Shown here: one piece after another, positions 1-64,000 of the stretch
How positions within the stretch are numbered: the stretch's first letter is position 1
How the letters are laid out: the number at the start of each line of letters is the position of its first letter
NCBI RefSeq assembly: GCF_030028105.1
Contig: NC_092397.1
Location: 12,539,271-12,603,270, forward strand
DNA: 64,000 bases
Source: Mobula birostris
Lineage: Eukaryota
Reading direction: 5' to 3'
Made by a program: the position numbers and the translations under genes
Notes under the pieces: model-generated
Databases searched by the model: none
What the model saw: the letters and a program-made list of their open reading frames with translations, nothing else
Told to the model about the DNA's origin: nothing

Positions 1-970
1 GAATTGGCTTGCCCACAGAAGGTTGAAGATGGGTCATATTCTGCATGGAGGTCGGTGACCACTGGACACAAAGGTTGGGGGTGTTGTGGAAAGTGTGGAG
101 GGTTGTCAGAGGTTACAGCAGGACATTGATAGGATGCAAAACTGGGCTGAGGAGTGGCAGATGGAGTTCAACCCAGATAAGTGTGAGGTGGTTCAGTTTG
201 GTAAGTCAAACACGATGGCAGAGTATAGTATTAATGGTAAGACTCTTGACAGTGTGGAGGATCAGAGGGATCTTGGGGTCCGAGTCCATAGGACACTCAA
301 AGCTGCTGCGCAGATTGGCTCTGTGGTTAAGAAGGCATACGGTGCATTGGCCTTCATCAACCGTGGGATTGAGTTTAAGAGCCGAGAGGTAATGTTGCAG
401 CTAAATAGGACCCTGGTCAGACCCCACTTGGAGTACTGTGCTCAATTCTGGTCACCTCACTGCAGGACGGATGTGGAAACTATAGAAAGGGTGAAGAGGA
501 GATTTACAAGGCTGTTGCCTGGATTGGGGAGCATGCCTTACGAGAATAGGTTGAGTGAACTCGGCCTTTTCTCCTTGGAGCGACGGAGGATGAGAGGCGT
601 ATAAGATGATGAGAGGTGTATAAGATGATGAGAGGCATTAATCATGTGGATAGTCAGCGGCTTTTTCCCAGGGCTGAAATGGCTAGTACGAGAGGGCATG
701 GTTTTAAGGTGCTTGGAAGTAGGTACAGAGGAGATGTCAGGGGTAAGTTTTTTACGCAGAGAGTGGTGAGTGTGTGGAATGGGCTGCTGGCAACGGTGGT
801 GGAGGCGGATACAATAGGGTCTTTTAAGAGACTCCTGGATGGCTCCATGAAGCTCAGAAAAATTGAGGACTCTGGGTAGGCCTAGGTAATTTCTAAGGTG
901 AGGACATGTTCAGTACAGCTTTGTGGGCCAAAGGGCCTGTATTGTGCTGTAGGTTTTCTATGTTTCTATG
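1..970 (+). mobile_element. CR1 LINE, 3' part of ORF2 plus 3' UTR, degenerate
   Basis: ORFs 86-604 and 616-879 give the CR1 RT C-terminus ([28 protein letters not shown]); ends in tail ttttctatgtttctatg; internal deletion near 60 relative to the copy ending at 27485. Confidence 0.95.
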
Positions 971-1057
971 AGGTGTAACAAGGTAGATTATGAGGTCAAA
1001 ATGGCTAACAAAACTGTCTGTTCCAGCTGCACAACCTCCCTATCCCTTCATTCCCTG

Positions 1058-1745
1058 CACATAGAAGCACAGAATGGCACAACACAGAAACAGGCCATTC
1101 GGCCCACAATATTGTGCTATCCCAGCTAAAAAGCCAATCCAAAACACCCAAACACTAATCCCTCCTACCTACACCGTGTCCAGATCCCTCCATCTTCCTC
1201 ACATCCATGTGCCTATCCAAACGTCTCTTAAAAGCCTCTAATGTGTTTGCCTCTACCAGCACACCAGACATCCAACACTCTCTAAGTGAAAAACTTACCC
1301 CTCACATTCCCTCTCTCACCTTCAATGCACGCCCTCTGGCATTAGACATTTCAACCCTGGGAAACAGATACTCCCTGTCCACTCTATCTATGCCTCTCAT
1401 AATCCTGTAAACCTTGATCAGATCTCCCCTCAGCCTCCGGCACTCCAGAGAAAACAACCCAAGTTTATCCAGCCTCTCATGATAGCACACGCCCTCTAAA
1501 CCAAGCAGCACCCTGGTAAACCTCCTCTGCGCCCTCTCCAAAGCCCCAACATCCATCCTATAGTGGGGCAACCAGAACTGGACACAATACTCCCAATGTG
1601 GCCCAACCAGAGTTTTATAAAGTTGCAACATAACCTCTTGACTTTTGAACTCAATCGACTAATAGAGGCAAGCATTCCACAAGCCTTCTGAGCCACATTA
1701 TCGACCTGTGAGGCCGCTTTCAAGGAGCTATGAACCCGGATCCCA
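1058..1745 (-). mobile_element. CR1 LINE 3' fragment
   Basis: ORF 1302-1631(-) LYKTLVGPHWEYCVQFWLP; related copy at ~27625-28070. Confidence 0.85.
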
Positions 1746-1969
1746 TTGTCTTGAATTGATTGTATTTATCTTCACCACCTCCCCGGCCAATGCACTGGAA
1801 GTGTCCACTACGCTGTCTTTAAAAGAACTTGCCCGGCACAACCCCTCTGAGTTCTCCCCCCTCACCTTAAGTGCTTGCTCTCCTGAATTTGTTCCTACAG
1901 AACTACAGGAGATTATTCTCGCAAAGATACGCAAAACACCAAGTATTTACAAGACGGTGAGCAATTTCA

Positions 1970-2420
1970 AATTAAAATCTGATTATTGCTGTCTATAAAG
2001 CAGTCAATTCGCCGGGGAGCCCACCATTTGTGGAAAACCCCACGATTCTCATCGTGATCGCGTTCTCCCTCTCCGAGGAACTCGAGCACCAACGTATCCC
2101 CGGAACAGCCCTCGACCGCCTGCCGCCAGGACCGGCGAACGGTCACCTTGGCCGGGCTCAGGAGCAAGGTCACCAGTAGGCCTGCCGAGCAACCCACCCC
2201 CTTCCCTACTGGGTGCCTGTATATCGGGAGCACGGGGCCGAAGTGTAACTAGCCCCTTCAGATATTCAAACAGGGGCTGCAACCTCTCACAGTCCATACA
2301 GACATGGTACACTGACTCCTCTGGTCATTGGACGGACAAGTGGACGGGGTGTCACTTAAAAACTTATTCCATGGTACTGCCCAATGCAACACCTTCCACC
2401 ACGAGTCCCCGATGTAGAGC
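1970..2420 (-). mobile_element. Tx1-clade (L1-like) LINE ORF2 C-terminal remnant
   Basis: Frameshifted peptides LYIGDSWWKVLHWAVPWNKFL, YHVCMDCERLQPLFEYLKGL and FHKWWAP resemble the Tx1 ORF2 zinc-knuckle region. Confidence 0.6.
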
Positions 2421-2541
2421 ATAAAGAGGTTTCTGCTGGGGACCACCCTTGCCCTCCAGCATTAGAAATGTTGACCTTGTCTATTCTATCTACGCCTCTG
2501 ATGTTTTTGAAAACTTCCATTAGGCTGAGCCGCTGAGAAAG

Positions 2542-2812
2542 GGGTGACGCGGTGGTGTAGCGGTCAGCACAACGGTTTACAGTACCGGCGACCGGTCCCC
2601 GCCGCGGCCTGTAAGGAGTTTGTATGTTCAAACCCGTGATCGCGTGGGTTTCCTCCGGGTGCTCCGGTTTCCTCCCACAGTCCAAAGGCGTAGGTTAATT
2701 GGTCATTGTAAATTGCCTCGTGATTAGGCTAGGGTTAAATTGAGGGATTGCTGGGCGGCGCAGCTCGAAGGGGGGAAGAACCTATCCCGTGCTGTATCTC
2801 AATAAAATAATT
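2542..2812 (+). mobile_element. V-SINE (HE1-like tRNA-derived SINE)
   Basis: tRNA-like head followed by the V-domain core gcgtgggtttcctccgggtgctccggtttcctcccacagtccaaag and an A-rich tail. Confidence 0.8.
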
Positions 2813-3619
2813 TTTTTGAAAAGCCAAGTTTGTCAAATCTCTCTCTACAGCAAAGTACACTTAATACCAGTAAACCTCTCCTAAACCCTCTCCAAAGCCT
2901 CAACATCCTTCCTATACATGGTGGGGCTAGAAATACTCCCCGATGTGGCCACACCAGAGTTTTACAAAGTTCAAAGGGGAAGGGAACGTCGACTCAGACC
3001 ATAAGAGGCTTGCGTCAGGCATTTCCATGCCTTACAAGGTGCAGATTGGAAGTCTGTGCCACTCCTCGCACAGACACTAGAGCAATGTGTAATTAAGTGC
3101 CTTGCTCAAGGACACAAACAGGCTGCCTCAGCTGAGGCTTGAACCAGCGACCTTGGGATCACTAGACGAATGCCTTCACCAGTTGGTCATATGCTCACAC
3201 AAAGTTCAAAGGTTCATGCAGACCCATCTTCTCCAGATAGTCACAGAATACAGAAAAGCTTACAAGTAGTTGAAAGGAAGACATCAACTCCGCCCACTGC
3301 ACAAAAAGAAAAAGCAAAAACTCGCAACTCCCCCCCAACCCTTTCCTCGCACAGAAACCGACAGAGCAACGTAACTTCCTGACTGCTGAACTCAGTGTCT
3401 CGACTAATGAAGCTAGGCTCACCACGTGCCTTCTTTACCGCCCCAGCAGCCTGTGCGCCTGAGAGCCAAGGACTTGGACACCAAGATCCCTCTACCAGAG
3501 TAATGCCTCTTTGCATTTGATCTCTCAAACTGGGACGGCACAGTGTGGAGGCCCAGTGGCTGTAGACTCTATTTGGGGAACTCTGAGGTTCATGCCGCAT
3601 GTGTTTCTGGATTCTACTT

Positions 3620-4390
3620 GCTCCTTAGCCACAGGCCCCGGGGGTAGGAGGGGAGAAGAGGGGCCTGTCTCCCTAGCAACAAGACCCTGGTGGGGGGCAA
3701 GGAGGAGAGAGGGCCTGTCCCTAGCAACTGGGGTGGGGGAGAGAGGACCAGTCTCCCCAGCAACATGTCCTGTGGAGCAGAGGATCTGTCTCCCTAGCAA
3801 CGGGCTGGGAGGAGGGTGTACTCATCTCTCTAGCAACGGGGCCCTGGGTGGAGTCTGTACTCGTCTCCCTAACAACAGGCCCTGGGTGGAGAAGCGAGAG
3901 AGGGCCCGTCCCTAGCAACATGCTGGAGGGGAGGGGGAAGAGAGAGGACCCGTCTCCCTAGCAACGGGGGTGGGGGGGGGGGGAAAGAGGAAGGGAGAGG
4001 GAGAGAGAAACAACCTGTCTCCCTAGAAACAACCCCTGGGGGAGGAGGGGCGTCACTCTAGCAACAGACTTTGGGGTAGGAGCGGGAGCCCCCGTCTCCC
4101 TAGCAACAGGCCCCGGGGGTAAGAGCGGGAGTCCCCGTCTCCCTAGCAACAGGCCCCGGGGGTAAGAGCGGGAGCCCCCGTCTCCCTAGCAACAGGCCCC
4201 GGGGGTAAGAGCGGGAGCCCCCGTCTCCCTAGCAACAGGCCCCGGGGGTAAGAGCGGGAGCCCCCGTCTCCCTAGCAACAGGCACCGGGGGTAAGAACGG
4301 GAGCCCCCGTCTCCCTAGCAACAGGCCCTGGGGTTAAGAGCGGACTCCCGTCTCCCTAGCAACCGGACCCGGGGGCGTCACCCTAGCGAG
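3620..4390. repeat. 43-bp minisatellite carrying GTCTCCCTAGCAAC (RFX X-box-like)
   Basis: CTAGCAAC at an exact 43-bp period at 4100, 4143, 4186, 4229, 4272, 4315; about 14 perfect copies overall, decaying distally. Confidence 0.9.
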
Positions 4391-4685
4391 AGCCAGGCTA
4401 TTACCGAGGCCTTTCCTCCCTCTCGTCCCCCCCCGGTTCCTCCATCCCCACGTCTCACCGTTCCTCTTCCGGTCTCTTCGCTTCCCTCGGGCGGGAGGCC
4501 CCTCCTACCCGCCGGCGGAGGAGGCAGAGTCGACACACCGGTGAGGGGGCGGAAAAACGGGCCGCGGCCGGACAGGCAAACGGGCTGGCCGCCTACCTCC
4601 CCCGTCTGCGCGCCGGCCCGCCCCGGAGGACCCTGCGCCGCCCCGCTGACGTCAGGGAGCCCGAGCCCCGCAGCCAGAGGCCGAG
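4380..4685. promoter_or_regulatory. CpG-island promoter of DRAP1, possibly bidirectional
   Basis: CpG-rich; GC boxes (ggggcgg ~4546), ETS-like cttccgg ~4466, perfect CRE TGACGTCA at 4647-4654. Confidence 0.7.
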
Positions 4686-4727
4686 ATGCCGTCGAAGAAG
4701 AAAAAATACAACGCGCGGTTCCCGCCG
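4686..4727 (+). CDS. DRAP1: DRAP1 exon 1 ([14 protein letters not shown])
   Basis: ATG at 4686; donor CCG|gtgagt. Confidence 0.97.
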
Positions 4728-7700
4728 GTGAGTCCGGGGCCGGGACATGTCCCGGGGGTGCGGGGTCCGGTACTGCGGCTCCCGCCGGGGTAGGGAGTCC
4801 GGTATCGCGGTTCCTGCCGGTGAGTCCGGGGCCAGAGCCGGTGTCCGGGGTGGGGACATGTAGCGGGGGTGGGTTCGTGCCGGTGAGTCCGGCGTGGGGA
4901 CAGGTCCCGGTGTTGGGGGGTCCCGTACTGCGGCTCCCGCTGGTGTCTGGGATGGGGACATGTCCTGGGGCTGGGGGTTCGGTACCGTGGCTCCCGCCGG
5001 TGAGTCCAAGAACTGGGGTCTGGGGTCTGGGTACTGGGACGTGAACTAGTGGGGTGAGAGGGGAATGCGTCGGGGTACCACTTCCCACCGGTGGGTCCAG
5101 TCGGGGGGCGGGGTGGTGAGTACACCATGGGTTGGGGTGGGTGTCCGCCCTGTTTGTCTGGATCTGGTGGTGGTGGGGGGTGGAGGTTGCCGCCGTTTTC
5201 TGCCAGGGGAGACGGGTCATCCCGGGGATGGAGGTTCCTGGCGTGGAGTCGGGGGGTCGGTGAGGAAGGGTGTGCATAGAGTGGCGTTTGTGTAACGGGC
5301 AGTGCAATAGAGGACCAGGAGAGGTCACCAGCCAGAGGCCTGGGTGGGAGGGAGAGGCCGGGTGGAGGGTGGGGGGACAGGTGCCTCATTGGGACCATTG
5401 TGAGCAAAATGGTGAGGAACCCAAAGAATATCCCAGTGGGGTGGGGTGATTGCAGACGCCAGGGTGGTGTGGAGGGGGTGGATCCCACTAGGACGATTAT
5501 ATCCCCTTTGGTGGCAAAAACAGGAAAGCAGATTATTATCTGAATGGTGGCCGATTAGGAAAAGGGGAGGTGCAACGAGACCTGGGTGTCATTATAGTCA
5601 TTGAAAGTGGGCATGCAGGTACAGCAGGCGATGAAAAAGGCGAATGGTATGCTGGCATTCATAGCAAGAGGATTCGAGTACAGGAGCAGGGAGATACTAC
5701 TACAGTTGTACAAGGCCTTGGTGAGACCACACCTGGAGTATTGTGTGCAGTTTTGGTCCCCTAATCTGAGGAAAGACATTCTTGCCATAGAGGGAGTACA
5801 AAGAAGGTTCACCAGATTGATTCCTGGGATGGCAGGACTTTCATATGATGAAAGACTGGATCGACTAGGCTTATTCTCTCTGGAATTTAGAAGATTGAGG
5901 GGGGATCTTATTGAAACGTATAAAATCCTAAAGGGATTGGACAGGCTAGATGCAGGAAGATTGTTCCCGATGTTGGGCAAGTCCAGAACGAGGGGTCACA
6001 GTTTGAGGATAAAGGGAAAGTCTTTTAGGACCGAGATTAGGAAAAACTTCTTCACACAGAGAGTGGTGAATCTGTGGAATTCTCTGCCACAGGAAACAGT
6101 TGAGGCCAGTTCATTGGCTATATTTAAGAGGGAGTTAGATATGGCCCTTGTGGCTAAAGGGATCAGGGGGTATGGAGAGAAAGCAGGTACAGGGTTCTGA
6201 GTTGGATGATCAGCCATGAACATACTGAATGGCGGTGTAGGCTCAAAGGGCCGAATGGCCTACTCCTGCACCTATTTTCTATGTTTCTATGAGTGGGGGT
6301 GTGGGCACTGATGCAGTGATTGGAAGTGGGCGGGGGGAGCCTGGAGGGGCCACAGGTACAATGAAAGCGGTTCTACAGGCATGTAGGTACATTCTGTAAT
6401 CTGCAGGAAGAATTCCTGGAGGGGAGGCTGTGTTGGGGAACGGAGGTATGCAGAGACCCTGGTGGGTCATTCAGAGAGACCTCGACAGCCCGGTCTGAGG
6501 AGGGAGATGCGGGCGGTCGCGGGCTGTCGACCTGGGGGGAGGGGGAGGGAAATGGTTTCTTATCGTCACCGATACCGAGATACAGAGGAAAGCTCACCTC
6601 ACAAATCAAATCACTGAGGTAGAAGGAAGCACAATAAGAATGCAGAATAAAGTGTTAACAGTTTCAGAGAGAGTGCAGGTATATGATAAGGTGCAAGATC
6701 ATAATGAGGTAGATCGTGAGGTCAAGAGTCTCTCTTGCCATCTGTGCTTTTTGCTATTTGTGTAATTTGCATTTTTTTTGAACGGGTTCCATTGTTTTCT
6801 TTCTTTCATGGCTGTCCGTGGGTAGATGAATCTCAGGGTTGTACACTGCATACGTACTTTTGACAATAAATGTACTTTGACTCCTTCGAAGAGCCTTCTA
6901 AAAGCAGGGTAAAAGCTGTCCTGAAGCCCGGTGGTACGTGCTGTCGGACGTGTATCTGATGGCAGGAGCGAGCTGTGGAAAGACCCTGGGGGAGAGGAGA
7001 GAATGTCTGGGGTGGGTGGGGTCCTTTACTGCGTTGACTGCTTTACCTGGGCAGCTGAGGTTCCTGCTTCCTAGGGGTAAGAGGGTGGGGGCGGGGTCAG
7101 GGGGCTCGGTGGGTTGAATTTCTGGAACAGAGAGATGGGCAGTCTGGGTGTAAGAGATAGGAGCAGAATGAGGCCATTCAGCCCATCGAGTCTGCTCCGA
7201 CATTTCATCCCGGCTGATTTATTGTCCCTTTCAACTCCACTCCCCTGCCTTCTCCCCATAACCTTTGACGCCCCGACTAATCAAGAACCTATCAACCTCC
7301 ATTTTAAATGCACCCAATGACTTGGCCTCCACAGCTGTTTGCGGCAACGAATTTCACACATCCACCACTCCTCATCTCTGTTCTCAAGGGGCATTTTGTT
7401 TATTCTGAGGCTGTACACTGAGCGCCGAGGCTCCCCCACTATTGGAAACGTCCTCTCTACGTCCGGTCTAACCAGGCCTTTTAACATTCGATAGGTTTCA
7501 GTGGGATTTCCTCTCGTTCTTGTAAACTCCAGTGAGTACAGGCCCAAAGCCATCAAACAGTCTTCATAGGTTAACTCCTGAAAGCCCTTTGGTTCTGCTG
7601 CTGCCCCTGGAGTCCTCAGAGCTGACAGCCCACTGTCCTTGCGTGCCTTAGCTTCGTACTTCGCAGAGCAGAAGAAAGAGGGGGTTATTGCATTGAAAAC

Positions 7701-10700
7701 TATCAAATATTGATAGAGTGGACGTGGAGCTGGTATTTCCAATAGCGGGAGAGTCTAGGACCGGAGGGCACAGGCGAATGTCCATTTAGAACGGAGATGA
7801 GGAATTTCTTTAGCCGGCGGCGGGGCTGGGGAGTGAATCTGTGGAATTCCTCGCCACATGTGGCTGTGGAGTCCAGGTCATGGGTCTGTCTAAAGCAGAG
7901 CTTGATAGGACAGCGAAAGCCCCACGCGCACACGAGGACGGGCAACACACAGAGTATAAATTATACTCAAATTACGCCAAGGAAACAGAGAGTGAAAACA
8001 GTAGCTAACGGTAATCAGTGTCCACCGTGTCCACAGTCGTCATCACCATAAGGTGCCATGCCCAGTTTGGGCTTTGACTGCCATGGCCCACACACTCCTG
8101 TTTCGGGTCAAGTGGATCAATTCATTGGTATTCATTTCCAGTTCTCTGGCTGCTGTCTCCATCATCATTTGTCTTTGTCTTCCTCTTGCTTTCTTCCCTT
8201 CAATCTTTCCCATAATTACCGTGCATTCTAACTCATCTTTCCTAACCACATGTCCAATGAAGTCGCGCTGCCTTTTCATGATCTCATACGTTATTTCTCT
8301 TTTTGTGTTTGCCCTGTTCATGACATCCTCATTAGATATTCTTTGCATCCTCCTCAAAAACCACATCTCTGCTGCTTCAATTCGTTTCCTCATGTTACTA
8401 GATATTGTCCAACATTCTGAGCCATATAACATAACTGGATAAACGTAACATTTCAGTACCCTGAGGCGGGTTGTCATGCCTAGTTGAGTGTTGGTCAGCA
8501 TGCTCTTCATTCTCGTAAAGGTGTCTTTCGCCATCCCTATTCTTCTTTTGATGTCCATGTCACACCTGCCATCTGATGTCACCCAGCTTCCTAAGTATCA
8601 AAAGTTCTGTGCTTATTTTATGTCTTCTCCGTTTATTCTCAGCCTGCAGATAGGATTCTCCTTCTTTTTGGATATCACCATACATTCTCTCTTTTTGCAA
8701 TTGATAGATAGACCCATTTTTGCACTTTCTTCAACAATTATATGAATTTTGTAGTTCTTCCTCTGTACTTGCAATTAACACAGTGCCATCCGCAATTCTG
8801 AAATTATTGATGTTTTCACCGCCAACTTTGATTCCCAAGATGTCTCTTTTTTTGTAATATTGTTTCGCTGTACACATTAAATAAATCAGGGGAGAAAACA
8901 CACCCGTGCCTAACGCCTCACTTGATTTTCATAAACTGACTCACTTCTCCATCTATTCTCACAGTGGCAGTTTGTTCCCAGTACAGATTTTTGAATAGGC
9001 AGAGGTCTTTCGAATCTAGATCTCGAGTTTCCTGTAATATTTCACATAACTTACTGTGCTTCACTTCATCAAATGCTTTTGTGTAGTCGATAAAACAAAC
9101 AAACAAATCTTTTTGCACTTGAATAGCTCATTCTGATAGTATCCTTAACATCAAAATCGTGTTTCTTTTACCTTTGTCTTTCACAAAACCACATTGATCT
9201 TTACCTATTTCAGCTTGTATCTTACTTTTAGCTCGTCATCATTGTTGTACCTGGGAGAAAATTCAGTTTTGAATCCAGTAACGCATCTAGACCAGATGGC
9301 CACCATATTAGATGCCTCCTAAAGTAACCTGAGCTTATGTTCCTGACCTTCTGCTGCTGTGGCGTATCCATTTCAAGGGTGGGCATGTTGCACGTTCAAC
9401 CACAGTTGTAATGTGTGGTTATTTGAGTTCCTGTCATCTCCCTGTCAGCCTGAACCCAGTCTGGCCATCCCCCTCTGACCTCTCTCACTGACGAGGCATT
9501 TTCGCCCGCAGAACTGCCGCTCACTGGATGTTACGATGCGCCCCCGACAGGGCACCAGGTGTCCGACTTCCAATGTTTCAGGAGCCCTCCTCCGACCTCG
9601 ACTCGGGCCACTTTATGAGGTACTTCGTGTATCTAATAAAGCGGCCCCTGAGTGTAAGTCTGGGTCCTCTGCAGCTGTAACCCATTCTCATCAAGTTCAA
9701 CGGGTCGTGCGTTCAGAGGTGCTCTTCTGCACACCACCGTTGTAACGCGTGGTTATTTGAGTTACTGTCAGCTTGAACTGGTCTGGCCGTTCTCGAATCA
9801 AACCAAATCAAGTTTAACTATCATTTAAACCATACATAGATACAGCTGATCGAGACAGCGTTCCTGTGGGGCCAAGGTGCAAAGCATTCAAAATGACAAG
9901 CAACTACTCAAAAATAGCGAGTAACGTAATTCAAAATAGCAAGCAAAGACGCATATTCACTCAAAAAAAACGATATATGAGGTCATTCTTACCCTCGGTC
10001 ACTGGGCTCTATAATGAGTCAACCTATAGACAGGGAAGTGGTGACCCCTCCTGTTAGGCTGTTTGAGGTAACTTATTTTTTATTCTTTCTTCTCTTCAAA
10101 TATTTGTATATCTGTACACTTGTAATGCTACTGTGACATTGTAATTTCCTTTGGGATCAACAAAGTATATCTATCTACCCCATGTTCTTAGAGTAAAATT
10201 GTCTTTGGATCGTAAAATAACAAATTTTACAAACAAAAGAGCACCTTTGGTTGGCCCCCGAGAAGCCGCTGCATTCACTTTCTCCCCAACCTCTCTCATT
10301 AACATTTTCATCCTCAGAACTGCCGCTCACTGATTTTTTTTTCCCCTGCACCATTCTCTGTAAATTCTCAAGTCTGTTGTGCATGAAAATCCCAGGAGGT
10401 CAGCAACTTCTGAGATACTCAAACCACCCCATCTGGCACCAACAACGAAAGTCGCATAGATCACATTTCTTCCCCCATTCTGATGTTCGGTCTGAACAAC
10501 AACTGAACCTCTTGACCACGTTGGCGTGCTTTTATGTGCAAGTGTTCCTAATCAAGTGGCCCACTGAGTATGCATTGTAATTATAAATACAAGCAAGCAA
10601 AAAATGGACCAATGCAGGGGTTCCCAACCTTTCCTGTGGCATGGACCGGTCGAGTGGTCCGTGAACCCCTGTGCTGACGTGATGAACAAAATGAGACAGA

Positions 10701-13700
10701 TACAATTAAGAGTCAAGTCAAGTTTATTGTCATTTAACTATATACACGTATACCGTCAAACGAAACAACGTTTCTCTGAATCACAGTAGTACAATAACTT
10801 GGGAAAGTAAGAATTAAATCTTCAAATGAATTAGGTATAAATTAAATATTGTAAGGTATGGAACAGATTAACCAGTGATACTTTGAATGCGATGCGGCAG
10901 GGAGTTCAGAAGCCTGATGGCCTGAGGGAAGAAACTGTTTCCCATCCTGACCGTTCTTGTCTTTATGCATCGGAGTCTCCTGCCTGATGGTAGGAAGTCA
11001 AAGAGGATGCTGGATGGATGGGTGGGATCCTTGATAATACTAAGGGCCTTGCGTACACAGCGCTCCTGATAAATGCCCCGATGGATGGTAGGGAGACCCC
11101 TACGATCCTCTCGGCCGTTCTCACAGTCCTTTGTAGGGGCTTCCGGTCCGATGCTCGGCTGCTCCCAGACCAGATGGAGACGCAGCTTGTCAGGACGCTC
11201 TCAATGGTGCTCCTGGAAAATGTGGTTAAGGTGGGTGAGGGTGGGGAGAGCCTCATTGCCTCAAACTCCTCAGGAAGTGGAGACGCTGCTGTGTCGCCTT
11301 TTCAGGGAGGTGATATTCAGGGACTAGGTGAGGTTGCCCGTGATATGATCTCCCAGGAACTTGGTGCACTTAATTCTCTGTACGGAGGGGGCCATGCATT
11401 CGCGGAAGGAGGTGGTTCGTCTGCACCTACCCGAAACCCACAAAGAGTGCAGATTCGAGACGGTACCACCGGGAAAGGGTTGCCAGAGGGCTGATGGGCT
11501 CAGGAGTCTGACAGCAGTGGGGAAGAAGGTGTTCTTCACTCTGGTCTATCAGGCTTTCAGACTGCTGCATCTTCTCCCAGAAGGTAGAGAAGAAGGAATG
11601 GCCAGGGCGGTGGGCATCCTCAGTGACCCTGTTAGGCCTTCCCAAGGCGGAGAGTCTGGGAATCGTCATCTCAATGATCGGCTCGTCCGACCGCAAGTCC
11701 CTGAGGACATCATCAGGGTCTCTCCTCCGCCCGTTCGAGGCATTTATCAGGAGCACTGCGTAGGCAGGGCCCTCAGCATTACCAGTGATCCCTCCCATCC
11801 TTCCAGCCATCTCTCTGACCCCCTGCCATCAGGCAGGAGGCACATGAACTGTCAGGGTGGGAAGCAGCTTCTTCCCCCGGGCTGCAAGACGACTGAACTC
11901 CCTGCCACCACCCAGGTCTCGTCACGAAGCGCCCGTAGCTTCAACTGTTTTCTATTCAACTCGTATCCGAAGTGCACCATATTAATTGTCGTAATATTGC
12001 TCTACGTGTTATGTGTGCGAGTTATACGTACTGTGTTGTGCACCTTGGTCCGGAGGAATGTCTCGTTGGCGGTATACGTGGGTACGGTTGAGTGACATTA
12101 ACTCTGAATAAGCGATCAGCCGTTTGCAACTGGGGTAGACCGTAGAGTGATACACCACAGGCCCTTCAGCCCACTCTCTGATACTGTACTCACTAAGTTT
12201 GCAATCAAATGCCCAACCAAACTAATCCCTTCTGCCTAGACAATGTCTACATCCTGTGCACTCGCGTGCCTGAGCACCCCTGTTGTATCTGCTTCCTCTG
12301 TCGCCCCGTGAAGTGCATTCCAAGCCCCCCCCCCGCCGTTCTCCGTATAAATCTCCTTTGAACCTGCCTCCTCGTGCCTCAAGTTGATCTCTGTCTCGAA
12401 TTAGACTTTTCAACCCAGAGGGAGAAAAGATACTGGCTGACTTTTCTTTGTATGCGCTTTATAATCTTCTAAGCCTCTTCTCACAACCTGGGGTCCCTTG
12501 CTTAACGGTATTGGTCCACCACGCACAAAGGTTTAGGAGCCCCCCCCCCCCCCGATCGGGCTGTCCCTCAGTCTCTGCTACTTGGCTACCCACGATTGTA
12601 TTGCCAAGTTTCCATCAAACTCAATATATAAGTTTGCTGATGACACAACAATTGTAGGCCGTATCTCGGGTAATGATGAGTTTGAGTACAGAGAGGAAAT
12701 TAAGAACCTGGTGGCATGGTGCGAAGACAATAACCTATCCCTCAACGTCAGCAAGACGAAGGAATTGGTTGTTGACTTCAGAAGGAGTAGCGGACCGCAC
12801 GACCCCATTTACATCGGTGGTGCGCAAGTGGAACAGGTCAAAAGCTTTAAGTTCCTCGGGGTCAATATCACAAATGACCTGACTTGATCCAACCAAGCAG
12901 AGTCCACGGCCAAGAAGGCCCACCAGCACCTTTACTTCCTGAGAAAACTAAAGAAATTTGGCCTGTCCCCTAAAACCCTCACTAATTTTTATAGATGCAC
13001 TGTAGAAAGCATTCTTCTAGAGTGCATCACAACCTGGTATGGAAGTTCTCCTGTCCAAGACCGGAAGAAGCTGCAGAAGATCGTGAGCACGGCACAGCAC
13101 ATCACACAAACCAATCTTCCGTCCTTGGACTCACTTTACACCGCACGCTGTCGGAGCAGTGCTGCCAGGATAATCAAGGACACGACCCACCCAGCCAGCA
13201 CACTTTTCGTCCCTCTTCCCTCCGGGAGAAGGCTCAGGAGCTTGAAGACTCGTACGGCCAGATTTGGGAACAGCTTCTTTCCAACTGTGATAAGACTGCT
13301 GAATGGATCCTGACCCGGATCTGGGCCGTACCCTCCAAATATCCGGACCTGCCTCTCGGTTTTTTTTGCACTACCTTACTTTCCCTGTTCTATTTTCTAC
13401 TTATGATTTATAATTTAAATTTTTAATATTTAGTAATTTTAACTATTTTTAATATTTAGTATTTGTAATCTAGGGAGCGGGAAGCGCAGAATCAAATATC
13501 GCTGTGATGATTGTACGTTCTAGTACCAATTGTTTGGCGACAATAAAGTATAAAGTACCTCAAGTTGTTCCACCCTCTCCCCCAGCACATGCCCTCTAAT
13601 CCAGGCAGCATCCTGGTTAGCCTCTCCAAAGCCTCGACAACTTCCCTGCAATGGGACGGACAGCGAGGCGTGCAGCGACGCGCTCGAGACGCTGGGGGAG

Positions 13701-16700
13701 CTTAGCAGGTTGGGCAGCATCCGTAGAGAGGAATAAAGAGTCGACGTTTCGGGCCGAGGCTGGGAGGTGATAGGTGGAAACAATAAAGGGTTGAAGAAGG
13801 AGGAATCTGACAGGAGAGGAGGGTGGGCAACGGGAGAAAGGGAAGGAGGTGGGGAACCAGAGAGAAGTGGTGGGCAGGTGAGGACGAGAGGGGGAGTAAA
13901 ACAGGAGCCGGAATCGTTAAAGGTCATTTATTCTGACTGACTCTTTGTTTCCCTCCGTAGACACTGCCTGATTTGCTGAGTTCCTCCATCAGCAAGCAGT
14001 GATGATCTATGGGGGGGAATAAAGAGTTAAAAGCTTTCGGCCAAGCCCCTTTGTCGGGACTCTGAAAGAGCCCATCGATGCTGTCGCTCCACATTTCCAG
14101 TGTCTGCAGAGCCTCCTTGTGTCCCTTGCTTGTACTGACCTTGTTGGTCCATTCTGTTCCTGTTGTAGGCCAGGATAAAGAAGATCATGCAGACGGACGA
14201 AGAGATCGGAAAAGTGGCCGCCGCTGTCCCAGTGATCATCTGTATCCTCCAGAAGCCGTCCCTGACGAGCCCCACAGGGCGGGGAGAAAGGGCTGCTTGG
14301 GCCATGGTTCTGGGAATTCCTCTCCCATCACCCCAGTTATCCAGTTGTCCCAGTGACACCCGATGGGCTGAGTGGCCTAATTCTGCTCCAATGTCTTGTG
14401 GCCATCCAAAGATTCCTGCAGAGAAGGCCAGTCAGCACATCTGCCCTTCTCTATCCTTCTCTCTAGCCAGCCTGTGCCATCAAACCCCATCCCTTAATAC
14501 TTCTTGCAGTGGAGCGAATGTTTCCCAGCGTGGGGGAGTGTAGGACCAGAGGGCACAGCCTCAGAATAGGAAGAGATGGAGGGATTTCTTTACCCGGAGG
14601 CTGGTGAATTGGTGGAATTCATTGCCACAGGCAGCACAGATTCCGGCAAAGGGCCATTCGGCCCACCTGACCCATTCTGTCCTTCACTAAGACTCTAGCC
14701 AGTCTGTGCCATAAAACCTTCATCCCTGAAAACCTTTTGTAACCAGATGTCCCTCACTGATGTGCTACCATTATCACATCTGTTAGGTCGGGGTTGCTTC
14801 ATGTTTGTTTTCCTTGCTTGTAATCCAGAGGCCGTCGCTGGTAACTTAGAAACAGCTTGGGTGGCTAATGAGATGATTCAGCTCCGTTTGGATTGGTTAC
14901 GACCACTATTAAAATAAGGCTTTTTGTTGGAAATCAAAATGGATAAACACAGAATGGAACAGTCTCTTCAGCCCCCGATTTTTGTGCCAACCTTTTAACC
15001 TAATCCAGCTTCAATCCAACCCTCTCTCCCGCCCCCCATACGCCTTCATTTTTATTTCATCCATTGGCAGGGGTGCTCCATGCACCCACCACTCCAGGTT
15101 TCAAAATATATATGTATTACCCCTGACATCCCCCCCCCCCCCCGTACTTCCCTCCAATCATCTTAACATTAGGATTTTCGACCTGAGGAAAGAGTCTGTG
15201 ACTCTTGTTGTCTTGTACACCTCTGTCAAGTCACCTGAAATCCAGGCAGCGTACTGGTAAGTGTCTTCACCTTCTTTAAAGCTTCCACATCTTTCTGATA
15301 GTGAAGGGTTTCAAAACTGAGCGCTGTACTCCCAAAGGTGGTCTGGCCAGGGTTTTTAATGGAGCCGCAGCGTTACCCTTGCAGCTCTTGAACTGAACCC
15401 CCCAGCCCCCTGACTCATGCAGACCAACTCACCCTATGCATTCGCAACCTCCCAGTCAACTTTGAAGGACGTGGACCCCGCCCTCCCTCTGTTGCCCCAC
15501 ACTGCTAAGAACCTTATCGTTAACTTTTTGTACTCTGACTTCCAAAAGTGAATCACCTCACACGTTTCCAGTTTGACCTCCGAACTGGGGGAAAACTACC
15601 CGCAAGGATCCACGAACACGAACTGGCTGTCCCAACGGCTTGACCAACTCTCCCTCGTCTCTACCCGTGAAGGTCGAGAAGGGCACAAACTCGGCTGGGC
15701 ATCGTGGCACAAGCGAACACACGGCATGCAAGAGAACCCCTAGGAGCATGGTTTTCCGCACCTTTCATATCCCTTTTGCCAATCAACTGTCCAGCTCTAG
15801 GCTCCATCCCTCCCCCTCCCGTCTTCTCCTATCATTTTGGATCTCCCCCTCTCCCTCCCACTTTCAGATCTCTTACTAGCTTTTCTTTCAGTTAGTCCTG
15901 ACGAAGGGTCTCGGCCTGAAACGTCGACTGTACCTCTTCCTGGAGATGCTGCCTGGCCTGCTGCGTTCACCAGCAACTTTTATGTGTGTTGCTTGAAACT
16001 CCAGCATCTGCAGATTTCCTCGTGTTTGAGATAGACCTTCATCCCATTTTTAAGCCAATGTGGGCAAATTTCCAGACCACAATGCACAGAGTTCACCACA
16101 CAACCAATCAGCAATGAGACCCCTCCCTACCTCACAAATAAGTGTCCGTAATGATGACCAATCAGCTGATTGATAAGTACCTGAAGGCCAAGCATTTGGA
16201 GGACACATCGCAAGTGAGGCACCAGAAGGACCTTCTGTAGTGATCAATAAACCAATTGTTTGGAATCAAATGACCTTGCCTGGTGTCTCAGGGCTGGGTG
16301 TGTCTGCACCCACACCACTCCTCTGCGAGCTGTCCCACGCCCCTCCCGCGGTGCTCCACTCTCGCCACTCCCAACGTCCTTTGCTCCCGCCAGATTTACA
16401 CACTGGCTCTCCGCTCCACGTCGACAAGTACAGTCCTGTGCAAAGATCTAGCTATATAGATGGGCAAACGTAGAGGGGTATGGGCCTGAAACGGGCAGAT
16501 AGGAACAGCTTAGGTGGGGTGGCACAGACCAGCTGGGCTGAAGGGCTGTTGCCCCACTGTATAACTCTGCGATTGGGGTCCTTCAGGAGCAGAATGGAGC
16601 GATACGTGTGGTTCCTCTGGCTTTGTCATGAACTTACTTGGCACAGTCCTGCAACTCTGGCTGGTGCCCGGGTAGCGAACAGAACCGGCCTCCTCCCACT

Positions 16701-19700
16701 CCAGGGACGTGGGAGACACACACAAAGAATGCTTCCCAACAGACCACAACTGTCAGCTCCAGACAGGGGCACAAGATAGAATGGCGGGGTGGGGGTGGGA
16801 GGCTGTTTGGGAGGTTGCTGATGCCAAAATAGCTTGACGGTGCCAGGAGCCCCACGCCACCTCGGGCGGTCCGCGCCCAGGGAGTGAGGGCGTCGAGCAG
16901 ATTTCCTTAACGTGCCGCTCAGCTCGGGCGTTGGAACTGTTCCTGGACTCCCTCCTGACGAAGGCCTGCCACGTGACCCAGTCGCGGAACGCCAAGACCA
17001 TGACCACCTCGCACCTGTAAGTAAGCGGCCCGCACGTTTCCCGTTCGGCCTGGCTTCCCCCAACCCCCCCCCCCCCCGCCCACTTAGCCTTCTCTTCGGG
17101 CTCCCAGAGCAGGAGGGCACCTCTCCCTTGTTTTGACCTATTGACTATTGAAAGGCCCAGGTAGAGCAGACATGGAGAGGATGTTGCCTATAGTGAGGGA
17201 GTCTGGGATCAGGGGGCACAGCCTCAGAATGGAGGGACACCCCTTTGGAAAAGAGATGAGGAGAAATTTCTTTAGCCGGAGACTGGTGAATCTTGGGTTT
17301 TCATTGCCACAGATGGCTGTGGAGGCCAAGTCATTGGATATATTTAAAGCAGAGGTTGATAGGTTCTTGATTAATCAGGGCATCAAAGGTTACGGGGAGA
17401 AGGCAGGAGAATGGGGTTGGGAGGGATAATAAATCAGCCATGATGGAATGGAGGAGCAGACTCGATAGACTGAATGGCCTAATTCTCCTCCTATGTCTTA
17501 TGATTGGAGCATGGAAGGGAGGAGAGAGGTTGGGCAGTTGCTTCAGGGACAGAAGGTTTGAATTCCAACTCAGAAGGGGAGTTTGAATTCAGTTAATTTG
17601 TGAGCACCCATCTGGTTCTTGAGGAGAGAAATTGGCCATCTTTAGCCAATCAGACCCTCCTGTGCACTCTGATTGACCTGTCACAGCAGCCAATGAATAC
17701 AGGACTGGCCAGTGGCTCCCGCCTCCCACCCAGACAAGGTCTGCACCGGTTGGGGATGGGGTGGGGAGGAGGAGGTGGCAGCGGTATGGAATCCGGTGGC
17801 TCCCGCGGATGCGCAAGGCAGGGCTCTGCGCTGACGTCTCGGCCCGTTCCCCCCGCCAGGAAGCAGTGCATCGAGCTGGAGCAGCAGTTCGACTTCCTCA
17901 AGGACCTGGTGGCCACCGTGCCGGACATGCAGGGCGAGAACGAGGATGTCCACATGGAAGGGGACAAGGTGCCTCGCAGGTGAGTCCCGCCTGATGGTCC
18001 ACCGGGGCGCAGGCTTGAGAGGGCTCCCCTCCATTGCAGAGTTGCGCCTCGGCGTAGGGTGAGGGGCAGTCTGGTAGGCTTCCTCCTCCGTTCCATTCCC
18101 CACCCTCCCAGCCGTGTGTGAGTTGACGTCCCACTGGTGTTCCACTCAGATATAAATTTATGAATCACACGCACATCAAGACATAGGGTGAAATGTGTCG
18201 TTTGCGTTAACAACCAACCCAACCCAAGGACGTGCTGGGGGGTGGGGGCAGCCCGCAGTTGGTATACTGCGCCAACGTAGCATACCCACAATGTTCGGCC
18301 AGAGTAGCAACAATGGCAAAACAGGCCCCTTTGCGAACGCCCCCCCCCCAACACGATACAGCCTCTCCCCTCCCCATACACATCCCCTTGCTCTCATGCT
18401 CTCTTCTCATTCCTGCCACCAGAGAGGAGGTACAGGAGCCAGAAGACTCAAATTCTCAAGAAGAGCTTCTTCCCCTCCGCCATCAGACTTCTGAACGCCC
18501 ATCGAGCCAGGTCACGGACACAGCCCCACTCTGTCTGCCCTTGTACCATCTGCTCTCGGGATGAGGCTTTCCATTCCAGAACAACTGTGGTGTCCGCCTC
18601 CTCCAAAGAGAGGGGCTTCCCTTCCCCCACCATCACCGCTGCCCTCAACCGCACCTCTTCCGCTTCGCGCGCGCCTGCTGCTCACCCCATCCTCCCGCCA
18701 CCCTGCCCGAGATACGGTTCCTCTTGCCCTCCCCTACCACCCCACCAGCCTCCGCGTCCAGCACGTAATTCTCCGTAACTTCCACCATCAAGCACCTCTT
18801 CCCTCCCCTCCCACTTCCCGCTTTCCATAGGGATCGCTCCCCGCGCGGCTCGCTTGTCCATTCGTCCCCCCCCACCGATCTCCCTCCTGGCACTAATCCC
18901 TGCAAGCGGAACGAGTGCCACACCTGCCCCTTCACCCCCTCCCTCATCCAGGGCCCCAAACAGTCCTTCCCGGTGAGGCGACACTTCACCTGCGAGTCTG
19001 TTGGGGTAATTTACTGTGTTCGGTGCTGTCAGTGTGTCCTCCTGTATATCGGTGAGACCCGATGTATATTGGGAGACCTCTTTGCCGAGTATCTACTCTC
19101 CGTCCGCCAGGACTAGCGGGATCTCCCAGTGCCCACCAATTCCAATTCTACTTTCCATTCCGATATGTCCATCCATAGCCTCCTCTACTGTCGTGATGAG
19201 GCCACACTCAAGTTGGAGGAACAACACCTCATATTCCGTTTGGGTAGCCTCCAACCTGATGGCATGAACATCGACTTCTCTAACTTCTGGTAATTGCACC
19301 CTCCCTCTTCTTCACCATTTCCCATTACAGTTCCCCTCTCTCACCTTATCTGCATACCGGCCCATCACCTCCCTGTGGTGCTCCTCCCCCTCCCTTTCTT
19401 CAATGGCCTTCTGTCCTCGCCTGTCAGATTCCCCTTCATAGAACATAGAAAGCTTACAGCACAATACAGGCCCTTCAGCCCCACAATGCTGTGCTGGACA
19501 TGTCCTCACTTTAGAAATGACCCAGGGTTACCCATAGCCCTCTGTTTCTCTGAGCTCCATGCACCCGTCCAGGAGTCTCTTAAAAGACCCTATTGTATCA
19601 GCCTCCACCACCGCTGCCGGCAGCCCATTCCACACACTCGCCACTATCTGCGTAAAAAAACTTACCCCTGACGTCTCCTCTGTACCTACTTCCAAGCACC

Positions 19701-22700
19701 TTAAAACTGTGCCCCCTTCTCTTCTGGTTACCTGCCTATCAGCTCCCCCGGTGCCCCTCCTCCTTCCCTTTCTCCCACGGTCCACTCTCCTCTCCTATCA
19801 AATTCCTCCTCCTTTTCCATCCATCACCTCCCAGCTCTCACTTCATCCCCCCCCCCCCCAAGCTACCTTCCCTCCCCTTCGCCTGGTCCCTCATATCACC
19901 TGTGAACTTGTACTCCTTCCCCTCCCCCTCCGACCTTCTTACTCAGGCATCCTCCCCCTTCCTTTGCAGCCCTGATGTGGGGCGATGGCCCGAAATGTCG
20001 CCTGTTTATTCCCCTGCGTTGATGCTGCCTGACCTGCTGAGTTCCTCCAGCATTTTGCTTGTGTTGCTCCGGATTTCCAGCAACCCTGCAGACAGCTGTA
20101 TCCAGAGCAGAAATGATGGGAGTCCTTCTCCAGGCCTTTATCGCTTCCACCAGTCTTTACTTCACCCTCCTCCTCCTGTCCCTATCACCCACCACCTGGT
20201 ACTTCTTCCTCCTCACCCCCCACCTTCTTATCCTGACTTCTCATCTTCCTCTCCAGTCCTGACGAAGGGCCTCAGCCTCAACCTGCGACTGTTTACTCTT
20301 TTCCATAGACCTGCTGAGTTCCTCCAGCGTTTTCTGTACTTTACTATAATTCATCGTTACTTTTGTGTATATTGCAGTGTCCTGCTGTCTCACAACAACT
20401 AATTTCACAACGTGTGCCAGTGATACTAAACCTGACTCGGATTCTTATCCGGAAAGCCGAGGCTGGAGGGCCAGGAGCTGTTCTGAAAACGCTGAGCGTC
20501 CAGCCGCCAGGCTCCTGTACCTCCTCCCAGACGACACGCGCAAGGTGCTGGCGGACCTCAGCCGGTTCGACAGCGTCTGCCGAGGCGAGCGGACAGTCGG
20601 CGTTCCGGGCCGCGATCCTTCATCGGGCCCGAGACGTCGACCGGTTTATCCTTCCCCTCGGAGGCTGCCTGACCTGCTGAGCCCCACCGGCATTTTGTGG
20701 ATCATTTCCGGATCTCCAACGTCTGCAGAACCTCTTCTGTTCCGGTAGTAATGAGAAGAGGGCACGTCCCTGGAGGATGGATGCCAACGACTTGAGGCGC
20801 TGTCTCGTGAAGATGTCCTCGATGGTAGGGGAGGTGGGGGGCGCGGGAGGGTGTGCCGGTGATGGATCTGGCTGAGGCGGCAACCCCCTGCAGCCCCTGT
20901 CGATCCCGTGCTCTGGAGCCTCCGTACCAGATGGTGATGTGACCAGGCAGAATGCTCTCCTCGGTACATCCGTTTAAAGAGAAACAGCTACGGTCTTTGA
21001 CCTCTCAGATTCAGGTTTATTTTATCGCATGTGCATCGAAACGTACGGCCAGACGCATCGTTCTTCATTAGTAAATAGCCCACCTGAGAGTGCGGTGGGG
21101 GTGAGTCGGGGGGTCACCAATGCAGCACCCCCACAACGTTTGAAGTTTCACAGTACATTTAATCTCAGGGTATACAGCCAGAAATTCGTCCTCTTCACGG
21201 ACACCCACGAAACAAAGACACCCTGTAAAACGTTACCGGGGGGGGGGGGACACCTCCCCTTCCCTTCGCACAAGCAGACCCCCACCCCCAGCTGCACCAG
21301 CAGAAGCAACAATCCACCTCCCCCCGCCCCCCCACCCCCCCGGGGGCGCCAGGCGAGTCTGCGGCAGAAGCCCCAGAGTACCACAAACCAGCACTTCGGT
21401 ATCACAGGCAGGCGCGCTCCGTCGCCAACGAGAGAGGGAGGTCCTTGCCGTCACAACGAGAGCCGGAGACCAGCAGCGCACAGTTCAGATGTCACAGTGT
21501 CTTACCCCCGTTGGTTCTGCGAGCACCCTCCGGATCAGGGACTGTCTCCCCGCTGCCTGACCGGTCCAGGGTCCACAGAACTGGGCGCTGAAGGAGGGTG
21601 GGACTAGCCACCATCTGCTGAGGTGGGCTACTGCACAGGGTCAAAGTCGTTGTCATCGTGGCTGCCCCTCGAGGTCGAGGATGATGGTCTTCGTTCTGTA
21701 CAGAGCGAAGACGCCTGTGCGTGTCTTTGTTTAACGTGTACTTGATGTTGCACTCCAAGAAGCACTCCAAGACCAACTGATTCCAACAGCATGGAAGCCA
21801 CGACAATTGGAGCTGATGGATTTGTTGCAGCCTTCATCCGCCTTCACAGCCGTTGAGTTCGAAGTGACTTCGTCTGCCTGTTCCACCGCTGAGGTCTTGG
21901 TTGGATTGTTCTTTGTTGGACCTCACCTTCGACCTTACCGCCATGGGTGACCCTACCAGGAGCATAGCTCCAGACGGCATTGCTCTCAGGATCACAGGAC
22001 CACGCAAGCTTCTCCACCACGACAAGGTGACAATCCACAGAGAAGACAGGATGAAAGAAAGCTGCAGAGAGTTCTAAAATTAGTCAGCACTATCACTGGA
22101 ACCAGCCTCCATAGTATCCTAGACGTCTACAAGGAGCGGTGCCTCAAGATGGCGTCACATGTCATTAGGGCTCCCTCCATCACCCAGGATGTGCCATCTT
22201 CTCATTGCTACCATCAGGAAGGAGCTGCTGCAAAGTTAGCAAGTTTCCCAACACGTGCCGGTGATATTTAACCTGACTGTTGATTGTGATGGGAAGGAGT
22301 GCTGTGTGCTCATCTCCCTGCCGTTTCAGGGGTCGGAAGCCCGGAATGGGTCGCAGGAACGCCAACGGAGGGGCCGGAGCGAAAGGGAAGGACAAGAAGC
22401 AATCCAGCACGGAATCGGAGCAGGAGGTGAGCAGTCCCGACTGCGGCTTCTTCCCCCCTTCCTCCCCTCTCCACAGACGCTGCCTGACCTGCCTCCCTCC
22501 CTCCCAGCACTTTGTGTGCGTTGATCCCAGTTCCCAGCCCCTGCAGTCCCCGTTGTGCGAGTGTCCGTCCGTGGCGCCCCGCGACCCAATCCCATTCCGG
22601 TCTGACGCACTCCGGCCCGGCCTGACCCCCGCCAATCCGATCGGCTCCACTCCACTCCAGAAACTGACTCGGGAGACTGGGGGCTTTGCCCGGGACAGTA

Positions 22701-25700
22701 TCAGTGCTCATCGTGGCCAGTGGTGTGGCTGCATGAGGAGACGCTCTTGGAATAATAGTGGAGGCAAATCGCACGGTCACTGTGTCCCTCTTGAGAGTGT
22801 GACCCCTACTCCCACATATCTCTGATCCCCAGCACACACATACAACACGACTGCCGGGCTCGATCAACTGGGGAAGTAGGCCAAGGGTCTGGATCGGAGG
22901 GTAAGTCTGCCTTAGCTACGGCGACTGGCTGGGCAGACAGTGGGGTTGTGACGTCCGCGGTGGTCTGATGCTCGCCGTCGGTCTGCGGCCTGCCACTCCG
23001 ATGACCTGCCTGGCAGAACGGCCGATCCGCTGGGCGCCGGCCGGGGCCGGCGGGTGGGGGAGAAACGAGGCCCGCTCTCAGCCCAGCCCCTCTGCTTGCT
23101 CCCTCCCACAGGACGAGTCGGAGGACAGCGAGACGGATGAGGAGGAAGCCTCCCGCTCCAGCGTCGACAAGGCCGGGGACCAGATCCGGAGGTTAGTGGT
23201 TGCCCTGACCTGCCTTCACTTCCCCCCCCACCTCACCTCCAAAAGACCAGGCAAGCCCTAGGCTCCGTCTCGGGCCTGTGCCACCTTGGCAGATTCTGCT
23301 TCCCGCTGACAGCCTCTACCCTGGGAGGGAGAGCAGCAGCAGGCTGCTCGTTTAATTACGTGGGGGGGGGGGGGTGCGTAAGGCGTTAACGTCGGCGATC
23401 CCGGGTTCAATTCCCGCCATTGTCTGCGAGTACATTCTCCCCGGGACCCTGTGGGTTTCCTCCCATGATCCAAAGGGCAGGGTTAGTGAGTTGTGGGCAG
23501 GCTTCGTCGACACTGGAAGTGTGGCGGCACTCGCGGGCTGCCCTCAGCGCTTCCTCGTGTTGGTCGCTGGTGCAGATGGCGCATTCCGCTTTGCGGTTCG
23601 GTGGTCCGACACGCACGTGACAGATAAAACTGATTTATCTAATTCAGAGTCTCTTAAGGAACAGCACAGGAGCCGGCCATTCGGCCCACAACGTTGTGCT
23701 GCTCCAGCTGAAATGTAAATTCAAAACCTAAACACTCGTCCCTCCCACTTACACAATATCTCCCCCCTTCCCCACCTTCTTACTCTGCCTTCTCGTCATT
23801 CTTTCCAGTCCTGATGAAGGGTCTCAGCCCAAAATGTCGACCGTTTACTCTTTTCCTCAGATGCTGCCTGACCTGCTGAGTTCCTCCAGCGTTTTGTGTG
23901 TGTTGCTTAGATTTCCAGCATCTGCAGATTTTCTCTTGTTTGTGACAGTGACGAACTATTGCAATTTTCCCCAAATAAAAGAAAACCAAAGCTACGCACA
24001 CACGACACGCTGCAGGAACACGGCAGTTTGCCCTTCTCAGCAAGTCTGTAATCTCTTGTCCAAAACCACCTTACACCCTGTCAGGTTGTCCCTAATATCC
24101 TCAATAGATACACACCTGAAATAACACCACTATGTCCTGAAGTGGGAAGGAGAACAGCCAGAGGTCGTGGTACATATTGGTACCAACGACATAGGTAGGA
24201 AAATCCTGAAAGCAGACCACAGGGAGTTAGGAAGGAAGCTGAGAAGCAGGACCACAAAGGTTGTAATCTCGGGATTACTGCCTGTGCCACGTGACAGTGA
24301 GTATAGGAATAGAGTGAGGTAGAGGATAAATATGTGGCTGAGGGATTGGAGCAGGGATTCAGATTTCTTGATCATTGGGACCTCTTCTGGGGCAGGCGTG
24401 ACCTGTACAAAAAGCATGGGTTGCACTTGAATCCCAGGGGGACCAATATCCTGGCGGGGAGGTTTGCTAAGGCTATTGGGGAGAGTTTAAACTAGGATTG
24501 CTGGGGGGTTTGGAACCGAACTGAAGAGACAAAGGAAGAGGCGGTTCGCTTGCAAATAGAGAAAGCTTGTAGACAGTGTGAAAGGGAGGATAGGCAGGTG
24601 ATAGAGAAGGGACGTGCTCAGACCGATGGTCTGAGATGTGTCTATTTTAATGCGAGGAGTATTATGAACAAAACAGATGAGCTTGGAGTGTGGATCAGTT
24701 CTTGGAGCTATGATGTTGCGGCCATTACAGAGACTTGGATGGCTCAGGGGCAGGATTGGTTACTTCGAGTACCAGGCTTTAGGTGTTTCACAAAGGACAG
24801 GGAGGGAGGCAAAAGAGGTGGGGGCGTGGCACTGTTGATCAGAGATAGTGTTACAGCTGCAGAAAAGGAGGAAGTCATAGAGGGATTGTCTACAGAGTCT
24901 CTGTGGGTGGAAGTTAGAAACAGGAAGGGATCAATAACTCTACTGGGTGCTTTTTATAGACCACACAATAGTAACAGGGACATCAAGGAGCAGATAGGGA
25001 GACAGATTCTGGAAAGGTGTAATAACAACAGGGTTGTTGTGGGAGATTTTAATTTCCCAATATCGATTGGCATGTCCCTAGAGCGAGAGGGGTTTAGATG
25101 AGGTGGAGTTTGTTAGGTGTGTTCAGGAAGGTTTCTTGAAGATAAGTAGATAAGCCTACAAGAGGAGAGGCTGTACTTGATCAGGTATTGGGAAATAACC
25201 TGGTCAGGTGTCAGACTTCTCAGTGGAAGAGTATTTTGGAGATAGTGATCACAATTCTACCTCCTTTACCATAGAATTGGAGAGGGATAGGAACAGACAA
25301 GTTAGGAAAGCGTTTAATTGGAGTAAGGGGAAATATGAGGCTATCAGGCAGGAACTTGGAAGCATAAATTGGGAGCAGATGTTCTCAGGGAAATGTACGG
25401 CAGAAATGTGGCAAATGTTCAGGGGATATTTGCATGGAGTTCTGCGTAGGTACGTTCCAATGAGACGGAGAAAGAATGATATAGTACAGGAACTGTGGTG
25501 TACAAAGGCAGTTGTAAATCTAGTCAGAATGAAAAGAAAAACCTTAATGAAAGGTTCAAAAAACTAGGTAATGATAGAGATCTAGAAGATTATAAGGCTA
25601 GCAGAAAGGAGCTTAAGAAAGAAATAAGAAAAGCCAGAAGGGGCCATGAGAAGGCCTTGGTGGACAGGATTAAGGAAAACCCTGGGGCATTCTACAAGTA

Positions 25701-28700
25701 TGTGAAGAGCAAGAGGATAAGACGTGAGAGATTAGGACCAATCAAATGTGACAGTGGAAAAGTGTGTACAGAACTGGAGGAAATAGCAGAGGTACTTAAT
25801 GAAAACTTTGCTTCAGTATTAACTACGAAAAAGGATCTTGGCAATTGTAGGGATGACTTACAGCGGACTAAAAAGCTTGAGCATGTAGATATTAAGGAAG
25901 AGGATGTGCTGGAGCTTTTGGAAAGTATCAAGTTGGATAAGTCACTGGGACCAGATGAGATGTACCCCAGGCTACTGTGGGAGGCGAGGGAGGAGATTGC
26001 TGAGCCTCTGGTGATGATCTTGGCATCATCAATGGGGACGGGAGAGGTTCAGGAAGATTGAAGGGTTGCAGCTGTTGTTCCCTTATTCAAGAAAGTGAGT
26101 AGAGATAGCCCAGGAAATTGTAGACCAGTGAGTCTTACTTCAGTGGTTGGTAAATTGATGAAGAAGATCCTGAGAGGCAGGATTTGTGAACATTTGGAGA
26201 TGAATAATATGATTAGGAATAGTCGGCATGGCTTTGTCACGGCAGGTTGTGCCTTACGAGCCTGATTGAATTTTTTGAGGATGTGACTAACCACATTGAT
26301 GAAGGTAGAGCAGTAGGTGTAGTGTATATGGATTTCAGCAAGGCATTTGACAAGGTACCCCATGCAAGGCTTATTGAGAAGGTAAGGAGACATGGGATCC
26401 AAGGGGACATTGCTTTGTGGATCCGGAACTGGCTTGCCCACAGAAGGCAAAGAGTGGTTGTAGACGGGTCATATTCTGCATGGAGGCCGGTCACCAGTGG
26501 GGTGCCTCAGGGATCTGTTCTGGGACACCTTACCTTCGTGATTTTTATAAATGACCTGGATGAGGAAGTGGAGGGATGGGTTAGTAAATTTGCTGATGAC
26601 ACAAAGGTTGGGGGTGTTGTGGATAGTGTGGAGGGCTGTCAGAGTTTACAGCGGGACATTGATAGGATGCAAAACTGGGCTGAGAAGTGGCAGATGGAGT
26701 TCAACCCAGATAAGTGTGAGGTGGTTCATTTTGGTAGGTCAAATATGATGGCAGAATATAGTATTAATGGTAAGACTCTTGGCAGTGTGGAGGATCAGAG
26801 GGATCTTGGGGTCTGAGTCCATAGGACACTCAAAGCTGCTGCACAGGTTGACTCTGTGGTTAAGAAAGCATATGGTGTATTGGCTTTCATCAATCGTGGG
26901 ATTGAGTTCAGGAGCCGAGAGGTAATGTTGCAGCTATATAGGACCCTGGTCAGACCCCACTTGGAGTACTGTGCTCAGTTCTGGTCACCTCACTGCAGGA
27001 AGGATATGGAAACTATAGAAAGGGTGCAGAGGAGATTTACAAGGATGTTGCCTGGATTGGGGAGCATACCTTATGAGAATAGGTTGAGTGAACTCGGCCT
27101 TTTCTCCTTGGAACGACGGAGAATGAGAGATGACCTGATAGAGGTGTACAAGATGATGAGAGTCATTTTATTCTGTGGATATTCAGAGCCTTTTTCCCAG
27201 GGCTGAAATGGCTAGCACGAGAGGGCACAGTTTTAAGGTGCTTGGAAGTAGGTACAGAGGGGATGTTAGGGGTAAGTTTTTACGTAGAGAGTGGTGAGTG
27301 CGTGGAATGGGCTGCCGGCGACGGTGGTGGAGGCAGATACGATAGTGTTTTTAAGAGGCTGCTGGATAGGTATGTGGAGCTTAGATTACTAGAGGGCTAT
27401 GGATAACCTGAGGTAATTTCTAAGGTAAGGACACGCATTGTGGGCCGAAGGGCCTGTATTGTGCTGTAGGTTTTCTGTTTGTATGAGCCGTCACTTTTCT
27501 CCCCCACCGATGTCCTAACCATTTTACTCACTTTCAGACCTTTCTCCTGTTGTTTATAAATCAAACGCCCTACCTAAGGCATTTTGCTGATTTTAGTTTA
27601 CCAATCTCCTTCAGAATAGCCAGAGAACGTAGATTACAGCATAACAGGCCATTTGGCCGTCAGTGTTGTGCTATCCCAGCTAAAAAGCAAATCCAAAACA
27701 CCCAAACACTAATCCCTCCTACCTACACCGTGTCCACATCCCTCCATCTTCCTCACATCCATGTGCCTATCCAAACGTCTCTTAAAAGCCTCTAACGTAC
27801 TTGCCTGTACCACCATATCAGACATCCACCACTCCCCGAGTAAAACACTTACCCCTCACATCCCCCCCCGCTCACCTTCAATGCATGCCCTCTGGCATTA
27901 GACATTTCAACCCTGGGAAACAGATACTCTCTGTCCACTCTATCTATGCCCCTCATATTCTTGTAATCCTCTATCAGATCTCCCTTCGGCCTCCGACGCG
28001 CCAGAGAAAACAACCCAAGTTTGTCCAGCCTCTCGTGATAGCACACGCTCTCTAAACCAGGCAGCATCAGGTTTAATATCACCAGCATTGGTCGTGAAAT
28101 GTGTTGTCTTTGTGACAGCAGTGCAATGTAATACATAATAGAAAAAACTCAATTACAGTAAGTACACATATATTAAATTAAGTAGTGCAAAAATAGAAAT
28201 TTAAAAAGTGGTGAGGTAGTGTTCGTGGGTTCAATGCCCATTCAGAAATTGGATGGCAGAGGGGAAGAAGCTGTTCCTGAATTGCTGAGTGTGTGTCTTC
28301 AGGCTCCTGTACCTCCTCCCTGATGGTAGCAATGAGAAGAGGGCATGTCCTGGGTGGTGGGGGTCCTTAATGATGGATGCCACCTTCTTTAGAGGCACCG
28401 CTCCTTGAAGATGCCCTGGGTACTGCAGTGGCTCGTGCCCATGATGGAGCTGACTGAGTCCTCAACTCCTGTTCTGCACTCTGTCCGAAGCCTCAATGTC
28501 CTTCCTGTAGTGGGGCGACCAGAACTGGACGCAATACTCCAGATGTGGCCTGACCAGAGTTTTATAAAGCTGGGGGTCATCCGACGAAAATCAGAAACCC
28601 TTCGAGTGAATCACTTTTGATCCTACTGCTAATTCCATCCGCAAAAATAGTTGGAAATTTTTTTTCTTCTTCAGCAAATCCATGTTGATTTGCCCGTACA

Positions 28701-30497
28701 TGCTGGATTTTAGAAGAATGGAGTTGGGGGAGGAGAGATTTTTATTGAAACCTATAAAATATTGAAAGGTCTAGATGGAATGGATATGGAGAGGATATTT
28801 CCTGTAGTGCAGGGGTCCCCAACCTTTTCTGCACTGCGGACCGGTTTAATATTGACAATATTCTTGTGGACCGGCCGACCCGGGGGTTGGGGTTGCCAAC
28901 GTACAAGAGTAGCAGTCAAATACGTTGTGTTTACCCCGAGAAAGACTACAATGACCATGAAGCCTTGCGCGGGCACCAGTGCGCATGCGTAAATATGTGC
29001 CGATTTTTTAAAAAATCGTTTTTGGCGATTCTGTTCGGTGGTGGGGGGTGTTAATCACGACCGGAATATAGGTGATAAATGGCTAATACACTCAATTTTG
29101 TTTCTAAAAGGCTTTATCTAACAAATTTAATATTAAACACACGGCACATATTTTCCTCGCATGAATATAGTGATAAGTCAATTATCAGGGGAGCTTGAAG
29201 TAAGTGTTGAACAAACTTCCAGTAGAAGTGGTAGAGGGAGGTTCGATATTATCACTTAAATTTAAAGTGGACAGCTATATGGACAGGAAAGGAATGGAGG
29301 GTTATGGGCTGAGTGCAGGTCGGTGGGACGAGGTGAGGGTAGCGTTCAGCACGGACTAGAAGAGCAGAGATGGCCTGTTTCCATGCCGTAATTGTTATAT
29401 GGTTATATAAGTCATTTATTATAGCATAATAACGTTTTAAGATACGTTTGGATATTAAACACACAGCGCATATTTTCCTCGTATGAACATATAAAATCAT
29501 TGCAACGCACTAATATTGCTGAATCAGTGGGAGCCCTGGGCTGAATACTTGTTTTCTGCAACAACACGGTCCTATTGAGGGGTGATGGGAGACAGCGATA
29601 CTCGAAGGGGGTTCCTTATGTCCAGTCTATTCCGCAATTTAGTTTCAGTTGCATTCATTGCAGAGGTATGTTGGAAATGGAAGCAACGTTTTCAGTGCTT
29701 TCCTGACTATCTCAGGATATTCAGCCTTGACTTTGATCCAGAATGCCGGTAGGGATGTTATGTCAAACATAGTTTTCAGCCCGCCGTCATTTGCAAGCTC
29801 GAGGAGGTGATCTTCTTCCCGCACTGACATGGATGACGCGTGTGTAATGACCTCGTGTGCGTTCAAGTTCAACAGTGGGCGTGACAGGGAATGAGGAAAG
29901 GTGCAGCTGACTCCTATCGCCAAATCATATCGTTTCCTCGCGGCCCGGTAGCGCATGCCTTGCGGCCCGGTGGTTGGGGACCGCTGCTATAGTGGGGTGC
30001 CTAGGACCAGAGGCCACAGTCGCAGAATAGAGGGGTGTCCCTTTAGAATGGAAATGAGGAAAAATCTCTTGAGCCAGGGAGTGACAAATCTGTGGAACTC
30101 ATTGCCTCCGGCGGCCGTGGAGGGGGAGTCATTTGATACTTTTTAAGCGGAGGCTGTTAGGTTCTTCATTAGTAAAAGGCATCAAAGGTTACAAGGAGAA
30201 TGGGATTGGGATGGATAGTAAATCAGCCATAGTGGAGCAGACTCGATGGGCCGAACCTCCTTTGACTTGCGGTCTAGCACCTCTGCGTGTATGTGCAGTA
30301 GACGTGACCTTGAAGGCGCCCAGCAGGCCTTAACGCGCTTTTCCATTGTCTGTTGCAGCCCCGAACCCGTCTTCAGCAGCCCCCCACCAGTGCTGCCCAC
30401 CCCCATGTTTGCACAGGCAACGAACACCCTGTCGATGCCCGCTCCTGTCCTGATGACCAGCAGTCAAGATGGCGAGGATGAAGATTACGACTCTTAG
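4686..30497 (+). CDS. DRAP1: Dr1-associated corepressor (NC2 alpha), 7 exons, 645 nt, 214 aa: join(4686..4727,14169..14241,16923..17016,17860..17979,22330..22426,23112..23191,30359..30497)
   Basis: Spliced translation [87 protein letters not shown]...EDEDYDS is the DRAP1 histone fold; all splice phases are consistent. Confidence 0.98.
4728..5120 (+). repeat. Degenerate minisatellite made of the exon 1/intron 1 junction
   Basis: gccg|gtgagtcc repeated with GT at 4820, 4883 and 5000; variant accg|gtgggt at 5091. Confidence 0.85.
5495..6291 (+). mobile_element. CR1 LINE, 5'-truncated, young
   Basis: ORF 5601-6200 is the CR1 RT C-terminus; tail ctatgtttctatg; highly similar to the 3' end of the element at 57585-61137. 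Confidence 0.95.
7150..7580 (-). mobile_element. CR1 3' fragment
   Basis: [20 protein letters not shown] peptide plus CR1 3' UTR. Confidence 0.8.
8039..9245 (-). mobile_element. RTE-clade LINE, 5'-truncated, frameshifted RT
   Basis: [58 protein letters not shown]; (GAT)n-like tail. Confidence 0.9.
9290..10570 (-). mobile_element. Tc1/mariner-derived non-autonomous element, fragmented by other inserts
   Basis: Terminal gtggcccactgagt matches the TIR of the copies at 31399 and 34135; internal segments are the reverse complement of those copies. Confidence 0.55.
10700..12100. mobile_element. Cluster of Rex1/Babar LINE 3' fragments in both orientations
   Basis: [20 protein letters not shown] (-), [12 protein letters not shown] (-), [21 protein letters not shown] (+). 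Confidence 0.75.
12577..13557 (+). mobile_element. Rex1/Babar LINE, 5'-truncated
   Basis: [63 protein letters not shown]; tail aataaagtataaagta. Confidence 0.9.
14169..14241 (+). CDS. DRAP1: DRAP1 exon 2 ([24 protein letters not shown])
   Basis: Acceptor ttgtag; donor T|gtatcctc. Confidence 0.97.
15770..16027 (+). mobile_element. Penelope-like element terminal (pLTR) fragment
   Basis: Pyrimidine tract, hammerhead motif, then gatgctgcctggcctgctg...ccagcatctgcaga; same end type follows the GIY-YIG remnant at 18545. Confidence 0.75.
15894..15929 (+). ncRNA. Minimal type-I hammerhead ribozyme motif
   Basis: AGUC-CUGACGA-AGG(gucucgg)CCU-GAAA-C-GUC|GACU: intact core, stem I AGUC/GACU, palindromic ACGU stem III; predicted cleavage after C15925. 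Confidence 0.75.
16923..17016 (+). CDS. DRAP1: DRAP1 exon 3 ([32 protein letters not shown])
   Basis: Acceptor ctcag; donor CT|gtaagt. Confidence 0.97.
17140..17505 (+). mobile_element. CR1 3' fragment
   Basis: [21 protein letters not shown] peptide plus 3' UTR. Confidence 0.8.
17860..17979 (+). CDS. DRAP1: DRAP1 exon 4 ([39 protein letters not shown])
   Basis: Acceptor gccag; donor AG|gtgagt. Confidence 0.97.
18545..20100 (+). mobile_element. Penelope-like retroelement remnant (GIY-YIG endonuclease plus 3' end), interrupted by a CR1 tail at ~19437-19710 (-)
   Basis: Translation [49 protein letters not shown] fits the PLE GIY-YIG domain; degenerate hammerhead at ~19967-20003. Confidence 0.85.
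21645..22035 (-). mobile_element. Short RTE-derived non-autonomous element (RTE 5' UTR motif plus RTE-type tail)
   Basis: Minus strand caccttgtcgtggtggagaagcttgcgt...gagcaatgccgt...agggtcacccatggcgg resembles the BovB/Expander 5' motif. Confidence 0.55.
22330..22426 (+). CDS. DRAP1: DRAP1 exon 5 ([32 protein letters not shown])
   Basis: Acceptor tttcag; donor GAG|gtgagc. Confidence 0.95.
23112..23191 (+). CDS. DRAP1: DRAP1 exon 6 ([26 protein letters not shown])
   Basis: Acceptor cacag; donor AG|gttagt; phase matches exon 7. Confidence 0.9.
23375..23640 (+). mobile_element. V-SINE-like element
   Basis: gggttcaattcccg B-box-like motif plus gtgggtttcctccca core; its 3' part recurs inverted at ~18150-18290. 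Confidence 0.55.
24125..27485 (+). mobile_element. Near full-length CR1 LINE (ORF1 esterase remnant, ORF2 EN plus RT), frameshifted
   Basis: [11 protein letters not shown] (ORF1), YFNARSI..ITETW and GDSDHN (EN), [11 protein letters not shown] and FADDTK (RT); 3' tail. Confidence 0.95.
28810..29986 (-). mobile_element. hAT (Charlie/Buster-type) internally deleted DNA transposon nested in a CR1 fragment
   Basis: TIRs CAGGGGTCCCCAACC and GGTTGGGGACCGCTG; 8-bp TSD ctgtagtg (28802-28809) / ctatagtg (29987-29994); dimerisation-domain remnant [28 protein letters not shown]. Confidence 0.9.
30359..30497 (+). CDS. DRAP1: DRAP1 exon 7 ([17 protein letters not shown]...DGEDEDYDS*)
   Basis: Acceptor ttgcag; conserved EDYDS C-terminus; TAG stop. 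Confidence 0.95.
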
Positions 30498-30928
30498 CTC
30501 TGGGTTTATGTTGTCTTTTACCGGGTGGGTAGCCAGAATTTTATTCCCAGTGCGAGTGCGTGTGTACGTGTACGTATGTCCAACGCCCCCCCCCACCTCC
30601 CCAAGAGATTATTTTCATATCGCCTCATTTTATTTTAATTTGGATTCACCCTCGCCATCCCCTCTCCCCACACACTCAAGTTTTAGTTGCCACTCCTGGG
30701 ATGCAGTTCTTAATTCGTTTTAACCCCCTCGTCGTGTCCGTGTGCGCACAGAAATCACCCGTCCCCTCCGGAGTAAATGGCCCTTCCTCCTCAGAGAGAG
30801 GCTGCGGCAGGCGGTGGGGGGGTGTAGGGAGTGGGCTTGGGGAGCCGGGTTTTGAAACAAAGGCATTTACCCCCGATTTTGAGTTGGCCATTACTTTTTT
30901 TTTAATTTTTAACTTTAGTAATGTGCAG

Positions 30929-30946
30929 AATAAAGTTTGGAATAAA
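30929..30946 (+). terminator. DRAP1 polyadenylation signals (two AATAAA)
   Basis: AATAAA at 30929 and 30941 with a T-rich tract downstream. Confidence 0.75.
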
Positions 30947-31398
30947 GTAAATTCGTCCTAAATCGTTTGCCCTGCTTGTTATTTCTCTCTCTTTCTGTGG
31001 ATTTTCCCAGCAGTGACTCCCACCCCCTTCCCCGGCACACGCTAATTGCAGTGGGGTGGCCAATTAGCGTCGAATTCTCACCGCAGGCGTCCTGTGGTCA
31101 TGTTCCTGCTCCCCTCCCCTCTGCCGCTGGTCCTCCACAAGGATTCGGTTGGCATTTTGTGGCGTCACTGTCCCAGAGAGGGGCAGGAAGGGGAACTACC
31201 CGCAGGAGACTGTGCGGATGCTGGAAAGCCAGAGCAAAAAATGCTGGAGGAACTCGGCAGATCTAATGGAGAGGAACAGGCAGTCAACATGCACGGCTGC
31301 AGCAACCCTTCATCAGTCTTGCCTCTGACATGCTTAACGTCCAGCCACCTTAAAATTCTGCCCCCCTGGCTGTCCCGGGGGAAAGTCCACTCTATCTC

Positions 31399-31918
31399 CA
31401 CTCAGTTGTCACTCTGTTCGGTTCACCTGCTTGTTAATGCGAATATCCAATCAGCCAATCGGCACAGCAACTCAATACAGATTTTCAGTTGTTCAGACCA
31501 AACATCAACATGTGAAAGAAATGTGATTTTTTTTTTTCCCCCACGTACAATGTTCACTACTCTAACATGTCGCCCAGACGGGGTGGTTTGGGTATCTCAG
31601 AAACTGCTGATCTGGGATTTCCACGCACAACTGTCTCTAAGGGTTTACAGAGAATGGTGAGATACACAAAAATAAACCCAGTGAACGGCAGTGAAATTGC
31701 CTCGTCAATGAGAGAGGTCAGAGGAGAATGGCCAGACTGGTTCAAGCTGACAGTAACTCACGTTACTACAGTGGTGTGCAGAAGAGCATCTCTGAACACA
31801 GGACGTGTCGAACCTTGAAGTGGATGGGCGACAGCACCAGATGACCACAAACATGCCCTCAGGGGCCTCTATTATTAGGTACAGGAGGTACTGTACCCAA
31901 TAAAGTGGCCACTGAGTG
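31399..31918 (+). mobile_element. Tc1-like non-autonomous element
   Basis: Ends cactcagttgtcact and agtggccactgagtg followed by TA; HTH remnant ISETADLGFPRTTVS. Confidence 0.75.
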
Positions 31919-31929
31919 TATTACAGCAA

Positions 31930-32614
31930 TTAAGACTCACAACACGCTGGAGGAACTCAGCAGGTTGGGCTGCATCCGTGGCAACGTTTCGGGCCGGAGC
32001 CCTTCCTCAGGACTGTAGAGGGAAGGGGCAGAGGCCCTATGAAGAAGGGGAGGGTGGGAAGGAGGAGGCTGGTAGGTTCCAGGTGAAAAACCAGTAAGGG
32101 GAAAGATAAAGGGGTGGGGGAGGGGATAGGCAGGAAAGGCGAAGAAGGAATAGGGGAAAACACAATGGGTAGTAGAAGGAGGTGGAACCATGAGGGAGGT
32201 GATAGGCAGCTCAGGGAGGGGGCAGAGTGAAACAAGGATAAAGGAAGGGAGGGGAAAGGAATTACCGGAAGTTGGAGAATTCTATGTTCATACCAAGGGA
32301 CTGGAGACTACCTAGACGGTATTCATACCAAGGGGCTATTCCTTCTTCACCTTTCCTGCCTATCACCTCCCTGCATCCCCTCCCCCACCCCTTTATCTTT
32401 CCCCTTACTGGTTTTTCACCTGGAACCTACCAGCCTTCTCCTTCCCATCCTCCCCCCACCTGCTTTATAGGGCCTCTGCCCCTTCCCTCTTCAATCCTGA
32501 CGAAGGGTTCCGGCCCGAAACGTCGACTCATCGTTTCCACGGATGCTGCCCGACCTGCTGAGTTCCTCCAGCGTGTTGTGAGTGTTGCTTTGACCCCATC
32601 TGAGTATTTTGTAT
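31930..32614. mobile_element. Penelope-like element as an inverted pair of termini with 9-bp TSD
   Basis: 31936-32160 is the near reverse complement of ~32335-32585; TSD TTACAGCAA at 31921-31929 and 32615-32623; hammerhead cores in both arms. Confidence 0.8.
32493..32528 (+). ncRNA. Minimal hammerhead ribozyme motif (core intact, one stem I mismatch)
   Basis: AAUC-CUGACGA-A-GGG(uuccgg)CCC-GAAA-C-GUC|GACU. Confidence 0.65.
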
Positions 32615-32993
32615 TTACAGCAAATAAAGTTGATCCTTGCTACTGTCTTTCAAACACATTAACTAACCAATATGAAAGGTGATTTTACTATTAATAATTT
32701 ATGAGCACTTTTAATATCTCATAGATAGTAGTAGTAGAATTAGGCCATTCAGCCCATCGAGTCTGCTCCGCCATTCCATCAGGGCTGATTTATTAACCCT
32801 CTCAACCCCATTCTCCTGACTGTCTTCTCAGCACTGGAGAAGGGTCTCCGCCCGAAACGCCGCCTGTTTATTCGTTTTCATGGATGTTGAGTTTCTCCAG
32901 GGTTTTGGGTATGTTGCGTTGCTTTGGATTTCCTGCGTATGCAACATTTCCCATATTTGCGCTGATGGGAATATAGGAAGACGGGCGATGTTT

Positions 32994-33088
32994 CGCCCCA
33001 CAGAAAGATGGTGGGCCCAGTGCGGGGCGGAAGTGACGAAGGCGGGGCGAATGACGTCGCCGTCTGGAATTTTTTACTGCGTGTGAAG
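32994..33088 (+). promoter_or_regulatory. Cystatin unit A promoter (YY1-like, GC box, ETS module)
   Basis: cccacagaaagatgg..cagtgcggggcggaagtgacga is conserved at 61311 and 63877. Confidence 0.65.
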
Positions 33089-33355
33089 ATGGCCGCGTTC
33101 GGGCTGCGCTTCGCAATGGGCCCGGCTCTGCTGCTGGTGGGGTTGGTGTTTGGGGCGGCGGCGGCGGCGGACATGAAGGTGCAGGACGCGCTGGAGGCGG
33201 CGGCAACGCCCCCCTTGCTGGGCAGCCTGTACGACGTACGCGTCGATTCCCCCAAGGTGGTGAAAGCGACCAGGGTGGCCGTGAAGGCCTTCAACCGCAG
33301 CTCCAAAGACGTGCATCGCAGCGCGGTGTCGAATGTGATATCGGCCCAAGCACAG
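33089..33355 (+). CDS. Type-2 cystatin exon 1, unit A (89 aa)
   Basis: Signal peptide MAAFGLRFAMGPALLLVGLVFGAAAA, conserved Gly (LLG), helix ATRVAVKAFN, ends SAQAQ with donor CAG|gtggga in phase 0 inside QxVxG. Confidence 0.9.
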
Positions 33356-34070
33356 GTGGGGAGGTGTGGGGTGTGGTTGGGAGGGGGTGGTAGGTGGGGT
33401 GCGAGAGAGGGTGTTCGGAGTGGGGGAGGGATGAGGAGGGGACGGAGGGCGGGGAGAGAGGAAGGGGATGCACGAGAAGGGGTAGAGGGTGGGGGGTAGA
33501 GGAGAGGGACGGGAGGGGGTAGAGGGTGGGGAAAGGAGGTGGGGGAGGGATGGGGGGGTAGAGGGTGGGGACAGGAGGTGGGGGAGGGAGGTAGGGAGAG
33601 GGGAAGGGTGGGTGGGTGTAGAGGGTGGGGAAGGGAGGTGGGGAGGGGAGGGAGGGCGGGGAGAGAGGAAGGGGATGCACGAGAGGGGGTAGAGGGTGGG
33701 GAAGGGAGGTAGAGAGTGGGGTGGGGAGGGGTGGGCCAGAAGGGAGAGACAGGAGCGGGTAGATGGTGCGGAAAGGAGGTAGGGAGAGGGGAGGGAGTAG
33801 AGGGTGGGGAAAGGAGGTTGGGGAGGGAGGTAGGGAGAGGGGAAGGATGGGAGGGGGTAGAGGGTGTGGAAAGGAGGTAGAGGGGAGGGAGTAGAGGGTG
33901 GGGAGGGAGGTAGGGACGAGAGGTGGGAGGCAGAGATTATGGAGGATGGGGCTGGTGAGGGGAGAGAGGAGAGAAGGGTTGAAGGGGATGAGAAGAAAGG
34001 GTGAGTTCTCTGGAGAGGAGGGGTCAAGTAGAAGGGAAGTAGGACAGAGGAGTGAGTAGAGACAGAGTGG
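33356..34070 (+). repeat. G-rich polypurine low-complexity tract (intron 1 start)
   Basis: Runs such as gggtagagggtgggg and ggagagggga; almost no C. Confidence 0.9.
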
Positions 34071-34134
34071 ATCCCTAGGCAATGCTCTAGGGGCAGGGTG
34101 GGGTAGAATTTTGGAACACAAGGGCGAAGGCCGT

Positions 34135-34823
34135 GGAGGTGGCCCCTTCATTAGGTACATCTCCAATATCTAACCAGCCAATCATCGAGCAAGAAGCACA
34201 CCGACGTGGTCAAGAGGTTCAGTTGTTCAGACTGGGGGAGAAATGTGATCTGAGTCACATTGACCATGGAACGATTGCTGGTGCCAGACGGGCTGGTTTG
34301 AGTTATCTCGGAAACTGCTGACCTGCTGGGATTTTGGCACACAGCAGTCTTCACAGATTGCAGAGAATAGTGCAGAAAAAGAAAAAAACATCCAGTGAGC
34401 GGCGATTTTATTCAGAAATACGGCTTTCCAGCCCAGCAGCCTATTTAAACAGAGTGCGATTTACAGTAACCACTTAACCCACTGACCGGTACGTCTCGGG
34501 GAAACTGGAGCGCCTGGAGCAAACGCACTCACAGGGAGGACGCAGGTGGGAGACGCAACTGAACTCCGAGTTCTGATACCCCCGGAGCTGTAAATTGCAT
34601 CGCGCTGACCCCTATCTCACAGTAGAGATCGGTGGCGAAAACCCCTTATTGCTGAGGGAGGTCGGAGGAGAATTGCTGGACAAGGTCAAATAACCACGCA
34701 TTACAGCAGTGGTGTGAACGAGAGCATCTCGGAATGGGCCACGGCGGCAGACGACCACGAACGTACACTCACTGGCCACTTTAATTAGACGCAGGAGCCA
34801 TCTCAGAAAGTGGCCACTGAGAG
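34135..34823 (+). mobile_element. Tc1-like non-autonomous element, paralogous to 31399-31918
   Basis: DHGTIAGARRAGLS..SETADLLGF remnant; terminal agtggccactgag. Confidence 0.7.
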
Positions 34824-35869
34824 TAAAGTTGATACTTGACGCTGGCTTTCAAACACATTAACCGCCCAGTGCGAAAGGGGTTGCCACTATTAATAATAAT
34901 ATCTTATTTACAGGGCCCTTTTCACAGGTGAAACCATGAAACAATTAGGCCATTCAGCCCATCATTTGCGCCACCATGGCTGATTTGTTGACCCTCTCAA
35001 CTCCTGCCTCCTCACCGCAACCTTTTGACACCCTGATTAATCAAACCCCTATCATCCTGCGCCTTAAATGCACCGAGTGACTTTGCCGCCTGTGGTCAAG
35101 AATTCCAGAGGTTCACCACCCTCTGGCTAAAGACAGTGTTCCTCACCTCTGTTCCGAATGGATGTCCCGCTATATTGAGGCTCTGCCCTCTGGTCCTAGA
35201 CTCTTGTACCCCCTCTATCGGAAACGTCCACTCTATCCAGGACTTTCAATATTTGGTAGATTTAAATAAGGTCGCCGCCTCATTCTTCTAAATTCCATGA
35301 GTACGGACGGAAAGCCTTAAAATGCTGGGATCCTGGGATCGTTCTCGTGAATCTCCTGTGGACCCTCCCCAATGCCAGCATGTCCTTCCTTTGAAAAGGG
35401 GTCCAAAACTGCTCACATTTCCTTTAAGGGGCTCACAGCACTCCCAACTGCAGTGTAGTTACAGACAATATAGTTCAAAGTAGTTTACAATGTGAAAAAG
35501 TGCAAAGTATAAAAATAAGGCAAAATAACGTTAGTTAAAAGCAAAGTTCGATAGATTTTGATCGGGCATTTAGAAATGTCAGTTGAATCTGCTTCTCGTA
35601 TAGTTTTAAGCATCAAGTTCCACAGGTTAGGAGCCTAGTTCATAAAAACAGCTGACCTGCCAGTTCTCTTCTGAGGGAGATTACTTAAATTTAAGGCACA
35701 GGCGATAAAGTGGAGAGGATGTTTCCCATGATGGGAAAGTCTACATCCAGAAGGCGCAGCCTGAGAATAGTGAGATGAAATGGTGAGCAGACTCAATGGG
35801 CCAAATGGTTTAGTTCTGCTCTGATGCCTTATGGTCTTAAGAAGACCTAAGAGCCCAAGCAGATTTATA

Positions 35870-36280
35870 AAATGAATGAGGAAATCTACAGATGCTGGAA
35901 ATCCAAAACAACACACACAAAATGCTGGAGGAACTCAGCAGGCCAGGCAGTGTCTATGGAGAAGAGTAAATGGTCAACATTTCAGTCCAGGACCCTTCGT
36001 CAGGTCTGGAATGGGAGGGGGAAGAAGCCAGACTAGTGGGGGGCGGGGGAGTGAAATTGGAGAGCTGGGAAGTGATTGGTGAAAGAGACAAAGGGCTGGA
36101 GATTGGGAAATCTGATAGGAGAGGGTAGAAGGACATGGAAGAAGAGAGCACTGGGGGAGCTGATGGGCAGCGATGGAAAGAGAGGGAAATGGTGAGGTGG
36201 GGGGCATTACCTGAAATTCAAGAAATTGCTGTTCATACCATCAGGATGGAGGCTACCCAGACGGAATATAAGGCGGTGTT
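35870..36280 (-). mobile_element. Penelope-like element 3' fragment
   Basis: Reverse complement of the GIY-YIG C-terminus (FRLGSLHPDGMN), pyrimidine tract and degenerate hammerhead. Confidence 0.75.
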
Positions 36281-36625
36281 ATAAAAAGGAAAGCGATTCA
36301 GTAATATATTCTGGTCTCAGACCATTGAGCGCTTTGGCAGCAAGTAAGAGGACTTTAAAATTAATTCTGAAAGATGCAGAGTAGGTGGGGTTGGCAGTGG
36401 TGTACTCCCTCGTCCTGGTTAACAGCCATGAGAGCGAAACAGGAGTCCTCACGCTGTTAAAAGCTGCAAAATTGAACTAAGCAGCAGATGAAATCCTGCT
36501 GCAAGGCCACAACCCAAAGCATTGACCAGCACTTGACCACAGAATTCTATCAATTCTACACTCTAAATTCCAGCCTCCATTAAACTTCTGGTAACTATTT
36601 TGGGAAATGTTAAGACATTGACGCA

Positions 36626-39600
36626 GCAGTTGGGCACCACACGAATCAAATACCACCACGGACTGGGATACGGGGCATTTGGGCTCCACGGGGAATCAAA
36701 TATCATCCTGGACTGGAATAAGGGGCAGTTGGGCACCACTGGGTATAAAATATCTGGACTGAGATATGGGGCAGTTGGGCACCACAGGGAATCAAATATC
36801 ATCCTGGACTGGGATATGGGGCAGTTGGGCTCCAATAGGTATAAAACTCATCCTGGAGTGACATACGAGCAAGTTGAGCACCACTGGGTATAAAACAGAT
36901 CCTGGACTGGGATACAGGGCAGTTGGGCACCACTGGGTATAAAACATATCCTGGACTGAGATACGGGGCAGTTGGGCACCACTGGGTATAAAACACATCC
37001 TGGACTGGGATACGGAGCATTTGGGCTCCACTGGGTATAAAACACATCCTGGACTGGGATACAGGGCAGTTGGGCACCACTGGGTATAAAACATTATGGG
37101 CTGGGATACGGGTAGTTGAGTACCACTGGGTAGAAAACATCCTGGACTGAGATACGGGCAGTTAGGCACCACTGCGTATAAAACACGTACTGGACTGGGA
37201 TACGGGGCACTTGGGCAGCACGGGGAATCAAATAGCATCCTGGACTGGGATACGGGGCAGTTGGGTACCACTGAGTATAAAACACATCTTGGACTGGAAT
37301 AGGGCAGTTGGGCACCACTGGGTATAAAACATCCTGGACTGAGATAATTGGCAGTTGGGCACCACTGGGTATAAAACACATCCTGGACTGGGATATGGGG
37401 CAGTTGGGCTCCAATAGGTATAAAACTCATCCTGGACTGAGATACGAGCAAGTTGGGCTCCAATAGGTATAAAACTCATCCTGGACTGAGATACGAGCAA
37501 GTTGGGCTCCAGTAGGTATAAAACAGATCCTGGACTGGGATACAGGGCAGTTGGGCACCACTGGGTATAAAACAGATCCTGGACTGGGGTACGGGGCGGT
37601 TGGGCTCCACCGGGTATAGAACATCCTGGACTGGGATACGGGATATTTGGGCACCACTGGGTATAAAACACATCCTGGAATGGGATATGGGGCATTTGGG
37701 CACCACTGGGTATAAAACATTATGGGCTGGGATACGGGTAGTTGAGTACCACTGGGTAGAAAACATCCTGGACTGAGATACGGGCAGTTGGGCACCACTG
37801 CGTATAAAACACGTACTGGACTGGGATACGGGGCACTTGGGCAGCACGGGGAATCAAATAGCATCCTGGACTGGGATACGGGGCAGTTGGGTACCACTGA
37901 GTATAAAACACATCTTGGACTGGAATAGGGCAGTTGGGCACCACTGGGTATAAAACATCCTGGACTGGGAGATGGGACATCTCGGCTCCACAGGGAATCA
38001 AATATCATCCAGGACTGGAATACGGGGCAATAGGGCACCACTGGGTATGAAACATCCTGGACTGGGATACGGGATATTTGGGCACCGCTGGGTATAAAAC
38101 ACATCCTGCAATGGGATATGGGGCATTTGGGCAGCACGGGGAATCAAATATCATCCCGGACTGGGATATGGGGCAGTTGGGCTCCAATAGGTATAAAACT
38201 CATCCTGGACTGAGATAAGAGCAAGTTGGGTTCCAATAGGTATAAAACAGATCCTGGACTGGGATACAGGGCAGTTGGGCACCACTGAGTATAAAACACA
38301 TCTTGGACTGGAATAGGGCAGTTCGGCACCACTGGGTAGAAAACATCCTGGACTGAGATAATTGGCAGTTGGGCACCACTGGGTATAAAACACATCCTGG
38401 CCTGGGATATGGGGCAGTTGGGCTCCAATAGGTATAAAACTCATCCTGGACTGAGATACGAGCAAGTTGGGTTCCAATAGGTATAAAACAGATCCTGGAC
38501 TGAGATGCAGGGTAGTTGGGCACCACTGGGTATAAAACAGATCCTGGACTGGGGTACGGGGCGGTTGGGCACCACTGGGTATGAAACATCCTGGACTGGG
38601 ATACGGGGCATTTGGGCACTGCTGGCTATAAAACACATCTTGGAATGGGATATGGGGCATTTGGGCAGCACAGGGAATCAAATATCATCCTGGACTGGGA
38701 TACGGGGTAGTTGGGCTCCAATAGATATAAAACCCATCCTGGACTGGAATAAGGGGCAGTTGGGCAGCACTGGGTATAAAACATTCTGGACTGAGATACG
38801 GGGCAGTTGGGCACCACAGGGAATCAAATATCATCCTGGACTGGAATAAGGGGCAGTTGGGCACCACTGGGTATAAAACATCCTGGACTGGGATATGGGG
38901 CAGTTGGGCACCACTGGGTAGAAAATATCCTGGACTGGGATATGGGGCAGTTGGGCACCACTGGGTAGAAAATATCCTGGACTGAGATAATTGGCAGTTG
39001 GGCACCACTGGGTATAAAACATATTCTGGACTGGGATATGGGGCAGTTGGGCTCCAATAGGTATAAAACTCATCCTGGACTGAGATACGAGCAAGTTGGG
39101 CTCCAATAGGTATAAAACAGATCCTGGACTGGGATACAGGGCAGTTGGGCACCACTGGGTATAAAACACATCCTGGACTGGGATACGGGGCGGTTGGGCT
39201 CCACTGGGTATAGAACATTTCCAGGACTGGAATACGGGGCAGTTGGGCACCACTGGGTATGGAACATCCTGGACTGGGATACGAGGCATTTGGGCACCGC
39301 TGGGTATAAAACACATCCTGGACTGAGATACGGGGCAGTTGGGCTCCAATGGGTATAAAACCCATCCTGGACTGGGATACGGGACATTTGGGCTCCATGG
39401 GGAATCAAATATCATCCTGGACTGGAATAAGGGGCAGTTGGGCACCACTGGGTATAAAACATCCTGGACTGGGATACGGGGTAGTTGGGCATCACTGGGT
39501 AGAAAACATCCTGGACTGAGATAATTGGCAGTTGGGCACCACTGGGTATAAAACACATCCTGGACTGGGATACGGGGCGGTTGAGCTCCACTGGGTATAG

Positions 39601-42600
39601 AACATTTCCAGGACTGGAATACGGGACAGTTGGGCACCACTGGGCATGAAACATCCTAGACTGGGATACGGGGCATTTGTGCACCACTGGCTATAAAACA
39701 CATCCTGGAATGCGATATGGGGCATTTGGGCAGCACAGGGAATCAAATATCATCCTGGACTGGGATACGGGACATTTGGGCTCCACGGGGAATCAAATAT
39801 CATCCTGGACTGGAATAAGGGGTAGTTGGGCACCACTGGGTATAAAACATCCTGGACTGGGATACGGGGTAGTTGGGCACCACTGGGTAGAAAACATCCT
39901 GGACTGGGATAATTGGCAGTTGGGCACCACTGGGTATAAAACACATCCTGGACTGGGATATGGGGCAGTTGGGCTCCAATAGGTATAAAACTCATCCTGG
40001 ACTGAAATACGAGCAAGTTGGGCTCCAATATGTATAAAACAGATCCTGGACTGGGATACGGGGTAGTTGGGCACCACTGGGTAGAAAACATTCTGGGCTG
40101 AGATAATTGGCAGTTGGGCACCACTGGATATAAAACACATCCTGGACTGGGATATGGGGCAGTTGGGCTCCAATAGGTATAAAACTCATCCTGGACTGAA
40201 ATACGAGCAAGTTGGGCTCCAATATGTATAAAACAGATCCTGGACTGGGATACAGGGCAGTTGGGCACCACTGGGTATAAAACAGATCCTAGACTGGGGT
40301 ACGGGGCGGTTGGGCACCACTGGGTATGAAACATCCTAGACTGGGATACGGGGCATTTGGGCACCACTGGGTATAAAACACATCCTGAAATGGGATATGG
40401 GGCATTTGGGCAGCACAGGGAATCAAATATCATCCTGGACTGGGATACGGGGCAGTTGGGCTCCAATGGGTATAAACCCCATCCTGGGCTGGGATACGGG
40501 ACAGTTGGATACCACTGAGTATAAAACATCCTGGACTGAGATAATTGGCAGTTGGGCACCACTAGGTATAAAACACATCCTGGACTGGGATATGGGGCAG
40601 TTGGGCTCCAATAGGTATAAAACTCATCCTGGACTGAGATACGAGCAAGTTGGGCTCCAATAGGTATAAAACAGATCCTGGACTGGGATACAGGGCAGTT
40701 GGGCACCACTGGGTATAAAACAGATCCTGGACTGGGGTATGGGGCGGTTGGGCTCCACTGGGTATAGAACATCCTGGACTGGGATACGGGATATTTGGGC
40801 ACCACTGGGTATAAAACACATCCTGGAATGGGATATGGGGCATTTGGGCAGCACAGTGAATCAAATATCATCCTGGACTGGGATACGGGGCGGTTGGGCT
40901 CCAATAGGTATAAAACTCATCCTGGACTGGGATACGGGGCAGTTGGGCTCCACTGGGTATAGAACATTTCCTGGACTGGAATACGGGGCAGTTGGGCACC
41001 ACTGAGTATAAAACATCCTGGACTGGGATACGGGGCATTTGGGCTCCACGGGGAATCAAATATCATCCTGGACTGGAATAAGGGGCAGTTGGGCACCACT
41101 GGGTATAAAACATCCTGGACTGGGATATGGGGTAGTTGGGCACCACTGGGTAGAAAACATCCTGGACTGAGATAATTGGCAGTTGGGCACCACTGGGTAT
41201 GAAACACATCCTGGACTGGGATACGGGGCGGTTGGGCACCACTGGGTATAAAACACATCCTGGACTGGGATACGGGGCGGTTGGGCACCACTGGGTATAA
41301 AACACATCCTGGACTGGGATACGGGGCGGTTGGGCTCCACTGGGTATAGAACATTTCCTGGACTGAGATACGGCGCAGTTGGGCACCACAGGGAATCAAA
41401 TATCATCCTGGACTGGGATACAGGGCAGTTGGGCTCCAATAAGTTTAAAACCCATCCTGGACTGGGATACAGGGCAGCTTCCAGCACGGGGTATAAAAAT
41501 ATCATACTCATCAGGATATGGGGCAGTTAGGCGTCACAGGGAACCAAATATTATCTGGGCTAGGATACGGGGTAGTTCAGCACCTCGGGGTATAAAATAC
41601 AATCCTGGTTTTGGGTAAGCGCAGTTGGGCACCTTAGGGAATTGGGGATTCCCGTACCATCAAGGATGGGGATACGGGATAGCTCGGCACGACGGGGTAT
41701 CAAATACAATCCTGCGCTGGAATGATGGGCACCATCGGGTATCAATTACCATCCTGCGCTGGGCTATGGGGTAGTTGGGCACTGTGAGATATCAATGTCC
41801 AGGACTGGGAAGATGGGCACCTCGGGGTATCAAATATCAACCAAGCTGGGATGTGGCCCTTGGGCACCATTGGGAATACCATCTTGGCTTGCACGTGGCA
41901 GCTGGGCACCACAGGGAATCAAATACGATCCAGGACAGGTATAAGGAGCAGGTGGGCACCCACAGGGAATCAGATACCATCAAGAACTGGGTTAGGGGGC
42001 AAATAGGCAGTACAGGGAATTCAATACCACCCTGCTCTGGGATACGGGGTAAGTGGGCACCACAGGAATCAAATACCACCCTGGACAGGGATACGGGGCA
42101 GCTGGGCACCACGGGGAATGAAATACCCTGCTCGGGAGTGATATGGGATTGTTGAGAACCAGACGGAATGGAAACTATCCTGGACAGGAATGAGGGGCAG
42201 ATGGGATATCAGATAACATCTTGGCTGGGATGTGGCAGCTGAGCACTATTGGAAATCAAATACCACCCTGGACTGGGATAAGAGGTAGATGGGCACCACA
42301 GGAAACCAAATACCGTCTTGCCTTCAGATACTATGCAGTTGGGCACCGCAGGGAATGGAATACCATCAAGGACGGGGAAATGGGGTGTCTGGGCACCATG
42401 AGGTATCAATTACAATCCTGCACTGGGATACGGGGTAGCGGGGGCCGCTGGGTATCAAATACAATCCTGGACTGGGATGAGGGGCAAATGGGCCCTAAAG
42501 AAAATCAAGTACCATCCTGGGGTTGGATACCGTGCAGTTAGGGTCCTCGGGGAATCCCATACCATCAACGACGGGGATACGGGATAACTGGGCACCATGG

Positions 42601-45600
42601 GGTATTAGTTACAATTGCACTGGGAAGGAGGGCAGTTGCGCACCAGGGGGGAATGAAATACCATCTCGGCTGGGGGATGTGGTAGCTGAGCACTATCAAA
42701 TGCTATCAAGGACTGGAATGAGCGGCAAATGGGCCCGACAGGAAACCAAATAACCATCCTGGTTTCAGATACTATGCGGTTGGGCACCTCAGGGAATCAA
42801 ATACCATCCTGGGCAGGGATGTGGGGCAAATGGGCCGTACAGGAAATCAAGTACCATACTGGTTTCGGACATGTGCAGTTGGGCACCACAGAGAATAAAA
42901 TATCATTGTGGACAGGGTTAGGGGGTAAATGGGCACCATGGGGTATCAATTATCATCCTGCAGTGGTATAAGGAGGTTGGTTGGGCACCACAGAGTATCT
43001 GGTAAAATCCTGGATTGGGATACGGGGCAGCTGGGCACCTCAGGGGATCAAATACCATCGAGGACTGGGATATGGGGTAGTTGGACACCATGGGGTATCA
43101 AATACCCAGCTTGACTGGGCTACAGGGTAGTTGAGAACCAGACAGAATTAAAACCAAACTGGACTGCGATACAGGGTAGTTGGGCACCGCAGTGAATCAA
43201 GTACCACCCTGCACTGGAATACTGGATAGTTGGGCACCACGGGGATATATTACCACACTGAACTGGCATATAGGGCAGCTGGCAACCACGGAGACTCAAA
43301 TATTACCCTGGCTGGTATGTGTCAGCTGGGAACCACAAGGAATCAAAAAGCATCCTGGACAGGGATACTGGGCAGTTAGAAACCTCAGGGTATCAAATAC
43401 AATCCTGGACTGGGATATGGGGCAAATGGGCCGTACAGGAACCTGGGTTCTGATACTGTGCAATTGGGCACCGCAGGGAATCAGATACCATCAAAGACAT
43501 GGATACGGGGTAGCTGGGCACCATGGGGTATCAAATGGATCCAGGACAGGGATAAAGGGGAAGGTGGGCCCACAGGGAATCAGATTCCCTGATCGACTAG
43601 AATACAGGGTTGTTGAGCACCACGGGGCATCAAAAAAATCCTGGATTGAGATACGTGGCAGTTGGGCATCACGGGGAATCAAATACCATCAAGGACAGAT
43701 TTAGGGGGCAAATGGGCACTACTGGGAATTCAATACCACCCTGCACTGGGATACGGGGTAGTTGGGCACCACAGGAATCAAATAACCATCCTGGACTGTG
43801 TTACGGGGCACCTGGGCACCACGGGGAATGAAATATCCTGCTCGATAGGGATATGGATTGTTGAGAACCAGAGGGAATCAAAGCCATCCTGATCTGGGAT
43901 ACGGAGCAGTTGGGACGTCAAATAACATCTTGGCTGGGTTGTGGCAGCTGAGCACTATGCGAACTCAAATACCACTCTGGTTTCAGATACTGTACAGTTG
44001 GGCACCTCAGGGAATCAAATACCATCAAGGACGGGGTAGCTGGGCACTGTGGGGTATCAACTGCCATCCTCGACTGGGATAAGGGCTGCTGGTCACTGCA
44101 GGATATCAATACCATCGGGGACTTAAATACGGGGAAGATGGGCACCATTAGGAATCAAATAGCCTCGTGGACTGGAATAGGGGGCAGTTAAGCACCATGG
44201 GGTATCAAAAAGTGTCCTAGACTGGGATACGGGGTAGTTGGGCACCGCGAGGTATCAAATATCAACCAAGCTGGGATGTGGCCCTTGGGCACCATTGGGA
44301 ATCAAATGCCATCTTGGCTGGCATGTGGCAGCTGAGCACCACAGGGACCCCACCTAATCGACTAGGATACAGGGTTGTTGGGCACTACGGGGTATCAAAA
44401 AATCCTGGATTGGGAGACGTGGCAGTTGAACATAGAATAGTACAGCACATTACAGGCCCTTCGGCCCACAATGTTGTGCCGACCCTCAAACCCTGCCTCC
44501 CATATCACCCCCCACCTTAAATTTCTCCATATACCTGTCTAGTAGTCTCTTAAACTTCACGATTGTATTTGCCTCCACCACTGACTCAGGCAGTGCATCC
44601 ACGCACCAACCACTCTCTGAGTAAAAAGCCTTCCTCTAATATCCCCCTTGAACTTCCCACCACTTACCTCAAAGCCATATCCCCTTGTATTGAGCAGTGG
44701 TGCCCTGGGGAAGAGGTGCTGGCTATCGACTCTCTATCTGTTTTTCTTAATATCTTGTACACCTCTATCATGTGTCCTCTCATCCTCCTTCTCTCCAAAA
44801 AATAACACCCTAGCTCGCTTAATCTCTGATCATAATACATACTCTCTAAACCAGGCAGCATCTTGGTAAATCTCCTCTGTACCCTTTCCAATGCTTCCAC
44901 ATCCTTCTTATAGTGAGGTGACCAGAACTGGACACAGTACTCCAAGTGTGGCCTAACCAGAGTTTTATAGAGCTGCATCATTACATCGCGACTCTTAAAC
45001 TCTATCCCTCGACTTATGAAAGCTAACACCCCATAAGCTTTCTTAACTAACCTATCTACCTGTGAGGCAACTTTCAGGGATCTGCGGACATGTACCCTCA
45101 GATCCCTCTGCTCCTCCACACTACCAAGTATCCTGCCATTTACTTTGTACTCTGCCTTGGAGTTTGTCCTTCCAAAGTGTACCACCTCACACTTCTCCGG
45201 GTTGAACTCCATCTGCCACTTCTCAGCCCACTTCTGCATCCTATCAATGTATCTGCAATCTTTGACAATCCTCTACACTATCCACAACACCACCAACCTT
45301 TGTGTCGTCTGCAAACTTGCCAACCCACCATTCTACCCCCACATCCAGGTCGTTAATAAAAATCACGAAAAGTAGAGGTCCCAGAACAGATCCTTGTGGG
45401 ACACCACTAGTCGTAATCCTCCAATCTGAATGTACTCCCTCCACCACGACCCTCTTGCCTTCTGCAGGCAAGCCAATTCTGAACCCACCTGGCGAAACTT
45501 CCCCGGATCCCATGCCTTCTGACTCTCTGAATAAGCTTACTGTGTGGAACCTTGTCAAATGCCTTACTAAAATCCATATAGATCACATCCACTGCACTAC

Positions 45601-48320
45601 TGTCATCTACATGCCTGGTCACCTCCTCAAAGAACTCTATCAGGTTTGTTAGACACGATCTGCCCTTAACAAAGCCATGCTGACTGTCCCTTATCAGACC
45701 ATGATTCTCTAAATGCCCAGAGATCCTATCTCTAAGAATATTTTCCAACAGCTTTCCCACCACAGACGTAAGGCTCACTGGTCTATAATTACCCGAACTA
45801 TCCCTACTACCTTTTTTGAACAAGGGGACAACATTCGCCTCCCTTCAATCCTCTGGCACCATTCCCGTGGACAACGAGGACATAAAAATCCTAGCCAGAG
45901 GCTTAGCAATCTCTTCCCTCGCCTCATGGAGCAGCCTGGGGAATATTCCGTCAGGCCCCGGGGACTTATCTGTCCTAATGTATTTTAACAACTCCAACAC
46001 CTCCTCTCCCTTAATATCAACATGCTCCAGAACATCAACCTCACTCATATTGACCTCACCATCATCAAGTTCCCTCTCATTGGTGAATACCGAATAGAAG
46101 TATTCATTGAGGACCTCGCTCACTTCCACAGCCTCCAGGCACATCCTCCCACCTTTATCACTAATCGGTCCTACCTTCAATCCTGTCATCCTTTTGTTCT
46201 TCACATAATTGAAGAATGCCTTGGGGTTTTCCTTCACCCTACTCACCAAGGCCTTCTCATGCCCCCTTCTTGCTCTTCTCAGCCCCTTCTTAAGCTCCTT
46301 TCTTGCTTCCCTATATTCCTCAATAGACCCATCTGATCCTTGCTTCCAAAACTTCATGTATGCTGCCTTCTTCCACCTGACTAGATTTTCCATCTCACAC
46401 GTCACTCATGGTTCCTCCAGCCTACCATTCTTTATCTTGGACACCACGGGGAATCAAATACCATCAAGGACTGGAATAGAGGGCTGGGATACGGGGTAGC
46501 TGGGCACCAGGGGGTTTCAATTATAATCCTGTACTGGGATACGGGGTAGCTGGGCACCATGGGGCATCAATCACATTTGCACTGGGAAGAAGGGCAGTTG
46601 CACGCCAGGGGGAATGAAGTGCCACCTTGGCTGGAGCATGTGGCGGCTGAGCACTGTGGGGAATCACATACGGTCCTGGACTGGGATACGGGCCAGCTGG
46701 GCACCTCAGGGTATCAAATACCATCGACTGGGATGCGGGGCAGTTGGGCACCATGGGGGACCAAATACCCTGCTGGACAGGGCTACAGGGTAGTTGAGAA
46801 CCAGACAGAATTAAAACCAAACTGGACTGCGATACCGGGCAGTTGGGCACTGCAGAGAATCAGGTACCATCCTGCACTGGAATACGGGGTAGCTGGGCAC
46901 CCACATAAATCTATTACCGCACTGGACTGGCATATAGGGCAGCTGGGCACCACGGAGAATCAAATATTACCCTGGCTGGTATGGTGTCAGCTGGGCACCA
47001 CGGGGAATCAAAAAACATCCTGGACGGGGATACAGGGTGGTTGGTGACCACAGGAATTAAGTTCTATCATGGACTGGGATAATGGGCATTTAGGCTCCAC
47101 GGGGAATGAAATACCCGCTCAACCTGGATACGAGGCAGTTGGGCAGTTCAAGGAATCAAATACCACCCTGGACTGAGATATAGGACAGCTAGGTACCTCA
47201 GGGTATCAAATATCATCTGGGCTGGGTTAAGGGGCAAATGGGCCCTACAGGAAATCAAATACAATCCTGGGTTTGGCACTGCGCAGTTGTGCACCTCAGG
47301 GAATCAAGTACCATCCTGGACTGGGGTGCGGATCAGTTGGGCAACAGGGGGAATGAAATGCTCGGCTCGACAGGGATACAAGGTAGTTGAGAACCAGAGG
47401 GAATCAAAACCATCTTGGACTGCCATATGGGGTAGTTGGGCACTGCGGGATATCAAATAATGTCCAGGACAGGGATACAGGGCAGTTGGTCACAAGAAGG
47501 AATTGCATACTATCCTGGACAGGGATACAGTGTAGTTGGGCACCACGGGAATCAAATTCCATCCTGGGATACAGGTCAGCCTGGCAACACGAGGTATCAA
47601 ATATCGAACTGAAACAGGATACGGGGCAATTCGGTACCACGGGGTATCAAATACGATCTGGGCTGCGATACGGGGCAGTTGGGCACCTCAGGGAATAAAA
47701 TACTGTTGGGGTCTGGGATGCGGGACAAATGGGCCCTACATGAAATCAAATACCATCCTGGGTTGGGATACTGTGCAGCTGGGCACCGCAGGGGATCCCA
47801 TACCATCCTGCACTGGGATACGGGGATGATGGGAACCTCGGAGTATCAAATACCAACCGAGCTGGGATGTGGCCCTTGGGCACCATTGGGAATCAAATAC
47901 TATCTTGGCTGGCATGTGGCAGCTGGGCACCACAGAGAATCAGATACCCTGTTCGACTAGGATACAGGGTTGTTGGGCACCACGGGGTATCAAAAAAATC
48001 CTGGATTGGGATACACGGCAGTTTGGCACCACAGGGAATCAAATACCATCAAGAACTGGGATGGGGGCAAATGGGCACTACTGCGAATTCAATAGCATCC
48101 TGCACTGGGATACAGGGTTACTGGGCACCACAGGAATCAAATACCATCCTGGTCTGGGATACGGGGTAGCTGGGAATGAAATACCCTGCTCGACAGCGAT
48201 ACGGGCTAGCTGAGAACGAGAGAGAATCAAGACCATCTTGGACAGGAAAGCGGGGTAGTTGGAATATCAAATAACATCTTGGGCACTATGGACAGGGATA
48301 CGGGGCAAATGGGCACTGCA
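36626..48320. repeat. 49-bp satellite array, about 200 monomers, interrupted by a CR1
   Basis: Monomer CATCCTGGACTGGGATACGGGGCAGTTGGGCACCACTGGGTATAAAACA (period 49 at 41221/41270); homogeneous to ~41470, divergent afterwards. Confidence 0.97.
44429..46436 (-). mobile_element. CR1 LINE (5'-truncated ORF2) inserted in the satellite
   Basis: RT ORFs at 44664-46405(-); splits monomer gcagttg|gacaccac; 3-bp TSD TTG. Confidence 0.95.
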
Positions 48321-48324
48321 GGAC

Positions 48325-48830
48325 CCATTCAGGGCCCCAAACAGACCTTCCGAGTGAGGCAACATTTCACCTGCACATCTGATGGGGTGAGGGGGTGTCA
48401 TCTATTGTGTCCGGTGCTCCCGATGCAGCCCCCTCTATGGCGGTGAGACCTGCGGCAAAGTGGGGCACCACTTCGTCAAACACCTCCGCTCCAACAGAAC
48501 TTCCCAATGGCCAAACGTTTTAATTCCCATTCCTGTTCCAACATGTCGGTTCATGGCCTCCTCTTGCAGCTACAATGGGGCCATCCTCAGTGGAGGAGCA
48601 ACACCTTATATTCCTTCTGGGTAACCTTGCATAGTTATTGATTTCTCCTTCCTGTTAATAAAAGGAATTCCCTCCCTTTCCCTGTTTTTCTATTTCCCGT
48701 TCTGGGCTCTTACCCCTTCTCACCTTCCTATCACACTGTGCCCTTCCTCCTTCCCTTTCTCCTTTCGTCCTCTCCCCTCTCCTGTCAGATTCCTTCCTCA
48801 CCAGCTCTTTTCGATCCTCATCCACAAAAG
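48325..48830 (+). mobile_element. Penelope-like GIY-YIG remnant
   Basis: QGPKQTFRVRQHFTC..IYCVRCSRC..LYGGET, homologous to 18950-19300. Confidence 0.75.
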
Positions 48831-48864
48831 CTGCTGCTTTTGTGATAATGGCGACTCGTAGATA

Positions 48865-51385
48865 TCATAAGACCATAAGATATAGGAGCAGAAGTAGGCC
48901 ATTCAGCCTATCGAGTCTGCTCCGCCATTCAATCACGGGCTGATCCAATTCTTCCAGTCATCCCCACTTTCCTGCCTTCACCCCATACCTTTTGATGCCC
49001 TGGCTAATCAAGAACCTGTCTATCTCTGTCTTAAATGCACCCAATGACTTGGCCTCCACAGCCGCACATGGCAACAAATTCCACAGATTTACCACCCTCT
49101 GACTAAACTAATTTTTTCGTATCTCTGTTCTAAATAGATGTCCTTCAATCCTGAAGTCTTGCCCTCTTGTCCTAGAGTCCTCTACCATGGGAAATAACTT
49201 TGCCATATCCAATCTGTTCAGGCCTCTTAATGTTTCTATGAGATCCGCCCCCCCCCCGCCATTCCCCTGAACTCCAAGGAATACAGCCCAAGCGCTGCCA
49301 TACGTTCTTCATACAGTAACCCTTTCATTCCTGGAATCATTTTCGTGAATCTTCTCTGAACCCTCTCCAATGTCAGTATATTCTTTCTAAAATAAGGAGC
49401 CAAAAACTGCACACAATACTCCAAGTGTGGTCTTAAGAATGCCTCAAGGAGCCTCAACATCACATCCCTGCTGTTGTATTCTATACCTCTAGAAATGAAT
49501 GCCAACATTGCATTCAATTTCTTCACCAACGACTCAACCTGCAGGTTAATCTTTAGGGTATCCTACACAAGGATCCCCAACTCCCTTCGCATCTCTGCAG
49601 TTTGAATTCTCTCCCCATCTAAATAATAGTCTGCCTATTTATTTCTTCCACCAAAGTGCATGATCATACACTTTCCAACATTGTGTTTCATTTGCCACTT
49701 CTTTGCCCATTCTCCTAAACTATCTAAGTCTCTCTGCAGGCTCTCTGTTTCCTCAACACTACCTGCTCCTTTACCTATCTTTGTATCATCGGCAACTTTA
49801 GCCACAAATCCATTAATACCGTAGTCCAAATCATTGACATACATCGTAAAAAGCAGCGGTCCCAACAACGACCCCTGTGGAACTCCATTGGTAACTGGCA
49901 GCCAGCCAGAATAGGATCCCTTTATTCCCACTCTCTGTTTTCTGCCAATCAGCCAATGCTCCACCCATGCTAGTAACTCCCCTGTAATTCCATGGGCTCT
50001 TACCTTGCTAAGCAGCCTCATGTGCAGCACCTTTTAAAGGCCTTCTGAAAATCCAAGAACAGCACATTTACTGCATCTCCTTTAACTACCCTGCTTATAA
50101 TTTCTTCAAAAAATTGCACTAGGTTTATCAGGCAGAATTTTCCTTTCAGGAAACCATGCTAGCTTTGACCTATCTTGTCATGTGCCTCCAGGTATTCCGT
50201 AATCTCATCCCCAATAATGGATTCCAACAATTTCCCAACCACTGATGTCAGGCTAACAGGTCTATAGTTTCCTTTCTGCTGCCTCCCACCCTTCTTAAAT
50301 AGCGAAGTAACATTTGCAATTTTCCAGTCATTTGGTACAATGCCAGAATCTAATGATCCTTAAAAGATCATTATTAATGCCCCCGCAATCTCTCCAGATA
50401 CTTCCTTCAGAACCCAAGGGTGCATTCCATCTGGTCCAGGAGATTTATCCACCCTCAGACCATTAAGCTTCCTGAGCACCTTCTCAGTCATAATTTTCAC
50501 TGCACAAATTTCACTTCCCTGATACTCTTGAATATCAGGTATACTGCAGATGTCTTCCACTGTGAAGACTGATGCAAAATACACATTCAGTTCCTCTGCC
50601 ATCTCTCTGTCTCTCGTTACAATATCTCCAGTGTCATTTTCTGTTGGTCCTATATCTATTCTCAACTTTCTTTTACCCTTTATATACTTAAAAAAGCTTT
50701 TAGTGTTTTCCTTGATATTAGTCGCCAGCTTCCCTTCGTAATTCATCTTTTCCTTCCTACTGACCTTCTTAGTTTCCTTCAGCAATTTTTTAAAAGCTTC
50801 CCAATCCTCTATCTTCCCACTAGCTCTGCCCTCTCTTTTGCTTTTACTTTGGCTCTGACTTCACTTGTCAGCCACAGTACTGTACTTCTTCCATTCAAAA
50901 AAAAATTATTTGGAATATATCTGTCTTGCACTTCCCTCATTTTTCACAGAAACTCCAGGCCACAGCTGCTCTGCAGTCCTTCCTGCTAGTGTCCCTTTCC
51001 AGTCAACTTTCGCCAATTTCCCTGTCATGCCATTGTAGCTTCATTTATTCCACTGAAATACCGACAGATTGGATTTTAGTTTCTCCTTTTGAAGTTTCAA
51101 AGCGAACTCGATCATATTGTGATCACTGTTCCCTAAGGGTTCCCTAACCTTAAGCACCTCCGGATCATCACACAACACCCATTTCAGCACAGCCGATCCC
51201 CTAGTCGGCTCAACAACAAGCTGCTCTGAAAAGCCATCCCTTAGACATTCTACAGATTCTCTCTCTTGAGGTCGTGGTTTTTCCAATCCGCTCTCATGCT
51301 AAAATTCCCAACGATTATCATGACATTGCTCTTCTATCTCCTGCTGTGATTTGTAATCCACATCCCGGCTGCTGTTTGGAGTCAT
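48865..51385 (-). mobile_element. CR1 LINE ORF2 (partial EN plus RT), degenerate
   Basis: [47 protein letters not shown]; tail cataagaccataaga on +. Confidence 0.92.
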
Positions 51386-51849
51386 TACTGGAGTGTGAAG
51401 GAGGATCAGATCCTGTCTCCCATTCCTGTTTTAATTAAGAAGTTCCCCACATCCCTACCCCGGCTGCCAAGACTATCCTGCCCAGATCTATGCTCATGTG
51501 TTAACCCTTCCATTCCCAGAAGGACCTTTTCTGGAAGCACATTCTTTCTTAAATAAAGTAGACCAGAACTGCTCCAAAATGAGGTCTCACAGGTGTCTTG
51601 TAACGCCTCAGCATTACACACTTCCTTTTATATTGTAGTCCTCTCAAAATAACTGCTAGCATTGCATTTGCCTTCCTCACCACCGGCTCTGCCTACAAGT
51701 TAGATTTTGGGGAATCCTGCAGGAGGTCTCCCAAGTCCCTTTGCACCTCTGATTCCTGAATTTGCTCCCTGAAACTCCCCATCAGTGTGTCCATAAGGAC
51801 AGTCATATTAACCTCTGCCCCAGAGATACTGAAGGCAACGGAGGCTGCG

Positions 51850-52160
51850 CCACCCTGAACAGACGCTCACCAGCCATAACGGCGACCCGCACCTATCAGG
51901 CAGGGGCGTTACCGCCACCTACTGGAAATGGAGTGCTCCTACCTCCCAAACCTGTTTTGATTAAAAAGGCTCACCCAGGGTCCCCTAACTGTCCCTGGCT
52001 CGGTTGCTAAAGTATCTTGCAACCTAGGCAGCCCGGACCTACCCTTAAATTGCCTAAACAGCTTCCTGCATTCCAACAGGTATCTGCGGCAGACCGCGAT
52101 CACATGTTCCGCCGGTCACTGGCACCGTACAAAAATCACACCACCCGTCCCCATGATTAC
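51850..52160 (-). mobile_element. Nimb/I-group LINE 3' end (CCHC knuckle); a smaller piece lies at ~51385-51500
   Basis: Minus strand GNHGDGWCDFCTVP/EHVIAVCRRY...LIKTGLG and 3' motif cactccatttccagtaggcggtaacgc; second piece NFLIKTGMGDRI*. Confidence 0.55.
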
Positions 52161-52558
52161 CAACAAGCACCTCTACCACCATACCAGGCAGTGCATTCCG
52201 GGCATGTACTTAGGGTGAAAAACTTACCCCTCAGTTCCCCCTCTCACCTTCAATGCATGCCCTCCAGTATTAGACATTTCTACCCTGGGAAACAGACACT
52301 CCCTTGTCTACTCTATCTATGACTCTCATAACCTTATAAACCTCGATCAGCCTCGGACGCTCCCAGAAAACAACCCAAGGTAATCCAGCCTGTCATGACA
52401 GCCCACGCCCTCCTGGTGAACCTCTTCTGCACCCTCTCCAAATCTCAATATCCTTCCTATGGGGGTAGGGGGCCGACCGGAACTATACGCAATACTCCAG
52501 GTGTGAGTTCTACCAAATCAGTCAATCTAACCGGGAGAATATTTTTGTCACAGTTAGA

Positions 52559-53037
52559 AACAGAGAAAACCTATAGCACAATACAGGCCCTTCGGCCCAC
52601 AATACTGTGCCGAACATGTCCTTACCTTAGAAATTACCTAGGGTTACCCATAGCCCTCTATTTTTCTAAGCTCCACATACCTATCCAGGAGCCTCTTAAA
52701 AGACCTTATCATATCTGGCTCCGCCGCTGTCGCCGGCAGCCCATTCCACGCACTCACCACTCTCTGCGTAAAAAAAACATCTCCTCTGTACCTTTTTCCA
52801 AACATCTTAAAACTGTGGCCTCTCGTTCTAGCCATTTCAGCCCTGGGAAAAAACCGCTGACTATCCACACGATCGATGCCTCTCATCATCTTATACACCT
52901 CTATCAGGTCACCTCTCATCCTCCATCGCTCCAAGGAAAAAAGGTCGAGTTCACTCAACCTATTCTCAAAGGCACGCTCCCCAATCCAGGCAACATCCTT
53001 GTAAATCTCCTCTGCACCCTTTCTAGGGTTTCCACAT
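52559..53037 (-). mobile_element. Short CR1 insertion with 8-bp TSD
   Basis: TSD CAGTTAGA at 52551-52558 and 53038-53045; empty sites in paralogous spacers at ~57211 and ~63325. Confidence 0.9.
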
Positions 53038-53580
53038 CAGTTAGACATGAAAGTGCTCATTACCTTAACGTCGACAATATCTTCAACCCCGGTCCTAATG
53101 CCCTTCACCTCCTCATCCCAAACCGTTACCCACGACTCAGTTCTTGCCAAAATCCATTTCATCCTGTCACTGAGCTTCCCGATCTGAACTTACCATCGGC
53201 TGCACTCAGTCACAAACCACCGGCCCCCGTCAGGCTCGTCAGCGGCTACAATATCCAGACCACACTGCGGTTTCATCCCCGAAGGGAAAAGACGCATTCT
53301 TTCCTCTGTCCCCGGCCCACCTGGCTTCACCCGTCGTCTTTGACCTTAACCTCATTCCCACGTCATGATTTTATATTCTGGCCTCTTCCCCTTCCTCTCC
53401 AGCCCTGATGAAGTGTCTCGGCCCGAAACGACGGCTGGTTATTCTTTTCCATAGATGCTGTCTGACCTGCTCAGTTCCTCCGGAATTTTGTATTTCCGTA
53501 GATCATGTCCGACCTGCTCAGTTCCTCTGGCGATTTGCGTGTCTGTGTTGCCTAGTATTTCCACCATTTCTCATGTTTGC

Positions 53581-54400
53581 GGAGGGGAGTAGTTGAGGAG
53601 GGGGAGGGGGAGTGGGAGTGGGTGAGGACGGCGAGAGGGAGGGAGGAGGGGATGTGGGAGAGAGGGAAGGGGAGGTGTGTGGGGGCGAGAAGGAGGAGGG
53701 GAGGGAGGGAAGTGAGGTGGGGTTGGGAGGAGGGTGGTAGGAAGAAGGAGGAGGGGATGTTGGAGAGGGTGAGGGAGAGGTGTGTGGGGGAGAGGAGGGA
53801 GGGAAGTGAGGTGCGGTGGGAGGGAAGTGAGGTCGGGGTGGGATGAGTGTGGTGGGAAAAGGGAGGAGGGGAAGAGCGAGGACGGGGGAGGGAGGAGGGG
53901 AGGAGTTTTGGGGTGGTGGATGAAGGGAGATGGGAGGAAGGTGAGAGGGAGATGGGGAAGGAGGTGGGGTTGGGCTGGCGGAGAGAGGTGAGCAGTGGGG
54001 AGGCCGTGGGTGGCGGAGTTGGGGGAGGGAGGTGTAGGGGTGGGGAGAGAGTTGGTAGGAGTGGTGGGGTGGTGGAATGAATTTGGGGAAGTGGGGTGTG
54101 GTGAGGGAATGGGGGAGAGAGATCGGGGTAGGAGAGGGCAGAGGGGTGGGATGGAAGTAGAGTTTGTAGAGGTGAGGAGTGGGGGCGGATTGGGTTGTGG
54201 TTGAGGTGTAGAGATTGTGGAGACGGGTGGAGAAGTAGGGGTGTATGGGGGGCAGGTGAGGATTAGTGAGGGGGTGGGTTTGGGTGTATGGAAGAGGGGA
54301 AGGGGGGTTTGGGGAGGAAAGGGCAGAAAGATGGGAAGGAAGGTTGGGTGCTGTGGGGAGGAGTGAGAGAGGAGGAGCTAGGGAGTAGGAAAATTGTTGG
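53581..54400 (+). repeat. G-rich polypurine tract (intron 1 of unit B, exon 1 absent)
   Basis: Same composition as the tracts following exon 1 in units A and C. Confidence 0.85.
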
Positions 54401-54439
54401 AGTGGGTGAAGACATTGACGGATGTGGATCAACGCTATA

Positions 54440-55715
54440 AGAGATATAACGAGCGCAGTGGATAGAGGGGAACAGATGGACGTTATCTACTTGGATTTCT
54501 AGAAGACGTTCGATAAAATGCCGCATAAACGACTTAGCCATAGATAAAGATGCATAGAGTTGGGGTGATGTATTAGCATGGATAAACGATTGGTTAACCA
54601 ATGGAAAGCAGAGAGTTGGCATACATGGGCGTTTCTCTGGTTGGCAATCAGTGGTGAGCGGTGACACACATTAACAATCTGGAAGAGGGGACCAAGTGTA
54701 GTGTATCTAATTTTGTTGATTAGTACTAAATTGAGTGCAGAATATACGGAGGGTCTGCAGAGAGATATAGGTAGGTTAGGTGAGTGGGCAAGTGTCTCTC
54801 AGATGGAGTACAATGTTGGTAAATGCGAGGTCATTCTCTTTAGAAGGAAAATAGAACAGCAGATTATTATTTAAATGGTAAAAGATTGCAGCATGCTGAT
54901 GTGACTGGGGACTCGGGAGTGCTTGTGCATGAATCACAGAAGGTTGGTTTGCAGGTACAGCAGGCTATCAAGAAGGCAAATGGGACAAAACATAGAACAT
55001 AGAATAGTACAGCACAGTACAGGCCCTTCGGCCCACAATGTTGTGCCAACCCTCAAACCCTGCCTCCTATATAAGCCCCCACCTCTGCTCCATTCCTCCA
55101 CTGCTAGAAGGATTGAATTTAAGAGCAGGGAGGTTATGCTGCAACTGTACAGGGTACTGGTGAGGCTGCACCTGGAGTACTGCGTGCAGTTCTGGTCTGC
55201 TTGCTTGAGGAAGGATCTATTGGCTTTGGAGACGGTGCAGAGGAGGTTCACCAGGTTGATTCCAGAGATGAGGGGGTTAGACTATGAGGAGAGATTGAAT
55301 CGCCTGGGACTGTACTCGCTGGAATTCAGAAAAATGAGAGGAAATCTTATAGAAACATAAAATTATGGAAGAGATAGAGGCAGGAAAGTTCTTTCCACTG
55401 CTAGGTGAGACTAGAATTAGGGGACATAGCCTCAAGATTTAGGACAGTAGATTTGGGACTGAGATGAGGAGGAATTGTTTTGCCCAGAGGATGGTGAATC
55501 TGTGGAATTCTCTGCCCAATGAAGCAGTGGAGGCTACGTCAGTAAATATATTTAAGACAAGGTTGGATAGATTTTCGCACAGTAGGGGAATTAAGGGTTA
55601 TGGGGAAAAGGCAGGTGGGTGGAGATGAGTCCATGGCCAGATCAGTCATGATCTTATTGAATGGCGGAGCAGGCTCGACGGGCCGGATGGCCGACTCCTG
55701 CTCCTGTTTCTTATA
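54440..55715 (+). mobile_element. CR1 RT/3' fragment with a nested ~95-bp CR1 tail (54989-55083, -)
   Basis: [18 protein letters not shown]; the nested piece matches the tail at 44429. Confidence 0.85.
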
Positions 55716-55831
55716 ACCAGCAGAGTGTAGGTGGTGGGTGTGTGCAGATGAGTGACCACGCCTGGCTCGATACATACAGACACCCTGTAGAGATGTTTTG
55801 AGGCCTTTCTGACTGTAGGGTGCTCTTGCAG

Positions 55832-55942
55832 GTGGTGTCGGGGCTCATGTACCATCTCACCCTGGAGCTGAGAACCACCGTCTGCAGGAAGAGTTCTGTT
55901 TCCCGCAACTGTCCCTTCCACAAGAATCCTCGGTATGCCAAG
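55832..55942 (+). CDS. Type-2 cystatin exon 2, unit B (VVSGLMYHLTLELRTTVCRKSSVSRNCPFHKNPRYAK)
   Basis: Acceptor ttgcag; completes QVVSG; first Cys pair; donor AAG|gtgagc. Confidence 0.93.
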
Positions 55943-56086
55943 GTGAGCAATCAGTGCACTGGTGGTCTCGGAAGAGAGGGGCGGGGGTCCTGTCCCCAGG
56001 GACACTGGAACCTGGTGGGGGTTCATGAATCTGCCGGGGTACCGGCGGGAAACTCTTTTAATACTGGCTTCTGCTTTTCCCCGCAG

Positions 56087-56176
56087 ACAATGACCTGTAG
56101 ATTTAAAGTCTGGGATCGCCCGTGGGTCGGACCAATGCAGATGTTCGAACAGCGTTGCTCCAGGACGGCAAAGTGA
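56087..56176 (+). CDS. Type-2 cystatin exon 3, unit B (TMTCRFKVWDRPWVGPMQMFEQRCSRTAK*)
   Basis: Acceptor ccgcag; PW motif; second Cys pair; TGA stop. Confidence 0.93.
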   Translation, partial: TMTCRFKVWDRPWVGPMQMFEQRCSRTAK

Positions 56177-56574
56177 CCGGTCTGTCGGACCCCGGCGGCA
56201 CACAACGTGGCGCGCACCGCTCAGCTAAAGCAATACTTCTGATGACCAGGTCAAATGGATACGAATACAGCACTTTACCACGGCCCGGGGCGCCTCGTAA
56301 TGCAATCTCTGCAACGCATACAGACAAACGAGCGTGTGTATACACTCGCTCACTAATATACATTCCCCAGGCTACTATCTCTCTCTCTCTTTTACACGCC
56401 ATCTTTGAGTTGGAACTCGTCATAGACATCGAGGGGCCAAATAACCCGCTCCTGTGCCAGACCGCTGTACGTTCTGTGCTCAATAGTATTTGGGTTCCAA
56501 CTCGCGGGCTGACCAGTTATTACCATAATTGTATACTGTAATTAATCTGCTAATGTATATTTTTATTCTTGCGC

Positions 56575-56580
56575 AATAAA
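56575..56580 (+). terminator. Cystatin polyadenylation signal
   Basis: AATAAA ~400 nt after the stop, followed by GT-rich sequence. Confidence 0.7.
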
Positions 56581-57584
56581 GTTTTTGCATTCTGAGTCTG
56601 CCTGTGTTTGCAATGTTAACAGGGTAACTCAGTGAATTGGGTCGACCCAGCACTGACCACCACGGACTATAGTGCGCTCAGCGATCGTGTTTACACCCAG
56701 CATCTCGATAGGAGCGACGGGTAATTCGTCGTGTGAGTGGTGTAATTTCAAATGTGGCGGGTGGGTGTAAGACCAGAGGACTCGGCCTCAGAATAGAGGG
56801 CCGTCCTTTTAGGAGGGAGAGGAGTAATTTCTTCAGCCAGAGAGTGGTGAATCTGTGGAATTCGTTGCCACAAGCAAGCCTTCAATTACGTTTAAGACAG
56901 AGATTGATAGATTCTCGACTGGTCAGGGTATGAAGTAACACGGGGAGAAGGCAGGAGATTGGGGACCGGGAGGGAAAATGATGAAATGGCGGAGGAGATT
57001 CGACAGGCTAAATGGCCTAATTCTGCCTTTATATCTCACGGCCTTATAAAGTGCTTTCATCATGGAAACTGTACCGTTTCACGTTCTAATCAGGAACACT
57101 CTCCAGAGCCTCAACGTCCTTCCTCTCGTGGGAGGACCAGAACTATACGCAATACTCCAGATCTGAGTTTTATGAAGTCTGTCAATCTAACCGGGCGAAG
57201 ACTTTTGTCACAGTCAGACATGAAAGTGTTCATTGCCCTAACGTCGACAAAATCTCCAACCCCAGTCCTAATGCCCTTCACCTCCTCATCCCAACCCGTT
57301 ACCCACGACTCAGTTCTTGCCAAAATCCATTTCATCCTGTCACTTCGCTTCCCGATCTGAACTTACCATCGGCTGCACTCAGTCACAAACCACCGGCCCC
57401 CGTCAGGCTCGTCGTCAGCGGCGATGATATCCAGACCACACTGCGGTTTCATCCCCGAAAGGAAAAGACGCATTCTTTCCTCTGTCCCCGGCCCACCTTG
57501 CTTCACCTGTCGCCTTTGATCTTATCCTCATTCCCACATCATGTTTTTATATTCTGGCCCCTTCCCTTCCTCTCCAGCCCTGAA

Positions 57585-60500
57585 ACATAGAAACATAGAA
57601 AATAGGTGCAGGAGTAGGCCATTCCGCCATTCGAGCCTGCACCGCCATTCAGTATGATCATGGCTGATCGTCCAACTCAGAACCCTATACCTGCCTTCCC
57701 TCCATACCCCCGATCCCTTTAGCCACAAGGGCCATATCTAACTCCCTCTTAAATATAGCCAATGAACTGGCCTCAATTGTTTCCTGTGGCAGAGAATTCC
57801 ACAGATTCACCACTCTCTGTGTGAAGAAGTTTTTCCTCATCTCGGTCCTAAAAGGCTTCTCCTTTATCCTCAAACTGTGACCCCTCGTTCTGGACTTCCC
57901 CAACATCAGGAACAATCTTCCTGCATCTAGCCTGTCCAATCCCTTTAGAATTTTATACGTTTCAATAAGATCCCCCGTTCAATCTTCTAAATTCCAGAGA
58001 GTATAATCCTAGTCAATCCAGTCTGTCATCATAAGAAAGTCCTGCCATCCCAGGAATCAATCTGGTGAACCTTCTTTGTACTCCCTCTATGGCAAGAATG
58101 TCTTTCCTCAGATTAGGGGACCACAACTGCACACAATACTCCAGGTGTGGTCTCACCAAGGCCTTGTACAACTGCAGTAGTACCTCCCTGCTCCTGTACT
58201 CGAATCTTCTTGCTATGAATGCCAGCATACCATTCGCCTTTTTCACCGCCTGCTGTACCTGCATGCCCACTTTCAATGACTGGTGTATAATGACACCCAG
58301 GTCCCGTTGCACCTCCCCTTTTCCTAATCGGCCACCATTCAGATAATAATCTGTTTTCCTGTTTTTGCCACCAAAGTGGATAACCTCACATTTATCCACA
58401 TTAAATTGCATCTGCCATGAATTTGCCCACTCACTTAACTTATCCAAGTCACCTTGCATTCTCTTAGCATCCTCCTCACGGCTAACACTGCCACCCAGCT
58501 TCGTGTCATCCGCAAACTTGGAGATGTCGTATTTAATTCCCTCGTCTAAGTCATTAATATATATTGTAATCAACTGGGGTCCCAGCACTGAGCCTTGTGG
58601 TACCCCACTAGTCACTGCCTGCCATTCTGAAAACATCCCGTTTATTCCCACTCTTTGCTTCCTGTCTGTCAGGCAATTCTCTATCCACATCAATACCATA
58701 CCCCCAATACTGTGTGCTTTAAGTTTGCACACTAAACTCCTGTGTGGGACCTTGTCAAAAGCCTTTTGAAAATCCAAATATACCACATCCACTGGTTCTC
58801 CCCTATCCACTCTACTAGTTACATCCTCAAAAAATTCTATGAGATTCGTCAGACATGATTTTCCTTTCACAAATCCATGCTGACTTTGTCCAATGATTTC
58901 ACCGCTTTCCAAATGTGCTGTTATCACATCTTTGATAACTGACTCCAGCATTTTCCCCACCACCGATGTTAGGTTAACTGGTCTATAACTCCCCGGTTTC
59001 TCTCCCCATCCTTTTTTAAAAAGCGCGGTACATTAGCCACCCTCCAATCCTCAGGATCTAGTCCAGAATCTAAAGAGTTTTGAAAAATTATCACTAATGC
59101 ATCCACTATTTCTTGGGCTACTTCCTTAAGCACTCTGGGATGCAGACCATCTGGCCCTGGAGATTTATCTGCCTTTAATCCCTTCAATTTACCTAACACC
59201 ACTTTCCTACTAACATGTTTATCCCTCAGTTCCTCCATCTCACTAGACCCTCGGTCCCCTACTATTTCCGGAAGATTATTTATGTCCTCCTTAGTGAAGA
59301 CAGAACCAAAGTAGTTATTCAATTGGTCTGCCATGTCCTTGTTCCCCATGATCAATTCACCTGTTTCTGACTGTAAGGGACCTTAACCAATCTTCTTCTT
59401 TTCACATATCTATAAAAGCTTTGACAGTTAGATTTTATGTTCCCTGCCAGCTTTCTCTCATAATCTTTTTTCCCCTTCCTAATTAAGCCCTTTGTCCTCC
59501 TCTGCTGAACTCTGAATTTCTCCCAGTCCTCAGGTGTGCCACTTTTTCTGGCTAATTTGTATGCTTCTGCTTTGGAATTGATACTATCCCTAATTTCCCT
59601 TGTCAGCCAAGGATGCACTACCTTCCCTGCTTTATTCCTTTGCCAAACTGGGATGAACAATTGTTGTAGTTCATCCATGCGATCTTTAAATGCTTGCCAT
59701 TGCATATCCACCATCTACCCTTTAAGTATCATTTGCCAGTCTCTCTTAGCTAATTCACGTTTCATACCTTCAAAGTTACCCTTCTTTAAGTTCAGAATCT
59801 TTGTTTCTGAATTAACTATGTCACTCTCCATCTTAATGAAGAATTCCACCATATTATTGTCACTCTTACCCAAGGGGCCTCACACGACAAGATTACTAAC
59901 TAATCCTTCCTCATTGCTCAATACCCAGTCTAGAATGGCCTGCTCTCTAATTGGTTCCTCAACATGTTTGTTCAGAAAACCATCCTGCATACATTCCAAG
60001 AAATCCTCTTCCTCAGCACCCTTACCAATTTGGTTCATCCAATCTATAGGTAGATTGAAGTCACCCATTATAACTGCTGTTCCTTTATTGCACGCATTTC
60101 TAATTTCCTGTTTAATGCCATCCCCAACCTCACTACTACTGTTAAGTGGCCTGTACACAACTCCCACCAGCGTATTACTTCCCCTTAGTGTTATGCAGCT
60201 CTACCCATATCGATTCCACATCCTCCCGGCTAATGTTCTTCCTTTCTATTGCGTTAATCTCCTCTCTAACCAGCAATGCTACTCCAGCACCTTTTCTTTC
60301 ATGTCTATCCCCCCTGAATATTGAATATCCCTGAATGTTGAGCTCCCGTCCTTGGTCACCCTGGAGCCATGTCTCTGTGATGCCAACTATATCATATTCA
60401 TTAATAACTATCTGCACTTTCAATTCATCCACGTTGTTGCGAATGCTCCTTGCATTGACACACAAAGCCTTCAGGCTTGTTTTTACAACACTCTTAGCCC

Positions 60501-61137
60501 TTATACAATTATGTTGAAAAGTGGCCCTTTTTGATTTTTGCCCTGGATTTGCCAGCCTGCCATTTTTACTTTTTACCTTACTACTTTTTGCTTCTACCCT
60601 CAATTTACACCCCTCTGTCTCTCTGCACTTGACCCCATCCCCCTGCCACATTAGCAAACGCTCCCCGTAGGACATTGGTTCCAGTCCGGCCCAGGTGCGG
60701 ATCGTCCTGTTTGTACCGGTCCCACCTCCTCCAGAACTGGTTCCAATGCCCCAGAAATTTGAATCCCTCCCCCTTGCACCATTTTTCAAGCCACGTATTC
60801 ATCTGAAATATCCTCCTAGTTCTACTCTGACTAGCACGTGGCACTGGTAGTAATCCAGAGATTATTACCTTTGTGGTCCTACTTTTTAGTTTATCTCCTA
60901 ACTCCCTAAATTCACCTTGTAGGATCTCAACCCGTTTTTTTACCTATATCGTTGATACCCATGTGCACCACGACCACTGGCTGTTCACCCTCCCACTCCA
61001 GAATGTCCTGCAGCCGCTCAGAAACATCCTTCACCCTTGTACCGGGGAGGTAACATACCCTCCTGGAGTCTCGTTTGCGGCCGCAGAAACGCCTGTCTAT
61101 TCCCCTTACAATCGAATCCCCTGTCACTATAGCAAAG
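57585..61137 (-). mobile_element. Near full-length CR1 LINE (ORF1 SGNH-esterase part plus ORF2 EN/RT) with several frameshifts
   Basis: AIVTGDSIVRG..VVHMGINDIG (ORF1), VNARSI..GITETW and MGDFN (EN), [11 protein letters not shown] and FADDTK (RT); possible TSD TGAA; splits a hammerhead remnant. Confidence 0.96.
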
Positions 61138-61310
61138 TGAAGAAGTGACTCAGCCCGGAACGACGGCTGTTTATTCCTTTCCATAAATTCTATCCGACCT
61201 GCTCAGTTCCTCCAGAATTTTGCGTGCCTGTGCTGCTTGGTATTTCCTCTGTTTCTCATGTTTGCAATTATCGGACCGGGGCAAGAAGAAGGGGGAATTT
61301 GTAGGTTTTC

Positions 61311-61414
61311 CGCCCCACAGAAAGATGGCGGCCGCAGTGCGGGGCGGAAGTGACGACGTTGGGGAGCCGAAGGAAATAACGCCCCAGTCTGTAAACATTT
61401 ACTAACTTGTGAAG
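61311..61414 (+). promoter_or_regulatory. Cystatin unit C promoter
   Basis: AAGATGGCGGC (YY1), GGGGCGG (GC box), CGGAAGTG (ETS). Confidence 0.7.
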
Positions 61415-62964
61415 ATGGCGGGTTTGGGGCTGCGGGCTCTGCTGTTGGGATTAATGTTGATGTTGGGGGTGGAAGCTGTAAAGCTGGGCGGCCTCAGCCC
61501 CGTGCCCACAGATGACCCCGGGGTGCTGAACGCCACCCGGGTGGCGGAGGAGGACTTTAACCGCAGATCCAACGACTTGTTTCACACCGCGGTGTCGAAT
61601 GTGATATCGGCCCAAACACAGGTGATGGGGAGGGAGGGGGAAGGGGTGCTTAGGGAGGGATGGGGAAGGGGTGGGTAGGGGGGAAGGGGTGGGTAGGGAG
61701 GGAGGGGGAAGGGGTGGGTAGGGAGGGAGGGGGAAGGGGTGGGTAGGGGGGAAGGGGTGGGTAGGGAGGGAGGGGGAAGGGGTGGGTAGGGAGGGAGGGG
61801 GAAGGGGTGGGTAGGGAGGGATGGGGAAGGGGTGGGAGGCGAGGCGGGAAAGGGGTGGGGAGGGGGTGGGGAGGGGGTGGGGAGGGAGGGGGAGGGGGTG
61901 GGGAGGGAGGGGGAAGGGGTGGGTGGGAGGGATAGGGAAGGGGTGGGTAGGGAGGGAGGGGGAAGGGGTGGGTAGGGAGGGATGGGGAAGGGGTGGGAGG
62001 CGAGGCGGGAAAGGGGTGGGGAGGGGGTGGGGAGGGGGTGGGGAGGGAGGGGGAGGGGGTGGGGAGGGAGGGGGAAGGGGTGGGTGGGAGGGATAGGGAA
62101 GGGGTGGGTAGGGAGGGATGGGGAAGGGGTGGGTAGGGAGGGATGGGGAAGGGGTGGGTAGGGAGGCGAGGGGGAAGGGATGGGTAGGGAGGGAGGGGGT
62201 AGGGGTGGGGAGGGAGGGAGGGGGTAGGGGTGGGGTGGGGAGGGAGGGGGAAGGGGTGGGTGGGGAGGAGAGGGGGAAGGGTGGGTGGGGAGGGATGGGG
62301 AAGGGGTGGGTAGGGAGGTGAGGGGGAAGGGGTGGGTAGGGAGGGAGGGGGTAGGGGTGGGTGAGGACGGGCGGGGGAAGGGGTGGGTGGGGAGGGGGAG
62401 GGAAGGGACGCAGTGGGGAGGGATGGGGAAGGGGAGGGGAGGGTGTGAGGGTGGATGAATACAGAGCTCTGGTGGAGGACTTTGTCTTATTAATGTTGAG
62501 CTGCAGATGATTCAAATCACATCATTGAACAAAGGGGATGGCGATGGAGTTTAGGATGGGGAGGGATTTACGATGAGGAGGGGGAGGTTTTTGGGTGAGG
62601 AGGAGGGGGGTAGGGTGGGGAGAGGAGGTGATAGTGTGGGCAGGGGAGGAGGGGGTCGAGAGGGGAGCGGGGTTAGGGTGGGGAGGGGAAGTGGGGGGAG
62701 GAGAGGGAGAGAATACGGAGAGGGGGCTTGTGGAGTGTGAGGTGAGGAAGGGATGGGAAGGAAGGGGAAGTGCTGAGGAGTGGAGGGTCGAGTAGGGCCG
62801 AGGGAGGGTAAGTTTGCAGGAGGTGAGGAGCAGAGCGCCAGTGTGGGGGAATTCCCCGAAGCCCAGTGAAAGTAGTTTTTCAATCGCTGTGCCTCTGACC
62901 CTTGCAGGTGGTGACGGGGCTAATGTACCACCTCTCCCTGGCGCTGAGAACCAGAGAGTGGTGA
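61415..62964 (+). pseudogene. Cystatin unit C: intact exon 1 (61415-61621) plus truncated exon 2 (62908-62964)
   Basis: MAGLGLRALLLGLMLMLGVEAVKLGGL...FNRRSNDLFHTAVSNVISAQTQ|VVTGLMYHLSLALRT then REW* from fused downstream sequence; no Cys and no PW. Confidence 0.88.
61622..62830 (+). repeat. G-rich minisatellite, ~25-bp unit GGGAAGGGGTGGGTAGGGAGGGAGG
   Basis: Period 25 at 61681/61706/61731; at least four G3 runs per unit. Confidence 0.92.
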
Positions 62965-63876
62965 ATCTGTGGAATTCGTTGCCACAAGCAAGCCTTCAAG
63001 TACATTTAAGACAGAGATTGATAGATTCTCGACTGGTCAGGGTATGAACTAACACGGGAAGAAGGCAGGAGATTGAGGGCTGGGAGGGAAAATGATGAAA
63101 TGGCGGAGTAGATTCGACGGCCCAAATGGCCTAATTCTGCCGTTATATATCACGGCCTTATAAAGTGTATTCATCATGAAAAATGTACCGTTTCACGTTC
63201 TAATCAGGAACACTCTCCAGAGCCTCAACGTCCTTCCTCTCGTGGGGCGACCAGAACTATACGCAATACTCCAGATCTGAGTTTTATGAAGTCTGTCAAT
63301 CTAACCGGGTGAAGACTTTTCTCACAGTCAGACATGAAAGTGTTCATTACCTTAAGGTCGACAAAATCTCCAACCCCGGTCCTAATGCCCTTCACCTCCT
63401 CATCCCAACCCGTTACCCACGACTCAGTTCTTGCCAAAATCCATTTCATCCTGTCACTTCGCTTCCCGATCTGAACTTACCATCGGCTGCACTCAGTCAC
63501 AAACCACCGGCCCCCGTCAGGCTCGTCGTCAGCGGCGACGATATCCACACCACACTGCGGTTTCATCCCAGAAGGGAAAAGACGCATTCTTTCCTCTGCC
63601 CCCGGCCCACCTGGCTTCACCTGTCACGTTTGATCTTATCCTCATTCCCACATCGTGTTTTTATATGCTGCCCTCTTCCCCTTCCTCTCCAGCCCTGATG
63701 AAGCGACTCAGCCCGAAACGACAGCTGTTTATTCCTTTCCATAGATGCTGTCTGCACTGCTCAGTTCCTCCTGAATTCTGCGTGCCTCTGTTGCTTAGTA
63801 TTTCCTCTATTTCTCATGTTTGCAATTATAGGACTGTGGTAAAATGATGTGGGAATTTGCTGGTCTGGGGCGAATG

Positions 63877-63977
63877 CCCCACAGAAAGATGGCGGCCGCA
63901 GTGCGGGGCGGAAGTGACGACGTTGGGGAGAGGAGGGAAATGACGCCATGTCTGTCGGCGTTGATTAAATTGTGAAG
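63877..63977 (+). promoter_or_regulatory. Cystatin unit D promoter
   Basis: Same YY1/GC/ETS module as unit C. Confidence 0.7.
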
Positions 63978-64000
63978 ATGGCGGGTTTGGGGGTGCGCTC
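63978..64000 (+). CDS. Cystatin unit D exon 1 start (MAGLGVR...), runs off the window
   Basis: tgtgaagATGgcgggtttgggg is identical to the unit C start and follows a paralogous spacer. Confidence 0.8.

Follow-up and report, generated by a model that had tools for sequence, protein, structure and literature searches.

An intron of a DRAP1-like gene of Mobula birostris carries, in sense orientation, a minimal type-I hammerhead motif that retains all of its core residues. This raises the question whether RNA from the same repeat family could complete the ribozyme and cut the pre-mRNA in a slowly spliced intron, as had been proposed in the original prediction, or whether the motif is a relic of a mobile element. 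We analysed a window of 64 kb (the whole stretch of DNA, 64,000 nt) around the motif. We consider it likely, with a probability of about 85%, that the motif is the inert terminal-repeat hammerhead of a dead Penelope-like retrotransposon and that it leaves with the spliced intron uncut.

The intron is intron 2 of the gene (see Table 1). It starts with the 5′ site GTATCCTC at 14242 and ends with AG at 16921-16922; its branch box TTCCTTAAC is at 16903. These signals are directly visible, and a 5′ site of the RTATCCT type combined with a TCCTTAAC-type branch box near the 3′ site points to the U12 class, with C rather than T at position +8 of the 5′ site. The originally predicted location, in sense within a DRAP1 U12 intron, agrees with this reading. 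The two exons that flank intron 2 correspond to successive segments of the histone-fold profile PF00808 (6-29 and 31-61). The gene is likely DRAP1, the basis being the PF00808 match and N- and C-terminal sequences which we take to be those of DRAP1, rather than a named database match. Mouse Drap1 is included in a list of genes with U12 introns (PMC3695530). The distance between the focal motif and the 3′ splice site of intron 2 is about 1 kb. The last exon, at about 30359-30497, places the family copy at 23806 inside the gene, as had been assumed. In intron 1, GTATCCTTAAC at 9139-9150 (+) consists of overlapping U12 donor-like and branch-box-like strings.

The motif comprises 36 nt at 15894-15929 (+), with the sequence that had been quoted. 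All 12 core residues are present (C3, U4, G5, A6, G8, A9, G12, A13, A14, A15.1, U16.1, and C17), and the predicted cut is between position 15925, which is C17, and position 15926. Stem I has five pairs (four Watson-Crick pairs and one U·G), and stem II has 4 bp and a loop of 4 nt. Stem III is represented by the palindrome ACGU at 15921-15924 (positions 15.1-16.1) without a loop, again as described originally. The register of stem II has to be revised: the AGG/CCU pairing proposed originally has a predicted probability of only 0.02 in the isolated motif, versus 0.96 for GGGU/GCCU after an unpaired A, and the latter agrees with the published consensus layout of minimal hammerheads. With this register, pair 10.1-11.1 of the focal motif is G·U.

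The published >80% consensus of minimal hammerheads has G10.1-C11.1 at this pair (PMC4209133). Among 16 aligned family pieces, position 11.1 is C in 11, T in three, and G in two. Because at least seven of 56 published representatives, as counted by eye, have G·U at 10.1-11.1 (PMC4209133), such a pair need not kill activity; a limited literature search returned no measurement of the effect of changing G10.1-C11.1. The G·U pair makes the focal motif less than pristine and leaves its membership in the class untouched. The Mobula gene model P0004 ends RNVDYTSS and the focal copy reads stop-NVDCTSS at the same place, a weak hint that its T at 11.1 may be derived.

The focal motif satisfies the published RNAmotif descriptor (PMC4209133, Fig. 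S7; checked by eye). The CUGANGA box, the optional extra base, and the GAAANNUH box are all present, stems I and II are within the limits of 3-7 bp with G·U allowed, and loop 2 is within 3-10 nt. The descriptor used here was similar to the published one and required a stem I of at least 3 bp. It matched once in the 64-kb window and never in 500 dinucleotide shuffles; the CTGANGA box by itself occurs about as often as chance predicts (45 times, versus 42.3 expected). A motif search had been suggested as a check, and it succeeded by descriptor but not by Rfam, which gave no match at gathering score across the 64 kb. Within 15700-16100, no Rfam hammerhead match was obtained at E-values up to 10, and the seven weak matches found there are unrelated. 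Two other CTGACGA boxes were rejected. The one at 14256-14300 (+), 15 nt past the U12 donor, is followed by GAAA and has a 4-bp outer stem; its stem II does not close onto GAAA, and the look-alike is probably due to chance. The one at 16955 falls in the coding part of exon 3.

An nhmmer profile that had been seeded on five copies was run on the window and revealed 20 family pieces, one of them weak (E 0.012). Ten are inside the DRAP1-like gene, seven in sense and three in antisense orientation. The original inventory for this gene was thus incomplete: the three sense copies that it named (19967, 20254, and 23806) are confirmed, including their broken cores (Table 1), but it lacked three pieces in antisense and a 3′ half in sense orientation. 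The pieces nearest to the focal motif are at least 1.8 kb away and are broken or antisense.

Table 1. Features of the DRAP1-like gene and of the repeat family near the focal hammerhead motif (positions refer to the window)
Feature	Position	Strand	Evidence or content
Exons of DRAP1-like gene	4686-4727, 14169-14241, 16923-17016, 17860-17979	+	Sequence reading
Later exons, boundaries approximate	about 22330-22426, 23112-23192, about 30359-30497 (last)	+	Sequence reading
Intron 2 of DRAP1-like gene, GT-AG, U12-type signals	14242-16922	+	Splice and branch signals, flanking exons
Antisense family piece, intron 1	13676-13759	-	Family profile; complement to focal motif
Antisense family piece, broken core, intron 1	13996-14064	-	Family profile, core alignment
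Antisense LINE (CR1-like) fragment adjoining the element's 5′ end	15239-15587	-	blastn, 64-71% to other LINE RT pieces in the window
Element piece with focal motif	15583-16028	+	ORF-like stretch, pyrimidine-rich spacer, hammerhead, terminal-repeat tail
Remnant of a Neptune-like Penelope ORF with the C-terminal part of RT, a CxxC linker, and GIY-YIG	18533-19287	+	Protein comparison
Sense copy, A9 changed, stem I lost (1 bp)	19936-20094 (motif 19967)	+	Family profile, core alignment
Sense copy, G12/A15.1/U16.1 changed	20233-20336 (motif 20254)	+	Family profile, core alignment
Inverted pair: antisense broken-core copy fused to sense 3′ half, possible GUC site 20638	20527-20736	.	
Sense copy, last intron, G12 changed to A	23777-23942 (motif 23806)	+	Family profile, core alignment
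Copy outside the gene, core intact, G-C at 10.1-11.1	31932-32046	-	Family profile, core alignment

Three family copies are preceded by a Penelope-like ORF of which the C-terminal end lies just upstream, as seen from matches to P0001/P0003. The ORF end at 18533-19287 is followed, after about 650 nt, by the copy at 19936, that at 36275-36204 by the copy at 36038, and that at 32375-32265 by the copy at 32046. The proteins used for this matching have GIY-YIG or RT similarity under the Pfam cut-offs (for P0001 and P0003, GIY-YIG similarity with E 0.0005 and 0.002). A fragment of a neighbouring element has 55-72% identity to four proteins of Mobula and Hypanus, which makes a ray the likely host. At the family level, the terminal repeat is found downstream of an RT/GIY-YIG ORF via these sister copies. 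Together with the fit to the descriptor, this position argues for the proposed identity as a Penelope-type minimal type-I hammerhead.

The piece that carries the focal motif is likely the 5′-truncated 3′ end of a Penelope-like element and comprises, in this order, a frameshifted ORF-like stretch (about 15583-15760), the pyrimidine-rich spacer, the hammerhead, and the tail (15930-16028). Truncation occurred at about 15583-15587, against the LINE piece; an element ORF start near 15400 is ruled out, as that region belongs to the antisense LINE piece. Judged by eye, the approximately 170 nt of 15583-15760 resemble the C-terminal half of an endonuclease from another clade, with a frameshift. This was not confirmed by five tests: none of seven candidates scored for this stretch, nor did any of 17 in a second scoring; there was no match among 1.84 billion representatives; Pfam gave only a sub-threshold match to DUF6411; and the comparison with Neptune-like endonucleases was at background (222 of 1298 control segments scored as high). 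Penelope membership of the focal copy thus rests on the motif and the shared tail.

Several other remnants belong to this context. The inverted pair at 20527-20736 fits the inverted arrangements that have been described for Penelope-like elements (PMC8557442). The copies at 31932-32046 (-) and 32463-32619 (+) are closely similar, have intact cores, and are arranged in inverted, outward-facing orientation around the endonuclease ORF end at 32375-32265. This pair sits between the DRAP1-like gene and a cystatin-like gene and looks like a younger insertion. Three related copies (53374-53492, 61115-61247, and 63670-63805, all +) have GAC for GUC as the cleavage triplet and an AGCC-type stem I arm; they may constitute a variant subfamily or stem from one copy by segmental duplication. 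Another Neptune-like endonuclease remnant is found at 48294-48628 (+), with no family terminal repeat detected after it. The tail patterns had no matches in metagenome, viral, or prokaryote contigs.

Minimal hammerheads have been described in the terminal repeats of Penelope elements; the genomes of coelacanth and Xenopus each contain thousands of them, mostly as single motifs (PMC4209133; for background, see PMC11167929). The focal motif shares with them the type-I topology, CUGANGA with an extra base, the short stem II, GAAA-N-N-U-H, the palindromic 15.2/16.2 without a stem III loop, the U-rich 5′ flank, and the solitary placement at the 3′ end of an element that is truncated. It differs from their consensus by having G·U for G10.1-C11.1 and by being devoid of a tandem partner, and its stem II of 4 bp compares with 7-8 bp in the Schistosoma families. 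Cartilaginous fish are absent from the 56 representatives in Fig. S3 of PMC4209133; the focal motif is one more example of this class, described in 2014, from a fish group that is absent from that list.

Amniote intronic hammerheads (RECK and others; PMC6155905) and the HDV-like CPEB3 ribozyme (PMC10919898) are also in sense orientation within a host intron. These ribozymes fold as monomers and are conserved across species, whereas the focal motif is devoid of stem III and belongs to a repeat with many copies. Non-LTR retrozymes (bioRxiv 10.64898/2026.07.22.740005) likewise have a type-I hammerhead of Penelope origin; they have been reported for one chondrichthyan genome, and about 43% of the Xenopus copies are intronic. 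They consist of tandem units, each with a complete motif, whereas the focal copy is a solo copy, which sets it apart from the retrozymes.

Whether the intactness of the focal copy is surprising was assessed with 14 motif-spanning copies (of the 20 pieces, two half-copies and four tail-only pieces were left out). Over these copies, 22 of 168 core positions (13%) are changed. All 12 core residues are kept in four copies, versus 2.6 expected under even decay. Only the focal copy has a stem I of at least 3 bp in addition to the full core, and it is also the only one of the 14 in which core, stem I, and stem II are found together, which counts against its being a relic. The probability of at least one full survivor among 14 copies is 0.19, 0.40, and 0.61 at 15, 12, and 10% change per site, respectively, as a rough estimate for which the rate was taken from the same 14 copies, subfamilies were mixed, and the seeds favoured recognizable motifs. 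One fully intact copy among 14 is thus unremarkable and compatible with even decay (rough P 0.2-0.6).

A further point against a relic is that the focal copy is 92% identical to the window majority over the 36-nt motif, versus 70% over the tail. The focal tail looks like that of another subfamily, which would explain the contrast; alternatively, selection on the focal motif may be its source. Paired cells make up 74% in the 14-copy alignment versus 21-39% in slid controls, and a compensatory change from U-A to C-G in stem I is found in two copies. Covariation over the 14 copies is not significant (the score was reached by 25 of 500 shuffles), and only three pairs have two-sided changes (54 of 500 shuffles were as high).

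A cut at the focal site needs a second RNA with an intact core and a matching 5′ arm. No copy in the gene brings a working core, with G12 lost at 20254 and 23806, and both A9 and the arm lost at 19967. The partner must therefore come in trans. That the motif cannot close in cis, as stated in the original prediction, is consistent with the sequence: a monomer leaves no space for stem III, and the gene offers no other working core. Of the copies in the window, the one at 31932-32046 (-) would on paper make the best partner in trans, and its 5′ arm is complementary to the focal 3′ arm. This copy is located 1 kb past the end of the gene, upstream of a cystatin-like gene. The two are predicted to form a 9-bp enzyme-substrate complex at -14.4 kcal/mol, which is 5.9 kcal/mol above the separately folded strands. 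With the focal copy as the enzyme, there are 20 possible, loose substrate sites in the pre-mRNA, including the focal site itself; most of them have G·U or a 3-bp stem I, and we do not count them as evidence.

According to nearest-neighbour predictions, the active homodimer (-11.5 kcal/mol) would be about 10 kcal/mol above two folded monomers (-22 kcal/mol) and 19 above the inactive duplex (-30.3 kcal/mol). Stems I and II have a predicted probability of at most 0.01 in contexts of 180-520 nt. Because the folding models omit the core tertiary pairs and are not calibrated on a known cleaving motif, these energies are weak evidence; the misfolds use family-wide residues. The antisense piece at 13676-13759 is made 2.1 kb before the focal motif in the same pre-mRNA. 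Its segment 13739-13758 (-) is complementary to 15910-15929, the 3′ half of the motif, with 19 Watson-Crick pairs and one G·U over 20 nt. Predicted duplexes with motif and tail are at -116 kcal/mol for this piece, -118 kcal/mol for 20527-20628, and -59.7 kcal/mol for the third antisense piece; among 300 control segments the best is at -69.6 and the median at -43.4 kcal/mol, with intramolecular folds ignored in these values. We infer that, with intron 1 still attached, the motif would be blocked by the antisense piece at 13676-13759.

The time available is a further consideration. A monomer of this class was inactive in vitro, and dimers and trimers had low activity (up to 180 min, 10 mM Mg2+); in live elements, the palindrome lets two motifs in tandem share a single stem III, and they cut each other slowly (PMC4209133). 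Transcription proceeds at 3.5-4.1 kb/min (PMC10919898), so that the 3′ splice site would be made about 15 s after the focal motif. The same source cites Fong 2009 for splicing being unaffected by slow intronic ribozymes, and describes the CPEB3 ribozyme, with a half-life of 2-3 min, as one that matters for the host (PMC10919898). A cut within the lifetime of the intron would be unlikely because of local misfolding, the antisense copy upstream, and the weak 9-bp partner recognition. The slower splicing of U12 introns lengthens the cutting window, probably not to hours. Minor-class introns have been reported to be rate-limiting, which counts against the relic interpretation. Cutting by dimers of this class is reportedly also the subject of Lunse, Weinberg, and Breaker (RNA Biol 14:1499). 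Overall, repeat-RNA-dependent cleavage of the DRAP1 pre-mRNA is not supported.

In the reading that we prefer, a dead, 5′-truncated Penelope-like element would have inserted in sense orientation into the U12-type intron and brought its terminal-repeat hammerhead along. The lone copy probably has no partner in cis, its completeness would be the expected tail of decay across many copies, and the motif likely leaves with the intron without being cut. It is unlikely that the motif is competent and is occasionally cut in trans, by family RNA or by a second DRAP1 transcript, too rarely or too late (in the lariat or in retained-intron RNA) to matter. Such cutting would be consistent with the complete core, the 5-bp stem I, the palindromic ACGU, the density of the family in the window, and the in vitro activity of dimers of this class (PMC4209133). 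The copy at 31932-32046 (-), if transcribed, could serve as partner in the 9-bp complex, but the cost of that complex relative to the separate strands argues against it, and only four of the 14 copies have kept their core.

We consider it very unlikely that the motif has been exapted as a switch, in which repeat RNA would pair with the slowly spliced U12 intron, complete a double hammerhead, cut, and lower DRAP1 mRNA upon de-repression of the repeats. Such a role would be in keeping with an intact motif in sense orientation and with the U12 signals of its intron, and there are precedents for intronic ribozymes that tune host mRNA (CPEB3, PMC10919898; amniote hammerheads, PMC6155905), but these are monomer-competent and conserved across species. 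The focal motif, by comparison, keeps the full element tail, has no stem III, and is distant from the 3′ splice site; one survivor is expected by chance, and an antisense complement is located upstream in the same pre-mRNA. Even after a cut in the intron, exon tethering can let splicing survive, as reported second-hand in PMC5126111. Equally improbable is the general form of this idea, in which Penelope-family transcripts would serve as enzymes in trans for intact sense motifs of host introns, with a partner such as 31932-32046 cutting nascent DRAP1 RNA at 15925/15926. If true, the output of a general transcription repressor would be tied to the de-repression of repeats, and many cleavable introns would be expected in genomes that have a family piece every 3 kb. 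A limited search of the open-access literature found no report of a hammerhead at the present locus or of trans cleavage of host RNA by repeat RNA. That the motif is a chance look-alike, unrelated to a ribozyme or an element, might be suspected from the missing Rfam match, the folding of the isolated 36-mer, which is no better than that of shuffles (z -0.37), and the weak covariation. This is largely refuted by the absence of descriptor matches in the shuffles, by the fit to the published descriptor and consensus (PMC4209133), and by the tail, which is shared with copies next to Penelope-like ORF ends.

The locus is a convenient test case: its minor-class intron holds one intact copy, the broken sister copies can serve as internal controls, and the best partner is defined. 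Beyond the gene, cystatin-like exons were recognized by eye at about 33090-33300 (+), 54263-54290 (-), and about 62400-62520 (-), with pyrimidine-rich low-complexity introns. They make up a small cluster of genes, and its duplicated flanks are found near 52500-53500, 57000-57600, and 63200-63800. At about 36700-43800 and 46500-48200 there is a long tract of degenerate tandem repeats; its period is a few tens of bases, and it shows up as repetitive ORFs.

Follow-up and report, generated by a model that had tools for sequence, protein, structure and literature searches.

Hybrid genes are well known from tandem arrays, those of the opsins, the glycophorins and CYP11B1/B2 having arisen through unequal crossover. 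Chimeric genes also form, as outlined by Rogers et al. (2014; PMC4069613), when a tandem duplication is followed by deletion within the duplicate, leaving a gene made from parts of two copies. The family considered here, that of type-2 cystatins, is recognized by an N-terminal segment with its Gly, a QxVxG loop and a PW loop (PMC2784779); in the tables of that 2009 survey, Chondrichthyes are listed with cystatin E/M and not C (Table 2), and no lineage-specific expansion appears for the group to which rays belong (Table 3). In the venom of the stingray Neotrygon kuhlii, two cystatins (cystatin-1 and cystatin-2) are described as amounting to 19% of the protein (PMC11053709).

Here we analyse a window of 64,000 nucleotides from Mobula birostris (the whole stretch of DNA under study), in which what appear to be remnants of two units, A and B, lie upstream of two related units, C and D (table 1). 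The reading that we favour, with moderate confidence, is that there is one working type-2 cystatin gene, with the promoter and exon 1 of A and exons 2 and 3 of B, the two having been joined likely before the divergence of manta and devil rays. The join is probably also older than the split from dasyatid stingrays.

Table 1. Features of the cystatin locus, in window coordinates
Feature	Position	Strand	Remarks
Upstream spacer U of unit A	31417..32820	+	transposon remnant, unique linker, LINE 3' end (types by eye); aligns to 34151-35015
Promoter-proximal SINE-like repeat of A	32829..32952	+	70-77% to B/C/D copies
Promoter / 5' UTR of A, CpG-rich	32995..33088	+	81-83% identity with the promoters of C and D
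Exon 1 CDS of A	33089..33355	+	hydrophobic leader, Gly45, Gln89 of QxVxG
Intron-1 copy of A, G-rich	33356..34073	+	stops ~60 nt short of C's equivalent exon-2 acceptor
U', old paralogue of spacer U	34151..35015	+	alignment to U; putative start of next unit's 5' flank
49-50-bp tandem repeat array, part 1	36626..44428		9.7 kb together with part 2
LINE fragment breaking the array	44428..46436	-	aligns with 25603-27468 and 65-964; frames resembling RT
49-50-bp tandem repeat array, part 2	46436..48330		9.7 kb together with part 1
B upstream spacer	52431..53580	+	homologous to C/D spacer; terminates where promoter + exon 1 are absent
Intron-1 copy of B, G-rich	53581..54430	+	54205-54430 aligns to A 33863-34073
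LINE fragment in B intron 1	54431..55709	+	left boundary approximate
Exon 2 of B	55832..55942	+	VVSG, Cys107, Cys116
Intron 2	55943..56086	+	144 nt, GT-AG; spliced out in contigs (one each in X4, X5; 0 mismatches)
Exon 3 CDS of B	56087..56176	+	Cys130, PW 138-139, Cys150, stop
3' UTR	56177..56580	+	AATAAA at 56575-56580; contig cover to ~56534-56549, short of signal
Exon 1 of unit C	61415..61621	+	same sequence as RefSeq model P0004, residues 1-69
Exon-2 stub of unit C	62908..62953	+	fused to spacer via 3-nt microhomology
Start of exon 1 of unit D	63978..64000	+	cut by window end

The Composite Gene and Its Product

Exon 1 of A (267 nt of CDS, phase 0, with GT at its 3' end), exon 2 of B (111 nt) and exon 3 of B (90 nt of CDS including the stop) form an uninterrupted frame of 155 amino acids across a first intron of 22,476 nt. 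Their translations, in order, equal RefSeq XP_072101576.1 (cystatin-2-like, Mobula birostris; here P0001): the open cystatin that the first-pass annotation had assembled from these exons is an existing public gene model. A hydrophobic leader is visible by eye at the N-terminus, and the protein has a single cystatin domain (Pfam PF00031, residues 45-139, 59.1 bits with a cut-off of 22.2, E 5e-16). The Gly, QVVSG, PW and four Cys noticed in that annotation align with chicken cystatin as Gly45, Gln89-Gly93, Pro138-Trp139 and Cys107, 116, 130 and 150, giving the N-terminal Gly, the QxVxG loop and the PW loop, while the cysteines align with those of 1yvb_I and are candidates for two disulfides. The best PDB matches are cystatin chains, for example 1yvb_I and 1cew (E 5e-19 to 1e-18); others are cystatin C (2e-18) and cystatin M (6e-15), scores that favour C over M. 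From this we predict a secreted protein that inhibits proteases of the papain family. We take Asn39 of cystatin C to mark the position of its legumain-inhibition site; P0001 lacks the Asn of the legumain-inhibiting cystatins (C, E/M and F), having Lys73 where chicken cystatin and the related ray proteins P0002 and P0015 have Asn.

Contigs from four of 24 listed runs were placed on 55700-56700, runs X4-X7 being presumed RNA from one study. Exons 2 and 3 of B behave as spliced exons, intron 2 being skipped in X4 and X5 contigs, and the polyadenylation signal attributed to B is present. No contig among those listed from the four runs joins an A-type exon 1 to B, the B-specific contigs beginning within exon 2. 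All eight listed contigs with a loose 5' end at 55829 (three from X4, two from X5, three from X13) have as consensus the last codons of C-type, not those of A; the remaining loose-end contigs match paralogues, and the contigs lend the junction no support. Run X13, from a related organism, contains an orthologue of exon 3 and its UTR with 11 differences and 2 indels in 371 nt, and with the Met-to-Val change also seen in P0002 (read by hand).

The Missing Halves of Units A and B

Searches with tblastn, blastn and nhmmer --max found no remnant of exon 2, exon 3 or the UTR in 34074-53580, in keeping with the earlier description of A as a promoter and exon 1 lacking nearby exons 2-3, and no remnant of a promoter or exon 1 in 33400-55831; by these similarity searches the 22.5-kb intron holds no alternative first exon. 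In the assembled sequence, blastn follows the upstream region of B along that of D to 53580, where B enters its G tract while A, C and D run on into promoter and exon 1, which agrees with what had been noted for B, its exons 2-3 being intact. The comparison supports the view that B lost its own promoter and exon 1. That A and B make one gene today is suggested by the identical RefSeq model, the spliced exons 2-3 of B and the lack of any other first exon in the 22.5 kb.

An artefact could mimic this arrangement, if the assembly had dropped exon 1 of B at the G tract or if the annotation had fused two half-genes, B using an unseen first exon. G-rich tracts are difficult to sequence, no junction contig was seen among those listed, and other models of the cluster appear mis-joined. 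Against this, the independent assembly of M. hypostoma shows the same pairing, with one of its eight models with a homologous exon 3 carrying the B-type exon 3, and two separate errors would be needed, one removing the 3' half of A and the other the 5' half of B. We regard an artefact as quite improbable.

Two Units or One Gene?

The flanks of A and B differ in their affinities. Downstream of A, U' is 75-80% identical to U (327/408 and 155/207), and CpG observed/expected is 1.10 across the promoter and exon 1 of A. The spacer of B is 93.5-94% identical to those of C and D over 355 nt, and its SINE is 86-89% identical to theirs versus 77% to that of A. A LINE inserted in the B spacer (~52555-53041) is flanked by an 8-nt target-site duplication, the only convincing one, three other searches having yielded matches of 6-7 nt that could be due to chance. 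The 3' part of intron 1 is present separately in A and B: B 54205-54430 and A 33863-34073 are identical at 148/204 positions, a score that none of 500 shuffles reaches, if by a narrow margin (maximum 101 vs 103), and A 33861-34070 matches C 62642-62846 at 152/191 positions, again with 0/500 shuffles reaching the score (maximum 127 vs 129). The 5' G tracts of intron 1 do not rise above shuffles (27/200 match or exceed).

A and B thus look like what is left of two paralogous units in tandem, because they have separate intron-1 copies, U' follows A, and the flank of B is C/D-like and not A-like. This sequence comparison is complemented by the exons: A exon 1 is remote from the D-type proteins P0003 and P0004 (just 27-29/47), while B exons 2-3 are equally close to D-type (55/66 to P0003, 54/66 to P0004) and to the A-type gene of Hypanus (54/66).

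Alternatively, A exon 1 and B exons 2-3 may always have been one gene, with a coding sequence reconstituted rather than chimeric; an unequal crossover or template switch would have inserted between them an upstream block of C/D type together with another copy of intron 1, the redundant parts being lost afterwards. Such a history would suit an exon pairing that three species share, the orthologue-level identity of B intron 2 to the Hypanus A-type gene (see below) and an exons 2-3 tree in which an A-type clade is not rejected, and divergence in the G tract is an unreliable measure of age (B and C are 73% identical there, where their SINEs are at 86%). Yet the intron-1 copies of B and A are 73% identical, not more than those of A and C (80%), the exons 2-3 of B are equally near D-type and Hypanus A-type, and more events would be needed, including loss of the block upstream of C. 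In its simplest form, a single insertion halving one intron (considered by eye), the idea failed: the tail of A and the start of the B tract did not align to neighbouring stretches of C any better than shuffled sequence (424/500 and 252/500), and the 3' part of the intron is one that A and B both cover. Overall we consider continuous descent as one gene rather unlikely.

Relatives and the Age of the Pairing

The following comparisons with Hypanus and M. hypostoma rest on protein models. P0002 of M. hypostoma matches the A+B gene at 44/47 residues in exon 1 and 27/29 in exon 3, and only at 30/37 in exon 2, so that conversion among copies is likely and the dating blurred. P0001 and P0002 are reciprocally nearest over exons 2-3 (57/66), and the row nearest to P0015 of Hypanus, apart from its own twin, is P0001. 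Protein trees were built from 21 of the models P0001-P0024, without the intron-retaining isoforms P0009 and P0016 or the frameshifted P0013, the exons 2-3 tree also omitting P0022; forks are open at 12 of 17 in the exon 1 tree and 10 of 17 in the other. An A-type exon-1 clade (P0001, P0002, P0015, P0017) has support of 98/100. For exons 2-3, neither an A-type clade (p-AU 0.5) nor a grouping of B with P0003/P0004 (p-AU 0.465) is rejected. Translated, B intron 2 is identical at 34/48 positions to the intron retained in the A-type model of Hypanus, which equals the level found upstream of A against Hypanus (24/34, and 21/29 for the SINE-like repeat read in frame against the 5' extension of that model). 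In simulations, such a match is improbable if the nucleotide identity is 73-75% (P 0.006-0.016), with P 0.08 at 78%. An A-type exon 1 was absent from 150 further proteins (best 46%), so that these supply no outgroup for the pairing.

By these sequences the pairing of exon 1 with exon 3 is common to M. birostris and M. hypostoma and probably extends to Hypanus (P0015/P0017); hence it is not new with respect to these relatives. The A-type exon-1 clade, the reciprocity of P0001 and P0002, the affinity of P0015 for P0001 and the resemblance of B intron 2 to Hypanus together argue for an old join. The first-pass annotation had envisaged separate histories for A and B, to be seen in exon phylogenies, with congruent exons pointing to a single gene; the shared pairing goes part of the way towards such congruence.

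In its strong form, the proposal of that annotation would have two complete paralogues break and splicing over ~22 kb recently rescue a new chimera in this lineage. Both halves are absent just as it said, but the pairing recurs in M. hypostoma and probably in Hypanus, the searches show no trace of exons 2-3 belonging to A, and the related organism of run X13 has the exon 3 and UTR orthologue with the P0002-type Met-to-Val change. We regard a recent rescue as very improbable.

How, then, did a promoter and its coding exons come to lie so far apart? On the favoured reading of an old join between two units, an early tandem duplication would have given A and the ancestor of B, C and D, A either stopping just before exon 2 from the outset or losing exons 2-3. 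Transcripts from the A promoter would then have been spliced to the next acceptor, that of B exon 2, with A serving as an alternative first exon. The B-type unit would have duplicated further into C and D, after which the promoter and exon 1 of B, by then redundant, could have been deleted. The 49-bp repeat and the LINEs probably lengthened the intron; because 9.7 kb of it is tandem repeat, it may have been far shorter when the join arose. Of the complementary deletions once suggested, the one in B is supported (at 53580), while nothing indicates that A ever had exons 2-3. A partial duplication with a single deletion would explain the locus no less well than a pair of complementary ones, and would call for no rescue.

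Neighbouring Units and Wider Meaning

Intron 1 of unit C (61622-62907) measures 1,286 nt, close to the ~1.3 kb given earlier, but unit C is itself broken, exon 2 halting after 46 nt at 62953, a point previously missed. A second RefSeq model, P0004, pairs exon 1 of C with exons 2-3 of another, D-type unit; this pairing would be young, because the corresponding M. hypostoma models, P0021 and P0003, represent two distinct genes. Models P0013 and P0014 of the same cluster appear mis-joined. The cystatin gene adjoins DRAP1, an exon of DRAP1/NC2-alpha lying at 14169 (24/25 identical). Human CST6 is presumably linked to DRAP1; literature searches for the CST6-DRAP1 linkage, and others for this cystatin locus, found nothing.

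We tentatively propose, as a possibility at most, that the myliobatiform cystatin array repeatedly re-pairs exon 1 with exons 2-3 while retaining the spacer, orphan first exons splicing to whichever intact exon 2 follows; A-B would be an old fixed case and P0004 a young one, confined to M. birostris, and the process a recurring source of inhibitor variants. If so, splicing over broken copies would be a recurring path to such variants in an expanded, venom-associated family. If the history of A and B holds, the locus offers a clear vertebrate case in which an upstream duplicate has taken over the role of first exon and the breakpoints are still legible, possibly with two such events in the array. 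It also draws attention to an expansion in rays of cystatins likely of the E/M lineage. Its value lies in genome evolution and annotation rather than new biochemistry, since RefSeq already contains the protein and no domain in it is new.

Comparison with Known Systems

Like chicken cystatin, cystatin C and E/M, A+B has the Gly, QxVxG, PW, four Cys and three exons of type-2 cystatins, from which the Mobula A-type proteins depart by ~15 extra residues after the leader; its 22.5-kb intron 1 contrasts with the 1.3 kb of unit C. With cystatin-1 and -2 of stingray venom, as described in PMC11053709, the likeness is at the level of the family and the order of rays. We conclude that A+B is likely a composite gene, of long standing and of a familiar type. 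On that reading, as in the opsin, glycophorin and CYP11B1/B2 hybrids, the 5' part of one paralogue is combined with the 3' part of its neighbour, but the spacer deleted in those hybrids is kept here, 19 kb of it, inside an intron. As in the chimeras outlined by Rogers et al. (2014; PMC4069613), parts of two tandem copies would be united after a secondary deletion; unlike them, the parts are paralogues of one family with the domain unchanged, joined by splicing over leftover spacer in a gene that is old and fixed rather than polymorphic.

Anatomy and transcription of the proposed A-B gene

The exons proposed in the first-pass annotation for a gene joining promoter and exon 1 of unit A to exons 2-3 of unit B are borne out at the positions tabulated below, all in phase 0 and totalling 155 amino acids. 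With exon 1 alone as query, one protein out of four candidates was returned, P0001, which is RefSeq XP_072101576.1 (cystatin-2-like, Mobula birostris); its sequence corresponds to the translations of A exon 1, B exon 2 and B exon 3, in that order, so that the join is already a public gene model. In the 22,476 nt of intron 1, a 49-50-bp tandem repeat, whose higher-order periods are 99, 145 and 194, accounts for 9,698 nt and G tract for 1,568 nt; a further 7,024 nt has matches among repeats or paralogous spacer in other parts of the window, leaving 4,186 nt unassigned. Searches with nhmmer --max, and two further searches, found no exon 2-3 or UTR remnants in 34074-53580 and no promoter or exon-1 remnants in 33400-55831.

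Features of the cystatin cluster (window positions)
Feature	Position	Remark
GC-rich tandem repeats	3621-4375	units of 39-46 bp
GC-rich stretch	~4400-5000	adjoins the repeats
LINE copy	5500-6291	
DRAP1 (NC2 alpha) exon	14169-14243	upstream of cluster
Further DRAP1 exon	17900-17980	probable
A exon 1	33089-33355	
Lys73 codon	33305-33307	in A exon 1
49-50-bp tandem repeat	36626-44428, 46436-48330	~9.7 kb; LINE fragment between
B exon 2	55832-55942	
B exon 3	56087-56176	
LINE in C spacer	57584-61137	

Among 24 sequencing runs listed, four from one study are presumed to be RNA, none being recorded as such; these four contain 43-61% of the words sampled from 55780-56620. Contigs were aligned from four of the 24 runs. 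One mismatch-free contig in each of two runs, X4 and X5, skips intron 2 (144 nt, GT-AG) and continues into the UTR, so the 3' half of B is transcribed and spliced despite lacking its own promoter. Both contigs begin within exon 2 (55870, 55876), 3' of the exon-1/exon-2 junction. Eight loose-end contigs are listed at 55829, with consensus endings of C type, and other loose ends, read by hand, match the paralogues P0019 and P0004. Among the contigs listed, none runs from an A-type exon 1 into B.

Origin of the two halves

On four lines of sequence evidence, A and B appear to be what is left of two separate tandem copies. The intron of A is colinear with that of C until ~60 nt before the acceptor (152/191), and a separate copy of this stretch is present in B (148/204 against A, 176/241 against C); each of these 3' alignments scores above 500/500 shuffles, by a margin of just 2 points, and that of the 5' G tracts does not exceed shuffles (27/200). 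Directly after A's intron, the spacer found upstream of A recurs in a copy of 75-80% identity. The upstream region of B aligns with that of D until 53580, where the G tract follows, its promoter-side repeat being 86-89% identical to C/D versus 77% to A, and its 355-nt spacer 93.5-94% to C/D. Finally, B exons 2-3 match the D-type proteins P0003 and P0004 at 55/66 and 54/66, while A's mature exon 1 matches these two proteins at just 29/47 and 27/47. One insertion cutting a single intron into consecutive halves was also considered, and is rejected by the intron-1 alignments.

How old is the pairing? Homologue searches kept 13/105 and 20/8,000 scored candidates, nearly all from Mobula or Hypanus. 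P0001, P0002 (M. hypostoma) and P0015/P0017 (Hypanus) form an A-type exon 1 clade (support 98/100). For exons 2-3, P0001 and P0002 are reciprocally nearest (57/66; exon 3 27/29, exon 2 just 30/37), and P0015 has P0001 as nearest besides its twin (54/66). Translated intron 2 of B is identical at 34/48 positions to the intron retained in the Hypanus A-type isoform, a level equalled by A's upstream region against the 5' extension of the Hypanus A-type model (21/29, 24/34). In simulations this intron 2 match fits ~85% nucleotide identity; 73-75% is unlikely (P 0.006-0.016) and 78% gives P 0.08. The exon-1 clade, exon 2-3 neighbours and intron 2 identity thus argue that the pairing predates the split of the two Mobula species, and probably that from Hypanus. 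Gene conversion could mimic part of this signal. Exon 2-3 trees reject neither an A-type clade (p-AU 0.5) nor B with D-type (p-AU 0.465). The main rival, which we consider rather unlikely, holds that a single gene comprised exon 1 and exons 2-3 from the beginning and that a C/D-type block was placed between them.

For the two-copy origin, an early tandem duplication would have produced A and the ancestor of B, C and D. A lacks everything from just before exon 2, having been either copied so or cut later, and its exon 1 could splice immediately to the next acceptor. C and D would then have been copied from a B-type unit, after which B's promoter and exon 1, made redundant by that splicing, would have been deleted. 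Intron 1 was probably shorter at the time of the join. Since no dead intermediate would be needed, rescue is not required. The first-pass observation is confirmed, and of its interpretation, complementary deletions in two broken paralogs rescued by splicing across 22.5 kb, the two-copy part finds support.

Unit C and other models

In unit C (61415-62953), exon 2 is a 46-nt stub, fused to spacer via 3-nt microhomology and matching M. hypostoma P0021 at 14/15. RefSeq model P0004 begins with the exact C exon 1 (69/69), and unit D's own exon 1 starts differently; the exons 2-3 of P0004 are nearest to P0003 (59/66), and their grouping with those of P0021 is rejected (p-AU 4e-5). P0004 may be a younger splice-joined chimera, reflect an identical exon 1 outside the window, or be an annotation error. 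The LINE in the C spacer is fairly young, as its 3' part is 95% identical to the copy at 5500-6291.

Four further models of the cluster resemble half-genes: exons 2-3 occur twice in P0014, a frameshift affects P0013, the leader is absent from P0018, and P0022 ends in a non-homologous exon. P0019 is another mosaic, with a leader like one paralogue group, mature exon 1 44/47 to that of C, and P0021-type exons 2-3.

Protein, family and comparison

P0001 carries Lys73 where chicken cystatin, P0002 and P0015 have Asn, at the legumain site of cystatins, and is therefore predicted to inhibit papain-family proteases and not legumain. It is a single-domain type-2 cystatin, with four aligned cysteines and the three inhibitory elements as named in PMC2784779. 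The upstream DRAP1 exon (24/25 residues identical to a PDB chain) provides a synteny anchor; the GC-rich repeats and stretch possibly lie near the DRAP1 promoter. Human CST6 is located near DRAP1, a linkage for which our literature search found no paper. Given the DRAP1 adjacency, and since the tables of PMC2784779 list cystatin E/M and not cystatin C for cartilaginous fishes, the A-B cystatin is likely a candidate of the E/M lineage. One stingray venom is rich in cystatins (PMC11053709); none of the present evidence links the A-B gene to venom. A literature search of main texts, mostly outside subscription journals, found no account of the A-B cystatin locus. The formation of chimeric genes through tandem duplication and secondary deletion has been described before (PMC4069613), and the A-B gene would be an example of this process.
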